Assembly: GCF_004010195.1 (NCBI RefSeq)
Contig: NC_057719.1
Span: 25,196,809 to 25,260,808 of the forward strand
DNA length: 64,000 bases
Source: Chiloscyllium plagiosum
Lineage: Eukaryota
Direction of reading: 5' to 3'
Shown here: piece by piece, positions 1 through 64,000 of the stretch
Layout of the letters: each line of letters opens with the position of its first letter
Numbering within the stretch: position 1 is the stretch's first letter
Notes under the pieces: generated by a model
What the model saw: only the letters and a program-made list of their open reading frames with translations
Databases searched by the model: none
What the model was told of the DNA's origin: nothing
Program-made: the position numbers and the translations under genes

Positions 1-365
1 CCTTTCATAACCTCAGGATGTCCCAGAATGCTTTGCAGGGAGCCAAGTCCTTTTGAATCGTAGTCACTGCTGTAACATAGGGCAGCTAACCTGTGCAAAG
101 TGAGCTCCCACATTCAACAATGTGATAATGACCTGTTATATTTATGACCGATATCAACCAGTTACTTCTTGGAAATAGCGTTATCGTATCTTTTGCATCC
201 ACTTCAGAACAGATAGGATCTATGTTTAACATCTCTGAAAGATGGCACCTCTGACTGTGTGGTGCTTTGTTAGCGGTGACGAGAGTATTGATGTGGGTTT
301 TTTTTATTAATTAAAGTCAGTGACTGAACCCACAGCCTTGTGACTGGGATTAGAGTGCTGCACAT
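1..365 (-). mobile_element. Degenerate Deu-domain SINE (AmnSINE1/SacSINE-like)
   Basis: Reverse complement of 190-270 resembles the Deu core (gaggtgccatctttcagagatgttaaac...gtggatgcaaaagat) also seen on + at 43.4, 46.5 and 49.3 kb. Confidence 0.55.
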
Positions 366-639
366 TGAGCTACTTATTTCCTGCTGCAGTAGTGAGAAGA
401 TTGTATCGGAGGTAATAAAATGAGGTTAAATTCCAATGATAGCAATCTCAAATATTAATAAAGGTTGAGGACAAAAAAAGACTTTGGATGATTAGGTTCT
501 TTATTGATCTGTTTCTCTTAACCTTGGGGTTGAACTTCTGGATAGATGCTTGCAAAAATGTTTCAAAGGTACATTAAAGGTCACAAAAGTTCAAACTTCT
601 CAAACTGCTGAAAGACCAGATAGGTAAAAGAGAAGCAAA

Positions 640-1460
640 ACCTCATGGGATGCAAGGGAAATTGGCAAGTTGGATACTGCATTGGCTCAGAGGCAAGATG
701 TGAATGGTAATAATGGCTGTTGGGATTCTAATGCTTGGAAGGCAGTGGGCTTCTGTGGGGCTCTCTACCAGGCCCCTTGTATTTTATGTTCATTATGAAT
801 TATTGATTGAAATTTAAATGTAGGGAGTGTGATTGAGAAGTTTGTGGGTGATACAAAAAGTGATCATGTGGTTAATAGCAAGAAAGAAAGCTGTAGACTG
901 TAACATTATGATGGACTGTTCATGTGGGAAAAGGTTTGGCAAACTGTAGTTAAATCCAGAAAAGTAAAGTAACACACTAGCAAAGGACAAGCAAGGCAAA
1001 GGAATAGACAGTACCTGGCAGAGAACTGGAAAATACAGAGATCTTGGAATGCATGTCCATAGATCTGTGAAAATCGTTGGGTATGAGTATGAGAGATGAT
1101 GAGGGTTATTAGCTGAAGTATAGAATGAGAGAGCAGAGATGTTATGCTTGAACTGTCGTGAATACTATTTAGGCCACAGATGCATACTGCCATGATCACC
1201 ACATTGCTAGTGAATATGATTGCACTAGGAAAAATGAAACTTGCAAAGATGTTGCCAAGATAGGGGAATTCTAGCAATGAGGCAAGATAAAATACAGTTA
1301 GTTTGGAATTGTTACTTGACACAGCAGGGAGGAAAACTCTTTTTCATCCAAAAGGTGCAGGAAACTCACTGGTGACAGAAACCCTCAGACTTTTTTTAAA
1401 ACGTTCACGTCCTACAGATATGGATCAAGAGCTGAAAAAATGGGTTGGGCTGGATTGCTT
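640..1460 (+). mobile_element. Old CR1-type LINE ORF2 remnant
   Basis: Decayed CR1 RT/C-terminal motifs (HGxQGKLASWIxxWL, ...KFVGDTK..., YESRDVMLEL); many stops. Confidence 0.6.
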
Positions 1461-1879
1461 ATTCTCTTTGTGCTGTAAATTTCTGAGATTCTTTTCTATG
1501 ATTCTTAATAACATCATGAAGAACATGATTCCAAGCTTGTGATGTCATTTGTGCCTCATGCCCTTTGAACACCAAGAGGAACAGAGGTTTACAGGTCAGG
1601 TGGAAATGTGGCATTGAGGTTGAAGACAAGCCATGATCATCTTGAATTGCAGAACTGGCTCAAGGAGCTGTACTGCATGCCCTTCCTCTGAAGAAGAGCA
1701 GGAGAGAAATAAATGGCAAAGACCCACCATAGTGTCAACTGGCATATAGGTGGATGCATAGACTCTGAGAGTGAATTTATTTGGGTAAAGAAAGAATGAG
1801 ATAAGAAGGAAATAAAAAGTGGTTGTGTTCTTGTGTTTTTATTTTGGCTTCCTGTGGGTTAGGTTGCACAAAAGATGTC

Positions 1880-2390
1880 CTTCAGCCCATTGAGTCTGTC
1901 CCAACTTTCCTACATTACGTTGACTTTCCAGCACTTGGCCATATCCTTGAAAGTTATAAGATTTTTTTCATGTATTTTTTTTAAATGTTGAGGTTTCCCA
2001 CTTCTACCACCAGAGCATTCCAGATTCCCATCATGCTGTAGGTGAAAATATCTTTCTCTAAGTCCCCCCTAAACCTCCTGCCCTTCGCCTTTAAAGTCAT
2101 GTCCCTCATTATTGACCTTTTAATTAAGGGAACAGCTGCTTCCTATCCACCCTGACCATCCCCTCCAATAATCCTTTACATCTTCATCAGGCCCCTCTCA
2201 GCCTTCTCTGCTCAACAAGCAGCCAGAGTGTATCCACCCTCCCATCAAAGCTAAACTGCTGCATCCCAGGCAACAGCCTGGTGAGTTGCCTCTGCACCCC
2301 CGCCCCCGTCCTATAGTCTGCACACACTACTCCAGATGTGGCCTAAGTAAAGTTTTGTACAGCTCTATCAGAACGTCCCTACTCTTATGA
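1880..2390 (-). mobile_element. CR1 LINE 3' fragment
   Basis: Reverse-strand CR1 3' region, similar to 16568-17245 and 44300-44900. Confidence 0.6.
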
Positions 2391-4482
2391 TCTGGGATGA
2401 ATTATTCTGTCGTGTCAAAGGTCTTTAAGTATATCTGAATACTTCACAAGCCTGTAGCTGCATCCTTTAGTCATTTTATCCGGAGATATGAGTACGTTTG
2501 AAGCCAGCAAGTAGACTTCAACTTTTTTTAAAAAAGCAACGGGGCAATTAAACTATCCGGGAAGGAGGTCTGGCAATTGAACATTTTTGTCTGCACTTTA
2601 GAAAAATACTCATGGAGTTAATGCACTTCTTAGCAAATGAATTGGAATTCACTGGCTTTAAACTGTGAGCACAGAGTTAGTTTTATTGATGTGATTTCCA
2701 TTCTAGTAATTTCTATTATTAATGTTTCCTCTCCATTTTAAACAAAGCCTAAGGGTTGATGATTTTCATCAATTCGGTTGCACTCAGCTTTTTTGTAAAC
2801 AGCTTTTCTTTTGTAAAAGGAGGTATTTTATTTCATGCAGTTGAAGGATTAACGAGTCTGAACTTGGCACTAAAGCTGAGGGAGGTGAGGGGCATGTAGT
2901 CCACAGCAGATTTACGGGATGAGGCAGATTCGTTTTTAAAAAAAAAGGTCCAGAAGTATAGACCATGTCACAAGCGTTTTTTTATGGAGGGAACGATACA
3001 CTTCCTGAATGGGAGAGTCTGATTGCACTCATTAAATACTCCCCTAAATGATAATTGCACCAAATCCATTATAGTCGGCTATTGATGGTGCCCCACCCCC
3101 AATTGTGCATTTTACATCCTCTGGCTATTGCCAAATTTGATTCTACTTCCATTTCCAGATGATGAAACTTTAGCAAAAGAAATTGGGGAATTGGTGAATC
3201 ATTTTGGTTGTATTTATTTGTCGCGGAGTAGTAGGGTGGCGCAGCATCAGTCCCTGTGAGGCCACTAACAGCAAGGCCTCCGGCAGTGGCCTGGTCTGCA
3301 ATAAAATAACATCAAACAAAATCCAACCCTGTGTTGGTCCCGTCCCCATTAACATTGTTAGTACCTGGAAGTTAAACAGTCGGAGAAACAGCAGCTAAAG
3401 TGGAAGCTGATTTCCTTTTCCTGCCTAATTGTGGAACTCTGGTTGAATGGTCCAATGTTTGTTTTCTGCCTGATTCTTTTCTCCCCCAGAAAGCATTTTG
3501 AAGTAAAGGATCTGCTTGTAGACATACATACTTGCTGTGACTGTCAATTTTTTTTTCTAATCAAGTTACATTATAAACACTACCCTGTAGGAAATACTTG
3601 GATTCAAAAACTAATGGCCCTTTGAACTTTGAAAGTAATTTTTGAATGTACTGCCAGGGATTATTTCTGGATTTTCTGCTATTTGCACAGTCTAAGTGAT
3701 TTGGAATACCTCTGCAGCAATGTTTGTGAGTGAATATACCATACAGCTCTAGTAAACAGGCTGTGCACAACAAAGAAAGGTTAGAGGGAACATTGGTCCT
3801 AATGGATATAACCCCTGCTGTTTTAAGGAGGTCATCTTTGCGCAATACAAGCTGCTTTTTCATCAGGCTAAAATATTTTGAACCCGTTACAGGATTAGAA
3901 GGGCATGAGGTGTCATCGTTCTTCGTGTCCAACTTGCATTCCTGTAGCTTCTAGTTTGTTGAGCTTATTCGCTTTAAATGAATGTAGTCATTACATCAAG
4001 ATGTCTCACTTGTAATGTGTCTCTCTTCTGCCAATACAGTAGCTGTGTTCCAAATGATTCTGGAAACATAGCTTCATTCCTTAATTTTCTGAGTTCAGTC
4101 CACAGACTTGATTGATATGAATAGTGACAAGTTCTGACTAATTCCAGGCACTTAACATGACTGCCCTGATTGCTCTTTGAACCAATGTAATGCAGGATGA
4201 CATCAGTTCCCAGTAGTTAACAGTTAACATGTATTTTAGCCACTTTTCTTTAATCCCACGATTATGAGTTTCAGCAAAATGGCTATTTTGGTTTCCCCAA
4301 CCAAGTGGTTTACTTTTTGAACAGTCCGATTAGTTGTGATTTTTGAATTGTGGTTACTGAACAGTAAATATACTTGGGCGGATGGGAATATGTCATCATT
4401 ACAATGCTGATATACAACAAATAAAAGTCAAGTGATAATCTCTGCACGAAATAAAATTGTTTATCAATCTTCATTACATTTT

Positions 4483-4486
<4 letters not shown>

Positions 4487-4513
<27 letters not shown>
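4487..4513. repeat. (CA)n microsatellite
   Basis: Direct reading. Confidence 0.95.
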
Positions 4514-5502
4514 GCGATGATGCACTTTTGCCTTTCTGAATTTGGTGGCTATTCTCGATAAATTTGTTCTTTCCTTAATGGCACTGAGTAAACTTCGGAA
4601 TTAGAAAGTCATGGGTTGAAGACACACGTATACAACCTAAGGTGGCACTATTAGGGAAAGTGCTACAACCATGTGGATGAGACACTAAATGAAACTCCCA
4701 TCTGACCTCTTTTTGAAGATTTGAAGAGTTTATATTCCTGGGTGCTAAAGTCCCTATTCGAGATGGCTCCGGGAATCCTAGATGGTCTCCACCTGTAGCC
4801 TCTGTTGTTTCATCCCGGAGATCATACTCCTGTGGTAGTCTGGAATATAAACCTCTTACAGACCGTTTAGTTTAAATTATTACCTTTTTTATTTACCAAT
4901 GGCATCAATGCTACACTATAACATAGCTCAAGCCTGGCTTGTAGGTATCTAAGGTTCTAAAACCTTTTCTCAGAACAGCAGTGCCAGCTCTTACCTGTAA
5001 GAGCTCTCTCAGGCCACTCCCCTTATTGCTGCAAACAAGCTGTCATTATACAGAAATTGGTATTAATTTTTTAAAAATGCCAAATGTTCTTAATCAGATA
5101 AACAGCAATAAATTGGCAAAAGTCTGCAGAGGAAGAGAAACTCATTGACAGCTCTGAGTATGTTTGACTAATTAAGCTACACGCACATCAAAGTGGGAAA
5201 CCTTGATCCAGCCAGGCCAAATGGTCAATTGCTTTGGATAGTACATTATAATGAGAGACTAGTCTAAACTATGTGAGAAAGGTCATGGGGTTACCTCGCT
5301 CAGCTAACATGTCCAGTATCATTGTCTTACAAAATGGCTGTTTCTTTTAAAATCATCTTCGATTCCCAAAATGCAACTTAAATTCATAACATGCCTGGAT
5401 CTCAAGCTCTAGGGAACAACACACATTTAATCCATGACTTGCCAGTGTTCACTCAAATCAGACCATAAAAGATTAATCTTTCCACAAGGTTCCATCCTGT
5501 GA

Positions 5503-5531
5503 GTGTGTGTGTGTCTGTCTGTCTGTCTGTG

Positions 5532-5563
<32 letters not shown>

Positions 5564-5660
5564 TTTTTCTCGCTCTCTGTGTCTCGCTCTCTGTATGTGT
5601 CTCTCTGTCTCTGTCTCTGTCTCGGTCTCGGTCTCTGTCTCTGTCTCTCTGTCCCTCTGT
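5503..5660. repeat. Compound microsatellite (GT)n/(GTCT)n/(CT)n/(CTCTGT)n
   Basis: Direct reading; explains low-complexity ORFs 5453..5785 and 5499..5696. Confidence 0.95.
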
Positions 5661-6145
5661 CCCTTGAATGCCTCAGTCAGTGAGTGTAATTTATAGAAGA
5701 ATGTTTTCTCTCTGTTACTCACACATGAACATCTTCCAACTTTCAGCCTTTGTGTTTTCCTAACAGTGTAAGTGTAATGACACATTCACTTCTGAGAACA
5801 GTCAAGATGAGGGAGCCGAGCTTCATAAATTCAAATCTGCTCAGTGTGGTATACAGGAAAATGTATCAGGATTGTTCTATCACGTGCATATGCCGCACAG
5901 CTTATTAAATTACAAGTTCTTTTTCTATTGAGTATGAGTTTTGTTGTGAGTCTTTGATATTAACCAACAATTTAGTTATCTGACATCCCAATGTGTCGGC
6001 ACACCTCCAGCCTCTGACTTGAGGAGGAAGTACTGCCATACATTCCACAGGTGAACAAATGTTATCACCTTATTAACACCGATCCATTGACACTAAGAAC
6101 CGATGTCCCCAATTCTTCTGAACAAACCACCCCCCCCCCCCCCCC

Positions 6146-6158
6146 NNNNNNNNNNNNN
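6146..6158. other. Assembly gap inside a poly-C tract
   Basis: N run; acaaaccaccccc occurs on both sides, suggesting a contig overlap artefact. Confidence 0.95.
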
Positions 6159-6300
6159 ACAAACCACCCCCCCTCCCCCCCCCCCCCCCCCCACCCCCTT
6201 AGTCGAGTGCTTTCCTGCATTTCCCGAAGCAGATGTAAGGCTACCAACATTCTCATGGGCAGCATTTTTCCCTGAAACCAGTACCCACATCAAACGATGA

Positions 6301-6460
6301 AAGTGTAGTGCTGGAAAATCTCAGCAGGTCAGGCAGCATCCGAGGAGCAGGGGAATTGGGCATAAGCCCTTCATCAGCATTCTTCTGCTCCTCAGATGCT
6401 TTTCCAGCACCACACTCTCAACTCTGATCGCCAGCATCTGTTGTCCTCACTTTTTCTCCC
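6301..6460. mobile_element. Palindromic non-autonomous PLE-derived element (family P1), degenerate; hammerhead core partly deleted
   Basis: Left arm gtgctggaaaa...gcccttcatcag; inverted right arm ...tttccagcacc...ccagcatctg. Confidence 0.8.
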
Positions 6461-6471
6461 AGGTGGTGTTT

Positions 6472-6713
6472 GATTACAGATTACATTACAGTGTGGAAAC
6501 AGGCCCTTCGGCCCAACAAGTCTACACCGACCCGCCGAAGCAAACCCACCCATACCCCTACATTTACCCCTTACCTAACACTACGGGCAATTTAGTATGG
6601 CCAATTCACCTGACCCTGCACATCTTTGGACTGTGGGAGGAAACCGGAGCACCCGGAGGAAACCCACGCAGACACAGGGAGAACGTGCAAACTCCACAGT
6701 CAGTCGCCTGAGG
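6472..6713 (-). mobile_element. HE1 / V-SINE, 5'-truncated
   Basis: Near-identical to the body and tail of the full copy at 36190-36522. Confidence 0.85.
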
Positions 6714-7590
6714 TGTGTCAGTGAGAGCTTTGCTGTGTGCAAATTGGGCTGCCTGTAAGTTCCCAGTGGCCATAAAACATTTAATTAGTGAGGAGTTGAA
6801 GAGGATTTTTGTAAGTGTAGTTTTTTTGTTATTGCCCCTGGAGACACTTCAGCATTTTAAACTTGTCAAATCTAGTCAACTGAACAGGGAAGAAAAGGCT
6901 TTGGAATATCACCTGCTTACACTACTGCCATGGCTGCTGATTTTCAAAAAGGGTTTGCAAATTGTTAGGCAGAGGAGGGTGATTTTTTTTAATCTAACAT
7001 GCCAAGTAGGACATCCATAGGACTGGGCGAAAGAATGTTTTACAGCCCAAGTTAAATTTGGAAAGATGTAAAAGCAGCAGTTGTACCTGATCTTGTCACA
7101 GCCTGTGCTAGGAGAAAAGAGGTTTGGTGGGTGGCCAGTTGAACATTTTTCTCTTTGATGTACATTGCCATTTTATTTTTTTCTCTTTGTAAGCAAACAT
7201 GCAGCTTTGCTTATTGTAATAAGATCAGGTAAACGGCTTTAGTAAATATTAATAATTTACGAGAGATACTTTGGGAGGAGAACTCCTGAAACCCTAGACA
7301 TCCTGCAGTTCCACATGATTTGATGTCACTATGATATAGCCCTTTATGCTTGTGCTCTGTAGCTGTACTTGGAGTAAAGGCACAATAATATCATTGCAAT
7401 ATCACTTCCCCTCTGTCTTCAGCGAGGATTACTTTGGATTTCTTCTCCCTATACTTTTTAAGTAATTCTCCTCCGGTTATTCTCCCATGAGCATGATTGC
7501 TCATTCAGGGTGAACACTGGGAAATTGACTTTTTTGTTTCGGATGTTGTCCTAGAAGCCAGTCATAAAACACACATAACTACTTGATACA

Positions 7591-8069
7591 ATCCCATGCA
7601 AGGACTGCACAAAACACTACATAGGACAAACGGGAAGACAGCTAACGATCCGCATCCATGAACACCAACTAGCCACGAAACGACACGACCAGCTATCCTT
7701 AGTGGCCACACACGCAGATGACAAGCAACATGAATTCGATTGGGACAACACTACTATTATAGGACAGGCCAAACAGAGAACAGCCAGGGAATTCCTAGAG
7801 GCATGGCATTCATCCACAGATTCAATCAATAAGCACATCGACCTGGACCCAATATACCGACCACTGCAATGGACAGCTGGAACTGACAGCCGGAAGCGGC
7901 AGATTGAAATCATTATAAATGCCGGGAGAAACATCACAGAAGCGCTTCACAGGAGGCTCCCAAGCACTGAGGATGTCACCTAGACAGGGGACGAAACGTC
8001 TGCAACACAAATTCCCAGCTCGGCGAACAGAACCACAACAATGAGCTACAAATCTTCTCACAAACTTTG
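7591..8069 (+). mobile_element. Penelope-like element 3' fragment with GIY-YIG endonuclease and terminal hammerhead motif
   Basis: Open frame from 7591: IPCKDCTKHYIGQTGRQLTIRIHEH...REFLEAWHS...INKHIDL (GIY-YIG). Perfect 14-bp TSD aactacttgataca at 7577-7590 and 8070-8083. Confidence 0.92.
7964..8003 (+). ncRNA. Minimal type-I hammerhead ribozyme motif in the PLE terminal repeat
   Basis: GCA-CUGAGGA-U-GUC(A)CCU-AGAC-AGG(G)GAC-GAA-ACGU-C-UGC: core intact, helix I GCA/UGC, GUC triplet. Confidence 0.8.
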
Positions 8070-8257
8070 AACTACTTGATACATTTGGCAGGTTATCCCT
8101 GCATTACTTGTCTTGATGCTGAGGACTTTATGCCTCCTTTCCCCTACAGCACCAACACTGGATGCTATCACTTTATAAAATGTACTCCATATTCTGTGGA
8201 GTGTTTTAGTCCAGCAGTCCTCAGTGAGGACCCTCCAACTAATTATTGGGCCAATGC

Positions 8258-8593
8258 ATAGAATACCTTTTAGGGCATGTGGAAGGAGACCATTCAGCCC
8301 ATCAAGTCCACACTGACCCTCCAAAGAGCATTCCCCCTCACCCCCCTCCACCGACCCACCCTATTCCTGTAACCTCACACATCCCAGGGTTAACCCACCT
8401 AGCCTGCACACTATGGGCAATTTAGCCTGGGTAATCCACCTAACTTGCACATCTTTGGACTCTGGGAGGAAATCCATGCAGATCCTGGGAGAATGTGCAA
8501 ACTCCACACAGATAGCCGCCCGAGGCTGGAATCGGACCCGGGTCCCTGGTGCTGTGAGGCAGCAGTGCTAAGCGCTGAACCACTGCACTGCCC
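8258..8593 (-). mobile_element. HE1/V-SINE-related SINE, near full length
   Basis: tRNA-like head on - (agtggttcagcgcttagcactgctgcc...gggtccgattcc), V-domain and CR1-like tail. Confidence 0.8.
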
Positions 8594-9337
8594 CATGTAC
8601 TTTGAGGCATATGAGAGACCAAGACTTCCCTGTAATGAGTATCCCTTGCAGGCCTGTAAGAAAAAAAATTGGTATGGGTGAGATGAAAGAGGGGAGGCCA
8701 TTTAGAATGGCAATGACATGAAAGTACAGGTAAAATCTATTGACTCTCAACATTTTAGTTGGAAAAGCTGATCCTTGGAAAAGGAGTTCACTGTTGCAAG
8801 TTGGTAATTGCTTTATCCCAGGGCCTAGCTCCTGACACACATGCTCTGTTGCTCTTCTTAAAGGCATAATTAATCCTTTTTCCACACTTGTATCCAAATC
8901 CTATGGTACACATTTCATGAAATGTATCCTGATAAAAAGGTTGGCCTATTGATACATACAGATAAACAAAATTCATAATGGCTTGATCCTACACTGCATT
9001 TCTGAATAATTTACAATAGGGATACCACCTGTGGATTTGCTTTGATTTTAATTTAGCATTGAAGATGATTATTTATCTTTATTCATTTCAGTCCACTTAA
9101 TACGTTAAGAACATTGATGGAACATTTTGAAGGAGGCTGCTAGGAGTATCAATCCTGAAGCTGCAGTTGCTCAACGTGTGCCAGACCTCAACCTCACCTA
9201 CTGATTACTCCTATATTCTGGTCATAGATCTTGTCCAATGTTCATAGATCCAGTTAAAGTTGATATAAATGGTTTTTATTTTAGATCATGGCCATTGTAC
9301 AGCACAGCTTGTTGCAACTAGTCATAATTCTGAACAT

Positions 9338-9431
9338 GGCTGAAAATGTGTTGCTGGAACAGTGCAGCAGGTCAGGCAGCATCCAGGGAACAGGAGAATC
9401 GACGTTTCGGGCATAAGCCCTTCTTCAGGAC
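9338..9431 (-). mobile_element. Single-arm P1 element with intact hammerhead core
   Basis: - strand reads GUC-CUGAAGA-A-GGGC-UUAU-GCCC-GAA-ACGU-C-GAU. Perfect 13-bp TSD taattctgaacat at 9325-9337 and 9432-9444. Confidence 0.88.
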
Positions 9432-9599
9432 TAATTCTGAACATACATAGTATGTATTTGCCTTTTGGAACAAAATTTATACGTGTCAGCAAAAGGTCAA
9501 ACTCATCATTCCCAATTGCTCCGAAAGCTGAATAATCGTCTACTTATATTTCCCAGCCCCACAATCTCTCACAGGCAAGAATATACAACTGTTAATTCT

Positions 9600-10110
9600 C
9601 CAGTAGAAGGTTCTGCTTAAACCATATTTGGAATATTGAGTAGTTTTGGGCTCCATATCTAAAATGATGTGTTGGTGTTTTGAGGGGTTCCGGAGGGGAT
9701 TTAAGAAAGCTATCTCCAGAATGAAGGAATTGTCACATTGAGGACTCTGGGTCAATACTTGGTGGAATTCAGGCAGATGAGGTGGATCTGATTGAAACTT
9801 AAGAATACTGAAAGGCCTTGCTAAAGTGGATGTGGAGAAAATGTCTCCACTAATAGGGCAGACTAGAACTCAAGGGCACAGCCTTTGTGAAGGGATGACC
9901 CTTTAGAACTGAGATTAGGTGGAATTTTTCAACCAGAGCATGGTGCCTCTGTGGAGACTGAGTCATTGAGTGTATTTAAGACAGAGATAGATAAGTTTTT
10001 GATTAGTAAGGGGATCAAGGGTTATGGGGAGAGGGCAGCAGAATGGGGTTAAGAAATGCATCAGCCATGATCAAATGGTGGAGCAGATTCTACTTCTATA
10101 CCTTTTATGG
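9600..10110 (+). mobile_element. CR1 LINE 3' fragment
   Basis: Decayed ...PYLEY..FWAPYL... region and CR1 3' UTR (aaggggatcaagggttatggg). Confidence 0.7.
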
Positions 10111-11206
10111 TTTTAAAACATTTCAGCTGTGTTTAAAACTTCACCCTTATCAGCAGCCACTCAACTGGGAAGATTTTCAGCTGGTTAAAAATGACGTGAG
10201 GTCTTTTTGTTACTGTTAGTGAGTTATTACTTTGTGTAGTAAATAGGATAATGAATTTATACTACACAAAAGGAGATCATTAGATCCATTGTGCTTGCAT
10301 CATTCCTTTGATAGCTCGTTCCAATCGCCTGCTCTTTAACCATAGTCAACCACAGCCTTGTCATTCTTTCCTCCTCAAGAATTTCTTTTTTGGATGTTAC
10401 GGTTGAATTTGCTCCCCCCTCTTTCTTTTTTGGGCAGTGTATTCCAGGTAAACATGAGGCACAATGTGAAATAAAGCTTTATAGTATTGCAACTCTGGTT
10501 ATTTTGTCAGATTATTTTAGCTATATATACCCTGCACCATCAAATAGCTCAGGATCATAACAGTAATGGTACTGTGAAGGCCACCGTGTCATTTTATATT
10601 ATGAAAAGAATAAGTTGATCTCAGTGAGCATGGACATTGTGCTCTTTGAGTGAGCACAGGTCACCGTTATTCTTAGAGTGAGATTGCCTCACACTGTTTA
10701 GAATTGCACTTAATCACTGGCTCAATTCTGAATCCACAGGCCTTCTGTATGTGCTTTGAGCCTTAACAGGCTTCTAGAATGCAGGATCTTTTCCGGCCTG
10801 GCTGACCCCACAAGCCCCTGTTGTCAAACAGAAATCACTGATGATAATCCGGGGCATGGGTCCCAGTTTATAAGCTCCACTGTCTCAACAACAACAATTC
10901 ATATTTACATAGCACCTTCAACACAGTTAAAGCTCTAAAGACATCTCACAGGAGCCTCATCAAACAGAATTTGACACTGAGTTATCCAAAGAAATATTGG
11001 GCAGAAAATGTGGCCAAAGAGGCAGACTTTACAATATGTCTTAAAGGAGGAGAAAGGCAGAGAAATTTCAAGGATGAAGTGTGTATATGCAGCTGAATCA
11101 TCGAATCCCTACAGTGTAAAAAGAGGCCTTGGGTCTGCACCAACCCACCTAAGAGCATCCCATCCAGACTGCTGCCCTATCCCCTTAACTCCGCGTATAC
11201 CATGGC

Positions 11207-11441
11207 AAAAGTGAGTGCTGCAGATGCTGGAAACCAGAGTCTAGGTTAGAGTGGTGCTGGAAAAGCACAGCAGGTCAGGCAGCATCCGCGGAGCAGGAAA
11301 ATAGACGTTTCGGGCAAAAGCCCTTCATCAGGAATGATGGACGTCCATTCCTGATGAAGGACTTTTGTCCAAAACGTCGATTTTCCTGCTCCTCGGATGC
11401 TGCCTGACCTGCTGTACTTTTCCAGCACCACTCTAATCGAG
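11207..11441. mobile_element. Palindromic P1 element with hammerhead cores on both strands
   Basis: Inverted arms meet at tcatcagg...cctgatga. TSD actccg(c/t)gtatac(c/g)atggc at 11188-11206 and 11442-11460. Confidence 0.88.
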
Positions 11442-11476
11442 ACTCCGTGTATACGATGGCTAATCCACTTAGCTTG

Positions 11477-11636
11477 GCGAAAGTGAGGACTGCAGATGCT
11501 AGAGATTAGAGTCAAGAGTGTGGTGCTGGAAAAGCACAGCATGTCGGGCAGCATCCGTGGAGCAGGAGAGTCAATGTTTCAGGCAAAAGTCCTTCACCAG
11601 GAATGATTCCTGATGAATACCTTTTGCCAGAGACAT
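11477..11636. mobile_element. P1 element with short inverted right arm
   Basis: TSD taatccac(t/c)tagcttg at 11461-11476 and 11637-11652. Confidence 0.85.
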
Positions 11637-12364
11637 TAATCCACCTAGCTTGCACATCCCTGGACACTGGGGTAATTTACCATGGCCAATCCATCTTTGG
11701 ACTGTGGGAGGAAACTGGAGCACCAAAAGGACACCTATGCAGATACAGGGAGAATGTGCAAATTCCACCCAGACAGTCACCCAAGGCTGGAATCAAACCC
11801 ATGTTTAAAATTGAGGAGCTGACATAGGTCAGCAAGCACAAGTGATAGCTAAATTAAACTTGAGTTGAAGTATGGGTTGTTGACTGTGAGCCTTAATGCA
11901 CCATGTTCTGATTGCCACCAAGACTGCTTGAGGAAGCTTCATCATCTGCACAGTTCAGCAACACAGTAACAGTCACATTTTCCAGTCATGGCATAGCTTT
12001 TGTTCTGGTCCATTTTTTTCTCTCCCTGGTTGGTCTGTTTGTTGAACTGTCTCTCTCAGCAGCGGGACCTCTTAGTACTAACTCGTGTGTCAGAAATGAG
12101 AAATTTATGATATAATATGTTTTATGAAAGTCACTAGTTTCAAAAATATATATTATTTTGTTTATAGTAGAGACCATTTGTCTCAGATTCTTAAAATATT
12201 CTGGGGAATTAAAAAAAATAATGTACACATTTTGGAGATCTTGGGAGTGTGATGTAACATTCCCCACTTGCCTGGATAGGTGCAGTTCCAGCAACATTCA
12301 AGAAGTTTGATGCCATCCAGAAACCCTCTTGATTCCCGTCTTGATTAGCTCTTTAGTTATCGAG

Positions 12365-12735
12365 CATAGTACAATACAATACAGGAATGGGCCCTTTGAC
12401 CCACCATGTTTGTGCTGACCATGATACCATTCTAAACTAATGCCATCTGCCTGCATATGGTCAGTCTCCCTCTGTTCCCTACCAATTCATGCCTTTGTCG
12501 AGCTGCCTCTTCCACATTGCTATTGTCTCGACCATCTCCTCTGGCAGCGGATTCTAGGCCCTCATTCCCACTGTGTTTAAAAAAAAAACAAAATTGCCTT
12601 GCACATCTGCTTTTGAACGTTTCCCCTTCTCAGCTTAAACCCATGGCTCCTAGTACTTGAAATTTCTGCCCTGGGAAAACGACTACTATCCTATCCATGC
12701 CTCTCATAATTGAAATGCTTCTATCAAGTCACCAC
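12365..12735 (-). mobile_element. CR1 LINE 3' end fragment
   Basis: Typical reverse CR1 tail (catagtacaatacaatacaggaatgggccctttgaccc...). Confidence 0.65.
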
Positions 12736-13375
12736 TTCAGAATTTGCTTCCTCCATTGTGGATGCACTGCAGTGTATACCAATTACAAAATGCACTGTGC
12801 TTATCAACGCTGTTTGAGAGCACGTTGCAAACCCATGAACTCTAACACCTAGAAGGATAAAGACAGCAAATGCGTGGGAAGCCACTCAAAGCAACTCACC
12901 ATTTTGACTTGGGACTACATAGCTGTTAAAACTTTATTGTTAAGGGGTTGAACTCCTGAAAATCCCTGCTTAAACCATATGTCATGTTGTGGTTTGAAAA
13001 AAAAACGCTCATTATCATCAATTAGGGATGAGCAATAAATGTTTCCCTTACTAGTAATACCTAGTGTCAATTTAAGGTTTTTGACCCAGTAACAGTTAAG
13101 GGAAGATGATGTAGTTGCAAGTGAAAATGGTTCATGGCATAAAGGTGAGTTTCCACCCATCTGTTGTCCTTGTTCCTTTAGGTGATAGAGGTTGCAGGTT
13201 TGGAAGCTGCTGTCGAAAATACCTTGGTTGAGTGGAACTAAGTGCAGAGTATATTCATGTTCCTACTGTCTGTGGAAAAAAAACAGGACAATTTGCACTC
13301 ATACATGTAGCTTCCAGTACAGCTAAGTGTACCACACTCCAAGCTCGACTGACTGTCCTTAATTAATTTTTTTTT

Positions 13376-13540
13376 AAAACCCAAAGAACTGCGGATGCTG
13401 AAAATCTGAAACAGAAACAAAAATAGCTGGAGCAACTCAGCAGTACTGACAGCATCTTTGGAGAGAATGTTTTTGAGTTAATGTTTTGGTTTCAGTGACC
13501 CTTCAGAACTGATTTTCTCCCAGCTATTTCTGTTCTTGAA
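13376..13540. mobile_element. PLE-derived short element, family P2 (aagaactgcggatgctg...), with short inverted right arm
   Basis: Similar to 47018-47150 and 63650-63857; cagctatttc is the inverse of aaatagctg. Confidence 0.65.
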
Positions 13541-13619
13541 TCCATGATTGGTTTTCAGGGTAATTCTTTGGAAGCTTCAGATTACTTAGCAAATGTTGTC
13601 CAATTGCAGAATTGAATCT

Positions 13620-14160
13620 AATGTTAGATATTGTGTTATGAGTTTTCAAGTGCAGGTTGGTTGGATACTATCATGCATTGCTTGTTGCAAGCAGCCAAGA
13701 TACAATTCACCAGTCTTTGGGACATCCACCCTACATACTTGGCACAACACCAGCACATAAATTCATACACTACATTACAGGCTTGTGTGATAGGCAGCAC
13801 ATTTTTTTTTTGGGTTGACTGCAGCATCCTATTTAGTGGTAAACACCAATGAAACAACAATTCAATAAAAGCCTGGTAGCCACATGCTGGATCATTTCTT
13901 AGGGCAACACCATGACCAATCTTGCTGGTTTAAAATTTAAACAATGCTTGTCAGTTGTTATTTAATTGGTGCATTCTTGAAGGCAACACCTCTACCAATT
14001 GGAGTCCTGCCAATCAATCAGCAGTCTCCTCTCATGCAAAATGAATGTTGATTTTCCCCTTTAAATTGGTATTCTTGTGAATTGTCCTGATGAGTGCAAG
14101 ATAAAAAGCTTAACTGAAGTGTCCTCCTTTTAGACAATACTCCAGATTCTGTAGTACCAC
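13620..14160. mobile_element. Old PLE remnant: GIY-YIG on - strand, degenerate hammerhead-bearing end on + strand
   Basis: ORF 13636..13860(-) has NVVYEFMCWCCAKYVGWMSQRL (VVY..C.C..YVG GIY-YIG pattern). At 14084-14114: gtc-ctgatga-gtgcaagat-aaaaagcttaac. Confidence 0.65.
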
Positions 14161-14627
14161 ACAACTGTTTCAGACACTCATTAAAACCCACCTTTTAAAA
14201 CAAGGATTTGGTCATCTGCCTTAATAGCTTCTAATTTGGGTCAGTGTCATGTTTTGTTTTATTATCTTTAAAAGTGCTACATAAATGCAGGCTATCATTG
14301 TTGTTTTGGTGTAGCTATGTCTCTGCATGGATGTGAAACTGTAGGTATACACTGTAGGTATTACTAGTCAGATGCTAACTGACCTGGTGTATACTTCCAG
14401 TTTTCTCAATTCATCGTACGATTTGGCCAGCAGCAATTCAAACCCAATAAGAAAGCTGGAATCTTGAACACTTGAGTTATGGCATTTCCAAATTGTGTTT
14501 TTGTAGATTCTGCACAAATCTTTCAATTCCATTTTATTGTCCATACAGCAAAATTAGATTGGATACCTAACTCTTGGGACACTGATATGATAGAAACTTT
14601 TAAAAAGATACAGCAGACATGCCAATA

Positions 14628-15177
14628 CAGGCAGTTCTCCTATAAGGCGCGTTCATTAAACTTGATTTTGTTGTAACACAAATTGTGAATTGTGAGTGTT
14701 TTTATTTTATAAAGCGAACTCCTGTTTGCTGTTATGTGATTCCATTCCCGGCATTAGCTGAACAGAAAACCGTTTTGCGTGTCTACATTTGTAGTGTAGG
14801 AATTGTAGTCTACACTTAGAAGGAACTTTATTTCAAACTGGGGGTGAATCTGGATGAGGACTGGACTCCGCATCGGCATCATGTGGTCAGTCAGCTTATG
14901 CGCTTACTGGTGAAGAGCTTTGTGAAAGGTACAGTGTTGTAGTTAGTGATTTTAGTGTTACATTTACTGTATTTCATTAAAATATGATTTAAAGATTTTA
15001 TTAGTTGTGATATCGTTTGTCTTAGGCTAACTACTATTTTTGATTCAATTTTTACTGATGTGTTTGGCCCCTCACCCTGTTTTTCCCATAGGCCCGATTA
15101 TTTGTATCGCATGATTTTTTTTTTATAACATGGTGCCGTACAGCAGCGCAACTGCAGTGTTATAGGAGAACTACCTG
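14628..15177. mobile_element. Non-autonomous Tc1/mariner-pogo (Tigger-like) DNA transposon / MITE
   Basis: 18-bp TIRs caggcagttctcctataa (14628-14645) and ttataggagaactacctg (15160-15177), 1 mismatch; TA on both sides. Confidence 0.85.
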
Positions 15178-16049
15178 TATGTGCATATAGAGAAACACAA
15201 TGTTAGAGTTGTTCAAGGCAGGACAAAAGAAAGTATATTGGAACACCTATTCCCTTGTTTTTGAAGGCTGGAATAGGATAACAATGAGAAAAGGTCATGG
15301 GCCAGACGTGTTAAATGTTGTTACAAGGCAGCAGTGACTGGGTTCAAAATCTAGTGAATTGATCCTTTTCACAATTGGACTGAGGTAAGAAGCATTGAAC
15401 AATGCAGGAAGTCTATGAGAAGGCTTTAGAAAGACAATGTGCGCTGCTCCAAAACATAAGAGAAAGCAGGAGACAATTCAGTGGGGGACAGCTAAAGTCA
15501 TTATTTAGAAGAGAAAGTGGAAGAGTGACTTGAATTGATGCTGTTCCTGATGTCAACCTTATTGGATTTGGCTAGGAGGCTAAAAGATGTGATTTGGTTG
15601 GAATGTGTGGAAGAGATCACCTGGTGCACCATGAGAGACCTAAGGACAGAGCAGTGATCCCCACCACTGTCCGTCGCTCTTTACAGGAATGAAAAGGGAC
15701 CCTGCTTGCAGTTCTTCTAATGGCCTTTTTTTTTAGAACATGCAGCAGTGTCAAATCTTGCATTTTATTTTGTCCCACTGACTGGTAACAGTAGATGTCA
15801 CCGAAGCTACTGTGTAATACTGGCCCAGTCTGGTCTGGTTTGGTATTGGTTGTGTTTCTAATTAATTATGTATTCTGTTTTGAGCTCAATTTCTGTTGAA
15901 ATGTGTACAAGTCTACTAGCCATGCTATACACAGTACATTTTGCTCTGGACTGGGGTAGAATACTTGATAGATATTTTCCAAATATTCTGTTCAAAGATG
16001 TCGATATACACTTTTGGAACATTAGGATTTGAGAGGCTGGAAATAGGAA

Positions 16050-16330
16050 GATAATGCAGTTGAATGCATAGAACTGATGTAAGAGGGAGCGCTGCAGGTA
16101 TCTGTATCATTAGGATCTCTTCAAGAGCAGGAGGGACCTATATGAGCTGATAGGGTTGCAGCTAAACTGGAGGGTCACCAATATCCCTACAGGGAGGTTT
16201 GCTGCTGCCATTCTGAAGGGTTTAAACAAGTGTGGCGGGGGTTGGGAACCAGAGCAGTCGGTCAGAGTGTTTGAAGAGAAGAGAGGGGCTAAATCAAGTA
16301 TGGGAAGGACAGGCAGGGACAGATTAATGA
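16050..16330 (+). mobile_element. Old CR1 ORF1 (esterase C-terminus) fragment
   Basis: ...DLY..xGLQLNWRVTNIPTGRFA, similar to the end of CR1 ORF1 at 20200-20265. Confidence 0.55.
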
Positions 16331-16344
16331 ACACAGTGGACACT

Positions 16345-16565
16345 TTACTCAATCTTACTGATCTACCTCTGCCAGATTTCCCCTCATACCTTCATCATTT
16401 TTATTGTTTAATTTTAACTTCAGATTGACCTACCTTTTATATTCAAATATAAAATTAAATTATATCGAATTTATGTTCACTCATTCCTAAAGATTCTTTT
16501 ATAACAAGATAATTAATTGGTTATTTTTTTTTGTTCCATAATACTAGATCTAAAGTTCTTTGGTT
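16345..16565 (-). mobile_element. Old CR1 endonuclease-region fragment (element C, downstream part)
   Basis: Reverse strand reads roughly LDLVLWN...LINYLVIKESLGMSEH...EGMR..LAEVD; continues the + strand fragment that ends at ~19340. Confidence 0.7.
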
Positions 16566-17245
16566 GACAATAGACAATAGGTGCAGGAGTAGGCCATTCT
16601 GCCCTTCGAGCCTTTCAATATGATCATGGCTTATCATCCTTAATCAGTATCCTGTTCCTGTCTTATCTCCATAACCCTTGATTCCACAATCCTTGAGAGC
16701 TCTATCCAACTCTTTCTTAAATGAATCCAGAGACTGGGCCTCCACTGCCCTCTGGGGCAGAGCATTCCACACAGCCACCACTCTCTGGGTGAAGAAGTTT
16801 CTCCTCATCTCTGTCCTAAATGGTCTACCCCGTATTTTTAAGCTGTGTCCTCTGGTTCGGCACTCACCCTTCAGCGGAAACATGTTTCCTGCCTCCAGAG
16901 TGTCCAATCCTTTAATAATCTTATATGTCTCAATCAGATCCTCTCTGTCTTCTAAACTCAAGGGTATACAAGCCCAGTCGCTCCACTCTTTCAATGTAAG
17001 GTAGTCCCGCCATTCCAGGAATTGACCTCGTGAACCTACGCTGCACTCCCTGAATAGCCAGAATGTCTTTCCTCAAATTTGGAGACCAGAACTGCACACA
17101 GTACTCCAGGTGTGGTCTCACCAGGGCCCTGTACAACTGCAGAAGGACCTCTTTGCTTCTATACTCAATCCCTCTTGTTATGAAGGCCAGCATTCTATTA
17201 GCCTTCTTCACTACTTGCTGTACCTGCTTGCCTTCAATGACTGGT
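16566..17245 (-). mobile_element. Young CR1 LINE 3' part (element A)
   Basis: ORFs 16930..17211(-) KKANRMLAFITRGIEYRSKEVLLQLYRALVRPHLEYC and 16644..16994(-); tail gacaatagacaatag. Confidence 0.92.
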
Positions 17246-17247
17246 CA

Positions 17248-17568
17248 AAATAGACAAAGTCTTTTTCCTGGGCTCGGGGAGTCCAGAACTAGAGGGCATA
17301 GGTTTAGGGTGAGAGGGGAAAGATGTCAAAGAGACCTAAGGGGCAACTTTTTCACGCAGAGGGTGGTACGTGTATGGAATGAGCTGTCAGAGGATGTGGT
17401 GGAGGCTGGTACAATTGCAACATTTAAGAGGTATATGAATAGGAAGGGTTTGGAGGGATATGGGCCGGATGCTGGCAGGTGGGACTAGATTGGGTTGGGA
17501 TATCTGGTCGGCATGGACGGGTTGGACCAAAGGGTCTGTTTCCATGCTGTACATCTCTATGACTCTAT
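17248..17568 (+). mobile_element. CR1 LINE 3' end, different subfamily (element B)
   Basis: NRQSLFPGLGESRTRGHRFRVRGE...GNFFTQRVV; tail ctctatgactctat. Confidence 0.9.
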
Positions 17569-18229
17569 ATGGTGTGTGTGTGTGTGTGAATTTTATAAGG
17601 ATATCCTTCAGGTAATGAACATAATAAATGCTAAAAGACATGTATTAGTCAAAACAAAAGAAAGCCAAACAGCAGAGATGAAACATCAGTCAGCACTGTG
17701 GATCAAAATATCCTCCCAGGCACAAGCAGTGCCCAATTATGACAAAAGAAAGCTATCACTTTAAAATGCTAAAGCACTTTTAGATGAAGCAGGGCACAGT
17801 TTAGAACTGCCAAACGCCAAAATGCATACTCGTATAGAGATGTTAAATTGATAGCAGCATCACTGTTGGAAGGCATTCCTAGGGGAAATTGATGATTCAA
17901 CCATTTGACAGAACCTGTTCATGTAAATGGACATTAGCTTTCAGGCTGTTACCAGTATATGAGCACAACAACAGTAAGGTTATCCTAGAGTGCAGCTGAA
18001 ATAGAATGCAAAGCTGAGCATTTGATGCGCAAGGGAAATTGGTTAAGGATTCAAGTGAAGTGTTTATTTTTTTTCTCTAACTTTATCAATCTCCAGGGCA
18101 ACAGCAGTTGAAAAACTGCAGGAAAGGGACAAAAGCCAGCATAAGTTCAGCTTTGTACATGGAGCCAAGGAAGAATTGATGAGCAATTTTTAAATTATTC
18201 TGCATACTTCAATTGTAATTTTTTTTAAA

Positions 18230-19342
18230 TTGCTACACGATGGCAGGTCAGCTTGGCCTCCACTATTTGGGAAGTTATGTCCCAGACAAATACATCTACA
18301 GGAAATGTCACTGCCTCTAGAAAGTTGAACCCCAGGTGTCAAACTCAATTAGTGTTGGAGTGACTGCTCTGTATCTGGGAAGCAGAAAATTATGGTGGCA
18401 ACATGTTTTAGGAGGTGATTAGCAGTGTACAGGCAAGAGAATGAAAGAGTGCCAAACTGGCAGGCAGCGCAGAAGTCTCCTGAACCACAGTCTCTCCTGG
18501 TTGCTGCTTAGTTTCCATTTTGGACACTGCATGAAGGAAACAGTATCTCGTGGCAGTGCAATAAAGCACCACAGATCATTGAGCTGCACAGGAGGACAGC
18601 AACAAGAGTAGAAGTGCAATACAGATAGGGGATATCATACTCGAGGGATCAGACAGATGCCTCGGCGGCAATAAACATGACGCCAGGGTCAAAGAATGTC
18701 ATGATGTAATTGCCATTACAGAAGTATGGCTAGAGAGTGACCAAGACTCTGAACTGAATATTCTAGGTTTAGGAAGGACCAGTGAAAAGGAAAGATGATG
18801 GTGTTGCACTGATACTGGTGAGGTCAGTGCATTAACAACAGAGGATTTGAGATTCGAAGAACAATGTGTGAAGTCTAGATTCGAGTGGTGCTGGAAAAGC
18901 ACAGCAGGTCAGGCAGCATCCAAGGAACAGGAAAATCGATGTTTTGGGCAAAAGCCCTTCATCAGGAATCCTTTTGCCCGAAACATCAATTTTCCTGCTC
19001 CTCAGATGCTGCCTGACCTGCTATGCTTTTCCAGTACCACTCTAATCTAGACTCTGGTTTCCAGCATCTGCAGTCCTCACTTTTGCCCAATGTGTGAAGT
19101 CTGTTTGGGTAAAATTAAAAACAGCAAGAAGCAGCAAATATTGGTAGTTGTTGTTATGGGCCTGTAAACAGCAATGGTACTAATCAAGAGATCAGAAGCA
19201 TTTAGAGGAGCAGTAATCATAGGTGATAACAATTTGTGCGTAGATTAGGTAAACCCAATGAGCACTGATCCTGTGAAGGATGAGTTTCATAAGTATATTA
19301 TGGATGATTTTCCAGACCAGTAAGTTAATGAACCAACCAGAG
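18230..19342 (+). mobile_element. Old CR1 ORF1/endonuclease remnant (element C, upstream part), interrupted by a P1 insertion
   Basis: Decayed motifs IGDIIL, DVIAITEVWL, SVWVKLKN, VIIGDN, FPDQxVNEPTRE. Confidence 0.7.
18877..19087. mobile_element. Palindromic P1 element
   Basis: Perfect 15-bp TSD caatgtgtgaagtct at 18862-18876 and 19088-19102; inverted arms. Confidence 0.9.
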
Positions 19343-19344
19343 TG

Positions 19345-20265
19345 AGGCTTTAGCTCAGGAGTCTTTGACAAGGAGGTTGAGTGAAGTGATTACGCCACAG
19401 TTGAAGAGGGTGAAGACATGACTGCCAAGCTGGTTCAGTGTGCTACGTGCTTGGTGTGGGAGGTCAATGACTCTGGTGTGTCTGGCTCGTATAAGTGTGG
19501 AAATAGTGTGCACGTTCAACTACTGACAGAGCATATTGCAGCACTGATGAAAGAACTCGAGGACCTTAGGCTCATCCGAGAGAACGAGATCTTTCTGGAC
19601 AAGACCTTCAGCGTACCAGAAGAGAGCAGACGATGAGGAAGGCAGAGAGGAGACAGGTGCAAGAGACCCCAGGGGAAGTACCTGTCAGGAACAAGTTGAA
19701 TCTTTTGGAAACAGTAGAGACAGATGACACTGCCAGTCTGCGAGGTGGCCAGGTCTGTCAATCAAAAGTTGGCAGACAGAGCGGAAGAGTCGAACATCGC
19801 ACAGAGCCGTGGTAATAGGGGACTCCATAGTGAGAGAAACTGACCGGGGTTTTCGTGGCAGCAGACGCGACTTAAGGATGGTGTGTTGCCTTCCTGGTGC
19901 CTGGGTTAAAGACATCACAGACAGAGTGCAGGAAATCCTCAAGGACGAAGGTGAAGAGCCAGAGGTGGTGGGACACGTCGGCACAAATGATGTCGGGAAG
20001 AAGAGGAGGAATATACTACAGCGGGACTTCGGAGAACTAGGAAGAAGGCTGAAAAGCAGGACGTCCAAGGTGGTTATCTCCGGTTTGCTTCCAGTTCCTC
20101 GGGCAGGAGAGGCCAGAAACAGGGAGATAATGGACTTGAACGTGTGGCTGGGGAACTGGTGCAGGAAGCAAGGATTTAAATTCTTGGATCACTGTGGTAT
20201 GTTTTGTGGTAAGCATAAATTCTACAAGACAGACGATCTGTACCTTAATAGGTTAGGGACCAGCA
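19345..20265 (+). mobile_element. CR1 LINE 5' region and ORF1 (Cys motif plus SGNH/GDSL esterase), frameshifted (element A)
   Basis: ORF 19418..19636 MTAKLVQCATCLVWE...YKCG and ORF 19809..20354 VIGDSIVR...VCCLPGA...HVGTND. Confidence 0.9.
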
Positions 20266-22055
20266 TCTGCCTTCCTGTTCTTGCCACCAAAGTGGATAAC
20301 CATACATTTATCCACATTAAACTACATCTGCCATGCATCTGTCCACTCCCCTAACCTGTCCAGGTCACCCTGTAATCTCCTAACATCCTCCTCACATTTC
20401 ACCCTGCCACCCAGCTTAGTATCATCAGCAAATTTGCTAATGTTACTATTAATATCATCTTCTATATCATTAATATATAGTAAAAAGCTGCGGTCCCAGC
20501 ACTGATCCCTGCGGTACCCCACTGGACACCGCTTGTCATTCCGAAAGGGAGCCGTTTATCACTACTCTTTGTTTCCTNNNNNNNNNNNNNNNNNNNNNNN
20601 NNNNNNNNNNNNNNNNNNNNNNNNNNNNNNNNNNNNNNNNNNNNNNNNNNNNNNNNNNNNNNNNNNNNNNNNNNNNNNNNNNNNNNNNNNNNNNNNNNNN
20701 NNNNNNNNNNNNNNNNNNNNNNNNNNNNNNNNNNNNNNNNNNNNNNNNNNNNNNNNNNNNNNNNNNNNNNNNNNNNNNNNNNNNNNNNNNNNNNNNNNNN
20801 NNNNNNNNNNNNNNNNNNNNNNNNNNNNNNNNNNNNNNNNNNNNNNNNNNNNNNNNNNNNNNNNNNNNNNNNNNNNNNNNNNNNNNNNNNNNNNNNNNNN
20901 NNNNNNNNNNNNNNNNNNNNNNNNNNNNNNNNNNNNNNNNNNNNNNNNNNNNNNNNNNNNNNNNNNNNNNNNNNNNNNNNNNNNNNNNNNNNNNNNNNNN
21001 NNNNCAATTCAATTCTTCTGCCATTTCTTTGTTCCCCGTAATATATTCCCCTGTTTCTGTCTTCAAGGGCCCAATTTTAGTCTTAACCATTTTTTTGCCT
21101 TTCACATACCTAAAAGAGCTTTTACTATCCTTCTTTATATTTTTGGCCAGTTTACCTTCGTACCTCATTTTTTCTCTGCGTATTTCCTTTTTAGTAATCC
21201 TCTGTTGTTCTTTAAAAGCTTCCCAGTCCTCCATTTTCCCACTCATCTTTGCTATGTTATACTTTTCTCTTCTAACTTTATATGTTTCTTAACTTCCCTC
21301 TCAGCCACAGCCATCCCTGCCTTCTCATAGGATCTTTCTTCCTTTTTGGAATGAACTGATCCTGCATCTTCTGCATTCTACCCAGAAATATCTGCCATTG
21401 TTCCTCCACTGTCATCCCTGCTAAGGTATTGCACCATTGAACTTTGGCCAGTACCTTCCTCATAGCTCTATAGTTCCCTTTATTCAACTGAAATATTGTC
21501 ACTACCGATTGTACCCTCTCCCCTTCAAATTGCAGACTGAAGCTTATTGTATTATGGTCACTACCTCCTAATGGCTCCTTCACTTCGAGATCCCTGATCA
21601 ATTCTGGTTCGTTGCACAATACCAGATCCAGAATTGCCTTCTCCCTGGTAAGCTCCAGCACCAGTTGTTCTAAGAATCCATCTCTGAGGCACTCCACAAA
21701 GTCTCTTTCTTGAGGTCCAATACCATCCTGATTCTCCCAGTCTATATGCATGTTGAAATCCCCCATAAAATTTGTAGTAAAATCTTTGCGACAGGCCAAT
21801 TTCAGCTCCTTATTCAACTTACACCCTACATCCATACCACTGTTTGGAGGCCTGTAGATAACTCCCAAGAGGGTCTTTCTATCCTTAGAATTTCCCAGCT
21901 CTATCCATACGGACTCTACATCCCCTGATTCTAGGTCCACCCGCCCAAGGGACTGAATATCATCCCTTACCAACAGGGCCACCCCACCCCCTCTGCCCGT
22001 CAGTCTGTCCTTACGATAGCATGTATAGCCTTGAATATTCATTTCCTCAGGCCCT
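20266..22055 (-). mobile_element. CR1 LINE ORF2, APE endonuclease to RT (element A), with internal assembly gap
   Basis: ORF 21278..22042(-) GGGVALLV, GVIYRPP, MGDFN, GSDH; RT motifs PQGSVLGP and SKFADDTKLG near 20400-20530. Confidence 0.93.
20578..21004. other. Assembly gap
   Basis: N run. Confidence 0.99.
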
Positions 22056-22176
22056 GGTCACCCCTCAGCCTCAGCTCCAGGGAAAACCGCCCCAGCCTGT
22101 TCAGCCTCTCCCTGTAGCTCAGATCCTCCAACCCTGGCAACATCCTTGTAAATCTTTTCTGGACCCTTTCAAGTTT
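22056..22176 (-). mobile_element. CR1 fragment (element B, upstream part)
   Basis: [29 protein letters not shown]...RLRGD within ORF 22039..22314(-). Confidence 0.85.
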
Positions 22177-23351
22177 GCTGCTTAAATTTGTGCATGTGGA
22201 TTTATCTCTACCAATGCATGCAAAATTTGCTATAAACTTAGTGAAGGGGGGAACAACGATCACTATCTCCTGTCCGTGCCCACCCCATTGACTGCCTTCC
22301 CTCCCCCTCTCCACTCTTTATCTCCACCCCCTCATTCAATCCAATTCTCTCTCACTTTCTCACACCCCCTACTGAATTCTGTTTCAATAGCGAGCTTCTT
22401 TTATATACGTGCACAGTTTCTTTGCATATGATGTCACTGAATTGCTTCAAGATTACATAGGTTTTCTGGAACTATCCGCATGTATAATTGCAAGGAATAT
22501 TAGTAATCAGCACTCACTGGCTAACTTGGATGTTGCTGTCCTGTGATAAGCTTGTCCTCCTTCTCTCAGGATTTGTTTTTGTCTCTTCCTGGTATCTGCT
22601 TCTAGAAAAATGTTAATAACTTTCTAAAAAGTCAAATTATCCTTTTGTCTGTAATATAACTCCCACGGATTAATCAATAATTCCAATAGCAGTTGGAATT
22701 CTGCTTTCAACATACCATAGTCACAGTTGTCCATGAATCTGTAGATGTTGCTTATGAAATTGCCTATGGATTTTCTTGGATGCAAGTTGTTGTGTTGAAC
22801 CTTGTGAACAAACACATTTTTGAATGAACAAGTTAAAATAATTATCAAAAGCTGTTAGAACTTCAAAAGTATTTGTCCTTTCTTTCTTGTTTTAACAAAT
22901 TTGTGATGTTATTTCTTATAGGTCCTTTGGAATTGCTGAGTTTGAGTTTTAGTTCTGCACGTTAAGAATTGTTTTTCTTGCCTGAGAATTATTTTAAATT
23001 TTAAGTGATAGGATCTTGTATTTCTAGCTTTTAACTTTGCATTAATCCCCTGGCTAGGCGACATCATCAGGCCGATAGGTTGATAGAACCTATCAACAAA
23101 GACGGCATACTTAAACTACTGGACTTGTGCCTCACAACACACTTCACATTCAACAACCAGATATACGAACAAATCAACGGAACACCCATGGGCTCACCGA
23201 TCTCGGGACTCATAGCAGAGGCAGTTATGCAAAGGTTAGAACAAACAGTCCTACCACAAATTCAACCCAAACTCTGGGTCAGATATGTCGATGACACGTT
23301 TGTAATCATTAAAAACACAGAAATAGAGAAAACACACCGGACCATCAACGC

Positions 23352-23468
23352 NNNNNNNNNNNNNNNNNNNNNNNNNNNNNNNNNNNNNNNNNNNNNNNNN
23401 NNNNNNNNNNNNNNNNNNNNNNNNNNNNNNNNNNNNNNNNNNNNNNNNNNNNNNNNNNNNNNNNNNNN
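23352..23468. other. Assembly gap
   Basis: N run. Confidence 0.99.
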
Positions 23469-24040
23469 GCTCGTTGTTGTGGTTCTGTTCGTCGAGTTGG
23501 AGGTTTTTGTTGCAAACGTTTCGTCCCCTGACTAGGCGACATATCAGTGCTTGGGAGCCTCCTTCGAAGCGCTTCTTTGGTGTTTCCTCCGGTGTTTATA
23601 GTGGTCTTTCCCTGCCGCTTCCGGTTGTCAGTTTCAGCTGTCCTCTTTAGTGGTTGGTATATTGGGTCCAGGTCGATGTGTTTGTTGATGGAGTTTGTGG
23701 ATGAATGCCATGCCTCTAGGAATTCCCTGGCTGTTCTCTGTCTGGCTTGCCCTATGATAGTAGTGTTGTCCCAGTCGTATTCATGTTGCTTGTTGTCTGC
23801 GTGTGTGTGAATTTGACTGGGACAACACTACTATCATAGGGCAAGCCAGACAGAGAACAGCCAGGGAATTCCTAGAGGCATGGCATTCATCCACAAACTC
23901 CATCAACAAACACATCGACCTGGACCCAATATACCAACCACTACAGCGGACAGCTGAAACTGACAACCGGAAGCGGCAGGGACAGACCACTATAAACACC
24001 GGAGGAAACATCAAAGAAGCGCTTCGCAGGAGGCTCCCAA

Positions 24041-24080
24041 GCACTGATGATGTCGCCTAGCCAGGGGACGAAACGTTTGC
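24041..24080 (+). ncRNA. Minimal hammerhead ribozyme motif in the PLE terminal repeat
   Basis: GCA-CUGAUGA-U-GUC(G)CCU-AGCC-AGG(G)GAC-GAA-ACGU-U-UGC. Confidence 0.75.
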
Positions 24081-26679
24081 AACAAAAACTTCCAGCTCGG
24101 CGAACAGAACCACAACAACGAGCACCCGAGCTACAAATCTTTTCACAAACTTTGCATTAATGCAATGTTGTTTTGCTCTCTCACTTAGGGAAAACCTTTA
24201 CCTCATAATAGCAAGGCTATTTTATGTTTTTGACTTTGCAAAATAGTACTGTTATGTTTTCCAAAATGCTTTATGTTAATTAATGATGCTGTATTTCTCA
24301 ACTGCTTACTGTGTCTTTCCATCATTTTGTGGGCAGAATTCCAGCCTTCTGCAACCAAAGTGAAGGTTCTCTAAATTTTTTCAGAGGCATAACATCTACA
24401 CTTCATCCACAGCATTTTTGCAAACAAAGTCGTATACCTTAGTGCAATAATTGCAATTAAAATTATTGATCTTCCATTCTTTACAACAATCTTAAAAATC
24501 TTCTCATTATTTTCTTCTGTTGGCCTCTCTCTTCATTATATTTTAAAATTATTTTTATTTTAAATCTTTGTCACATTAAATCTACTTCACAGTGTTCCTC
24601 CGGAACTGAGACCTCAGTATAACTTAAATCAGTGGCCTTTAACTTTGCTATTCTGGCTGTGTGGCAACACATTGTGAATGGGAGGTAATCCTTTCTTAAC
24701 TGCAACATTTTGCAGACTGATTCTTCATACTATTAATTTAAAATTTTCCTTTGCTTTACGAGAATGTTCAACTTTACTCAAGGAGTTCCAGAATAATAGA
24801 TGTCTCCCAGCAGAACCTTGAAACCCTACAGTGTCTTGTTCTACAAAGACACTGTAATTGCCACGTGACTAATTTTCCTTTAAGTTCCTATTAGCACTAA
24901 CTGCTTCTCTTGTGTTTTTTCTTAACCAGGTCTGAAGTGAAAGTTTTAGCTTGGAGTGCTGTTTCTATCTTGTTATTCCTTACTCAAATTTGCTAATTTG
25001 CTTGTTTGTTCAAACAGTTACAAATGGAGACTGGATACTTTTTAAAAGCTGTAGCATTGAAAGCAATAAACTCACGAGTCTTAAAATTTGTTTCTCCCTG
25101 GTCCATTGGACATTTTCCCACAGTTGTTACCTTGTTGTTTGAACAATGATATTCATGTTGTATATGCTGAAAAATTAGCTAATTAAAGTAAAACAGAGAA
25201 TAGAAGCTGAGTTAGACCATTCAGTCCACAAAGCGTTCTCTGTCATTCAAGGTACTCTTAGCTGATCCCTCATCTCAAAGCCTTAGTCCTGCTCTATCTA
25301 TATATCCATTGACATCTTTAGCCTCGAGGAATCTATCTATTTCTTCTAGTAGGTGTTATGCTGTCATCAATCCACCTTTCAAGACTGAGACTAAGGACTT
25401 GTTTTGTTCACATCTGTTGAAGATATGCCACTAGTGAGTCTTAATAAAAATGGATACTTGTCTTAGCAAGACATGGATTATTGGTTGATAGCCATAGATA
25501 TATATGATGTAAACTTAGCTATCTTGTCTAACCAAATCAATCAGGAGACCGTGCTGCTGATTATGTGACATAATCAGATTGGGTAGAACTTAATGCAGTC
25601 TCCAACATTAACCCTTTCAAAATCTTTATCCTATATAATCCCACAACTGCAGCGACTTCGCATTATCTTTTAGAAGAATTCCACAGGTTTGATAATTGAC
25701 CTGATTTAGAATTTTGGAATTCCAGGGATCCTTCTGACCTTTATTCAGAATGTGTGCGCGAGTGGGTGGTGACTGGGTGAGGACAGGTTTATTTGGAGCT
25801 ATGATGCTCAATGTGATTAAAGAAAGCATCAAAATTTCCTATTGAGGCTTCTGTTTGAACAATAGGCACTTGGGCAAAGCACCCTTTGACCTATTGCTCA
25901 CAGAACATATTTCACCAAGGGCTCTCTGAAAGGAAAAAATAAGTGACACAATTACTGAAAAGAGAAGGTTAATAAGATTTTACATGCAGGATCTAAGAAT
26001 AATTTGAAGGAAACATACATCTTAATATTGTCCGTTGCATCTCTTGTGTCTAAGCTGTCAACAGAAGTTTGGAATAATGAAAACATTGGCATCTATGCAT
26101 AATGTTTCTGCATTCTCTTCCCTTCAGGTTGCATACAACAATCGGCTTTAAACTGCAGAACTGGGTTGGCCTTCCTTCCTGGGCTCTAACCAAACATTTG
26201 CATTTACAGCGATGGTCTAGGAATATATTTAGTTGTCTTTCATGTCCACACTTCAAACAGAACCAGTATTCAGAGGATGACTGTGTGAGCAGTCCTTGAG
26301 AATAGTTTTTTTAAAGAAATGCAAGAACAATTGAACTGCATTATCTCTTTGAAATAAACAGCTTTTATTTGCTTGGCTTGTATTTTTCTGTGTTTTTCAC
26401 ACTCTGGAGGTTTGTGCAGTATTCTATGAGAGATGGTATCAAGTAAAACATTTGCAATTCTCTACTCCTTTTGAAGCACGCCTTTACACTTACTGAGCCA
26501 TGACTAAAGCTCTGTCATCTTTGTGACTTAGGTCAAATTTTGTTTGACATTCCCATGAAGGTCCTTGAGATATTGCATGATTCAAGATGTCATATAAATG
26601 CAAGTTGTTATTTCAGTATCTAGTATATGGTCTCCACTGACTGATGTAACTGGATTTTTAGGAAGAAACTGTGCAGTCC

Positions 26680-26795
26680 AAGGGTTTACAAGGATATGGG
26701 GCAAGTGCTAATAAATGGGACTAGATTAGGTTAGGATATCTGGTTGGCGTAGACGAGTTGGACTGTTTCTGTGATGTACATCTCTATGACTCTAT
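26680..26795 (+). mobile_element. CR1 3' tail fragment
   Basis: ggatatggg...gggactagatt...ctctatgactctat, as at 17450-17568. Confidence 0.75.
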
Positions 26796-28158
26796 GTACA
26801 TGAGGTCTGATTAAGGAAGGGACAAGACTATACTGACCCTGAACGAATACGTAGTATAAAAACTCAGGAGTCCTGGCATTGTCCTATAAATATAAACCTG
26901 TTGTTCTTTTGTTCTTTTTGAGCCATTCATGATTAAAGAATAGGTGACAGCTTAGACACTTGATCTCTGAGTCAGATTTGGCTGTTGGTTTGACTGATTT
27001 CCTTTAGCAGTTTGCACCTTGTTGAACTTTGATCATTATTAACAGGTCGCCTCCAAGTGTAGTGCATTAATTTGGCATATGTGCAGGCACTGAAGCTTCA
27101 CCTGCCTGTTTATCATGTTGGATGAGAAAGTGACTTGTACATAGTGTTCAGTATTGGAAACGGTGTGTGTACCTCCTGCTAAGTAGTTGAGCAAGTTATT
27201 CTCAACTCCCACTCCCATCCCGAACGCATGAGTTAATCAGGACCTCTAACTAAATCTTTTTTTTTTCTGCTGCTTTGTCCACTTTTGATGTTGATTTGTG
27301 CTAGTGTGATGATGTGGCTGATATCAAAGTGGGTTCTTGGTTACCACTGAATGATTAAATGTGCAAATCTCACTTGACATAAGTGGGCATCACTTTTTCT
27401 TCTGAAGACTTACTGCAAACTAAATTTAAGCTGTGGATTTGAGGGAAGACATTGCAATTATGTTTTTTTTTAGAGGTGCTCCGTTTAGATTGAAGTGTTA
27501 AATGCCATGGCATTTCAAACTAAACGTGATGTAGCTCTTAATGACTGAAGATGTGACATTTATGGTCTGCAGAAGATAACTTAATGTGAAGTGGCATTTA
27601 TGAAAATTACTAAGAAAATCTGAAGGGGTGATTATTTTTAACAAGCAACACTCAGATTCTTCTTTATCCTGTTGGGAGTTGGATGCTTGTTCATAGAAAG
27701 GTGAACAGGTTGCACATGCATTTAGCAAAAGTAGAGCAAGGGTTTGCAGTTGCAATCATTGTAGATATGTACAGCACTAAAGAAGGATATTCAGCTCATC
27801 ATGCCTGTGCTGACTGATGAAACGCTATGCAGCTTAATCTCATATTTTCTAGTTCTTGGCCTGTAGCCTTGTAGGTTACAGTGTGTGTCCACATGGTGCT
27901 TATCTACGCTTTCCATCCACCACATGGATAATGTAATGACACTCTCCAAACATTGACCCAATAAAATTGAGCCATCAACCAAAAATCAAATGGAGCTCAA
28001 AATGGTAGGCCTGCAGTCGCTGTAACTCCCACGGGTGATTTTTAAATATTGCTCTTTGTTCAGCTTGGTTTGTTCTGGTAAGAATGCCTAAATAGCTGTT
28101 TTCTTTTCTGTTTCCAACCCTGGCTCTGATAGCAAGAAATGTCCTCTTCTTCGCAAGC

Positions 28159-28391
28159 TCAAGATTAGTGGTGCTGGAAAAGCACAACAGGTCAGACAGC
28201 AACCGAGGAGCAGGAAAATCGACATTTTGGACAAAAGTCCTTCATCAGGAATCATCAGGCCTCGTTCCTGATGAAGAGCTTTTGCCAGAAACGTCGATTT
28301 TTCTGCTCCACGAATGCTGCCTGACCTGCTGTGCTTTTCCAGCACCACTAATCTTGACTCTGATCTCCAGCATCTGCAGTCCTCACTTTCG
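28159..28391. mobile_element. Palindromic P1 element
   Basis: TSD cctcttctt(c/t)gcaagc at 28143-28158 and 28392-28407; inverted arms joined at the hammerhead cores. Confidence 0.9.
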
Positions 28392-28654
28392 CCTCTTCTT
28401 TGCAAGCACCCTGCCTCGCCGAGCAGTTTCCTTTTTCCCTAATTAATACTTCCATACCAAAGAAGTAAGTGTTTACAGACAGTGACAAAAGGCACTCTGT
28501 GTTTATTTAACTCCACTGTTGCTACAAGAAATCTAGTGTGAAGCAAAGTTCTGGAAAGTTGTCTCCAATTCCCCAGAGAAACAAGGGCAATTTTGGATGG
28601 TTAGTAACCTGGCTTTCAGCTTGTAATGTGAAGCAGGTCAGTGAATTTTGAGAG

Positions 28655-29181
28655 GGAGAAAGTGAGGACTGCAAATGCTAGAGATCAGAGTCAAAGAGTG
28701 TAATGCTGGAAAAGCATAGCTAGTCAGGCATAGTCATTGAGATGTACAGCATGGAAACAGACCCTTTGTTGCAACTTGTTCATGCCAACCAGATATCCTA
28801 ACCTAATCTAGTCCCGTTTGCTAGCACTTCACCCATATTCTTCTAAACCCTTCCTATTCCTATACTCATTCAGATGCCTTTTAAATGGTGCAAATGTACC
28901 AGCCTCCACCACTTCTTCCTCTGGCAGCTCATTCCATACATGCAACACCCTCTGTGTGAAAACGTTGCCCTTTAGGCCCCCTTTTTTTCCTTTCCCCTCT
29001 CACCCTAAACCTATGCCCTCTAGTTCTGGACTCCCCTACTCCAGGGAAAACACTTTGTATATTTGTTCAATCCATGCTCCTCATGATTTTATAAACCTCT
29101 ATATGATTCCTGACGAAAGGCTTATGCTCGAAACGTTGATTCTCCTGCTCCTCAGATGCTGCCTGACCGGATGTGCTTTTC
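28655..29181. mobile_element. P1 element whose arms enclose a CR1 3' fragment (about 28729-29103, - strand)
   Basis: TSD cagt(g/a)aattttgagag at 28639-28654 and 29182-29197 brackets the whole composite. Confidence 0.82.
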
Positions 29182-30534
29182 CAGTAAATTTTGAGAGTAT
29201 AACTACAGTGCTGTTGAATGCTCTTTTGTTGACAGTTATGTGATTTTTTGTGGTTGATAGATTTGGACTGTTGAGTTAGTATGCAGCCCAATTGCTTCTT
29301 CAAATTATCTTAAATTAGCAGTGCTGTATAATAAATCTTTCTTAATTTGGAAATTCGTATCCTTTAATTTGATTTAATTTTGTATTACCATAACCTTAAT
29401 CAATATCCTTTAATGTGTAGAATGGTGTGTACATACAACTGAAATGAGATTTGTTTTTCTTATCCCAGCTTACACTGTAATAAAAAGGAAATAATTGGTG
29501 TAATAAATAAATAATATTGCAGCCTTACAACATACTCTCAATGAATCTCTGGCAGTTGCTCCTATGAAATTTTTGATATGGTTTAGTTGTCTGTCACTGG
29601 AGAGACACATTGTCCTTCATGGGTCAGCTTGTTGTGGGTGCTTGACATGTTGACCAGTCATGGTGGAGGTTCCTGTATTGCCATTGTTTGTTGTAGTGTG
29701 GTCAAACCGCCATTAATTCAAGGTAATCCAGTATAGCTATTGACACTGGCATTTACATGGAAGATTGCCCAGGCATGTCTTAACTACAAAAACCATGATA
29801 AATCTAACCCAGACAATAACCACTGTCAGCCATATGTAAATCTCTATAAAGTAAGAGTTGTCAATAGTGCCATGCATAAACACCCACCTTTTGTACCATG
29901 CTCACTGCTCAGCTCAGTTTCTGCCTGAGCCATTTGGCTCCAGCTGTCAATATGCCTGTGATCCCAGATGTTGATGCATGAGTTGAATGCCTCAAGAAAC
30001 AGGAGAGAAAAATTCCCTTGATACCAAGGAAACACTTGACCTGGAATGACTTTGACAAGTCACATTCAAATTGAAAATAACAAAGGGTTATACCTGACAT
30101 CAATGGAGGCCAATTATCAATGCCGTAGGGCATCATTGGAAGAGTTCCTTAGAGCAGTACACTTAGCCTCACTATCTTCATCTGCTTCACCAATGGTCTT
30201 TGCATTATGAAGAGCACTTTGCTGATAATTCCACTATGCTCAGCACTATTTACGACATCAATAATGAAGCAACTTCTGTCTGAAATGTGCTGATTATCAT
30301 AGTAAGTGTAAGCACTGGGTAATGACTGATGAGAGGAAGAAAAAGTCTAGCTGAGTCTCAATATGTTTTGGGCTGACCATTGTTGGGTCTTTCACCATCA
30401 ATATGAGAGCTTGGGATAGGATCTGCATCTGGAATGCATTGCCGATCAAGGCCAAAGGCTCATCTTGGATGAGTGATGTTATTTGGGTCTTCCAACTGTT
30501 TTGATTTAATGTTTGCTTGTGTGTCTTTTCATAG

Positions 30535-30606
30535 ACCAGCAGGAGGCTGGAAGAACACAGCAAGCCAGGCAGCATCAGAAGGTGGCGAAGTAAATGTTTC
30601 GGGTGT
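30535..30606 (-). mobile_element. Short fragment of a related PLE-end family
   Basis: gctggaagaacacagcaagccaggcagcatc...gtttcggg parallels the P1 arm. Confidence 0.55.
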
Positions 30607-31939
30607 CTTTTGAGCAGTTTGTTCAAGAGGATCTTTTTTCCCCTGATTACCAACTGCTGAATGAAATGGCCCTTTCTTTTTGACTCTCCATTGCTCTTTT
30701 TGAACCTGAAACTCAGTTCTGTGGGGGTGGGTCGGCCCTGACTGTGACAATTTGTTATGTGGCACTTTGACAAGAGCCTTACCTGATGGTGCTGAAAATG
30801 GCTCCATTCATGGTTCAGAATGGAGGAAGAAGTGGATAAAGAAACTGCTCCCAAACCCTTCCAAGAAGTGACAATGGCTATTTTGGACTGCAGGTATGAA
30901 CCCAGCCAGAGATTTACTCCACAGCGTATACATATGCTGTACAAATTAGAATATGGTGTGTTGAAGAAATGCATGCAATATTACCAGGAATGCAAATTTG
31001 AAGCAAGTTGACCTGCCCATTGCTTCATGAACTGAGACCATCAAGAATGTAGGCACCCCTTGAATCCACACTGCCTTGCCCCCTAGATAAAAGATCAGAG
31101 GGGTTCTTAATGGTGGGCTGAGACCTTTGTAGATTTTATTTTCTCTGTGGGTGTGTGGTAATCATTTTGAAAATGGCTGGTTCAGGGCTCAGTAAGGAAT
31201 CACTTCAATTTGTTCAGTTTTTGGGTATCTACCCAATTTGAATGCCCAGTTTGTGTTTGGCTTTCTTTGACCAGCTAGGGTGACTGCAGGGTGACTGCAA
31301 TTGGCTTCAGTGTCTCTGGGTTCAGGGAAGAAAGGAAAGAAAAACCAAGCAAAACTTTAGTTACCGTGCAGTTTTCCCCGCTGGGGGAGTCATGCGTTTA
31401 GCAGTGTTGTGGTTCACAACCAGATGGCTTACCCACGTACGAGTGGAGCATTCTTGAAGAATGAGTCACTGGACAGCGGTAATGCAAGGCTACTAGACCC
31501 CTTAACCCATAAACTAGATTGGATCAGTACCTGTGGTAAGCTGGGGAGGAAGAAAGCCTAAAACCAGGCTCCTCTGGTAATTAAAAACATGACCTGATGT
31601 TGCTCTGAACTACAGGTCACCGGTTTAGTTGCATTCTTGAAAGAAAGGGAAAGACACGTGCAATGTCTCAGTGAGGGGCTGTTTCTTTAAATCTGAGCCT
31701 GGAGTTGTTTACTGAAATTCTTGAAGAAACAAGCCCTCGAGAGATTAAGAAGCATTGATGGCTCACTGTATCCTTGGAGAATGAAGAAATGCGAACTCAT
31801 TCCAAAAGAATTCGTCAGCAGTAGGCATTTGTTCATTCAGGGTCTCTGTCAAGCTGCCAGGGTAATTGAGGGCATTTTTGGAAAGTGATATTCAGAGTAC
31901 ACCGGACCTGGGCACTTAGTGCAACCATAGCAACCAATT

Positions 31940-31962
31940 TTCTCTCTCTCTCTCTCTCTCTC
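31940..31962. repeat. (CT)n microsatellite
   Basis: Direct reading. Confidence 0.9.
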
Positions 31963-33029
31963 AATCAAACTTCACATTTGACTGTATATGGCACTCAGTG
32001 GAAAAACTGATAACCAGCATTCCAACTTTAAGATGTTTTTAAATTTCAAAGAAAATGAGAAAATAATAAGCAAAGCTGTGCCAAAGGAATTGTACTCAAC
32101 AATTAATCTTAACCCCATTAATGCTGGAAATTATTTGCACAAGAAAGCATTTGATTCGCTTGATTTGCTTATAGTGTACACATGGTTTGACTGGGTGCTA
32201 TGCGATTTGTGTTGTTTTTTTTTTGGAGTTTCTTTTTGTAAGAATGACACATGTATTGTGAAAGAAAAACATCCGAATGAAGTCAGGAGCATATTGATCA
32301 GGTGCTGTCCTTGTGCCATACTGAGACCTTGTTTGTTAAATTTTTTTTTCTGACATTTGCACAAATTAGTGTCTGGCTCAGTCTATCTGCAACTAAAGCC
32401 TTCATCCATGCATCCTGGCCAGCCTTTTACCATCTAGCTACTGTAATGTTGATCTCATCCCAACCTCTACCTTCATGTTCTTGTATGTTGCATAAGGAAA
32501 TGGTTCTGACGACATTCGATCAGAAGATTAAAAGAGCAGAATTAGGCCATTCGGCCCATTGAGTTTTCACTGCCATTCAAACATGACTGATCAGCCCTCT
32601 GCACACTAACCGGTATATTCATTCAAAGCAAAGATTGGTGTCAGCAAACTATCTGAGATAGCACTTACCTAGTACCGTGTACTGATACAGGTCGAAAATA
32701 AGACAAGATGTGAGCATTGGTAATGAGGAAATAAAACCACACTATTCTGCTCCAGGTTTCAATCATCTATCTCCCTCTCTGGTTTTAATGGATCAGGATC
32801 ATGCACAAAGTTAAAAGTTCTACCTGTATTTTCAGCTACTTACATGATATCACACTTTCCTGTTTATTCACTGACTTCAAGGCTCTATATACTTCTTATT
32901 CGGATCAGATTCTCTTCACTGTGTCATTGGTAGCCCTGTCTCAAGCATCTAGGCTGAAAACTTTTGAATGCCCCCCAAAAGAAAATTCATCTGTCTTTGT
33001 ACATCTCTCGCACTCTCATTATCTGAATG

Positions 33030-33735
33030 ATGGCAATTTAGGAAAAGGCAACCTGGGTGTCATGGTGGAACAGTTGCTGAATGTGGGCATGAAGGTGCAA
33101 CAGAGTGAGTAAAGCTTTCCCTTATAGTGAGAGGATTTGAGTATTGAAGTAAGGATGTCTTGCTGCGGTTATGGTGAGGCCACACCATGAGTTTTATGTG
33201 CAGTTTTGGTTTTGTGATCTGAGGAAGGACATGCTTGCTATTGAGGGAGTCCAGCGAAGGTTCACCAGACTTATTCTTGGGATGGCAGGACTGACATATG
33301 AGGACGATTGGTCAATTGGACTTGTATTCACTGGAATTTAGAAGAATGAGAGTGGATCTTATCGAAGCATATAAAATCTTTGTGGGACTGGACACGCTAG
33401 ATACGTGAAGAATGGTCCTAAAGTTGGAAGTCCATAACAAGGGTCACAGTCTAAGAATAAGGGGTAAGCCATTCAAGACTACGATGAGGGAAAATTTCCT
33501 CATTCTGAAATGTGAACCTGTGGAATTCTTTATCGCAGGAAGCTATTGGGGGGCCAATTCATGAGATATATTCAAGAGGGAGCTGGGTGTGGCCCTTGTG
33601 TCAAAAGGGATCAAAGGTTATGGAGAGAAGATGGGAATGGGATACTGAGATTGCATGATCAGCTATGATCATATTGAATGGTGGTGCAGGTTCAAAGGGC
33701 CGAATGGCCTACTCCTGCACCTACTTTCTATGTTT
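33030..33735 (+). mobile_element. CR1 LINE 3' fragment
   Basis: ...EGVQRRFTRLILGMAGLTYE... and CR1 3' UTR (aagggccgaatggcctactcctgc...ttctatgtttct). Confidence 0.85.
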
Positions 33736-34104
33736 CTCCGCATCCTTCCTCCATTAATATGAACCTTAAAACCCTCTTTCTCTCCTAAATGCCTTTTTAT
33801 GTGGCATTCAATGTTATGCACTGGTGCTCCAGTCGGGCATGCTTTACCTTTTAAAAGTGTGACGTAATTGCTAATTGTTGTTCACTCCCCTCAGTCAGCA
33901 TTGAGCCTCAGTAATCCATTAGCAGGAGGGAGGGGAGGTCACTGCAGGCAACCACACTCAGGATTGCAACAGGTCTGGAAGATTTCTAGAGATTCCATTG
34001 GTAAATTCAATGCCTCCTGTCCACATAGCTCTTTTTAAATAAATAAATAATGTTTTTGAGTGGAATTGTAACAATGCCCTGTTAGTCACCACAGGTATTC
34101 AGAA

Positions 34105-34400
34105 GGGGAGGCAATGCTCTTAGTGGTATTATCACTACATTAATCCAGAGACCCAGGTAATGTTCTGGGTTCCCTGGTTTAAATCCTGCAATGGCAGATG
34201 GTAGAATTTGAACTCAGTAAAGATCTGGAATTTAGAGTGTAATGGCGACGATGCATTCATTATTGATTGTTGGAAAAACCCATTTGATTCACTAGTGTCC
34301 CTTTAGGAAAGGAAATTCCAGACCTACAGCAATGTGGTTGGCTCATAACTGCCCTCTGGGCTGGGCATCAAATGCTGGCCTAGCATCAATAATGAATAAC
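34105..34400 (+). mobile_element. tRNA-derived SINE (second family)
   Basis: tRNA-like head (tagtggtattatcact...ggtttaaatcc); homologous to 60695-60970(-) and 61185-61530(+). Confidence 0.7.
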
Positions 34401-36034
34401 TCGAAAGAGAGAATATTTGTGCCAACCGTTAGTCTGATTTGATTATTGATGGAAGATTCCAGCCTATGTTTAGGTCAAAATCCACTCAAAAAATATCATG
34501 TCAGCAGGAGATCTAACAATTAAACATTTATTTGCCAATCAGTCCAGTGTTTAGCACAAACGGTGTGCATTACTGAATGAATGTGTGAAATTTGAGAGAG
34601 GCCTGAGAGTAGTCAGTTGCCTTGATGTACAGCAAGTACAATATGTAGGGCATGCACACTTCATGTTGTCATATTCCCAGTTTCCCTAAGGACTTTTCTT
34701 CAATGGGACAAGAATGAAAATTCATTGTATTCTTTGTGATAGATTATATTAATATTTGAGGGGACTAGTTGGCTCAATGCATCAAGTATGTAGATATCCC
34801 CAAGCTACACATCAGTCAATAGTCCCATTTTACAAACTGAAAGCTGTTGTTGATTCTGCAGGAATAGCATTGAACCTTAAAAAAAACTTGAAATCTTCAG
34901 AGAGGACAGTGGCACAATGTATTTTATATCTGGCTTCAGTTAAGAAAGAATTCAGCTTTTGGTTGATGCAGTGAATCCTGTTTGGATGAAGTTTTGTGAA
35001 GTATTAAATAAAAGGTCAATAATACATAATCTCATTATGTTGAAAGTTGAGTATTCCTTGCAGGGAGACACTTCCATGTGATGCTGGATGGAAATGGCAA
35101 GGCCTAGCTGCTGAGCGTTCTGGCAATTGTTGTGCAATTTCACATTTTCTTTTTTTTAAAAAAGATGTGGCATTTTTGAATTTAATGTTTTTGCTTCAAA
35201 AGAAATCTCAGCAATGTGCACTGACGCTGAATTGCATCTGCTGAGTATAAGACCCTAGAGCTATCTGTCACTCAGAATTCCCAGTATTGTTAACTGTCAA
35301 ATGGATATAATGACAGGATTCACTGAGGTGATTTATGTGTTTTCAGGAGAAGCTAATAATGAGGCCAGAGTCAAAATTTGTGTCAAGCTTCCTTCTTGGT
35401 GAGCTGCCTTCATGACTTACTGCTGTCCATGGGGTATCCCACAATGATGTTCCAGGGAGTTGAAGGATTTTGACCCAATGATCAGCAATGTAGTTCCAAG
35501 CAATAGTTCTCTTGTTTTGTTTTTCATTGCATGGATCTCTGAGATCTGTGAATGGCAGCAACCTCTGAAACCAAACATTAGTGTGTAGACATGCTGGTTG
35601 ATATCCACAGAACCTTGGAGCAGCCGTGCAGCTTCGAGGGAACACTAGTTCTAAATGATGATAATGCATGGCTTTCCATCACATTCCTGACTTGTGTCTT
35701 GTAGATGGTGGACAGGCCTTGAGGTTTTAGGGGATGAGTTATACACTGCAGAATTCCTGACATTTATTCTGCTCTTGCAACTACTACTTGTTTATATGAA
35801 TGGTCTGGTTACACCCATTGTGTTGCAACAGGGTGATACTTACCAGAATGGTAATGGTAATGCCATCAAGGGGCAGTGGTTGGATTCTCTGTTGTTGGCA
35901 ATGGTCATTGACTGGCTCTTGTGTGACTCAAATGTTGCTTGCCATTTAACAGCCCAAACCTGAATGTTTTTCAAATTTTGAACACTTTCTAAATCTGTAT
36001 GAATCTCTAACTTGTGCTGTTCCTTAAGCAGCAC

Positions 36035-37525
36035 ATAGAATATAGAACAGTGCAGCACAGGGATAGGCACTTCAGCCCATGATGTTATGTCGAACATGGC
36101 ACGAATTCCTTCTGCCAACCATTGGTCCATATTCTTCCATTCCTTGCATATTCATGTACTTATCTAAAGGTCTCTTAAATGCCCCAATTTTAGATTAGAT
36201 TAGATTAGATTACTTACAATGTGGAAACAGGCCCTTCGGCCCAACAAGTCCACACCGCCCCGCCGAAGCGCAACCCACCCATACCCCTACCCCTACATTT
36301 ACATTTACCCCTTACCTAACACTACGGGCAATTTAGCATGGCCAATTCACCTGACCTGCACATCTTTGGACTGTGGGAGGAAACCGGAGCACCCGGAGGA
36401 AACCCACGCAGACACGGGGAGAACGTGCAAACTCCACACAGTCAGTCGCCTGAGGCGGGTATTGAACCCGGGTCTCTGGCGCTGTGAGGCAGCAGTGCTA
36501 ACCACTGTGCCACCGTGCCGCCCTAATTGTATCTGCCTCCACCATCACCCCTGGAAGCATGTTCCAGACTCCTACCAGACTCTGGTTTAAAAAAATACTT
36601 GCCCCTCACATGTTCTTTGAACTTTCCCCTTCTCACCTTAACACTTTTGTGTCAGACTTTTCAACTCTGAGAAAAAGATTCTGACCGTCAGCTGTATATA
36701 TGCATCTCATAATATTATAGATTTCTCTTGAACCACCCCTCAGCCTCTGCCACTCCAGGGAAAACAACCTGAGTTTTTCTAGCCTCTCTTATAGCTTAAA
36801 TCCTCCAATCCAGGCGGCACCCTGGTAAGCCTCTTCTGCACTCTCTCTGAAGCCTCCACATCTTTGCTGTAATATCGCAATCAGAATTGATTGCAATACT
36901 CTAAGTGTAGCCTTTTACACAATTCCTCGATCAATAAAGGCAAGCATGCCATGCACCGCCTTTACCACCCTATCTACTTGTGTGGCCACTTTTCGGGAGC
37001 TATCGACTTGAACCCCAAGATCCCTCTGTACATCAATGCTGTTCAGGGTCCTGCCATCAATTCTGTACTTTTCCTTAACATTTGACCTCTTAAAGTGCAG
37101 CACATCGTACTTACCTAGATTACTTGTCATTTCTCCACCCATATCTGCAACTGATCTATATCCTGCTGTATCCTTTGACAACCTTCTACACTATCCACAA
37201 CTCCACTGATCTTTGTATCTTCTGCAAACTTACCAATCCACCCATCCACATTTCCATCCAAGTCTATATATCACAAACAGCAGACGTCCCAGTACATGTC
37301 CTTGGGGAACACCAGTAGTTACGGACCTCTAGCCAGGAAAGTGCTCCTCTATCATTACCCTCTGCATTCTTTGGGCAAGTCAATTCTAAATCCACGTGGC
37401 CAAGTCACTATGGATCCCATGCATCGTAGTCTTCTAGATGAACCTACCATGAGGGACCTTGTCGAAAGCCTTACTAAGATCCATGTAGACAACATCCACT
37501 GCTCTATCCATGTCGATCACTTTTA
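36035..37525 (-). mobile_element. CR1 LINE 3' part with nested HE1 SINE
   Basis: ORF 36915..37181(-) DVQRDLGVQVDSSRKVATQVDRVVK; tail catagaatatagaacag. Confidence 0.88.
36190..36522 (-). mobile_element. Full-length HE1 / V-SINE
   Basis: - strand: ggcggcacggTGGCACAGTGGttagc (A box) ... GGTTCAATACC (B box), central V-domain, CR1-like tail ending in (aatct)n. Confidence 0.92.
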
Positions 37526-38779
37526 AGATGATCCTTAAAAGAAATTCTTTGACTCAGCTTTTTGTCATTGATCTTGACACCACCTTCTATGCTAGCTCCC
37601 GAATATTGATTGATTGATCTCAATCATTAAACTCATCCTTTCAGTGAGGGAGTTTGCTGAGCAAATTGGTTCTCTGTTCTCCAAAGTTAGGGGCTCGAAG
37701 GAAAGACAGAAACACAGATTCTGCTGGCTCGAATCAACATTCCCTCTCATTTTCTTAATGGCTGCCACAGCCGTGCAACTTAGAGGGAACGTAGATGGGA
37801 ATCCAAAATGGTGGCAGGCGTTGGCTTGGTCTCAGGATAAGGGTCTCATCAAGCTGAGATGAGTGATTACTTAACACTATGGATTGTGAATGTTTGGAGT
37901 GTTTTTCACCACAGGCATAAGAGTTCTCTCATTTAATAACTTGAAGACTGGGATAGACAGGCATTTCGTCTCTCAGGGAATTGGGGCATTTGGAAAGCGG
38001 AGTTGAAGCATAAGAGCAGCTATGATCCTACTAAATGTTAAAATGGGCCATCTTGTCTACTCCTGCTCCTAATTCTTTTGCTTTTGATAAGTTGTTGGAT
38101 TGTTTTTGTGACATTCAGGGTTTCACTGTGCTTCGGTACACGTGACAATAAATTAAATTAAATTCAATTCCATTCGAGTTATTGCTCAAATGCAGCAGCT
38201 AGTTAACTAATCTCTATTTCAGTCTTCCACTAGCTCACAAGATGACATTTGAAATGACCATCGAGAGTTAGGGGGTTTGTCATGATGACCGGTTAGTTCA
38301 ATAATAATTCATAGCTGACGTTCAAATCCTCTCCATCGGCCATGAACAAGGTAGAATTGCCCATCTCCTGTGTTGCAGCAAAGGGGGTGTTTGGCGAGGA
38401 CGTGGCATGTATCAATAAAGTGGCACCTTTTAAGTTAGTTATTGATTTCAGCTTGCAGGTATTATTTTGCTCACAAGTGAGAATATATTCCATTTCTGTT
38501 CAGTTAGTCTGTGGAATTCTCTTTACGTCACTGAGCAAACTGTGATTCAGCAAAATGAGTGGTTTCCGAAGCTGTGTTTATTGTGGGCTTCTCGGTGACT
38601 TTTAGCAAACTGGAGCCTTGTTTTAATTCCCACTCAGCATCTAATAAAAATGAATGCTGCATTTCTTGCTTTGATGTTGTATGCTGGTGAGCTATTTTCA
38701 CAAAAGTAGAGTTAAACTCATCCATATAGAGTTTCCAGGCTTGCTTTGGTTTATCACCTTGTCCGTTATTTTAATAAGA

Positions 38780-39100
38780 CTTAGATAAATACATGAATAG
38801 GAAAGGTTTGGCAGGAGCAAGCAGGTGGGACTAGCTTTCAATGATTTGGATTAGATTCCCTACAATGTGGAAACAGGCCATTTGGCCCACCAAGTCCACA
38901 CTGACCCTCCAAAGAGTAACCCATCCAGACCCATTCTCCTACATTTATCCCTGACCAATAGACCTAACACTCTGGGCAGTTTAGCATGGCCAATTCACCT
39001 GATCTGCACATCTTTGGAATCAGTTTGGGAATTATAATCAGCATGGACTGGTTGGAGTGAAGGGTCTGTTTTCGTGCTCTATGACTCCTATGACTCTATA
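38780..39100 (+). mobile_element. CR1 3' tail with nested HE1-like fragment (about 38848-39018, - strand)
   Basis: CR1 tail motifs on both sides of a SINE 3' fragment. Confidence 0.7.
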
Positions 39101-39779
39101 TAAAGAGCTCTAGTCCTAATAGCTGAGTCTACAACCCACATAAACATTGTGAAACCATGTGATAGTTTACGTGATGGAGTGTAGCTGGTGGGGAAGGCAG
39201 ACCCAAATTTCTGCAGTTGTCCACACTCCTATAGTGTTAATCTACCTTTGAATTGCTGGAACAGGTGACAGAAACAACCTTATTAAGAGCTATCCCCTAC
39301 TTGCAATTGTTGCAAGCGAGACCATGGAATTTTCTCCCCTTGCTTCTGCAGGGTGTAGGTCATTGGAAATGACATACATGCATTTATTTAAAGCTGAAAG
39401 CTCTGTGCAACAAAAAGAATGAGGAGATCAGCCTAAATATTACATGTTTAAGTATCCAGTAATGATCTTCATGTCATTTGTCATTGTAAAAATGCTAACT
39501 GTCTTTCCATGTTTAGACTTTTGTTTAAAATAGATTACCCTTCTAGTTCATTTTAAACTGTTTGTCTTTCTGGCATTTTCAATCCATTTACAATACTGCG
39601 TACAATTAATTTTCCCATATCTTTCCTGAATGTTTTTTTTTAAGAAAAGAAAAACAAGCTGTTATTTTGTCCATTAAAGGTAAAATATTGAACTGAAGAA
39701 CTTGATACATATTCATTATTCCACGAATCCTTAACTTGTCACTAACCATCATGTCTCGGTGGCCCAAGTGGTAAAAGCA

Positions 39780-39869
39780 TTCACTGTGTTATTTGCTACT
39801 GAACAGAAGGGACCATGGTTCATAAGAGACCATGGTCCCTCTCCGATCAGAAGTAAATAACACAATGAA
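39780..39869. repeat. Imperfect ~40-bp inverted repeat (hairpin)
   Basis: ttcactgtgttatttgctactgaacagaagggaccatggt versus accatggtccctctccgatcagaagtaaataacacaatgaa, 9-nt loop. Confidence 0.88.
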
Positions 39870-41119
39870 AGGCCATTTCTGTATCTGTATCATCTAATTG
39901 CAACAGGGTCAACTTTGAGATAGTTATTGCATTTTGGCTTGGCGTGTGGGCAGTGAGAGCACATGTTTATCTGGAATCTTTCACAGCCCCTAAATGCCCC
40001 AAAGCACTTAGTAATGGAGTACTTTTGTTCTGGAAAGGTCTCTGGGTGCGTTTCACCAATTTGTTACAGTTCCAGTCAAGACCCTCCCAGTCATTAATCT
40101 TCCAGGTGAGGATGGAAGAACTGGCTGGTCTTCCTTATTCACCCACTCCCTTGGTTGGTCACAACTATTTTAGTTTCGAAAGGATCCCACTCTTACAAAT
40201 ACTTTATTTCAGACCAAATGACTGTAAAAGGAGCTGATTTAACCAGATTATCTGAATTAACAAAAAGGCAAGTTTATTAACTGCAAGCAGAAGTAACATC
40301 TCATGCATTCAGATTGCAAACAAAAAGACATTATTGAAACTCTCACCTGCAGTGCAGGGGTGTTTAATGTCTCTCCAGATTGTGATTATCATTGCATACT
40401 AGTCCATATTCTAGTACATAAGGCACAACATCAGACCAGGGTTTTTAACATTTTTGTTTGTATATCTCTGGAAGGGTAAAACACAAATATGTTACACATG
40501 GCATCCTGTGGATAGGGAGGTGAGTAGTAAGCTGTTCATTTATCTCTTCATTTTTAGTCTTTCTATTTTGAAGTTTTCCTGACTCCATACAAGATTCACA
40601 TTCCATGGTTCTACACAGGACTCTGCCAGTTATTGAATTTATATCCACAGTCATCTTTTGTAAATGCCGCAGTCCCTTTTTAAACAAAAGGATATGTTGG
40701 AATTACAAGTTTGATATGCACATTAGTGCTTTGGGGTTCTGATCATTGCAGTGACAAAGACTACTGGAAAAAATGTTACCTTAGCCAATATTGTTTTCAG
40801 TGGTGTGCTCGTGGTTTCTCTTCCCATTCATCAAACCATTCCAGCATGAAACCCTTCAATCCAAATATGTTACACCCAAGTTGTTTAGATCAGTGCTCTG
40901 TCAGATCATAACTCCTTTATTTCGGAAGGGGTTTTGCTTGTGCTTAGGTGTATTTTACAGTCAAAGCGAATACGGTAAGAACATATTATTTACCCGATAA
41001 CCTTAACTTGTATTTGTATTGTGCCTTTGATGGGACAATGGCTTAGAATCACAAAGGAGTAAGACATAAAGTCTGGACTTTCTTCATAGACTATGTTAAA
41101 GAGGCTATCATATTAGTGT

Positions 41120-41335
41120 TGAAAATGTGTTGCTGGAAAAGCGCAGCAGGTCAGGTAGCATCCAGGGAACAGGAGAATCGACGTTTCGGGCATAAGCCCT
41201 TCTTCAGGAAGTCTGAAGAAGGGCTTATTCCTGAAACGTCGATTCTCCTGTTCCTGGATGCTGCCTGACCTGCTGCGCTTTTCCAGCAACACATTTTCAG
41301 CTCTGATCTCCAGCATCTGCAGACCTCATTTTCTC
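41120..41335. mobile_element. Palindromic P1 element, well preserved; - strand hammerhead core intact (41180-41207)
   Basis: Perfect 15-bp TSD ctatcatattagtgt at 41105-41119 and 41336-41350; arms meet at tcttcaggaagtctgaaga. Confidence 0.92.
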
Positions 41336-42014
41336 CTATCATATTAGTGTAACTTGTTGTGATCATGGAATAATCTACATCTTGTTTAAGAGTCTCATCT
41401 TATCAGGCTACCAAATAGTTTTGCTCTAGCACACTAGACCAAGTGAAGCCCTGTAAATCCCTATTCTGAAAGATGATGGTAGCAGCAAATCTAGCTTACA
41501 CTGGGCAGTAGTACATTGAAAATGATGAACAAGGGTATTGATTGCTCAGTCAATCACTCCCCATTTCTCTCCTTTTCTTGGATGTTCTGTCTTTCTCTGT
41601 GCTTCCATTTGATGACATTACCTGCATTTGGTTTGTGACCTTGCGTGAGTTCTAGCTGAGGCAGACTGGCCAGAGAAGGTGTGCCCTGAGGAGCTGTTAA
41701 TTTTGCAAAGTGACTGTTTGGAGAGGTTGCACTCTGCTGCATATGAATACCACTGGAGTATAAGCCACATATTGGAATTGGGACTGATTGGTCTTAAGGC
41801 ACAAAATTAAAAAGCTTTGATTATAGAGTCCCAATTATTGAATTACTGCAAATGAATTACTTGTTGAGTCGGTTGATTGCAAATGACTCATTGCCATAAA
41901 TGGCTACCTACTACTTAGCAGACAAATCTTTGAGGGAACAATGTTTTGTTAGCAAACCCTTTCAAAATATATTGCTAGCAATTTTGCTACTTTGCAACTG
42001 AATTGTAATAGATC

Positions 42015-42790
42015 ATGGGACCATAGAGAACTTACAGCACAGGGCGGTCATCAAATATCCATTTAGTCTTTTCCTGTTTTCAACATTTGGCCTGTACCAT
42101 AGTATGCTATTGCAATTCAATGGCTTATATAAATAGTTCTTAAGTGTCTGAGGGTTCCTTTCTCCACCATCCTGTAGCAAGTGAATTCCAGATGCAGTAC
42201 CCATAACCTCCAGGATGAAAATTATTTTTCTCAAATCCCCTTTAAATCTCGAGCTCCTTTCCTTAAAACTATCTTCCATGGCTATTAAATCCCCTACGAA
42301 GGATAACAGTTTCTCCCTATTTACCTTGTCTGTATTCAGAACTTTGTGCACCTCAATCAAGTCTTTTCTCCGCCTTCTTTGCTCTAAGGAAAACAATCCT
42401 AGCCTATCTAGTCTCTCTTCAAAGCTGTAACACTCCAGCCCAGGCAATATCTGGTGAATCTCTTCTGCACTCTCTTTAGTTCAATCACGTATTTTCAATA
42501 GCATGGCCAGTAGAACTGTACACATTGCTTTAGCTATGGCCTAACTAACATTACATTCACCTCCATCATACCCACCTTGCTATTTTATTCAGCGCTTGAC
42601 TAATAAAGGCAAGTAATCCATATGCCTACTTAACCATCTTGTCTACCTCTCCTGCTGCCTTCAAGGGTCTATGGACATGCAAACTATGGTCATTGTGATC
42701 TTCTGTACTTCTAGTGTCTTGCCATTCAATATAAACTCCCTTGCTTCATTAGTCATTCCAAAATGCACTACTTCACATTCTTACGGGACT
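42015..42790 (-). mobile_element. CR1 LINE 3' fragment
   Basis: ORF 42013..42447(-) PGLECYSFEERLDRLGLFSLEQRR..DLIEV. Confidence 0.85.
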
Positions 42791-43302
42791 GTATGTAAAG
42801 ATTATGTCAGTATTAGAGGCGATCGTGCAGAACCATAAGGCCATAAGACATAGGAGTGGAAGTAAGGCCATTCGGCCCATCGAGTCCACTCCGCCATTCA
42901 GAATGTGAATGATCTTTAAAACTATCAAATAAGCTCAGTGATGAATGAGATTTGAGTTGTGGTATTGAAAATATTTGGCATTTCTAGGTATCCTAAACAG
43001 GTTTGAATTTTTTTTTAAATCCACTGATGACATTCTTTATTTTATGGTATAAAATGCTAGGATGTTATAAATGACAGACCACCTGATTTTGTTTGCATGT
43101 ATGGTATTCTTTGTTCTCCTTGCTGAGCATTGGAAGTTGAGATGATTTTCCATGTATTGCACACAAGTCCTTAACCCCTTCAAACCATTTATTTGGAATC
43201 TGTTCAAGTAAGTACAATCATAGAATTTTACAACACAGATGGTACTCATTTAGCGGAGAGATGCAGATAAACATTATCTTTATTTAGAATCCTATAATTA
43301 TA

Positions 43303-43690
43303 GCTCAGCAGTGGTTGTGTGGTGCCACATTCTGTTTCAGAACTATGAAGTTGAGACTTAAGGCCTTGATAAAGCAACCTAAGTGTGTAATCCAGACTGA
43401 CTTTCAGTGTGGTACTGAGGTGATACAGCATGGTCTCAAATGCGGTCTTTCAAATGAGATGTAAAACCAAGGCACTGTTTGCCATTGAGAATGTAAAGGA
43501 TCCCTTTGAGCTGTTTGGGATTACTCCTTGCTTTTTTTTTTAATATCGTGGTTGACATTTATTTCCCTCAGCCAGTACTACTAAAACAGGCTCCTGGGCC
43601 ATTTTCATCAATTACTGCTTATGAAGCCTTCTGCAAAATGTAGGCTCAGGAACATTTTGCAATGCAATAGTTTACTGCATCTTGAAAGTT
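43303..43690 (+). mobile_element. Deu-domain SINE
   Basis: gtctttcaaatgagatgtaaaaccaaggc...tgtaaaggatccc...atttatttccctcagcc matches the Deu core pattern. Confidence 0.65.
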
Positions 43691-43708
43691 TCCTAATGGG
43701 CATTTTGC

Positions 43709-43795
43709 TCCTTGGATGCTGCCTGACCTGCTGCGCTTTTCCAGCAACACATTTTTCAGCTCTGATCTCCAGCATCTGCAGTCTTCACTTTCTCC
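43709..43795 (+). mobile_element. P1 terminal fragment
   Basis: Arm plus tail; 8-bp direct repeat cattttgc at 43701-43708 and 43796-43803. Confidence 0.8.
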
Positions 43796-44299
43796 CATTT
43801 TGCAGTATGACAAGGATTGAAAGATCCTGTATCAATGGAATTGTTTTTCTTTCTTCCCTGTCTTAAAATAAGTAGATGGGTGTTGAAACTGCCAGGCCAG
43901 AGCTCTTCTTGCATGTCAGTGTGGGTTATTCCAGATTGTCTTAGATCAGCTTGTATACTGTCTCGCTGTCAAAGGAGTGGACAGACATCCTGCTTGCAAA
44001 GTTTAGCCACTTGTCCTTCTGAGATGTGAGGCAATAGTGACATAGGGTTTGTGACTTCTCTTTTACTGTTTTCTCTTGGACTCCTGAAACCATACTATCT
44101 CTCTCCAGAGAATCCACCACACAAGTGGCCTAGCAGTGACCATCTCCAACAAGAGAAAATCTGATCATTGTCCTTGATGTACAATGACCTTAACTTCACT
44201 GAATCTCCCATGATCACCATCCTGGAGGTTACATTTGAATGGAAACTGAACTGTCCACCATTTGGCACGAATTGGGAATGTGATGGAATTCTCTCTCAT

Positions 44300-45655
44300 C
44301 GAATTAAAGACAGAGAGATATGCAGCACGGAAACAGACTCTTCGGTCCAATTCGTCCATGCCAACCAGATATCCCAACCTAATCTAGTCCCATTTGCTAG
44401 CACTTGGCCCGTATCTCTCTAAACCCTTCCTGTTCATATACCCATCCAGATGCCTTTTAAAAGTTGTAATTGTACCAGCCTCCACCACTTCCTCTGGCAG
44501 CTCATTCCATACTCACACCACCCTCTGCATGAAAAAGTTGTCCCATAGGTCCCTTTTATATCTTTTCCTTCTCACCCTAAACCTACACCTTCTTGTTCTG
44601 GACTTCCACACCCCAGGAAAAAGACTTTGTCTATTTACCGTATCCATGCCCCTCATGATTTTATAAACCACTAAGGTCACCCCTCGGCCTCCGACATTCC
44701 AGGGAAAACAGCCCCAGCTTATTCAGCCTCTCCCTAAAGCTTAAATCCTCCAACCCTGGCAATAGCCTTGTAAATCTTTTCTGAACCCTTTCAAGTTTCA
44801 CAACATCTTTCCAATAGGAAGGAGACCAGAATTGCACATAGTATTCCAAAAGTGGCCTAACCAATGTCCTGTACAGCCACAACATGACTTCCTAACTCCT
44901 ATACTTGATGTTCTGGCCAATAAAGGAAAACATACTAAATGCCGCCTTCACTATTCAATCAACCTGCGACTCTACTTTCAAGGAAATATGAACCTGTCTC
45001 TTTGTTCAGCAACACTCCTCAGGATCTTACCCTTAAGTGTATATGACTGCTCTGATTTGCTTTTCCAAAATGCAGCACCTTGCATTTATTTAAATTAAAC
45101 TCCCATCTGCCACTCCTTAGTCCTTTGGCCCATCTGATCAAGATCCCATTGTACCTTGAGGTAACCTTCTTTGCTGTCCACTACACCTACAATTTTGGTG
45201 TCCTCTGCAAACTTACTAACTGTACCACTTATACTCACATCCAAATCATTTATATAAATGAAGAAAAATAGTGGACCCAGCACCGATACTTGTGACACAC
45301 CATTGGTCACAGGCCTCCAGTCTGAGAAACAACTCTAGACTACTATACTCTGTCTTTTACCTTCGAGCCAATTCTGTATCCAGATGGCTAGTTCTCTGTA
45401 TTCAATGAGATCTAACTTTGCTAACCAATCTCCATTGAGGAACATTGTTGAACGCCTTACTGAAGTCCATATAGATCACGGCCACTGCTCTGCCCTCATC
45501 AATCCTCTTTGTTTCTTCTTCAAAAAACTCAATCAAGTTTGTGAGACATGATTTCCCACGCACAAAGCCATGTTGACTATCCCTAATCAGTCCTTGCCTT
45601 TCCAAATACATTTAAATCCCTTCCCTCAGGATTCCCTCCAACTTGCCCACCACCT
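44300..45655 (-). mobile_element. CR1 LINE RT and 3' end
   Basis: ORFs 45402..45611(-) SQHGFVRGKSCLTNL..DFSKAF, 45095..45310(-) and 44661..44885(-). Confidence 0.92.
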
Positions 45656-45724
45656 TGCTTTGCTGGGTGCAGTTCCAACAATATTCCAGGTTGGCACTAT
45701 CCAGATCAAAGAATCTATGGACAT

Positions 45725-46315
45725 ATGAGCATAGGAATTCAGAAGTCATATTAAGGTTGTACAGCACGTTGGTGAGGCCTCCTCTGGAGTATATAGTGTG
45801 CAGTTCTGGTTGTCCCTGCTATACGAAAGATTTTATTAAACTGGAGAGGGTTCGGAAAAGATTTACTAGGATGTTGCTGCAAATGGAGGGTTTGAGTTAT
45901 AAAATAGGCTGGGACTTTTTTTCACTGGAGCATAGGAGGTTGGTGGGTGACCTTATTGAAGTTTATAAAATGATGAGGGGCATGGATTAGGTGAATAGCA
46001 GGGGTCTTTTCCCTAGGGTGGGGAAGTTCAAAACTAGGGGACTTATTTTAAGGTGACAGGAGAAAGATTTAAAAAGGACATGAGGGGCAACTTTTTCCAC
46101 AATGGTTCATGTGTGGAATGAACTGCCAGAAGTCGTTGTGGATGCAGCTATATAGTTAAAATGTTTAAGAGACATTTGGATAAGCTTATGAATAAGAAAG
46201 GTTTGGTGGGATATGGGCCAGTAACAGGCAAGTGGGACTGGTTTAATTTGGGAAAGCTGTCAGCATTGCGTAGTTAGACCAAGGTTTGTTTCCATGCTAT
46301 ATTACTCTATGACTA
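45725..46315 (+). mobile_element. CR1 LINE 3' fragment
   Basis: LYSTLVRPPLEY...KLERVRKRFTRML; tail actctatgact. Confidence 0.88.
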
Positions 46316-46424
46316 ATGCTTCATTAACAAAGTCAACCTTCCTTTTAAAAATGTCTCATCGCATTTCCCTAAAGTGAATGGTCCACAAAGATCTAAACCC
46401 CTGTCTTAGTAAGTTTGTGTCAGC

Positions 46425-46795
46425 CTTCGCTCAAGTGGTAACACTCTTGCTTCTCCATTTTGAAGGCTGTGGGTTCAATTCCCACTGGAGGGTGAAAATT
46501 CAGGCTGACTCCCCATAGTGGTGCACCTTTTGATCTGCTTTCTTTGAAAGATTTCCAACCAAGACTCTATGTGCCCTCTCAGGAGGATGCAATAAAAAAA
46601 CTTACTGTTTAAAGAAGAGGCAGTGGTGTTACCTCTAGTGTCCTTGTCATTCTTCACCCCTTGACGGACTTTTTAAAAAAAGATTGATAGTAGTCATTAT
46701 TACCATGCTACCTGTGTGAGTTTGCGTACAAGTGAATTACTGTTCCTACCTCATAGCAATGACTTTCAAAAGTACCTGTTTGACTGTAAACGGCT
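46425..46795 (+). mobile_element. Deu-domain tRNA SINE
   Basis: A box gctcaagtgg, B box ggttcaattcc, Deu core (gccctctcaggaggatgcaa...gaagagg). Confidence 0.65.
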
Positions 46796-46796
46796 T

Positions 46797-46921
46797 GGAG
46801 AAAGGGAGAACTGCAGATGCTGTCGATCAGTCAAAAAACGTGGCCCTGGAAAAGCACAGCAGGTCAGGCAGCATCCAAGGAGCAGGAGAGTCAAAGTTTC
46901 GGGCATACGTCCTTTATCAGG
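46797..46921 (-). mobile_element. Degenerate single-arm P1 element
   Basis: ctgcagatgctg...ctggaaaagcacagcaggtcaggcagcatcc...tttcgggcata...atcagg. Confidence 0.75.
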
Positions 46922-47017
46922 CATGTTGCTTGGGATGTATTGAGGTTGTGACGGACGCTGAGAAGGTACAGGTCTCTTTAGTTGAAATTCTTTACCTATC
47001 CCCTGTCCATTTCTAAA

Positions 47018-47150
47018 TAAAAACCGAAAGAACTGCGGATGCTAGAAATCCGAAACAGAAATTGGCGGAAAGGCTCAGCAGGTCTGGTAGCATCTGTTGA
47101 GAGAAATCAGAGTTAACATTTCAGGTTCAGTGAACCTTCCTCAGAACTGG
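47018..47150 (-). mobile_element. Family P2 PLE end with hammerhead motif (47112-47147)
   Basis: - strand: GUU-CUGAGGA-AGGUUC-ACU-GAACCU-GAA-AUGU-U-AAC; helix I GUU/AAC. Confidence 0.75.
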
Positions 47151-49199
47151 TTTTATGTTGCACATGGGAAATCAAGACCAGATCTGGTGGCGCGCTCTAG
47201 TGTAGTGAGATTAGCCAGAGGGGAATATTTGGAGCAGGGCATCAGGTATAAATGTTAATATTACATTATACATTCTGCCCTACTTTTTGTAAAATATTTT
47301 GATTTTGTTTTGATTCAAAACTGGATACAATTTAGAGAGAGGTGCTGTGAGGTAAAATTCTTTTGAGGGGCTGGAAAAATGTGGGAATAAGGATCAGCGC
47401 CATCAGTGGTGGGAGGATATAATTACACCACAAGTTTACATCAACACTTCCAATCATACGGGAGTTTCTAATGGAAACAGTTAACATGTGATGTGTCAAG
47501 ACATGATGGTAGTACCTAAGGAGTCAGGAAGCATGTGCAAGCGTAAGGTTTTGAATCAGTATCTCTTATTCCAGCTTTCCAGGAAAAACATTTGATTGTA
47601 GTTGATATTCCTACTGTGCTGACATTTGACGCTGTTTCTTCAAACTGTGACATCTCTTCAAAAAGATGAAGATCTGATGCAACAGAGCCCTTTCTTTGCA
47701 TTAACTACCTGTGACAGTGATCTATTCTTCAAAGCATGTTTCCAGTGCTGTGCACTAGTACCAACAGGCCTACAGGCTTTCACAATGCTCAGGTCACTTA
47801 ACTTTGTCTTTTGCACTGCTGGATTGCTCAAGGATCCCAGCAGCAAGCTGTTTGTTTGGCTGCCACCTGGACAGCTTTTATGAATGTTCGCCACTTTTCC
47901 AGAAACTGACAGGTTTTGTTTTAAAATAGAGTTATCAAAAGACAATAGAGATGGGCCATTGTAAGCTCCAACTTATTAAAGCTCCTGGAAATTGAATAAC
48001 TTCTGTCATTGCAGGAGTAGTCTTTGGTAACCCATTATTCAAGTCACTATTTTACAATGTGAGTTGATTTTTTTTCTCTCACTTTGTACTGTAATCTGAA
48101 TGCAGCATGAATCTATTTTTTCATTTGATTTGGAATGTAGCTATGTATCCATTTTACCTGTGGAGAGTTTCCTCTGAGTTTAGGGGACCCTCCACCTATC
48201 CAAAACCTTTGTTTACACAAGTCAGCTCCATTGCAGTCACAGGTTCTCGGCAGCAAACTTGGCAGTTGGGAATTGTCACACCTGGTAATACCTGAACTCT
48301 GCTGGCAGGTGTTGTCAGACAGATGTTAGGTGTTTGAGATAGGGATTCAAGCAGGTCTTCGTATTGGAACCTAGTATTGTAACTCTCTGGGTTTCACATT
48401 CAAATTGTGGTGTTGTTGCTGATAGTAATCAATCCATATTTGTAGACCTGAGGCTGTCTCAAACTATGTGTCAGCTTCATAATGTTTTTCTGAATGAGGA
48501 GACTGTAGGTTCAGGCTCCACTGCAGAACTGAGCACAAACTGGCCTGAATATGGTCAGTGGTTACTAAACACTGCTCACCACTTATTACGATTAGAGTTA
48601 AAAACAGATTTTTTTAAGATGGGCTTTTGCATCATGAAAAGGCCGTTTCAATATAGTGCACTCTGTAGTTCATCTATCATCCATGTGAGCAGGTCATGCA
48701 ATTGTGTCTCTCTTCAATCATTCTGGTTGAAAACTCCTCCCTGAGTCATGCATCTATCATTTAGTACATTTCATTCCATGTAAAGTCATTTCAGTCTGAA
48801 ATAGAGGGGCAAGAAACATTCAATTGAGAAAGACAAACTAAAAATAGATTTTTTTAAAAATTGAAACCTCAATAATAATTAAACTTGAATGAAATTCTAC
48901 ATTTCTAAAAATAACTTTTTTGCACCAGAGAGATTGTTTGGCAGTAATTAAGACTTGTCACATCTTTAACAATTTACTCACACTTCAGTGCACAATCTAA
49001 ACATTTTTAAGTGTGTTTAGTGAGTAACTCATGGACAAGCAAGCAAACTTCCAAACCTTGCTGTGTTTCAACATGAAATATCCATAATGTACTGGTGAAG
49101 TGAAGCCTGGAAAGGAACAGGTCAAATTGGACATCAGATTCCTCATAACCACATTTAATTGTGAATGTTCAGTCACCTGAAATTGCTGTTTGAATTATT

Positions 49200-49545
49200 C
49201 CTCATAGTGGTGAGTAATAGTGTCAGTATTGGCTGATAACCCAGTGCCAAAGGAATGTTGCATTGTTTCAGCTGCAGTTCTAAAAGTAAGGCGTCAAGCT
49301 AAGGTCCCATCTGTCAGTTCTAGTCGACTTAAAACTTTCCTTTGCACTATTTTAGGACGGGTAGGGAATTCTCAAGTGACTGGGCCAACATAACATCCTA
49401 CTAGCTCTGCCAAGAAACAGATTTAACTAGTAATTTATCTGATTGGAACATGCTGTGCAAAATGACTGTTGCATTTGCCTTTATATGTGACAAGCTTTTA
49501 AAATGTTTCAGAGAGATTTAATAAGGTGTTATTAAGATGTAAATA
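49200..49545 (+). mobile_element. Degenerate Deu-domain SINE
   Basis: aaggtcccatctgtc...gcactatttt...gggaattctc...ggccaacat...aaacagatt pattern. Confidence 0.5.
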
Positions 49546-50174
49546 TTTTTTCAGATATATGTGTTCTTGGGAAATGGTGCTATTGTTCGTGGAACTGCAG
49601 GTGTACAGTTTATTTTTGTATCTATGTCACGAACTGGTGTAGGTTTGGAGGGGGAAGGAACAGCTTGGAAGTGAAAAAGTACATACCCTGCATGTTTTCA
49701 ACAGCTCTATTCCTTTGTTTCATTTTGCGGAAGACAAGTGGAAATTCTTTCTGGAACCAGAACTTTGCAACTGCTCTTGTATTTAAACTGAAGGTCTGAC
49801 AGATAGAAGGACATGCAGTCTCTTTTTTTAATATATATATCCCTTTTGATCAATCTCTGAAGTGTTTTATGGGAAAGTATTTGGGTGCCACACTGGTAAG
49901 AAGGTTACTAGATTAATATCTCTTTTTGTTTGAAAGACTCAAGAATCCACTACATAATGGTTTCAATCTTTCTGATTTTGCTTTTACTGTTTCTGAAAAC
50001 ACCTTTTTCTCTATTGATCCCAGCTGTTGGTAGTAATGGACAGTTCAGACCCTTAAATGAAACCTAGCTTGATGGATCGTGAGCATTTTGTTTTGTCAGT
50101 TAACATGGTTAGTCACTGAAACATATTCACACACAACTGGAGATTTTTCTCTGACAAGCAGCAGAGAAATTCTA

Positions 50175-50239
50175 CTGTGCTTTTCCAGAACCACACTCTC
50201 TACTCTAATCTCCAGCATCTGCAGTACTCACTTTCGCCT
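50175..50239 (+). mobile_element. P1 terminal fragment
   Basis: ctgtgcttttccag...ccagcatctgcagtactcactttcgcc; agagaaatt on both flanks. Confidence 0.75.
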
Positions 50240-51079
50240 AGAGAAATTTAGTACGTGAGAAAAAGAACTAGCTATCTAAGTATAGATACAATTAGTGAAC
50301 ACAGTCAAACAAAGTTTCAACTTGTTTCCCAACACCATCTGTTACAATGACTTGAGTGCAAATGTATTAAACCCCATCTCGAACCTTCTAAGTTTCTACT
50401 TAACTGAATCCTTACAGTTTTATTGCTGTGGACTTTGGACACAATTCAATAAGTCCGTTCTCAGTCTGCTAATATGAATTTTTCACAAATTTGATATTCT
50501 CAACTTTCTCAGTTCTTATAAGCTGCAGATTTCTAACCAAACTCTCCTGGTTAGGTAGAGTCTCAAACTAAATCCTTGTGCTGGGATAACTGTTCCCCTG
50601 AACTCCACTGAGAAGAAAAACTAAGGCCGTAAAATTAAAGTGTGCTATTTTCTGAACCAAATTTTAAAAGAAATGCTTAATTCTAGAATCTTCTGGACTC
50701 AACATAAAGCTAATGGTCTTCAGTGTTTATTCAACTTGTTGGAAATCCAACCATTTCAACATCTTTCCATTAACACCCGCAGGGCTTTGCAATCACCTGC
50801 TTTCTGACCAATACTGGATTTATGCCTGTTCTAGAAGGCACTCTGATTTTTGTTTTAAATAGCAAATGCTTCCAAGGTAACCAATACCCTCTTATTGCCT
50901 CTATTTTGAAATCCAAATCCAAAAATGATGTTTATTTCTATAGATTATGCACCCTTCATTCGATTCTTCATGCCGGAGGCATATAGATCATTTTTCCTTA
51001 GCCAGAATACCAAATTTGTCATCTTAAAATTTCCAATTTATCCTTTCAATTAGACTATAATCATTGACTGCTAAGGAGG

Positions 51080-51820
51080 TATAGTTAGTAAGTTTGCAGA
51101 TGGCACCAAAATTGGAGGTGTAGTGGACAGTGAAGAAGGTTACCTCAGATTACAATGCATTTTGGAAAGGCAAATCAGGACAGGACTTATACACTTAATG
51201 GTCAGGTCCTGTGGAGTGTTGCTGAACAAAGAGACCTTGGAATGCAGGTTTTTAGTTCCTTGAAAGTGGAGTCGCAGGTAGATAGGATAGTGAAGAAGGC
51301 ATTTACTGTGGTTTTCTTTATTGTTCAGACATGTTGGAAGGACATGTTATGGCTGTACAGGACATTTGTTAGGCCAGTTTTTGGAATATTGTGTGCTATT
51401 CAGGTCTCCCAGAAGGATGTTGCGAAACTTGAAAGGGTTCACAAAAGATTTACATGGATGTTGCCAGGCTTGAAGATGAATAGGCTGGGGCAGTTTTCTC
51501 TGGAGCATCGGATGCTGAGGAATGACCTAATAGAGATTTATAAAATCATAAGGGGCATGGATAGGGTTAGTAGACAAGGTCTTTTCCCCAGGGTGGGGAA
51601 GTTCAGAACTAGAGGACATAGGTTTAGGGTGAAGGGGAAAATTTTAAAAGGGGCCTAAGGGGTAACTTTTTCATGCAGAGGGTGGTGCCATTATGGAATG
51701 AGGCTGGTACAATTACAACATTTAAAAGACATCTGGATAGGTTCATGAATAGAGGGATATGGGCCAAGTGCTGCCAAATGGGACTAGATTAATTCCGTGG
51801 TGTACACCTTTGTGACTCTA
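51080..51820 (+). mobile_element. CR1 LINE 3' fragment with internal deletions
   Basis: ORF 51155..51658 MHFGKANQDRTYTLNG...EQRDLG...KLERVHKRFT. Confidence 0.88.
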
Positions 51821-51851
51821 TATGGAATGTTACTTAAGTAATGTGAGAAGA

Positions 51852-52040
51852 TTTGGAGATGCCGGTGTTGGACTGGAGTGTACAAAGTTAAAGATCACAC
51901 AACAGCAAGTTATGGTCCAACAGGTTTATTTAGAGACACTAACTTTCGGAGTGCTGCTCCTCGTCAGGTGATTGTCACAACCACCTGATGCAGGAGCAGC
52001 GATCCGAAAGCTAGTGCTTCCAAATAAACCTGTTGGACTG
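51852..52040. mobile_element. Palindromic PLE-derived element, family P3, hammerhead motifs on both strands
   Basis: gtccaacaggtttatt ... aataaacctgttggac inverted arms. - strand 51937-51970: CAC-CUGACGA-GGAG-CAGCA-CUCC-GAA-AGUU-A-GUG. + strand 51982-52016: CAC-CUGAUGC-A-GGAGC-AGC-GAUCC-GAA-AGCU-A-GUG. Confidence 0.82.
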
Positions 52041-52791
52041 TAAATAGGAAGGGTTAGGAAGGATTGGGCTGGGTGCTGGCAGGTGAGACTAGATTGGGTT
52101 GGGATATCTGGTCGGCATGGACGAGTTGGACTAAAGAATCTGTACATCTGTATGACTCTACTAAAGATCATAACACCATAATGTGACAGGTTTTTGTTGG
52201 CAGGATATGGAAACAAGATGCATAAACAGAGTTAAGGTACGGATCAACTGTGTTCAAGTTTGAATGTTAGTAGAAGTCCAAAGGGTTGAATGACTGAGAG
52301 TATTATTGCTTCTTCCCCAGTACTAGTTCTGATTAAAATCTTTCAGCAGCACCCTTTTGCTGCTGATCCATATTCACTGCTGTCTTTCTAGCAAACATAA
52401 TGTTGAAAAGCACAGTTATGACATCCAGTGGCAGGAATTTGGTGCAGCACCTTGTGTATTTGCTAGTTGACCTGGTCATTTTCCTTCTGCTTGACTTGAA
52501 CAGGAAGTGCAACAGGACTGTTGCACTCACATGAAATAAATTGCGTTCCTGACCTTTTCCTGAAATGCTATTAAAACTTGTCAAATGACACAGTGTGCGA
52601 TATTTAAACTTCAAACTTGATTGAATTTCTCAAAAATGTAATTCTGGACCAGTTAAAGTGTTTGGGGATGATGTCTGATAAATAAAGTTTACGGTTTAGC
52701 TTGAGCACCAGCCATATGACAATGTGCCTACTGTAACAACAGAAAATATTGGTAAATACTCAGCCGGTTGATAATTTGCTACTGATTGAAA

Positions 52792-53004
52792 CCTATCCCT
52801 CCAACCTCCTCTCCAACCTATCACCTTCATCCCCACCCTCATCAACCTATTGCATTCCCAGTTACCTTTCCCCCAGCCCCACCCTGCTCCCATTTATCTC
52901 TAAGCTCCCTTGGGCCACCTTCTATCGAGTTTATGCTGGATACATCGATTCTCCTGCTCCTCGGATGCTGCCTGACCGCCTGTGCTTTTCCAGCACCTCA
53001 CTCT
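52792..53004 (+). mobile_element. Longer P1-family 3' fragment: pyrimidine-rich upstream region, decayed core and arm
   Basis: C/T-rich stretch followed by tcgattctcctgctcctcggatgctgcctgacc...ttttccagcac. Confidence 0.7.
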
Positions 53005-53654
53005 TTGCATACTGACGAAATACTGCATGTAAATGGCCTTTTGCTCAGCCTAAAATATTTACTTCTGTTCCTTTTTCCACAGAAGCAGCCTGCCCTGCTG
53101 AGTACTTTTGCTATTTTTGAGTTTGAATCAAATTTCTACATCCACAGCATTTTGCTTTTGCATTGTTGCATGATAAGTAGAGGCTGCCACCAGTTCAAAG
53201 GAATGTAATGATGTCAGGGACAAGTTTGAGCCCTCGGCTAGTCTGCATTGTGCCTGAATGCTACAATTGTCAGCAGATGCCACCCTCAACCCCCCACTGC
53301 CCCCGACGCGCACACCGCTGCCCCCACGAGTTACAGAGAGAAAATTGTTTCATTATCTTCTCTGTCCACTCCTAACCTGACTGTCCTGCAGTTGGAATGG
53401 ATACTGAGTCCAAGGGACAGTACCAATTGCTAACATTTGTTGTCAAAACCCATGAGCAAATGTGAAACATGGAGATTCCCTCATCCCTCTGAACGCTGAT
53501 GCCTGTAGAAAAGCTGGCAAAGAGAAATAACGAAACACAAAACAGCTATTCCGACATTTCAAATAAATACATGCTCTAAATCAATTTAATCATGTTGGCG
53601 AATTAATAACCAATCAACAAAATATTACACCATGACCTTTAACAACGTATGTTG

Positions 53655-53740
53655 TTAAAAATCACACAACACCAGATTATAGTCCAACAGGTTTATTTGG
53701 AAGCACTAGCCTTCAGAGCACTGCTCCTTCATCAGGTAGC
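53655..53740 (-). mobile_element. Single-arm P3 element
   Basis: Homologous to 51888-51970; - strand core CUGAUGA-A-GGAGC-AGU-GCUCU-GAAG-GCUA-GUG (GAAA mutated). Confidence 0.8.
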
Positions 53741-54166
53741 TGTGAGACATGTTTGTTGTGATTGTGGACTTCACAGGTATGGTGTTTATACTAAAGTTCT
53801 GCCAGGAGGCAAATCATTGACATTGTTACCATGAGAACCCATGAGAAAGAAACACAAAATGATACTTATTGAAAGTCAAATGACAGTTTTTACTCCTATT
53901 GAAGGGAAAGAGTGAGTTGTCATTTGGGAGGGAGAGAGGTGCACAGGAAAAAAAGGTAATTTAATTTTAAGGTCTTCAGTTTAATTACAAAAGTGGATTG
54001 TTCAGCTTCTTTAGTATGTAAAGCTAATGATTAGAACAAAGAGGGATGTTTTGTTGTTACATAATTTGTAAAGACCAGGGAACTACTAGATGATGTGCAT
54101 CCAGGGTGCCATATTTACAGCTGCACTGTAGTCCAGTATCCAAACAAAAATAGGTCAGTTGACTAA

Positions 54167-54326
54167 TAGATTAGATTACTTAGTGTGGAAACAGGCCCTT
54201 TGGCCCAACAAGTCTACACCGACCCTCCGAAGAGCAACCCACCCAGACCCATTCCCCTATATTTACTTCTTCACTTAACACTATGGGCAATTTAGCATGG
54301 CCAGTTCACCTAATCTTCACATTTTT
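54167..54326 (-). mobile_element. HE1/V-SINE 3' fragment
   Basis: Tail plus 3' body. Confidence 0.8.
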
Positions 54327-54331
54327 GTGAC

Positions 54332-54652
54332 TTTATTATTATTATTTATTAGATTACAGTGTGGGAACAGGCCCTTCGGCCCAACAAGTCCACACCGACC
54401 CGCCGAAGCGAAACCCACCCATACCCCTACATTTACCCCTTACCTAACACTACAGGCAATTTAGTATGGCCAATTCACCTGACCCTGCACATCTTTGGAT
54501 GGTGGGAGGAAACCAGAGCACCCGGAGGAAACCCACGCAGACACGGGGAGAATGTGCAAATTCCACACAGACAGTTGCCCGAGGCGGGAATTGAACCTGG
54601 GTCTCTGGCGCTGTGAAGCAGCAGTGCTAACCACTGCGTCACCGTGCCACCC
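54332..54652 (-). mobile_element. Full-length HE1/V-SINE
   Basis: A box tgacgcagtgg and B box ggttcaattcc on -; highly similar to 36190-36522. Confidence 0.9.
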
Positions 54653-57193
54653 AAATGGAGACCTGTAAGAAGTACCACTTGAATCTCCAGCATTTTCAGT
54701 CCCCAAGTGTGATTACCCAGATCATACCTGGGAGCTGGAGGTTAGGTAGCCACAAAGTCTTGACGGTTTTAAGGTATTTATGAGATAACGTGGGGACCAT
54801 TTCCCTTACTGATCCTGCAGGAATATTGCAGTATGCTGACATAAAGAAATGAAATCCTCTATTTATATTTTTTGTACTGAGCAATCTGGCTATCAATGAC
54901 TGGTATCATTTGTGGAATAGGTGTTTTGAAGAGTTTCAATTTGGCCTAACAATAGGGAGTGGCATTTGCAAGATATCCAATGTGTCATTCACATCCGTTT
55001 GGGGGTCACTGAAGGAGATCTACAAAGGTAATAGGCAGTGAGTGAGAGAAAGCGGAGAAAGTGTGACTGAGAGCTGTTAGGAGTGCTACAGTTAGCGCTG
55101 GGAAGGCAGTCGCACTTTCACAATTTCTGTGAGGGACTTTGAGAGGAATCAAGACCAGTTGCGAGATCTCTGCTGTTAGACATCAGGGCAAAATTCTTGG
55201 AATTAACAGGCAGCCAAATATTGGAGTCAGAACCTGAGGAGCTGAGAAAGTGTGACTGTCAACTCTCCTGTGTTAGGTGAAGCCAGAAAGAAGACTGCAA
55301 GCATTAATGTTTCAGTGCAGCTGAGTGAGTGAGGATTCAAAAGCTCACAGTCAGTATTTGATTGATGCTTGAAGGAGCAAATGCTGGGGTAGGACAGTGT
55401 CAATGGAGACTGTAAGCACAGGAAGGAAGGTGATCAACCAGAACAGGCGCAGTCTTTGAGGCAGGCCATGATACGGCAATTTATGAGAGGAGGTTCCAAA
55501 GCCGAATGAACAAAACTGAAAAATTGTAAACCTTTGTCATGTTTAATGAGATTTGATGATCCACTGTGCCATTTAACATTTGGAGTGAATTGCTGTGAAA
55601 TTGTGGGAGTTGGCTTGATCACATTTGTTAATTAAAGGGTACTGTGGCTGGTCAATCACAGGCTTATTACCCATATTCACCAGAAATTAATATTAGAATG
55701 CAATTTGTGCATGTGTTGCAGATTACATTAATGTACTAATTTTTTACACTGAAGTTTACTGTTTGTTCAAAACTCTGAAATCTAGTGGCTTTTTCCCTCT
55801 TAGTAAATACTCAGGTTTCATATTTTATCAACTTTATACATTTAAAAAAAATTACAGGTTCCAAGCCAGATTGTAGCATAAATTTGGTGGACCTGGCACT
55901 CCTTGTCTTGCATGGAATGTTCAGTAAGAAAATGTTGGTGCAGTATGTGTGTACATTCATTAGCCTTGAACTCAAAATCCTAGGCATTCACCCAATTTGC
56001 TGCTACTTCCTGCACAATCATGCTAAACCACCTTTGGTTTGCTAGTTTTCAGTTGTGTATCTTATGCTGCCTTGATTATTTTTGAAAATCTTTTTGTTTA
56101 AGTTCATAAGAAAAGCAGACAGAAATGTAATGGAATCTGATATACAGATCAGACTATCGTTATAACCGTAATAGTCAAGCCACAGATCATTGTTTACAGC
56201 GATCGGTGGGGTTCAGATTTAGTCACTTTATATTCACAGGAGTACAACCTCCATTATTGAAGGCATTTGCTTCACTTGTCACATTGCAAATTTATGCATT
56301 TGAGCATTAGATATTCGTATTACTAATGTATCAGTAATTTTCTTGATTTTATTTGTGCCAGAATATTCGTGTATGACCTTGATCTTAGTATTTTTCTTCA
56401 CACAAACTACCCAGTTTGATCTCACTCTCTGCTTTATTCAGCAATTTAGCCACAGAGTTTGGGAATTTAGTGAAAGATGTGGTTTGGGACAGAACAAATT
56501 GATGTAATAGAAGTTCAAGAAATGAACAACGAATCAGAAAAATATTAAAGTAATGAGTTCCCCGTTGCAGTGGAAAAGTGAAAGGCATTCAAATACATAA
56601 ATCCATTAAATGGCAATATGCCTGTGTCTTATGTACACCCTGTTGGTCAGGATCATTTTGTGGACCTCATTCTGACTCAGACCGTTGTTCCCTGTCTGAA
56701 TAATTTGATAGTACTCAACTTCATAATTGCATTAAAATGATACCTAGGCTGCTGGTAACAAATCACTTCCATTTTCCCACCAGGTTGTTAAATGTGGAAA
56801 TGCACCATTCTCTCACACTGAGCTCTGCAAATCAGCCAAAGGCTGTTCTAAATTTTAATTGAATTTTTAATGTTTTAAATTTTTTACTGCACAATGACCC
56901 TCCAGTGGTATTATGTAAGACTTGGTGTCAACCAGTAAGCGTACAGTGTGTTGACACTCCAGGCATCATTTCGTTTGCCCCTCTGCCAACCAAGTGCTTC
57001 AGCTTTTATCAAAATTTGAAGGGATTATCACAGCAGCCCTTCTTTTGCTTCATTTGCCCAGTTCTTTGGGGAACAGTCATGCTCTAGCCTGGTGTTTGTG
57101 TTCGTAACAAGTGCAGCCTGCCAATGATCTGGAAGAGGGAAGCAATGTTTCAAAGCAAAAATGAAATCTTTTCAATTTGTCCTTGTCTTGTAG

Positions 57194-57319
57194 CTGGACC
57201 TGGAGAAACCAATCGAGGAGCAGGGACCACTTGATGTTATAATCCACAAACTGACTGATGTCATTCTGGAGGCGGACCAAAACGATGCCCAGTCCCAGCA
57301 ACTGGTGCAGAGGTTTCAG
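57194..57319 (+). CDS. ITPK1: ITPK1 internal coding exon (126 bp, phase 0/0): LDLEKPIEEQGPLDVIIHKLTDVILEADQNDAQSQQLVQRFQ
   Basis: Pyrimidine tract plus acceptor (ccttgtcttgtag) before, gtgagg donor after. Translation matches the vertebrate ITPK1 segment I recall as LNLSRPIEEQGPLDVIIHKLTDVILEADQNDSQSLELVHRFQ. Not in the ORF track. Confidence 0.96.
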
Positions 57320-59604
57320 GTGAGGACACTATGCGGGCACGTGCGCGCGCACACACAATGGGAGATTCCCTGTTAACATTGAAGGGGGGGGGTGGGTCAG
57401 CAGTTTGTGCATCACCTCTGCCCCAGCCTGGATTGTCATCCCTCCAGGAATAGCCTGGAAGTCTCCAGGAGTTCAGCCTAATCTCTGGATGTGGCTGTGA
57501 ACAATCCTGGTGGCATCATTGGAGCAATGAAGAAAATGATTTTCTTTTTTTTTCCTTTGAATATTTTGGAGTTTAACACTTACCAAAGAAAGATGGAGAT
57601 AAGAAAGGCTGTTTAGCTATCAAGATTAGTGGGGGTGGGTGTGGGGCTAGTGAATGGGTTGTTGGTTGTTGCAGGGGGGGTGTCTATATGTGTGTGGTAA
57701 CTGGAGACATAAATAAATCACAAAGAAAATAGTCAACCAGAGTTGATAACCCTAACCCCATTCCAAAATAGAAGCAACCTGGTGGTCTCTTGTCCCTTTA
57801 TGTTTAATAACATTCACACCAGGACTATTACACCTGAGTAGAAAGGCAAATAAAGGCACATGCATACGGTCACTGCCTTATTCTGATTTTAATGGGCAGC
57901 ACATGAAAAATGCACTTTTCATCACTGTTTGCTTATAGCCGGTGTTGTCTTTGAAGTTGACACCTACAGTCCTCTAAGCTGAGCAGCCATGCACAAGTTG
58001 GCATCTTTATATTTTCATAAACGCATAACACCCAAAGAAATTTAAAGGCCTAAACAGTTAAAGAAATTGTCTGGTTCCTCTCAAAAAGAGGAGAAGCATT
58101 CATAATTGAGAGGAAGGGAAACTGGCTTTGCAGTTATGCTTTTAATTGAGGGATAACAGTAGCTAGTGACATCTATTGAAACATGTCTCTCTTGGTTAGG
58201 GCTTTCCACTACAGAGTGGCACGGCCTGTAGCTGGACGGTCTGTTTGCTATTGGCATTCCTTTGGTTTAAAATGAAAATATTTTAAATTGAGCAGCGAGC
58301 ATTTAAAAAGGCCCATGTCAAAAGAGAATTGCAGTTTTAAAAGCAAAGCACAGCTGGATTCATTTACTGTTATAGCACATCAATCTAATAAAATATCATT
58401 TTAATGAAACTTGATGCTTCTATGAATAATTCAGTACTATGCTAAGTGGTGGAAGGACAAATAACCAATAATTAATTAGATTTGTCCATAATTTACTTTT
58501 CCAAGTTATCTTTATGACTCATTGGCGTGAGGAAATGTGCTTGGCTACCTCCCATGTTCTGCTGCTTCTGAAGACATTGATTCCCCATTGGACGTGATTC
58601 TGGAGTATCAGTCCTCCCTCTTGCTTGTCTAGCTGGCTGATATTCATGTGTTGAGACTAGATTATGTGTTTTGAGGCCTCTCAGCTGTAAGAAAGGCCAC
58701 AGTCAAGCCTCCATTGCCAGATGTTCAGACACCTGACAGCCACCTGACAGCACCCAGGTAGTTCCCAATGCCAAAGCACAGAGAACCATTTTAGCCTTAG
58801 TGCCCAACTAGCTGAGGTCAGCTATTTATGATCTACTTAGCCCAACAGTGAATTAGCTTTATTGTCACATGTACTCGATAAGTACACTTAAAAGTTTACA
58901 AGTCGCCACTTACAGTGCTATCTTAGATACAAGGTATCTACAGATTCTTCAGCACAATTTCCTGGGAAAGCAAATTAGAAAAATAAAGAAATATGAAGTC
59001 CAACTTTATAGATCATCCGAATAAATTACAAAATAGAGAATTAAGAAGTTCAGAACAACCGTCCTTCAAACCCAGTTCATGCTAGCACCAAGCCTCCAGT
59101 CCGTACCTGGCCTTGACCCAAGACCGCGCTGGGTTTCAACTTGAGGCTGTTGAGGCTGGCATACTGCTCTGGAATCACCTTTGAAGTCCAGATTTTTATA
59201 GTCTTCATTTCTTTATGATCCACTTTAGAGATGAATTGGTGACCCAACAGTGTATTATCGCTATTTAGTGTAAATCTAGTGCCAGTTTAACAAAAATGTT
59301 TTCTCTTTCGCATAAAGAAAATCATTAATTATGATCTTTCTGTTTATAGATTGTGTAAAGGTTTGACACATATGTCTGTCCAATAACTATTTCAACTCTT
59401 ACTCCCCCTCTTCATCTTCTCACCACTGCCTCTACCACCACTAACATTCATCTTCTTTCAATAACAGCAACTATGTGATCTAGTTCCTCCCAATATCTTC
59501 AGATTTTAATTTTATCTTCCATAAGTTTGCTGAGCTGTCTTGTTTATTCAGTCACGCAGTAAATCTCTGACTCCATGTTGTTTATTTGAGCGTTTCACTT
59601 TAAC

Positions 59605-60078
59605 GTGGAGAAAGTGAGAACTGCAGATGCTGGCAATCAGAGTCGAGAGTGGGTTGCTGGAAAAGTACGGCAGGTCAGGCAGCATCTAAGGAGCTGGCTC
59701 TTGCCTAAAATCAACATTTTAGGCAAGAGCCCTTCATCAGGAATGAGGCTTGTGAGCCAAGGGACCCCCCTCCCCCTTGACTCTCTAGCCTCATCCCTGA
59801 TGAAGGGCTTTTGCCCGAAACGTTAGTTCTCCTGCTCCTCGGATGCTGCCTGAGTGGGTTGCTGGAAAAGTACGGCAGGTCAGGCAGCATCTAAGGAGCT
59901 GGCTCTTGCCTAAAATCAACATTTTAGGCAAGAGCCCTTCATCCGGAATGAAGCTTGTGAGCCAAGGGACCCCCCTCCCCCTTGACTCTCTAGCCTCATC
60001 CCTGATGAAGGGCTTTTACCCGAAACGTTAGTTCTCCTGCTCCTCGGATGCTGCCTGACCTGTGCTTTTCCAGTACAC
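59605..60078. mobile_element. P1 element with internal 205-bp tandem duplication
   Basis: Units 59647-59851 and 59852-60056 differ at 3 positions; 9-bp TSD cactttaac at 59596-59604 and 60079-60087. Confidence 0.9.
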
Positions 60079-60694
60079 CACTTTAACACAGACACCACTC
60101 TGATTTATTGCTTGATATTGCTTCCCCACTTGGCTGCTGCATTTAGCAGTTTAGAGGTTTCTGATCTATCTGTTCAGACATGCTATTACACACCTCTGGA
60201 GCAAGTGGGCCTTCAACCTGGACTTTATGACCCAGACCCAGAGGGACACTATCTCTGAGCCACAGGAGCCCTTACATTGTACTTTTTTTTTGTCCAAAAC
60301 AAATAGAAAATATCCTAAGTACAATTTTTTTTTTATTGTTTTCCCTACGATCTGTGTGGTTTTCTCCTTCCTGTACCTTCTCTTTATAAAATCAAGTGTT
60401 TGCTCCTAATTCAATGTCTTCTTTCCCTGAGGGAGCTGAGAAAAAAACAGGTTTTTGTGATCAAAAGCGGCTATTGCTTTTTACACAGCTCACCGGGATA
60501 TCTGCCAGTTAATGTAGAGGGACAGAAATTCAGTCAAACTCAATATTTCCTGCTCGAACGTGCAGCTTGGAGGCAATTCCCCCTTGGTGTGATGTTCAGA
60601 CTTGTAGTTTTGCCTATTCTGGTTATTGCTGCACCCTGTGGTCCTGTATCAACATTTGTTATTGTTCTAATTCATTGACAGGACGAGGCTGTCA

Positions 60695-60970
60695 GCAGCA
60701 TCCTTAATTGGCTAAAGGACAGTTGAGAATCAACCACACATTGCTGTGGGTTTGGAGTCCCATGTAGGCCAGACTAGGAGAGATTGGCAGATTTCCTTGG
60801 CAGAAGGACATTAGTGAACCAGTTGTTTTTTTTCCAACAATCGACAATGTTTTTATGGTTGTCAGTAGATTCTTAATTCCAGATTTTTAAAAAATTGAAT
60901 CCAGATTCGACCATGAGCTGAGTTTCTGGATTATTAGTCTAGCGATAATATCACTAGGCCATTGCCTCCC
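60695..60970 (-). mobile_element. tRNA-derived SINE (second family)
   Basis: Reverse complement of the family at 34105-34400. Confidence 0.75.
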
Positions 60971-61184
60971 TGTTAAACACATTATGGCACTCATGCTCTC
61001 CTGTTTCCCCATTCCTTTGACGAACTCTCTCAAGCACCACTGGCCTCTATGCAGAGTTCTTTTCCTATTTTCCCATTCCCATTGACTGCTGAATGTCTTT
61101 TCTTCCTTCTCTTTAATGGTTTCTGAGAATCACCTTCCTCTTCTGCCCAGTCCCAACCTGGTCTGTTCTACAATGCCAAATGGG

Positions 61185-61530
61185 AGATGATGATGATGAA
61201 GTGTTAATGTCGGTAGCCCAGAGGCTAATGCCCTGGGGTCATAGGGTTCTAGTCTCACCATTCAATTAATTAAGAATTTAAAAGAACAAAATTCCAGAAT
61301 TGAAATCCAGGCAGTCGTAATGGTAACCATGAAACTCATTGGCTGTCATTAAAAATTCATCTGGTTCACTGAGAAAGAAATCTGCCATCCTGACTTGTTC
61401 TGGTTTGCATGTGACTCTCGACTGCCTTCTGATTTATGACCGAGCAAGCTAGTCAGATGTAACAATGCAGGCTGTGCTACAAATGCTGGCATTACTAGTG
61501 ATACCTACACCGATCAAATAAAAATTAAAA
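61185..61530 (+). mobile_element. tRNA-derived SINE (second family), older copy
   Basis: ccatgaaact...catctggttcact...gaaatctgccatcct...catgtgactc...aaatgctggc. Confidence 0.65.
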
Positions 61531-62049
61531 ATGTTTTGATGCCAAGAGTTTCAGTTTGTACTTTGCTGCAATCCTGTTAGTTTCAAGACTGAGTTCTTCA
61601 AGCATCATATTGAGTCTTGAGTACCTGAACTGTCAGTTATGTTATCTCGTTGTGCTGAACCATAGACTGAAGGCCCAAGTCTGCCCACTGACGCAAATGT
61701 TGTTAGATGATCTGAATAATAGAACTGCTTCAACTGGCCTTGGCACCCTGACGAAACTTGGCCATTTTCCATGTATGAGTGTATCCTTCTGAAGGTGCAC
61801 ATCAAGATATTTCCAGTGATTTGCCAACTCTTGCTCACCATTTGGGACTTAATGATGAGCGTGTGCTACCAAACGGCCACTCCTTGAGCAATTCAAAGGA
61901 GGAAATGTGGGACTAAAATGGGCATCAAGAAGCAGGCAACTTTTAGGGAAGGATATTGACTTGTCAGGGGTGAGGATGTGGGGCAATCACTATTGGAAGG
62001 CATGAAATGTTGTGGAATAAGTGCTGAACTATCGTGTCTGTACTTTCAG

Positions 62050-62167
62050 GATTATATTGATGCCCACCCAGAAACCATCATTCTGGACCCACTGCCTGCA
62101 ATCAGGACCCTCCTGGACAGATGCAGGTCATATGAACTGATCCGTAGACTTGAAAGCTACATGCAAG
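62050..62167 (+). CDS. ITPK1: ITPK1 next internal coding exon (118 bp, phase 0/1): DYIDAHPETIILDPLPAIRTLLDRCRSYELIRRLESYMQ
   Basis: Acceptor tctgtactttcag, donor gtatat. Continues in frame from the previous exon (RFQ|DYIDAHPE). Matches the ITPK1 motif YIDAHPETIVLDPLPAIRTLLDR. Contained in ORF 61978..62193. Confidence 0.96.
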
Positions 62168-62845
62168 GTATATCATTTACTCATCTTGTTTGAACTCAAA
62201 GCGAATTGCTAATTATCTGTTATAAAAGACATGTTATTAACCTGAATAATAAGAGTTATTTGACACCTTATCAAAGCCCCTGTTCCCTGTGACATTATAA
62301 GTTCTAAACCCTCCCAGTGCAGTTGTCCCAATCTTATTGAAAACTTGTGGATGCTGCTGCATGGGCAGTTGCATTATTTTGCAGGAGACGGCAATACAAT
62401 ATTTACCTTGTGAGAATGATCAAAGTACTTGCTGTGAGGAGTGAATTCCAACAAGCATGAACCACCCTGTCAATTCTTTTCTTGGATTTCCTACGGTCTA
62501 GAGCTTCTTAGGAGCCATGCCAGGCTGAATCCACAGCATCTAAACTTTGAAATACTGTTGTTGAATCCAGTGTTGTACCCACATGTGGACTTTTACCATC
62601 TTTTCACATCAGAAATGTTGCCCATCTGTATAATGCAGCTCCTAGCATGTTGAATCCATTCACTTAATCAGGGGTGGAGATGGAGCCCCAAACTGCCACC
62701 CTCCTACCTGGTTAGATGTCAACACTGCCACCGAACGTGCCTCACAAGAGGGCACAAGATTTTACCCAATGTCCTACACTTGCACTGTACCTGTTCATTT
62801 CAAACTCCACTATCTCCCTATACCCAGTGAATTAATATTAAGGTT

Positions 62846-63152
62846 AGATTAGATTAGATTACTTACAGTGTGGAAACAGGCCCTTCGGCCCAACCAGTCC
62901 ATACCGACCCGCCGAAGCGCAACCCACCCATACCCCTACATTTACCCCTTTAACCTAACACTATGGGCAATTTAGCATGGCCAATTCACCTGACCCGCAC
63001 ATCTTTGGACTGTGGGAGGAAACCGGAGCACCCGGAGGAAACCCACGCAGACACGGGGAGAATGTGCAAACTCCACACAGTCAGTCGCCTGAGTCGGGAA
63101 TTGAACCCGGGTCTCGGGCGCTGTGAGGCAGCAGTGCTAACCACTGTGCCAC
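62846..63152 (-). mobile_element. Near full-length HE1/V-SINE
   Basis: As 36190-36522. Confidence 0.9.
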
Positions 63153-63154
63153 TA

Positions 63155-63283
63155 CTAAATTGCCTGTAGTGTTAGGTAAGGGGCAAAATGTAGGGGTAGG
63201 GGTGGGTTTCGCTTCGGCGGGTTGGTGTGGACTTGTTGGGCCGAAGGGCCTGTTTCCACACTGTAATCTAATCTAATCTAAAA
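63155..63283 (+). mobile_element. HE1/V-SINE 3' part in opposite orientation
   Basis: ctaaattgcctgtagtgttagg...ccacactgtaatctaatctaatcta. Confidence 0.88.
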
Positions 63284-63649
63284 AAGGTTGCTGCCCTTGA
63301 TCTTTGAATTCCTTCCAGACTCTCATCCTGTCCTATCTCACTGCATACATGTCCTCCTTGTCTGGATTCTGAGTGTTTAAACTATTAAATCCTTATACTG
63401 GATGGACAATCTCCTCTGATGGTATTGCAAGAAGAACAACGGTGTTTACCCAAATATCCTGACCAGCATTTAGCCCTCAGTCAAACACGCAAAACAAATT
63501 ATCTGCTGCAAAATCCTTCCTTTTTCTGTATGTTTATCCCTTAAATCAAGAGGCTGTTTGAGTCCATGCACCTTGTCTTAATCTTAGAATTTAAAGTATA
63601 ATTCTAGATTTACTGCATATATTATGTAGAAGGTGAATCAACTGTAGAG

Positions 63650-63857
63650 AGTGCTGGAGAAACTCAGCAGCTCTATCAGCATCTGTGGAAATAGAGTTAA
63701 TGATTCAAGACGATGACCTTACCTCAGAACAAGTTCATACTGGACTCAAAACGTTAATTCCATTTCTCTCCCCACAGATGCTGACAGACCTACTGCGTTT
63801 CTCCAATAATCTCCACGTTTGTTTCAGATTTCCAGCATCCGTAGCATTTTGCTTTTA
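63650..63857. mobile_element. Degenerate palindromic P2 element
   Basis: gctggagaaactcagcag...agcatctgtgg versus cagatgctgacagacc...gtttctcca...ccagcatccgtag. Confidence 0.65.
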
Positions 63858-64000
63858 CTAGAAGGTGTAACAGGAGGCTTTTTCTTTAACCACAGATTTT
63901 AAGGCAAAACTTTGTGGGTTGACATCTACAAATGATCAACAATAAAATATGGTACCTTTCCCACTTCTTTGGGTTCATTTAAGGTGACCTCTCACACACC

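Follow-up and report, generated by a model that had tools for sequence, protein, structure and literature searches.

Minimal hammerhead motifs in truncated ends of shark Penelope-like elements and the position at which their copies begin

Minimal hammerhead ribozymes carried by the pLTRs, or end repeats, of Penelope-like elements (PLEs) form an already published class (Cervera and De la Pena 2014, PMC4209133), and their role is stated as an open question (PMC8557442, PMC4209133, in the available parts of both). The copies described here belong to this class. They share with its members, as the available parts of PMC4209133 present them, the type-I topology, an extra base between positions 9 and 10.1, the G10.1-C11.1 pair and palindromic 15.2-16.2, and also the many solo copies from truncated PLEs, the opposite-strand pairs and the relation to fish Poseidon and Neptune elements. 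For PAc, a Poseidon element of Anolis, the portions available name uncleaved RNA as the chief substrate in vitro and place the start of reverse transcription internally (Frangieh et al. 2024, PMC11167929). Sharks have no mention in the main text of PMC4209133, and our searches of the open-access literature returned no report of shark PLE hammerheads, of PLE copies starting at a hammerhead, or of a cap-derived G in PLEs.

Hammerhead cores in the window and their parent elements

The window, the whole 64-kb stretch of Chiloscyllium plagiosum DNA analysed, was scanned on both strands with a descriptor (CUGANGA, optional extra base, helix II, GAA, self-complementary helix III, H). It matched 10 times, against a mean of 0.145 (maximum 2) across 200 dinucleotide shuffles, and homology mapping placed 27 core-bearing arms, intact or decayed: 17 P1, 3 P2, 3 P3, 1 P5 and 3 Poseidon-like. 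The features are as follows, with start positions such as -4 counted relative to the core.

7579-8041 (+): Poseidon-like PLE 3' remnant, endonuclease C-terminus and pLTR, same family as the RT-EN frame of locus L065
7964-8003 (+): intact minimal hammerhead motif by descriptor; helix I of 3 bp, extra U, ACGU, GUC site
9339-9431 (-): P1 (Neptune-like) short copy with a 13-bp target duplication on its flanks; core 9401-9428
11208-11442 (unstranded): P1 head-to-head palindrome, long and short arm; GGAC/GUCC helix II swap in the right arm
11476-11606 (-): P1 decayed arm, core present
13372-13513 (-): P2 decayed copy, absent from the initial annotation
13963-14169 (+): P5 old pLTR-like copy, CCAAT boxes and a TATA-like site upstream
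within 13963-14169 (+): P5 decayed core from 14087; 2-bp helix II, 6-nt palindrome AAGCUU
18874-19083 (unstranded): P1 palindrome; left arm begins at -4 with G in front
23035-23349 (+): Poseidon-like reverse transcriptase fragment (Pfam RVT_1)
23475-24117 (unstranded): inverted Poseidon-like 3' ends, with an intact core at 24041-24080 (+) and a decayed one on the - arm
28163-28390 (unstranded): P1 palindrome
29106-29183 (+): P1 short copy; begins at -4 with G in front
41112-41339 (unstranded): young P1 palindrome, one core per arm; predicted fold a single long hairpin, -177.8 kcal/mol
46798-46925 (-): P1 decayed arm
47013-47149 (-): P2 short copy; CpG-decayed core 47115-47144
51850-52043 (unstranded): P3 (Neptune-like) palindrome, with arm starts at -8 and -9
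53654-53744 (-): P3 short copy
59607-60084 (unstranded): P1 palindrome in a tandem duplication (205-bp period, 2 copies, 98%); helix I broken
63652-63857 (unstranded): P2 decayed palindrome

Judged by their sequence, the cores are genuine minimal type-I hammerhead motifs within PLE pLTRs. The CUGANGA ... GAAA ... UH core is present in all families, in P5 at the family level only (G12 at 47%, CpG-decayed), and the catalytic C3, G5, G8, A9, G12, A13 and A14, together with a non-G at position 17, are identical in five families. Helix I differs in sequence among these families, and its commonest letters pair at 17 of 19 positions. One of the two exceptions is a U-U in P1, where helix I consists of just two adjacent pairs plus this mismatch; the other is a CpG-decayed pair in P5. 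By the same measure, the pairing of commonest letters, helices I and II pair and covary and G10.1-C11.1 is present; helix II of P5 has 2 pairs, and the extra base between 9 and 10.1 occurs in four families and is missing from P5. Subfamily differences lie at N7, loop II, H17 and the flanks, and core changes are chiefly CpG decay.

These results agree in large part with the initial annotation of the window. Every core that it named was found at its position, and the descriptor matches, set against the shuffles, mark the cores as real. Its view that helices change while pairing is kept, with a palindromic helix III, also holds across families (ACGU in Poseidon-like, P1 and P2, AGCU in P3, AAGCUU in P5), and the GGAC/GUCC swap that it noticed is a genuine compensatory change, carried by 7 of 149 P1 copies. 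It was right about the high density of cores but put their number at about 15, well short of 27. Its P1 positions were correct, but its helix I needs correction there: it is broken at 11304 and 59797, has 2 pairs at 41180, and at 9397-9432 takes its outer 5' base from the 13-bp target duplication. The helices that it gave for P2 and P3 came from decayed copies; the family forms do keep pairing and palindrome, with an extra A after A9, G-C at 10.1-11.1 and ACGU (P2) or AGCU (P3). The AUGU of the window P2 copy is a CpG-decayed form of this palindrome, and the P3 copy at 51940 is one A short of its family form.

Alternatively, the motif could be retained as a protein-binding RNA fold or coincide with promoter elements, with cleavage in the cell being rare or absent. 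The minimal helix I of P1 would fit, as would, from the available parts of the reports, low published activity (PMC4209133), catalytic mutants without effect on in vitro insertion and Anolis data without reads ending at the cut site (PMC11167929), and 8 of 9 Xenopus dimers left uncleaved (bioRxiv 10.64898/2026.07.22.740005). A fold or promoter role alone is nevertheless improbable to us, given that the catalytic positions stay constant in five families whose helices change. In co-folding, the lowest-energy structure of two copies was not a hammerhead dimer. Of 23 matches to Rfam covariance models (E up to 10), none was to a hammerhead family, which is weak evidence for variants so short; the matches were to hairpin-driven microRNA families only and lay below threshold. 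Many end regions fold as long hairpins that resemble microRNA precursors.

By homology, the repeats represent truncated 3' ends from at least four Penelope-like families with a minimal hammerhead in the end repeat, and P1 to P3 are 5'-truncated 3' ends of GIY-YIG elements, neither free-standing nor unrelated. At other genomic loci, endonuclease and reverse transcriptase lie upstream of the pLTR in the Poseidon-like family and P1, remnants of one or the other in P2, and endonuclease only in P3. Pfam detected GIY-YIG upstream of P1, while the two Poseidon endonuclease fragments and the P1 reverse transcriptase fragment of the window went unrecognised by it. P1 as a stand-alone mini-element is ruled out by the endonuclease and reverse transcriptase found upstream; looking downstream of the P1 ends for the element body led to shared neighbours. 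A CX4CXXC linker precedes the endonuclease at P1 loci L176, L205 and L322 and at P3 loci L072 and L119, and a Neptune-type linker (CX2-5CXXC criterion) was recognised by eye at P2 locus L090, so that we group P1, P2 and P3 as Neptune-like on these signatures. The family of the copies at 7964 and 24041 we take to be Poseidon-like from the absence of the linker in L065 and from features typical of that clade. For P5, 30 loci held no linked open reading frame within 1.4 kb.

The initial annotation had proposed several parallel hammerhead-bearing PLE lineages at high density, which the upstream GIY-YIG and reverse transcriptase remnants and the paired, differing helices bear out. Its families are not "unrelated", however: P2 matches P1 over 28 nt downstream of the core at 86-89% identity, and P1, P2 and P3 all follow similar GIY-YIG ends. 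What it took for autonomous PLEs at 7964 and 24041 are both 5'-truncated remnants.

Extrapolation to the genome gives about 0.2 million intact copies and 0.8 million that bear a core; about 5% of the sampled bases fall in these end regions. Most copies, in the genome as in the window, are decayed or locked into long hairpins, a point that the initial annotation overlooked, as it did the origin of P1 to P3 by truncation of coding elements.

Start sites and the extra G

Between half and three quarters of the core-holding P1 to P3 copies end, on the 5' side, within +2 to -9 of the core. The counts are 106 of 199 arms for P1 (4.4% per nt, vs 0.4-1.6% in six other bins), 38 of 52 for P2 and 39 of 76 for P3; among young Poseidon-like copies, 5' ends clustered in 0 of 27. 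Breakpoint rates are based on about 1.1 Mb of random stretches, the flanks of targeted loci and the window. The starts scatter over 12 nt, the ends of local alignments are noisy, and some -8 breaks are artefacts of unrepresented subfamilies that were corrected in part only. Parents of all three families carry a TTATC or TATA-like box 29-32 nt upstream of the start, and the short copies do not include it. A splice acceptor at the P1 edge is ruled out by the absence of both an AG and a shared upstream exon; the P2 edge does carry an AG, which limits this rejection to P1.

The cleavage site shows no pile-up in P1 (9 of 267 arms, 0.48% per nt). A search for a cleavage-site footprint did not establish one: the 6 listed P1 arms at +28/+29 do not raise the bin rate, and the P3 cases are alignment artefacts. 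The arms at +28/+29 bear on a possible origin of the short copies as non-autonomous families, of retrozyme or SINE type, that spread via ribozyme-cleaved, possibly circular RNA. They would be expected of such families, as would the very high copy number, the 205-bp tandem pair and the occurrence of retrozymes in one chondrichthyan, reported in the available part of bioRxiv 10.64898/2026.07.22.740005. Yet the copies retain, upstream of the cut site, the complete core, and no ends accumulate at that site; the short copies lack the upstream TATA-like box, the same sequences continue at other loci into endonuclease and reverse transcriptase, and what forms the tandem pair is a duplicated palindrome whose helix I is broken. 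We therefore consider this origin very improbable.

In one public read set, depth rises about 4-fold at the 5' edge of the short copies, and the top two listed upstream loose-end sites are -4 and -3 (96 and 43 of 1,574 reads). The reads cover both strands and reveal no site where many molecules begin, so they reflect genomic copies in read-through RNA.

Many starts are preceded by a G that the parent lacks. Among the first 100 of 5,724 P1 copies, the non-parent base at -5 was G in 65, A in 20 and T in 15. In an unselected P1 sample, G stood at 10 of 15 starts at -4 vs 33 of 102 other breakpoints (Fisher p=0.019). The base before the P3 start was G in 1,257 cases, T in 587, A in 286 and the parental C in 10,556, with the reservation that the antisense arm is G-rich (control, 15 G of 40). 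P2 had G in 4 of 6 rows, too few cases, and two rows are one duplicated locus. In L1 and SVA, an untemplated G has been ascribed to cap copying (PMC3287187). The extra G of P1 and P3, with the lack of a pile-up at the cleavage site, suggests that the template was likely a capped, uncleaved RNA starting at helix I.

The same ends could instead be ordinary PLE ends that pile up at a barrier: at the pyrimidine tract upstream of the motif, reverse transcriptase would stall or change template, and the G would result from microhomology choice or be added terminally. Of 20 inspected P1 junctions, 13 have a G in common with a flank, which may derive from the target duplication or the inverted arm, and 7 have a G that neither flank supplies; a microhomology join with the inverted arm accounts for many of the -3 starts, and ATTC on both strands of P1 helix I allows template jumps (as at L215). 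A barrier would not, however, predict that the P1 excess is specific to -4, that it recurs in P3 in spite of that family lacking this direct repeat, or that starts lie about 30 nt past a TATA-like box in three families; a folded ribozyme should also halt the enzyme on its 3' side, where there is no excess. We regard a barrier as rather unlikely.

Head-to-head pairs and a proposed run-off model

The 3' ends are fixed at two sites about 35 nt apart. Head-to-head pairs hold 171 of 344 P1 arms, of long/short composition in 157 of 171, and P3 paired arms are long/short in 50 of 54. The inverted partner and 30-40-nt tail of endonuclease-bearing PLEs are thus represented here by the long/short arm pairs and the two 3' end clusters.

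Our main reading, to which we assign a probability of roughly two thirds (0.68), is that the repeats are truncated ends of at least four hammerhead PLE families and that the short P1 to P3 copies are likely run-off cDNAs of an RNA, likely capped and uncleaved, whose 5' end lies at helix I or just before it. Pol II would start about 30 nt past the TATA-like box in the pLTR. The element protein would nick the target, and reverse transcription would begin inside the RNA at +88 or +125, as with the Anolis element in vitro, reaching the RNA 5' end after 90-130 nt and often copying the cap as G. Priming by both nicked strands would yield two cDNAs joined head to head. On a further fraction of the RNA, the ribozyme, predicted to act as a dimer or with protein help, may cut at a distance of about 32 nt from the cap. 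Selection would maintain the motif in master elements, and inserted copies would decay fast via CpG sites in the core. A motif serving as an RNA fold or promoter element would be compatible with this run-off model, the ribozyme step being the sole difference.

Should the extra G be a copied cap, the in vivo template would be both capped and uncut; this would agree with the 2024 in vitro result and speak against an origin of the copies from cleaved circles. It would also place the ribozyme at the extreme 5' end, a position at which a cut takes the cap away. With its hundreds of thousands of copies, such a genome is a natural record of which RNA is integrated.

A more speculative extension, unlikely in our estimate, is that the Neptune hammerhead heads the capped RNA and has two roles: its palindromic helix III would pair two RNAs so that each nicked target strand primes a cDNA, giving head-to-head insertions; firing of the paired ribozymes would remove the caps and act as a concentration-dependent off switch. 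A few palindromes (L326, L121, L137) combine arms of two subfamilies, with 3 diagnostic differences and at most 1 other, and give RNA pairing thin support, as fold-back copying cannot yield them. Pairs are mostly concordant: 51 of 486 P1 sites differ, with a background of 5.5% and 48% expected at random.

Relation to known systems

Small PLE hammerhead variants cleaving as dimers are reportedly the subject of work by Lunse, Weinberg and Breaker; it is reported to cover very short stems, which would include a P5-like form.

Motif counts in the available parts of PMC4209133 are about 4,000 for coelacanth and 9,000 for Xenopus, vs about 2x10^5 extrapolated here, with different descriptors; those parts report no start-site or cap footprint. 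With Anolis PAc, as far as the accessible text of PMC11167929 goes, our copies would, on the run-off model, share two internal starts of reverse transcription that leave a 30-40-nt tail, cutting and extension of both strands, and an uncleaved template. The start of the PAc reading frame overlaps stem II, and the Poseidon-like copies of the window appear alike. That text covers one Poseidon element in vitro, with the RNA 5' end unmapped and the short run-off copies unexplained.

Features shared with the Neptune clade and PLE insertions, in the available portions of Craig et al. 2021 (PMC8557442) and Arkhipova et al. 2013 (PMC3846280), are the linker zinc finger, an inverted 5'-truncated partner, an optional tail, and TATA and Inr-like motifs in the pLTR. 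The latter attributes head-to-head repeats to self-priming on an antisense template, whereas our data also fit dual target-nick priming on sense RNA. Penelope of D. virilis, in the parts of PMC2377424 and PMC4209133 available, has its start 46 bp upstream of an intron whose end is at helix I; the P1 edge has no AG.

Non-LTR retrozymes resemble our copies in their pLTR derivation, type-I hammerhead and presence in a chondrichthyan, but in the accessible part of the report are defined as tandem units, arranged head to tail, each of which has its ribozyme (Li, Clavereau, Pollet 2026, bioRxiv 10.64898/2026.07.22.740005). Copies here are dispersed singles or head-to-head pairs, and in place of head-to-tail units with a complete ribozyme each, the sole tandem pair in the window is palindromic with a broken helix I.

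Beyond the known class, copies in three families tend to stop right before the motif, often with an extra G (in excess in P1 and P3). This stopping point and this G, which likely mark a capped RNA left uncut, with the ribozyme at its start, are what these copies contribute beyond the published arrangement.

Hammerhead copies and their parent elements

Every core that the initial annotation had named from sequence alone was found in the window. A descriptor search that tolerated one additional base after A9 returned 10 hammerhead motifs there, versus a mean of 0.145 in 200 shuffles, and mapping against natural reference copies identified 27 arms with a core (an arm is one repeat copy, single or half of a head-to-head pair). 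A strict descriptor applied to 95 stretches of the genome picked by round coordinates (920,909 bases) yielded 54 motifs, with 0-1 in each of 10 shuffles; 253 arms spanned the core in 115 stretches (1,117,152 bases). Scaled to the 3.56-Gb assembly from these stretches of large contigs, extrapolation gives ~0.2 million intact copies and ~0.8 million that contain the core. Exact counts of a 30-letter sequence from one P1 subfamily (21,120 copies) and of a 19-letter P3 stretch (12,686 copies) agree in scale with the extrapolated numbers.

Arm counts by hammerhead-bearing repeat family: core-spanning arms in the 115 stretches; 5' stops at +2 to -9 (from the first core base) among arms reaching that base; arms with a head-to-head partner
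P1: 133 core-spanning; 106/199 stopping; 171/344 partnered
P2: 31 core-spanning; 38/52 stopping; 28/112 partnered
P3: 50 core-spanning; 39/76 stopping; 54/119 partnered
Poseidon-like: 36 core-spanning; 9/60 partnered
P5: 3 core-spanning

The cores at 7964 and 24041 sit downstream of an endonuclease C-terminus. Their family has a long reverse transcriptase-endonuclease (RT-EN) frame elsewhere in the genome (locus L065), and we named it Poseidon-like because it is without the linker finger. We rejected P1 as a free-standing repeat, as its copies extend upstream into GIY-YIG and RT; by eye, ~11 of 30 close copies continue into a common pyrimidine-rich region with GIY-YIG and RT beyond. At other loci, P2 copies likewise continue into RT or endonuclease remnants and P3 copies into endonuclease. 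P1 and P3 loci carry a CX4CXXC linker ahead of the endonuclease, a type given as a mark of Neptune in PMC8557442. P5 is an old family (window 14084-14117; loci L141-L170) with a 5-bp helix I, a 2-bp helix II and no extra base after A9; its copies reach 45-350 nt further upstream, across CCAAT and TATA boxes, and 30 loci showed no linked ORF.

Two local arrangements were also observed. At three P3 loci (L124, L136, L138), ~0.7-0.9 kb, including a CA-rich microsatellite tract, separates endonuclease from hammerhead. A Poseidon-like insertion opens with a short stretch of its own hammerhead in antisense (window 23011-23035), directly inside an apparent ~13-bp target duplication.

Helix pairing and core variation

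Helix I sequences differ among the five families. When the commonest letter at each site is taken, 17 of 19 positions pair, leaving one U-U (P1) and one CpG-decayed pair (P5); the families are not fully independent, since P1 and P2 are related. Helix III is self-complementary in every family, and G10.1-C11.1 of helix II is kept at the family level, CpG decay aside (which leaves G-U commonest in old P2 and P5 copies). The helix II G-C is swapped for A-U in 7 of 149 P1 copies and 8 of 37 P2 copies. Within families, common variants fall at N7, loop II, H17 and the flanks, and core alterations are mainly CpG decay. At the level of sequence, this pattern indicates that master elements, rather than inserted copies, are under selection. 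If transcribed, palindromic copies would be locked inside a long hairpin.

In a young P1 subfamily (L182:5526-5565, L206, L196, L215, L228), the helix I U-U has become U-A and loop II is altered, making it a better cleavage candidate. Further hammerhead-bearing subfamilies occur at L194, L231, L207, L212, L216, L222, L223 and L243, among them older Poseidon-like copies with a GUU/AAC helix II, P1-like copies with a different helix I and P3-like copies with a longer loop.

Arm ends and a putative capped start

In P1, P2 and P3, the 5' stop rate at +2 to -9 is several times that elsewhere, in counts that excluded any arm close to the middle of a locus retrieved for its own family. Young Poseidon-like copies showed no such cluster (0/27), and P5 was too sparse (5 arms). 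In the bin around the predicted cleavage site, near +28 to +30, 5' ends did not rise in P1 (9/267) and were only slightly raised in P2 (8/92) and P3 (7/95). Subfamilies without a reference caused false -8 breaks in a first pass; references were added, and some noise persists.

Parent copies have a TTATC or TATA-like box ~30 nt upstream of an A at -4 (P1 and P2, where helix I begins with this A) or -8 (P3); the A stands in what we take to be an initiator-like context. In 5,724 P1 copies the base before that A differs from the parent, and among the first 100 listed it was G in 65, A in 20 and T in 15. G stood at 33 of 102 other P1 breakpoints, and in 10 of 15 copies of an unselected P1 sample (p=0.019). 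By eye, G was shared with a flank at 13 of 20 independent P1 G junctions and not at 7; sequence further upstream is unrelated, so the G is not part of an exon. The base before the putative P3 start was G in 1,257 copies, T in 587, A in 286 and the parent C in 10,556, where T probably includes C-to-T mutations and a G-rich inverted arm may inflate G. In public reads (same species label as best matches), depth stepped four-fold at the edge and loose ends fell at -4 and -3, while all four contig joints listed as leading into that point ended in G; lying on both strands, they reflect copy structure rather than the element's own transcript. PMC3287187 ascribes untemplated G on full-length L1 and SVA insertions to cap copying, and from its sequence the P1-P3 edge looks like a capped RNA start.

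The 3' ends fall into two clusters ~35 nt apart (near +88 and +125 in P1), as expected from the two internal RT start sites on Penelope-like element (PLE) RNA described in PMC11167929. Nearly all P1-P3 head-to-head pairs join one long and one short arm. P1 pair arms mostly agree in subfamily letters, differing at 51 of 486 sites (background 300/5,437; random pairing 48%); P3 pair arms differ at 25 of 129. Three pairs look as if built from two different templates.

We propose that a promoter in the pLTR (the PLE end repeat) would produce capped RNA beginning with the hammerhead, and that RT would initiate 90-130 nt inside it and run off the 5' end, giving short copies. On a long RNA, RT initiation within its downstream pLTR could yield the longer truncated copies. 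Priming from both target nicks would create head-to-head pairs, an antisense template not being needed. The integrated template was presumably mostly uncut, because copies retain the core and often the G; cleavage, if any, would strip off the cap, and probably also the start codon in the Poseidon-like family.

Other repeats and known elements

A tRNA-SINE-like repeat at window 62863-63266 has 90-nt inverted arms, 91% complementary, flanking a core. Similar sequence occurs at 6301-6711 and 36204-36590, and this repeat may represent a further type of head-to-head insertion. We take fragments within 16644-22057, 42013-42480, 45616-45990 and 51134-51658 to be CR1/L2-type LINE ORF2-like (RT tail, APE endonuclease), and 19728-20354 presumably is an esterase-like ORF1. 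Palindromic insertions match microRNA precursors below Rfam thresholds (23738-23853, 41170-41250, 11559-11652, 28206-28310) and are likely to be misannotated as microRNAs.

The observation is real and its kind is known; the extra G and proposed capped start are one testable mechanistic addition, and within the literature searched we found no paper on an extra G at the start. The families are new members in unusually high number, which may already bear Repbase or Dfam names. Earlier papers describe the ribozyme class and its pLTR location (PMC4209133), as well as the inverted structure and the tail. PMC4209133 pictures minimal hammerheads in PLE pLTRs, mainly as solo remains of truncated elements, and the copies here match it.

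Follow-up and report, generated by a model that had tools for sequence, protein, structure and literature searches.

The palindrome at 41120–41335 of the analysed window (64 000 nucleotides of the 3.56-Gb genome of Chiloscyllium plagiosum, contig NC_057719.1) and its relatives, here called P1, are probably minimal insertions of a Neptune-type Penelope-like element (PLE), likely made anew at each site by twin priming on the 5' end of a capped RNA and likely immobile afterwards. P1 palindromes are real and of an ordinary kind, but they are informative about mechanism; each is likely a dead-end by-product that records the insertion process and not an independent jumping unit. The features of the window are reported in table 1.

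Table 1. Hammerhead-bearing insertions of the window and components of the focal palindrome. Element positions are numbered with the C of CUGA as +1.
Feature	Position	Strand	Remarks
Left TSD, 15 bp	41105–41119	+	exact repeat of 41336–41350
Short arm	41120–41210	−	element positions −3 to about +88, starting at the proximal RT start site
Minimal hammerhead core of short arm (putative)	41180–41207	−	CUGAAGA, 4-bp stem II, GAAAC–GUC; predicted cut after +28
Head-to-head joint	41211–41212		two bases matching neither arm
Long arm	41213–41337	+	+1 to +123/+125, starting at the distal RT start site; final two bases overlap the TSD
Minimal hammerhead core of long arm (putative)	41213–41240	+	without the 5' strand of stem I
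Tail, 36 nt	41300–41335	+	on one arm only
Right TSD	41336–41350	+	repeat of 41105–41119
Older palindrome	11207–11441		tailed arm at left; GGAC stem of right arm is a rare double substitution; TSD of 19 bp with mismatches (22 counting the overlap into the arm)
Older copy	11477–11636		tailed arm and decayed stub of second arm; 16-bp TSD
Older palindrome	18877–19087		15-bp TSD; tailed arm starts at +12, without CUGA
Older palindrome	28159–28391		16-bp TSD
Older palindrome	59605–60078		205-bp internal direct duplication repeats the joint; 9-bp TSD
Single short arm	9338–9431	−	−2 to +89; 13-bp TSD
P3 palindrome	51852–52040		second, unrelated hammerhead-bearing family; same long/short design

The focal copy is a 216-base palindrome in which a short arm (to +88) stands head-to-head with a tailed arm (to +125). 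It folds into a single hairpin (z = −22; 0 of 200 shuffles equally good), and in the predicted transcript fold both hammerhead cores would be buried. The core of the short arm was numbered with a descriptor from PMC4209133. The sequence elements of a minimal hammerhead (CUGANGA, stem II, GAAA and a palindromic stem III remnant) can all be recognized in this putative ribozyme; the Rfam search of the copies gave no hammerhead match and, for the window copies, microRNA hits that were all sub-threshold. It had been proposed that either strand carries a core. This is true of the focal copy, with CUGANGA and GAAA intact on both strands, but not of the other window copies: the plus arm of the 18877 copy starts at +12, and each of the remaining ones has a mutated CUGA or GAAA in at least one arm. 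Genome-wide, one arm of the two commonest joints begins at +3 or +6, without CUGA. The back-to-back hammerheads look incidental, the ribozyme adjoining the putative RNA start. No empty site for the focal copy was found among the joints listed from four contig sets of patchy coverage.

The palindromes of the original prediction were borne out by the sequence at the coordinates it gave, together with the pairing of one long and one short arm and the TSD lengths of the P1 copies. A TSD was sought for the P3 copy and not found. The coding PLE copies, to which the TSDs had been likened, do carry 14-bp TSDs (one at the coding P2 copy at 23033; a 14-bp repeat also flanks the P2 copy at 7707–8065), but these two copies belong to a family other than P1; the P1 arm gives no match to them. 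The P2 coding PLE at 23033–24161 consists of a 25-nt inverted hammerhead stub, an RT fragment, an N gap and an inverted repeat of 330 bp per arm, with the 14-bp TSD. The direct duplication of 205 bp inside one palindrome lies at 59650–60058, and its repeated joint is unusual. The P3 family has 12 further matches in the loci examined, two of them at one place; the arms of its palindromes end near +118 and at +80 to +86.

A sequence pattern for the head-to-head joint of the young subfamily has 5332 + 5201 matches genome-wide (control, 0), and an older subfamily has 3869. The young pattern requires the joint to lie inside the hammerhead. The 100 matches listed correspond to 69 loci (hand count), which gives about 7000 young loci in the genome. 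Independently of any pattern, 60 unselected 10-kb stretches (569 kb without N) contain 17 palindromes, or about 30 per Mb; by rough extrapolation from these stretches, P1 palindromes number about 1 × 10^5 in the genome. About 20 Mb of the genome (again a rough extrapolation) could be wrongly annotated as MITEs or microRNA hairpins. Ends were analysed in loci 1–61 of this list of 69, which had been chosen by the joint alone and all lie within the first 20 Mb of one contig. At two loci (L126 and L018), young copies sit in older copies of the same element end.

A TSD was detected in 54 of the 61 young loci and in none of 61 controls with mismatched flanks. Its median length is 15 bp (24 of 15 bp, 17 of 14 bp), and it measures 13–16 bp in 50 of the 54. 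Seven loci gave no TSD in the scripted search: three lie at N gaps, two have undergone rearrangement, in one the script missed a TSD that is visible by eye, and the remaining one has two tails and no TSD. Exactly one arm is tailed in all 54 TSD-bearing loci (p = 3 × 10^−15 against independent 50:50 choice, calculated on 53 of them). Of 53 short-arm ends analysed, 48 fall between +78 and +100, mostly at +88 to +92, and the pairing of a long with a short arm recurs in 16 of 17 palindromes from 600 kb of unselected DNA. The short-arm starts have a mean microhomology of 1.44 nt versus about 0.7, and no clear base preference was seen at the target sites apart from A+T richness.

Short size, abundance and long inverted repeats are also features of MITEs, but an origin from a DNA transposon is extremely improbable and was rejected: symmetric termini and a short fixed TSD were not found, the ends being asymmetric and the TSD 13–16 bp long in 50 of 54 loci, single arms also have TSDs, and the parent encodes RT and GIY-YIG. 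The earlier suggestion that these copies look like MITEs and are in fact retro-products is supported by the TSD of about 15 bp, the asymmetric ends and the existence of a coding PLE with the same end.

The arm ends of the palindromes match the two RT start sites determined in vitro in PMC11167929. According to that work, the PLE protein Poseidon from Anolis cuts and extends both strands, and two internal starts bracket the tail; the distal start lies 111–118 nt after the beginning of stem II, corresponding to about +119 to +126 here. Ribozyme cutting is dispensable in that system, uncut RNA serving as template. No difference in start site between the strands was seen there, and no homology at the start; the microhomology at the short-arm starts in our loci, and the strand-specific start sites of our best explanation, are at odds with these observations.

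The original prediction had called for a search for an autonomous PLE ending in the P1 arm, and a coding PLE with this end was found. A gap-free copy (L267) has 754 open codons with RT, a CX4CxxC finger and GIY-YIG with CCHH, and runs into a young arm. In two other loci (L173 and L002) Pfam recognizes RVT_1 (E = 5.9 × 10^−8) and GIY-YIG (E = 3.8 × 10^−5). The parent thus has the RT followed by a C-terminal GIY-YIG in a single ORF, as expected of an EN+ PLE, and the CX2-5CxxC finger between RT and EN is present as CX4CxxC in L002 and L267. Judged from its deduced protein, the parent is of the Neptune/Nematis type as defined, with EN+ PLEs, in PMC8557442; it is called ‘Neptune-type’ because of this motif and because, among vertebrates, the clade that has it is Neptune.

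Element sequence is present upstream of the arm in 11 loci taken from the best 30 long-arm matches. At two source-like loci (L257 and L258) the element continues beyond +125, with an ATG at about +162, and both arm ends are therefore internal to the RNA. No full-length tandem copy (pLTR–ORF–pLTR) was recovered among these loci, many of which are interrupted by N gaps. Positions 2400–3500 of L258 contain a tandem array of a protein-less unit of about 360 bp, composed of the upstream region, the hammerhead and sequence past +125; a 13-bp repeat is visible by eye at its ends. The array resembles a retrozyme and is derived from the element, and it is a candidate for a source locus. Four TSD-flanked chimeras (L021, L028, L161 and L172) consist of an inverted short arm, an internal RT fragment and a long arm from −4/−9 or +32; in all of them the switch falls within one and the same part of the RT frame, about 150 nt long, although two had been chosen by an RT query.

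In unselected DNA, 5' ends lie at −6 to −1 in 28 of 78 arms and 11 arms extend past −30, a distribution in which long copies are under-counted, arms at N gaps having been dropped, and in which lenient alignment shifts some ends to −11 to −20. Genome-wide, 6402 matches begin at A(−4), within an initiator-like motif. Some older copies extend to −8 to −12 before the joint. Among the 100 matches listed, the base before A(−4), read by eye, is G in 62, A in 23 and T in 15 (26 per cent G expected, p = 4.5 × 10^−14), although not all of these rows are independent and some G at −5 can be read as a partner-arm or target base; a script applied to the first 30 listed rows counted 20 G, 6 A and 4 T. Three single arms consist of a full 12–14-bp TSD, one G and the arm, and no single arm among the rows analysed has another base at this place. 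One base upstream, as a control, G is not clearly in excess: 23 of 65 bases are G by eye among the non-element rows listed (29 per cent expected), 12 of them in one microhomology joint.

An extra G marks the capped 5' ends in L1 insertions (PMC11702581), and from its presence before −4 we infer a capped element RNA starting at A(−4), adjoining the hammerhead. In one single-cell run, 2431 RNA reads showed no concentrated molecule start, a second run gave 0 reads, and dispersed copies swamp the signal. A splice acceptor at −4 was considered and rejected, as the parent lacks an AG at this position and the bases before it differ from locus to locus. In Drosophila, an intron ends at helix I, as reported in PMC4209133. 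A stall of RT at the hammerhead, or a cut of the RNA at that place, is a rather unlikely cause of the arm ends near −4. The stop does adjoin the 5' edge of the ribozyme, and an early tally, in which 9 of 78 ends fell between +25 and +36, hinted at a second peak at the cut site, but later tallies did not confirm it: they gave ends spread over +15 to +36, with 3 of 30 at +29 and hence no pile-up where the ribozyme is predicted to cut. Moreover, RT would have passed every paired segment of the ribozyme before it reached −4, and a stall leaves the extra G unexplained. The lack of a pile-up is in line with the use of uncut RNA as template in vitro (PMC11167929). We retain the start of a capped RNA as the probable cause of the stop.

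The two arms of a palindrome nearly always represent one variant. At a diagnostic site with a 50:50 distribution, 43 of 45 pairs have the same base in both arms, where independence would give 22.9, and at a second site agreement is again 43 of 45 (31.9 expected). Rare variants are common to both arms 15 times in the young set, compared with a permutation mean of 0.63, and 10 times in 23 older copies, compared with 1.76. Both arms therefore nearly always come from one source. The stem difference cited in the original prediction (GGGC versus GGAC, or GTCC on the other strand, at 11.3 kb) does not mark a subfamily: genome-wide, GGAC/GGAC has 0 matches, the mixed combination 10 and GGGC/GGGC 3869. 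Since GGAC never occurs in both arms and is found in one arm of 10 matches only, there is no GGAC subfamily, and the right arm of the 11207 copy carries a rare double substitution.

Priming at both nicks fits the data, whereas priming of each strand on a separate RNA cannot be upheld as a rule. Each nick could still use its own RNA molecule, usually from the same source locus and perhaps held by a dimeric hammerhead; we regard this as possible and clearly less probable than a shared molecule. One palindrome with a TSD (L201; 1 of the 23 older copies) combines two known older haplotypes that differ at five or more linked sites, and two RNAs are thus used occasionally; the young set has four single-site mismatches at diagnostic sites, and minimal hammerheads are thought to act as dimers (PMC4209133). 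Against separate RNAs stand the shared rare variants, the loss of the GGAC example and the constancy of the tail: with two equivalent RNAs there is no obvious reason why all 54 loci should have a single tailed arm. Agreement of the arms could also have arisen by later conversion, or because a single source supplied both RNAs. Of the three arrangements that we considered, namely one RNA copy, two repeats on the same RNA and a pair of RNAs from the same locus, we prefer one RNA molecule per insertion.

The joints are heterogeneous, 70 being distinct among 107 examined. The two commonest (13 and 12 of 107) have a 3-nt microhomology, and many have short inserts resembling neighbouring element sequence. 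Joints with such microhomologies and inserts are the pattern of polymerase-theta end joining. The arm that reaches further in the 5' direction is the tail-less one in 15 of 54 loci and the tailed one in 16, both being equal in 23. In one locus (L183) an identical internal duplication of 17 nt is present in both arms.

These data bear on a proposal made for rotifer PLEs (PMC3846280), in which the inverted arm is formed no later than the insertion itself, through self-priming or fold-back of an antisense RNA or of the first cDNA. The near-identity of the arms agrees with such a process, as do some joints that are perfect palindromes at self-complementary 2–4-mers, yet we consider it improbable. 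Fold-back of the first cDNA fails because the loop stays on the first-made arm and no tail can be added: in 15 of 54 loci the tail-less arm has bases that the tailed arm lacks, and the tail cannot be copied from a tail-less arm. Self-priming fits poorly for the same reasons. In addition, many joints have inserts, L201 has two templates, and both ends match RT starts observed in vitro. Twin priming followed by end joining is our preferred reading of the joints.

Copying of a palindrome as a unit should leave a shared joint and haplotype at new sites, and none was seen for the focal joint or for 107 local joints. Genome-wide there are two instances of the focal joint, and they differ in haplotype and in TSD. 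A self-propagating non-autonomous family, retro-MITE or retrozyme-like, whose whole units are copied by the PLE enzyme, might be expected from the density of about 30 palindromes per Mb and from the frequent recurrence of a few joints; it is nevertheless quite unlikely. The recurrent joints are the microhomology ones. In nine loci, the bases past +125 match the continuation of the parent at 18 of 20 positions (CpG decay allowed), as expected for tandem-copy sources and not for stubs. RNA needs about 55–60 nt past the distal start in vitro (PMC11167929), which the stubs do not have, and both cores would be buried in the hairpin. The term ‘non-autonomous elements’ of the original prediction is therefore not supported: the joints are mostly locus-specific and those examined bear no trace of unit copying. 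Nor were the head-to-tail hammerhead repeats of non-LTR retrozymes found, all palindromes being head-to-head and only L258 tandem.

The favoured mechanism, insertion anew at each site, may be described as follows. Tandem source copies would be transcribed from A(−4), directly 5' of the hammerhead. A protein dimer would cut the target with a stagger, giving 14–15-nt 3' overhangs; one end would prime at the distal internal site (+125) and the other at the proximal one (+89), which would produce the one-sided tail. On the 5' repeat copy, RT would have 95–130 nt to copy and would run off at the cap, often adding a base that is read as the extra G. The two cDNA ends would then be joined by microhomology-mediated end joining and filled in. 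Loss of one cDNA would leave a single arm, and RT starting on the downstream repeat would yield the familiar long copy with an inverted end.

A broader reading, which we put forward tentatively and at slightly less than even chances, is that PLEs insert with a fixed geometry, of which the stubs have preserved a fossil record. A protein dimer bound to a single capped RNA would have two start sites, 35 nt apart, and would offer one of them to each strand of a 14–15-nt staggered cut. The pLTR inversion and one-sided tail of all EN+ PLEs would result from this obligatory twin priming with end joining, and the palindromes would be its ‘strong-stop’ products. The extra G would allow the promoter to be mapped without recourse to RNA, and no fewer than two unrelated families here would obey the rule.

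The inverted end placed head-to-head, the tail at one end, the TSD and the Neptune-type protein with CX2-5CxxC and CCHH are shared by P1 and the EN+ PLE insertion units of PMC3846280 and PMC8557442, which have a tail of 30–40 bp; inverted pLTR, one-end tail and TSD are all present in the P1 palindromes. The differences are that the whole P1 insertion consists of two ends (about 215 bp), present in about 1 × 10^5 copies by extrapolation, and that its joints favour end joining and not self-priming. With Poseidon from Anolis (PMC11167929), P1 would share the cutting and extension of both strands, the two internal starts bracketing the tail and independence from ribozyme cutting. That element belongs to another clade, and the study contains no paired ends per event, inverted copies or RNA-start map.

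In L1 twin priming, as described in PMC11702581, a second nick likewise primes a second cDNA, the TSD is discrete, the joints have microhomology and an extra G occurs at capped ends; however, the L1 cDNAs copy different parts of the RNA, with a poly(A) end, whereas the P1 cDNAs would both start at fixed internal sites and copy the same part of the RNA, so that a palindrome results. The non-LTR retrozymes of 10.64898/2026.07.22.740005 are also protein-less, hammerhead-bearing and derived from PLE ends, but are arranged head-to-tail and thought to be mobile via circular RNA, whereas P1 copies have a head-to-head arrangement and stop at −4 instead of at the ribozyme cut site. The core, short stem II and palindromic stem III remnant are as in the minimal hammerheads of metazoan PLEs (PMC4209133), with the difference that those of P1 are predicted ones and that the palindrome transcript would bury both cores. 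Related literature includes PMC8969392, and an internal promoter is known in Drosophila Penelope (PMC2377424).

The general shape (inverted end, one-sided tail, TSD) and the two start sites are already published. In the main texts of openly available papers we found no description of minimal PLE palindromes, of a strict long/short pairing per event or of a PLE cap trace. The origin of the inverted ends and one-sided tails of PLEs is called unresolved in PMC8557442 and PMC11167929. Thousands of young minimal copies allow both ends of single events to be read jointly, and the stubs give three testable rules: each insertion has one tail, its joint is made by end joining, and RT runs off where the capped RNA begins, next to the ribozyme.

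Outside P1, the window has inverted repeats at 62863–63266 and 63634–63826 (arms of 90 and 62 nt). Decayed LINE-like reading frames, presumably CR1/L2-like, occur at 19728–22057, 42013–42480 and 51134–51658.
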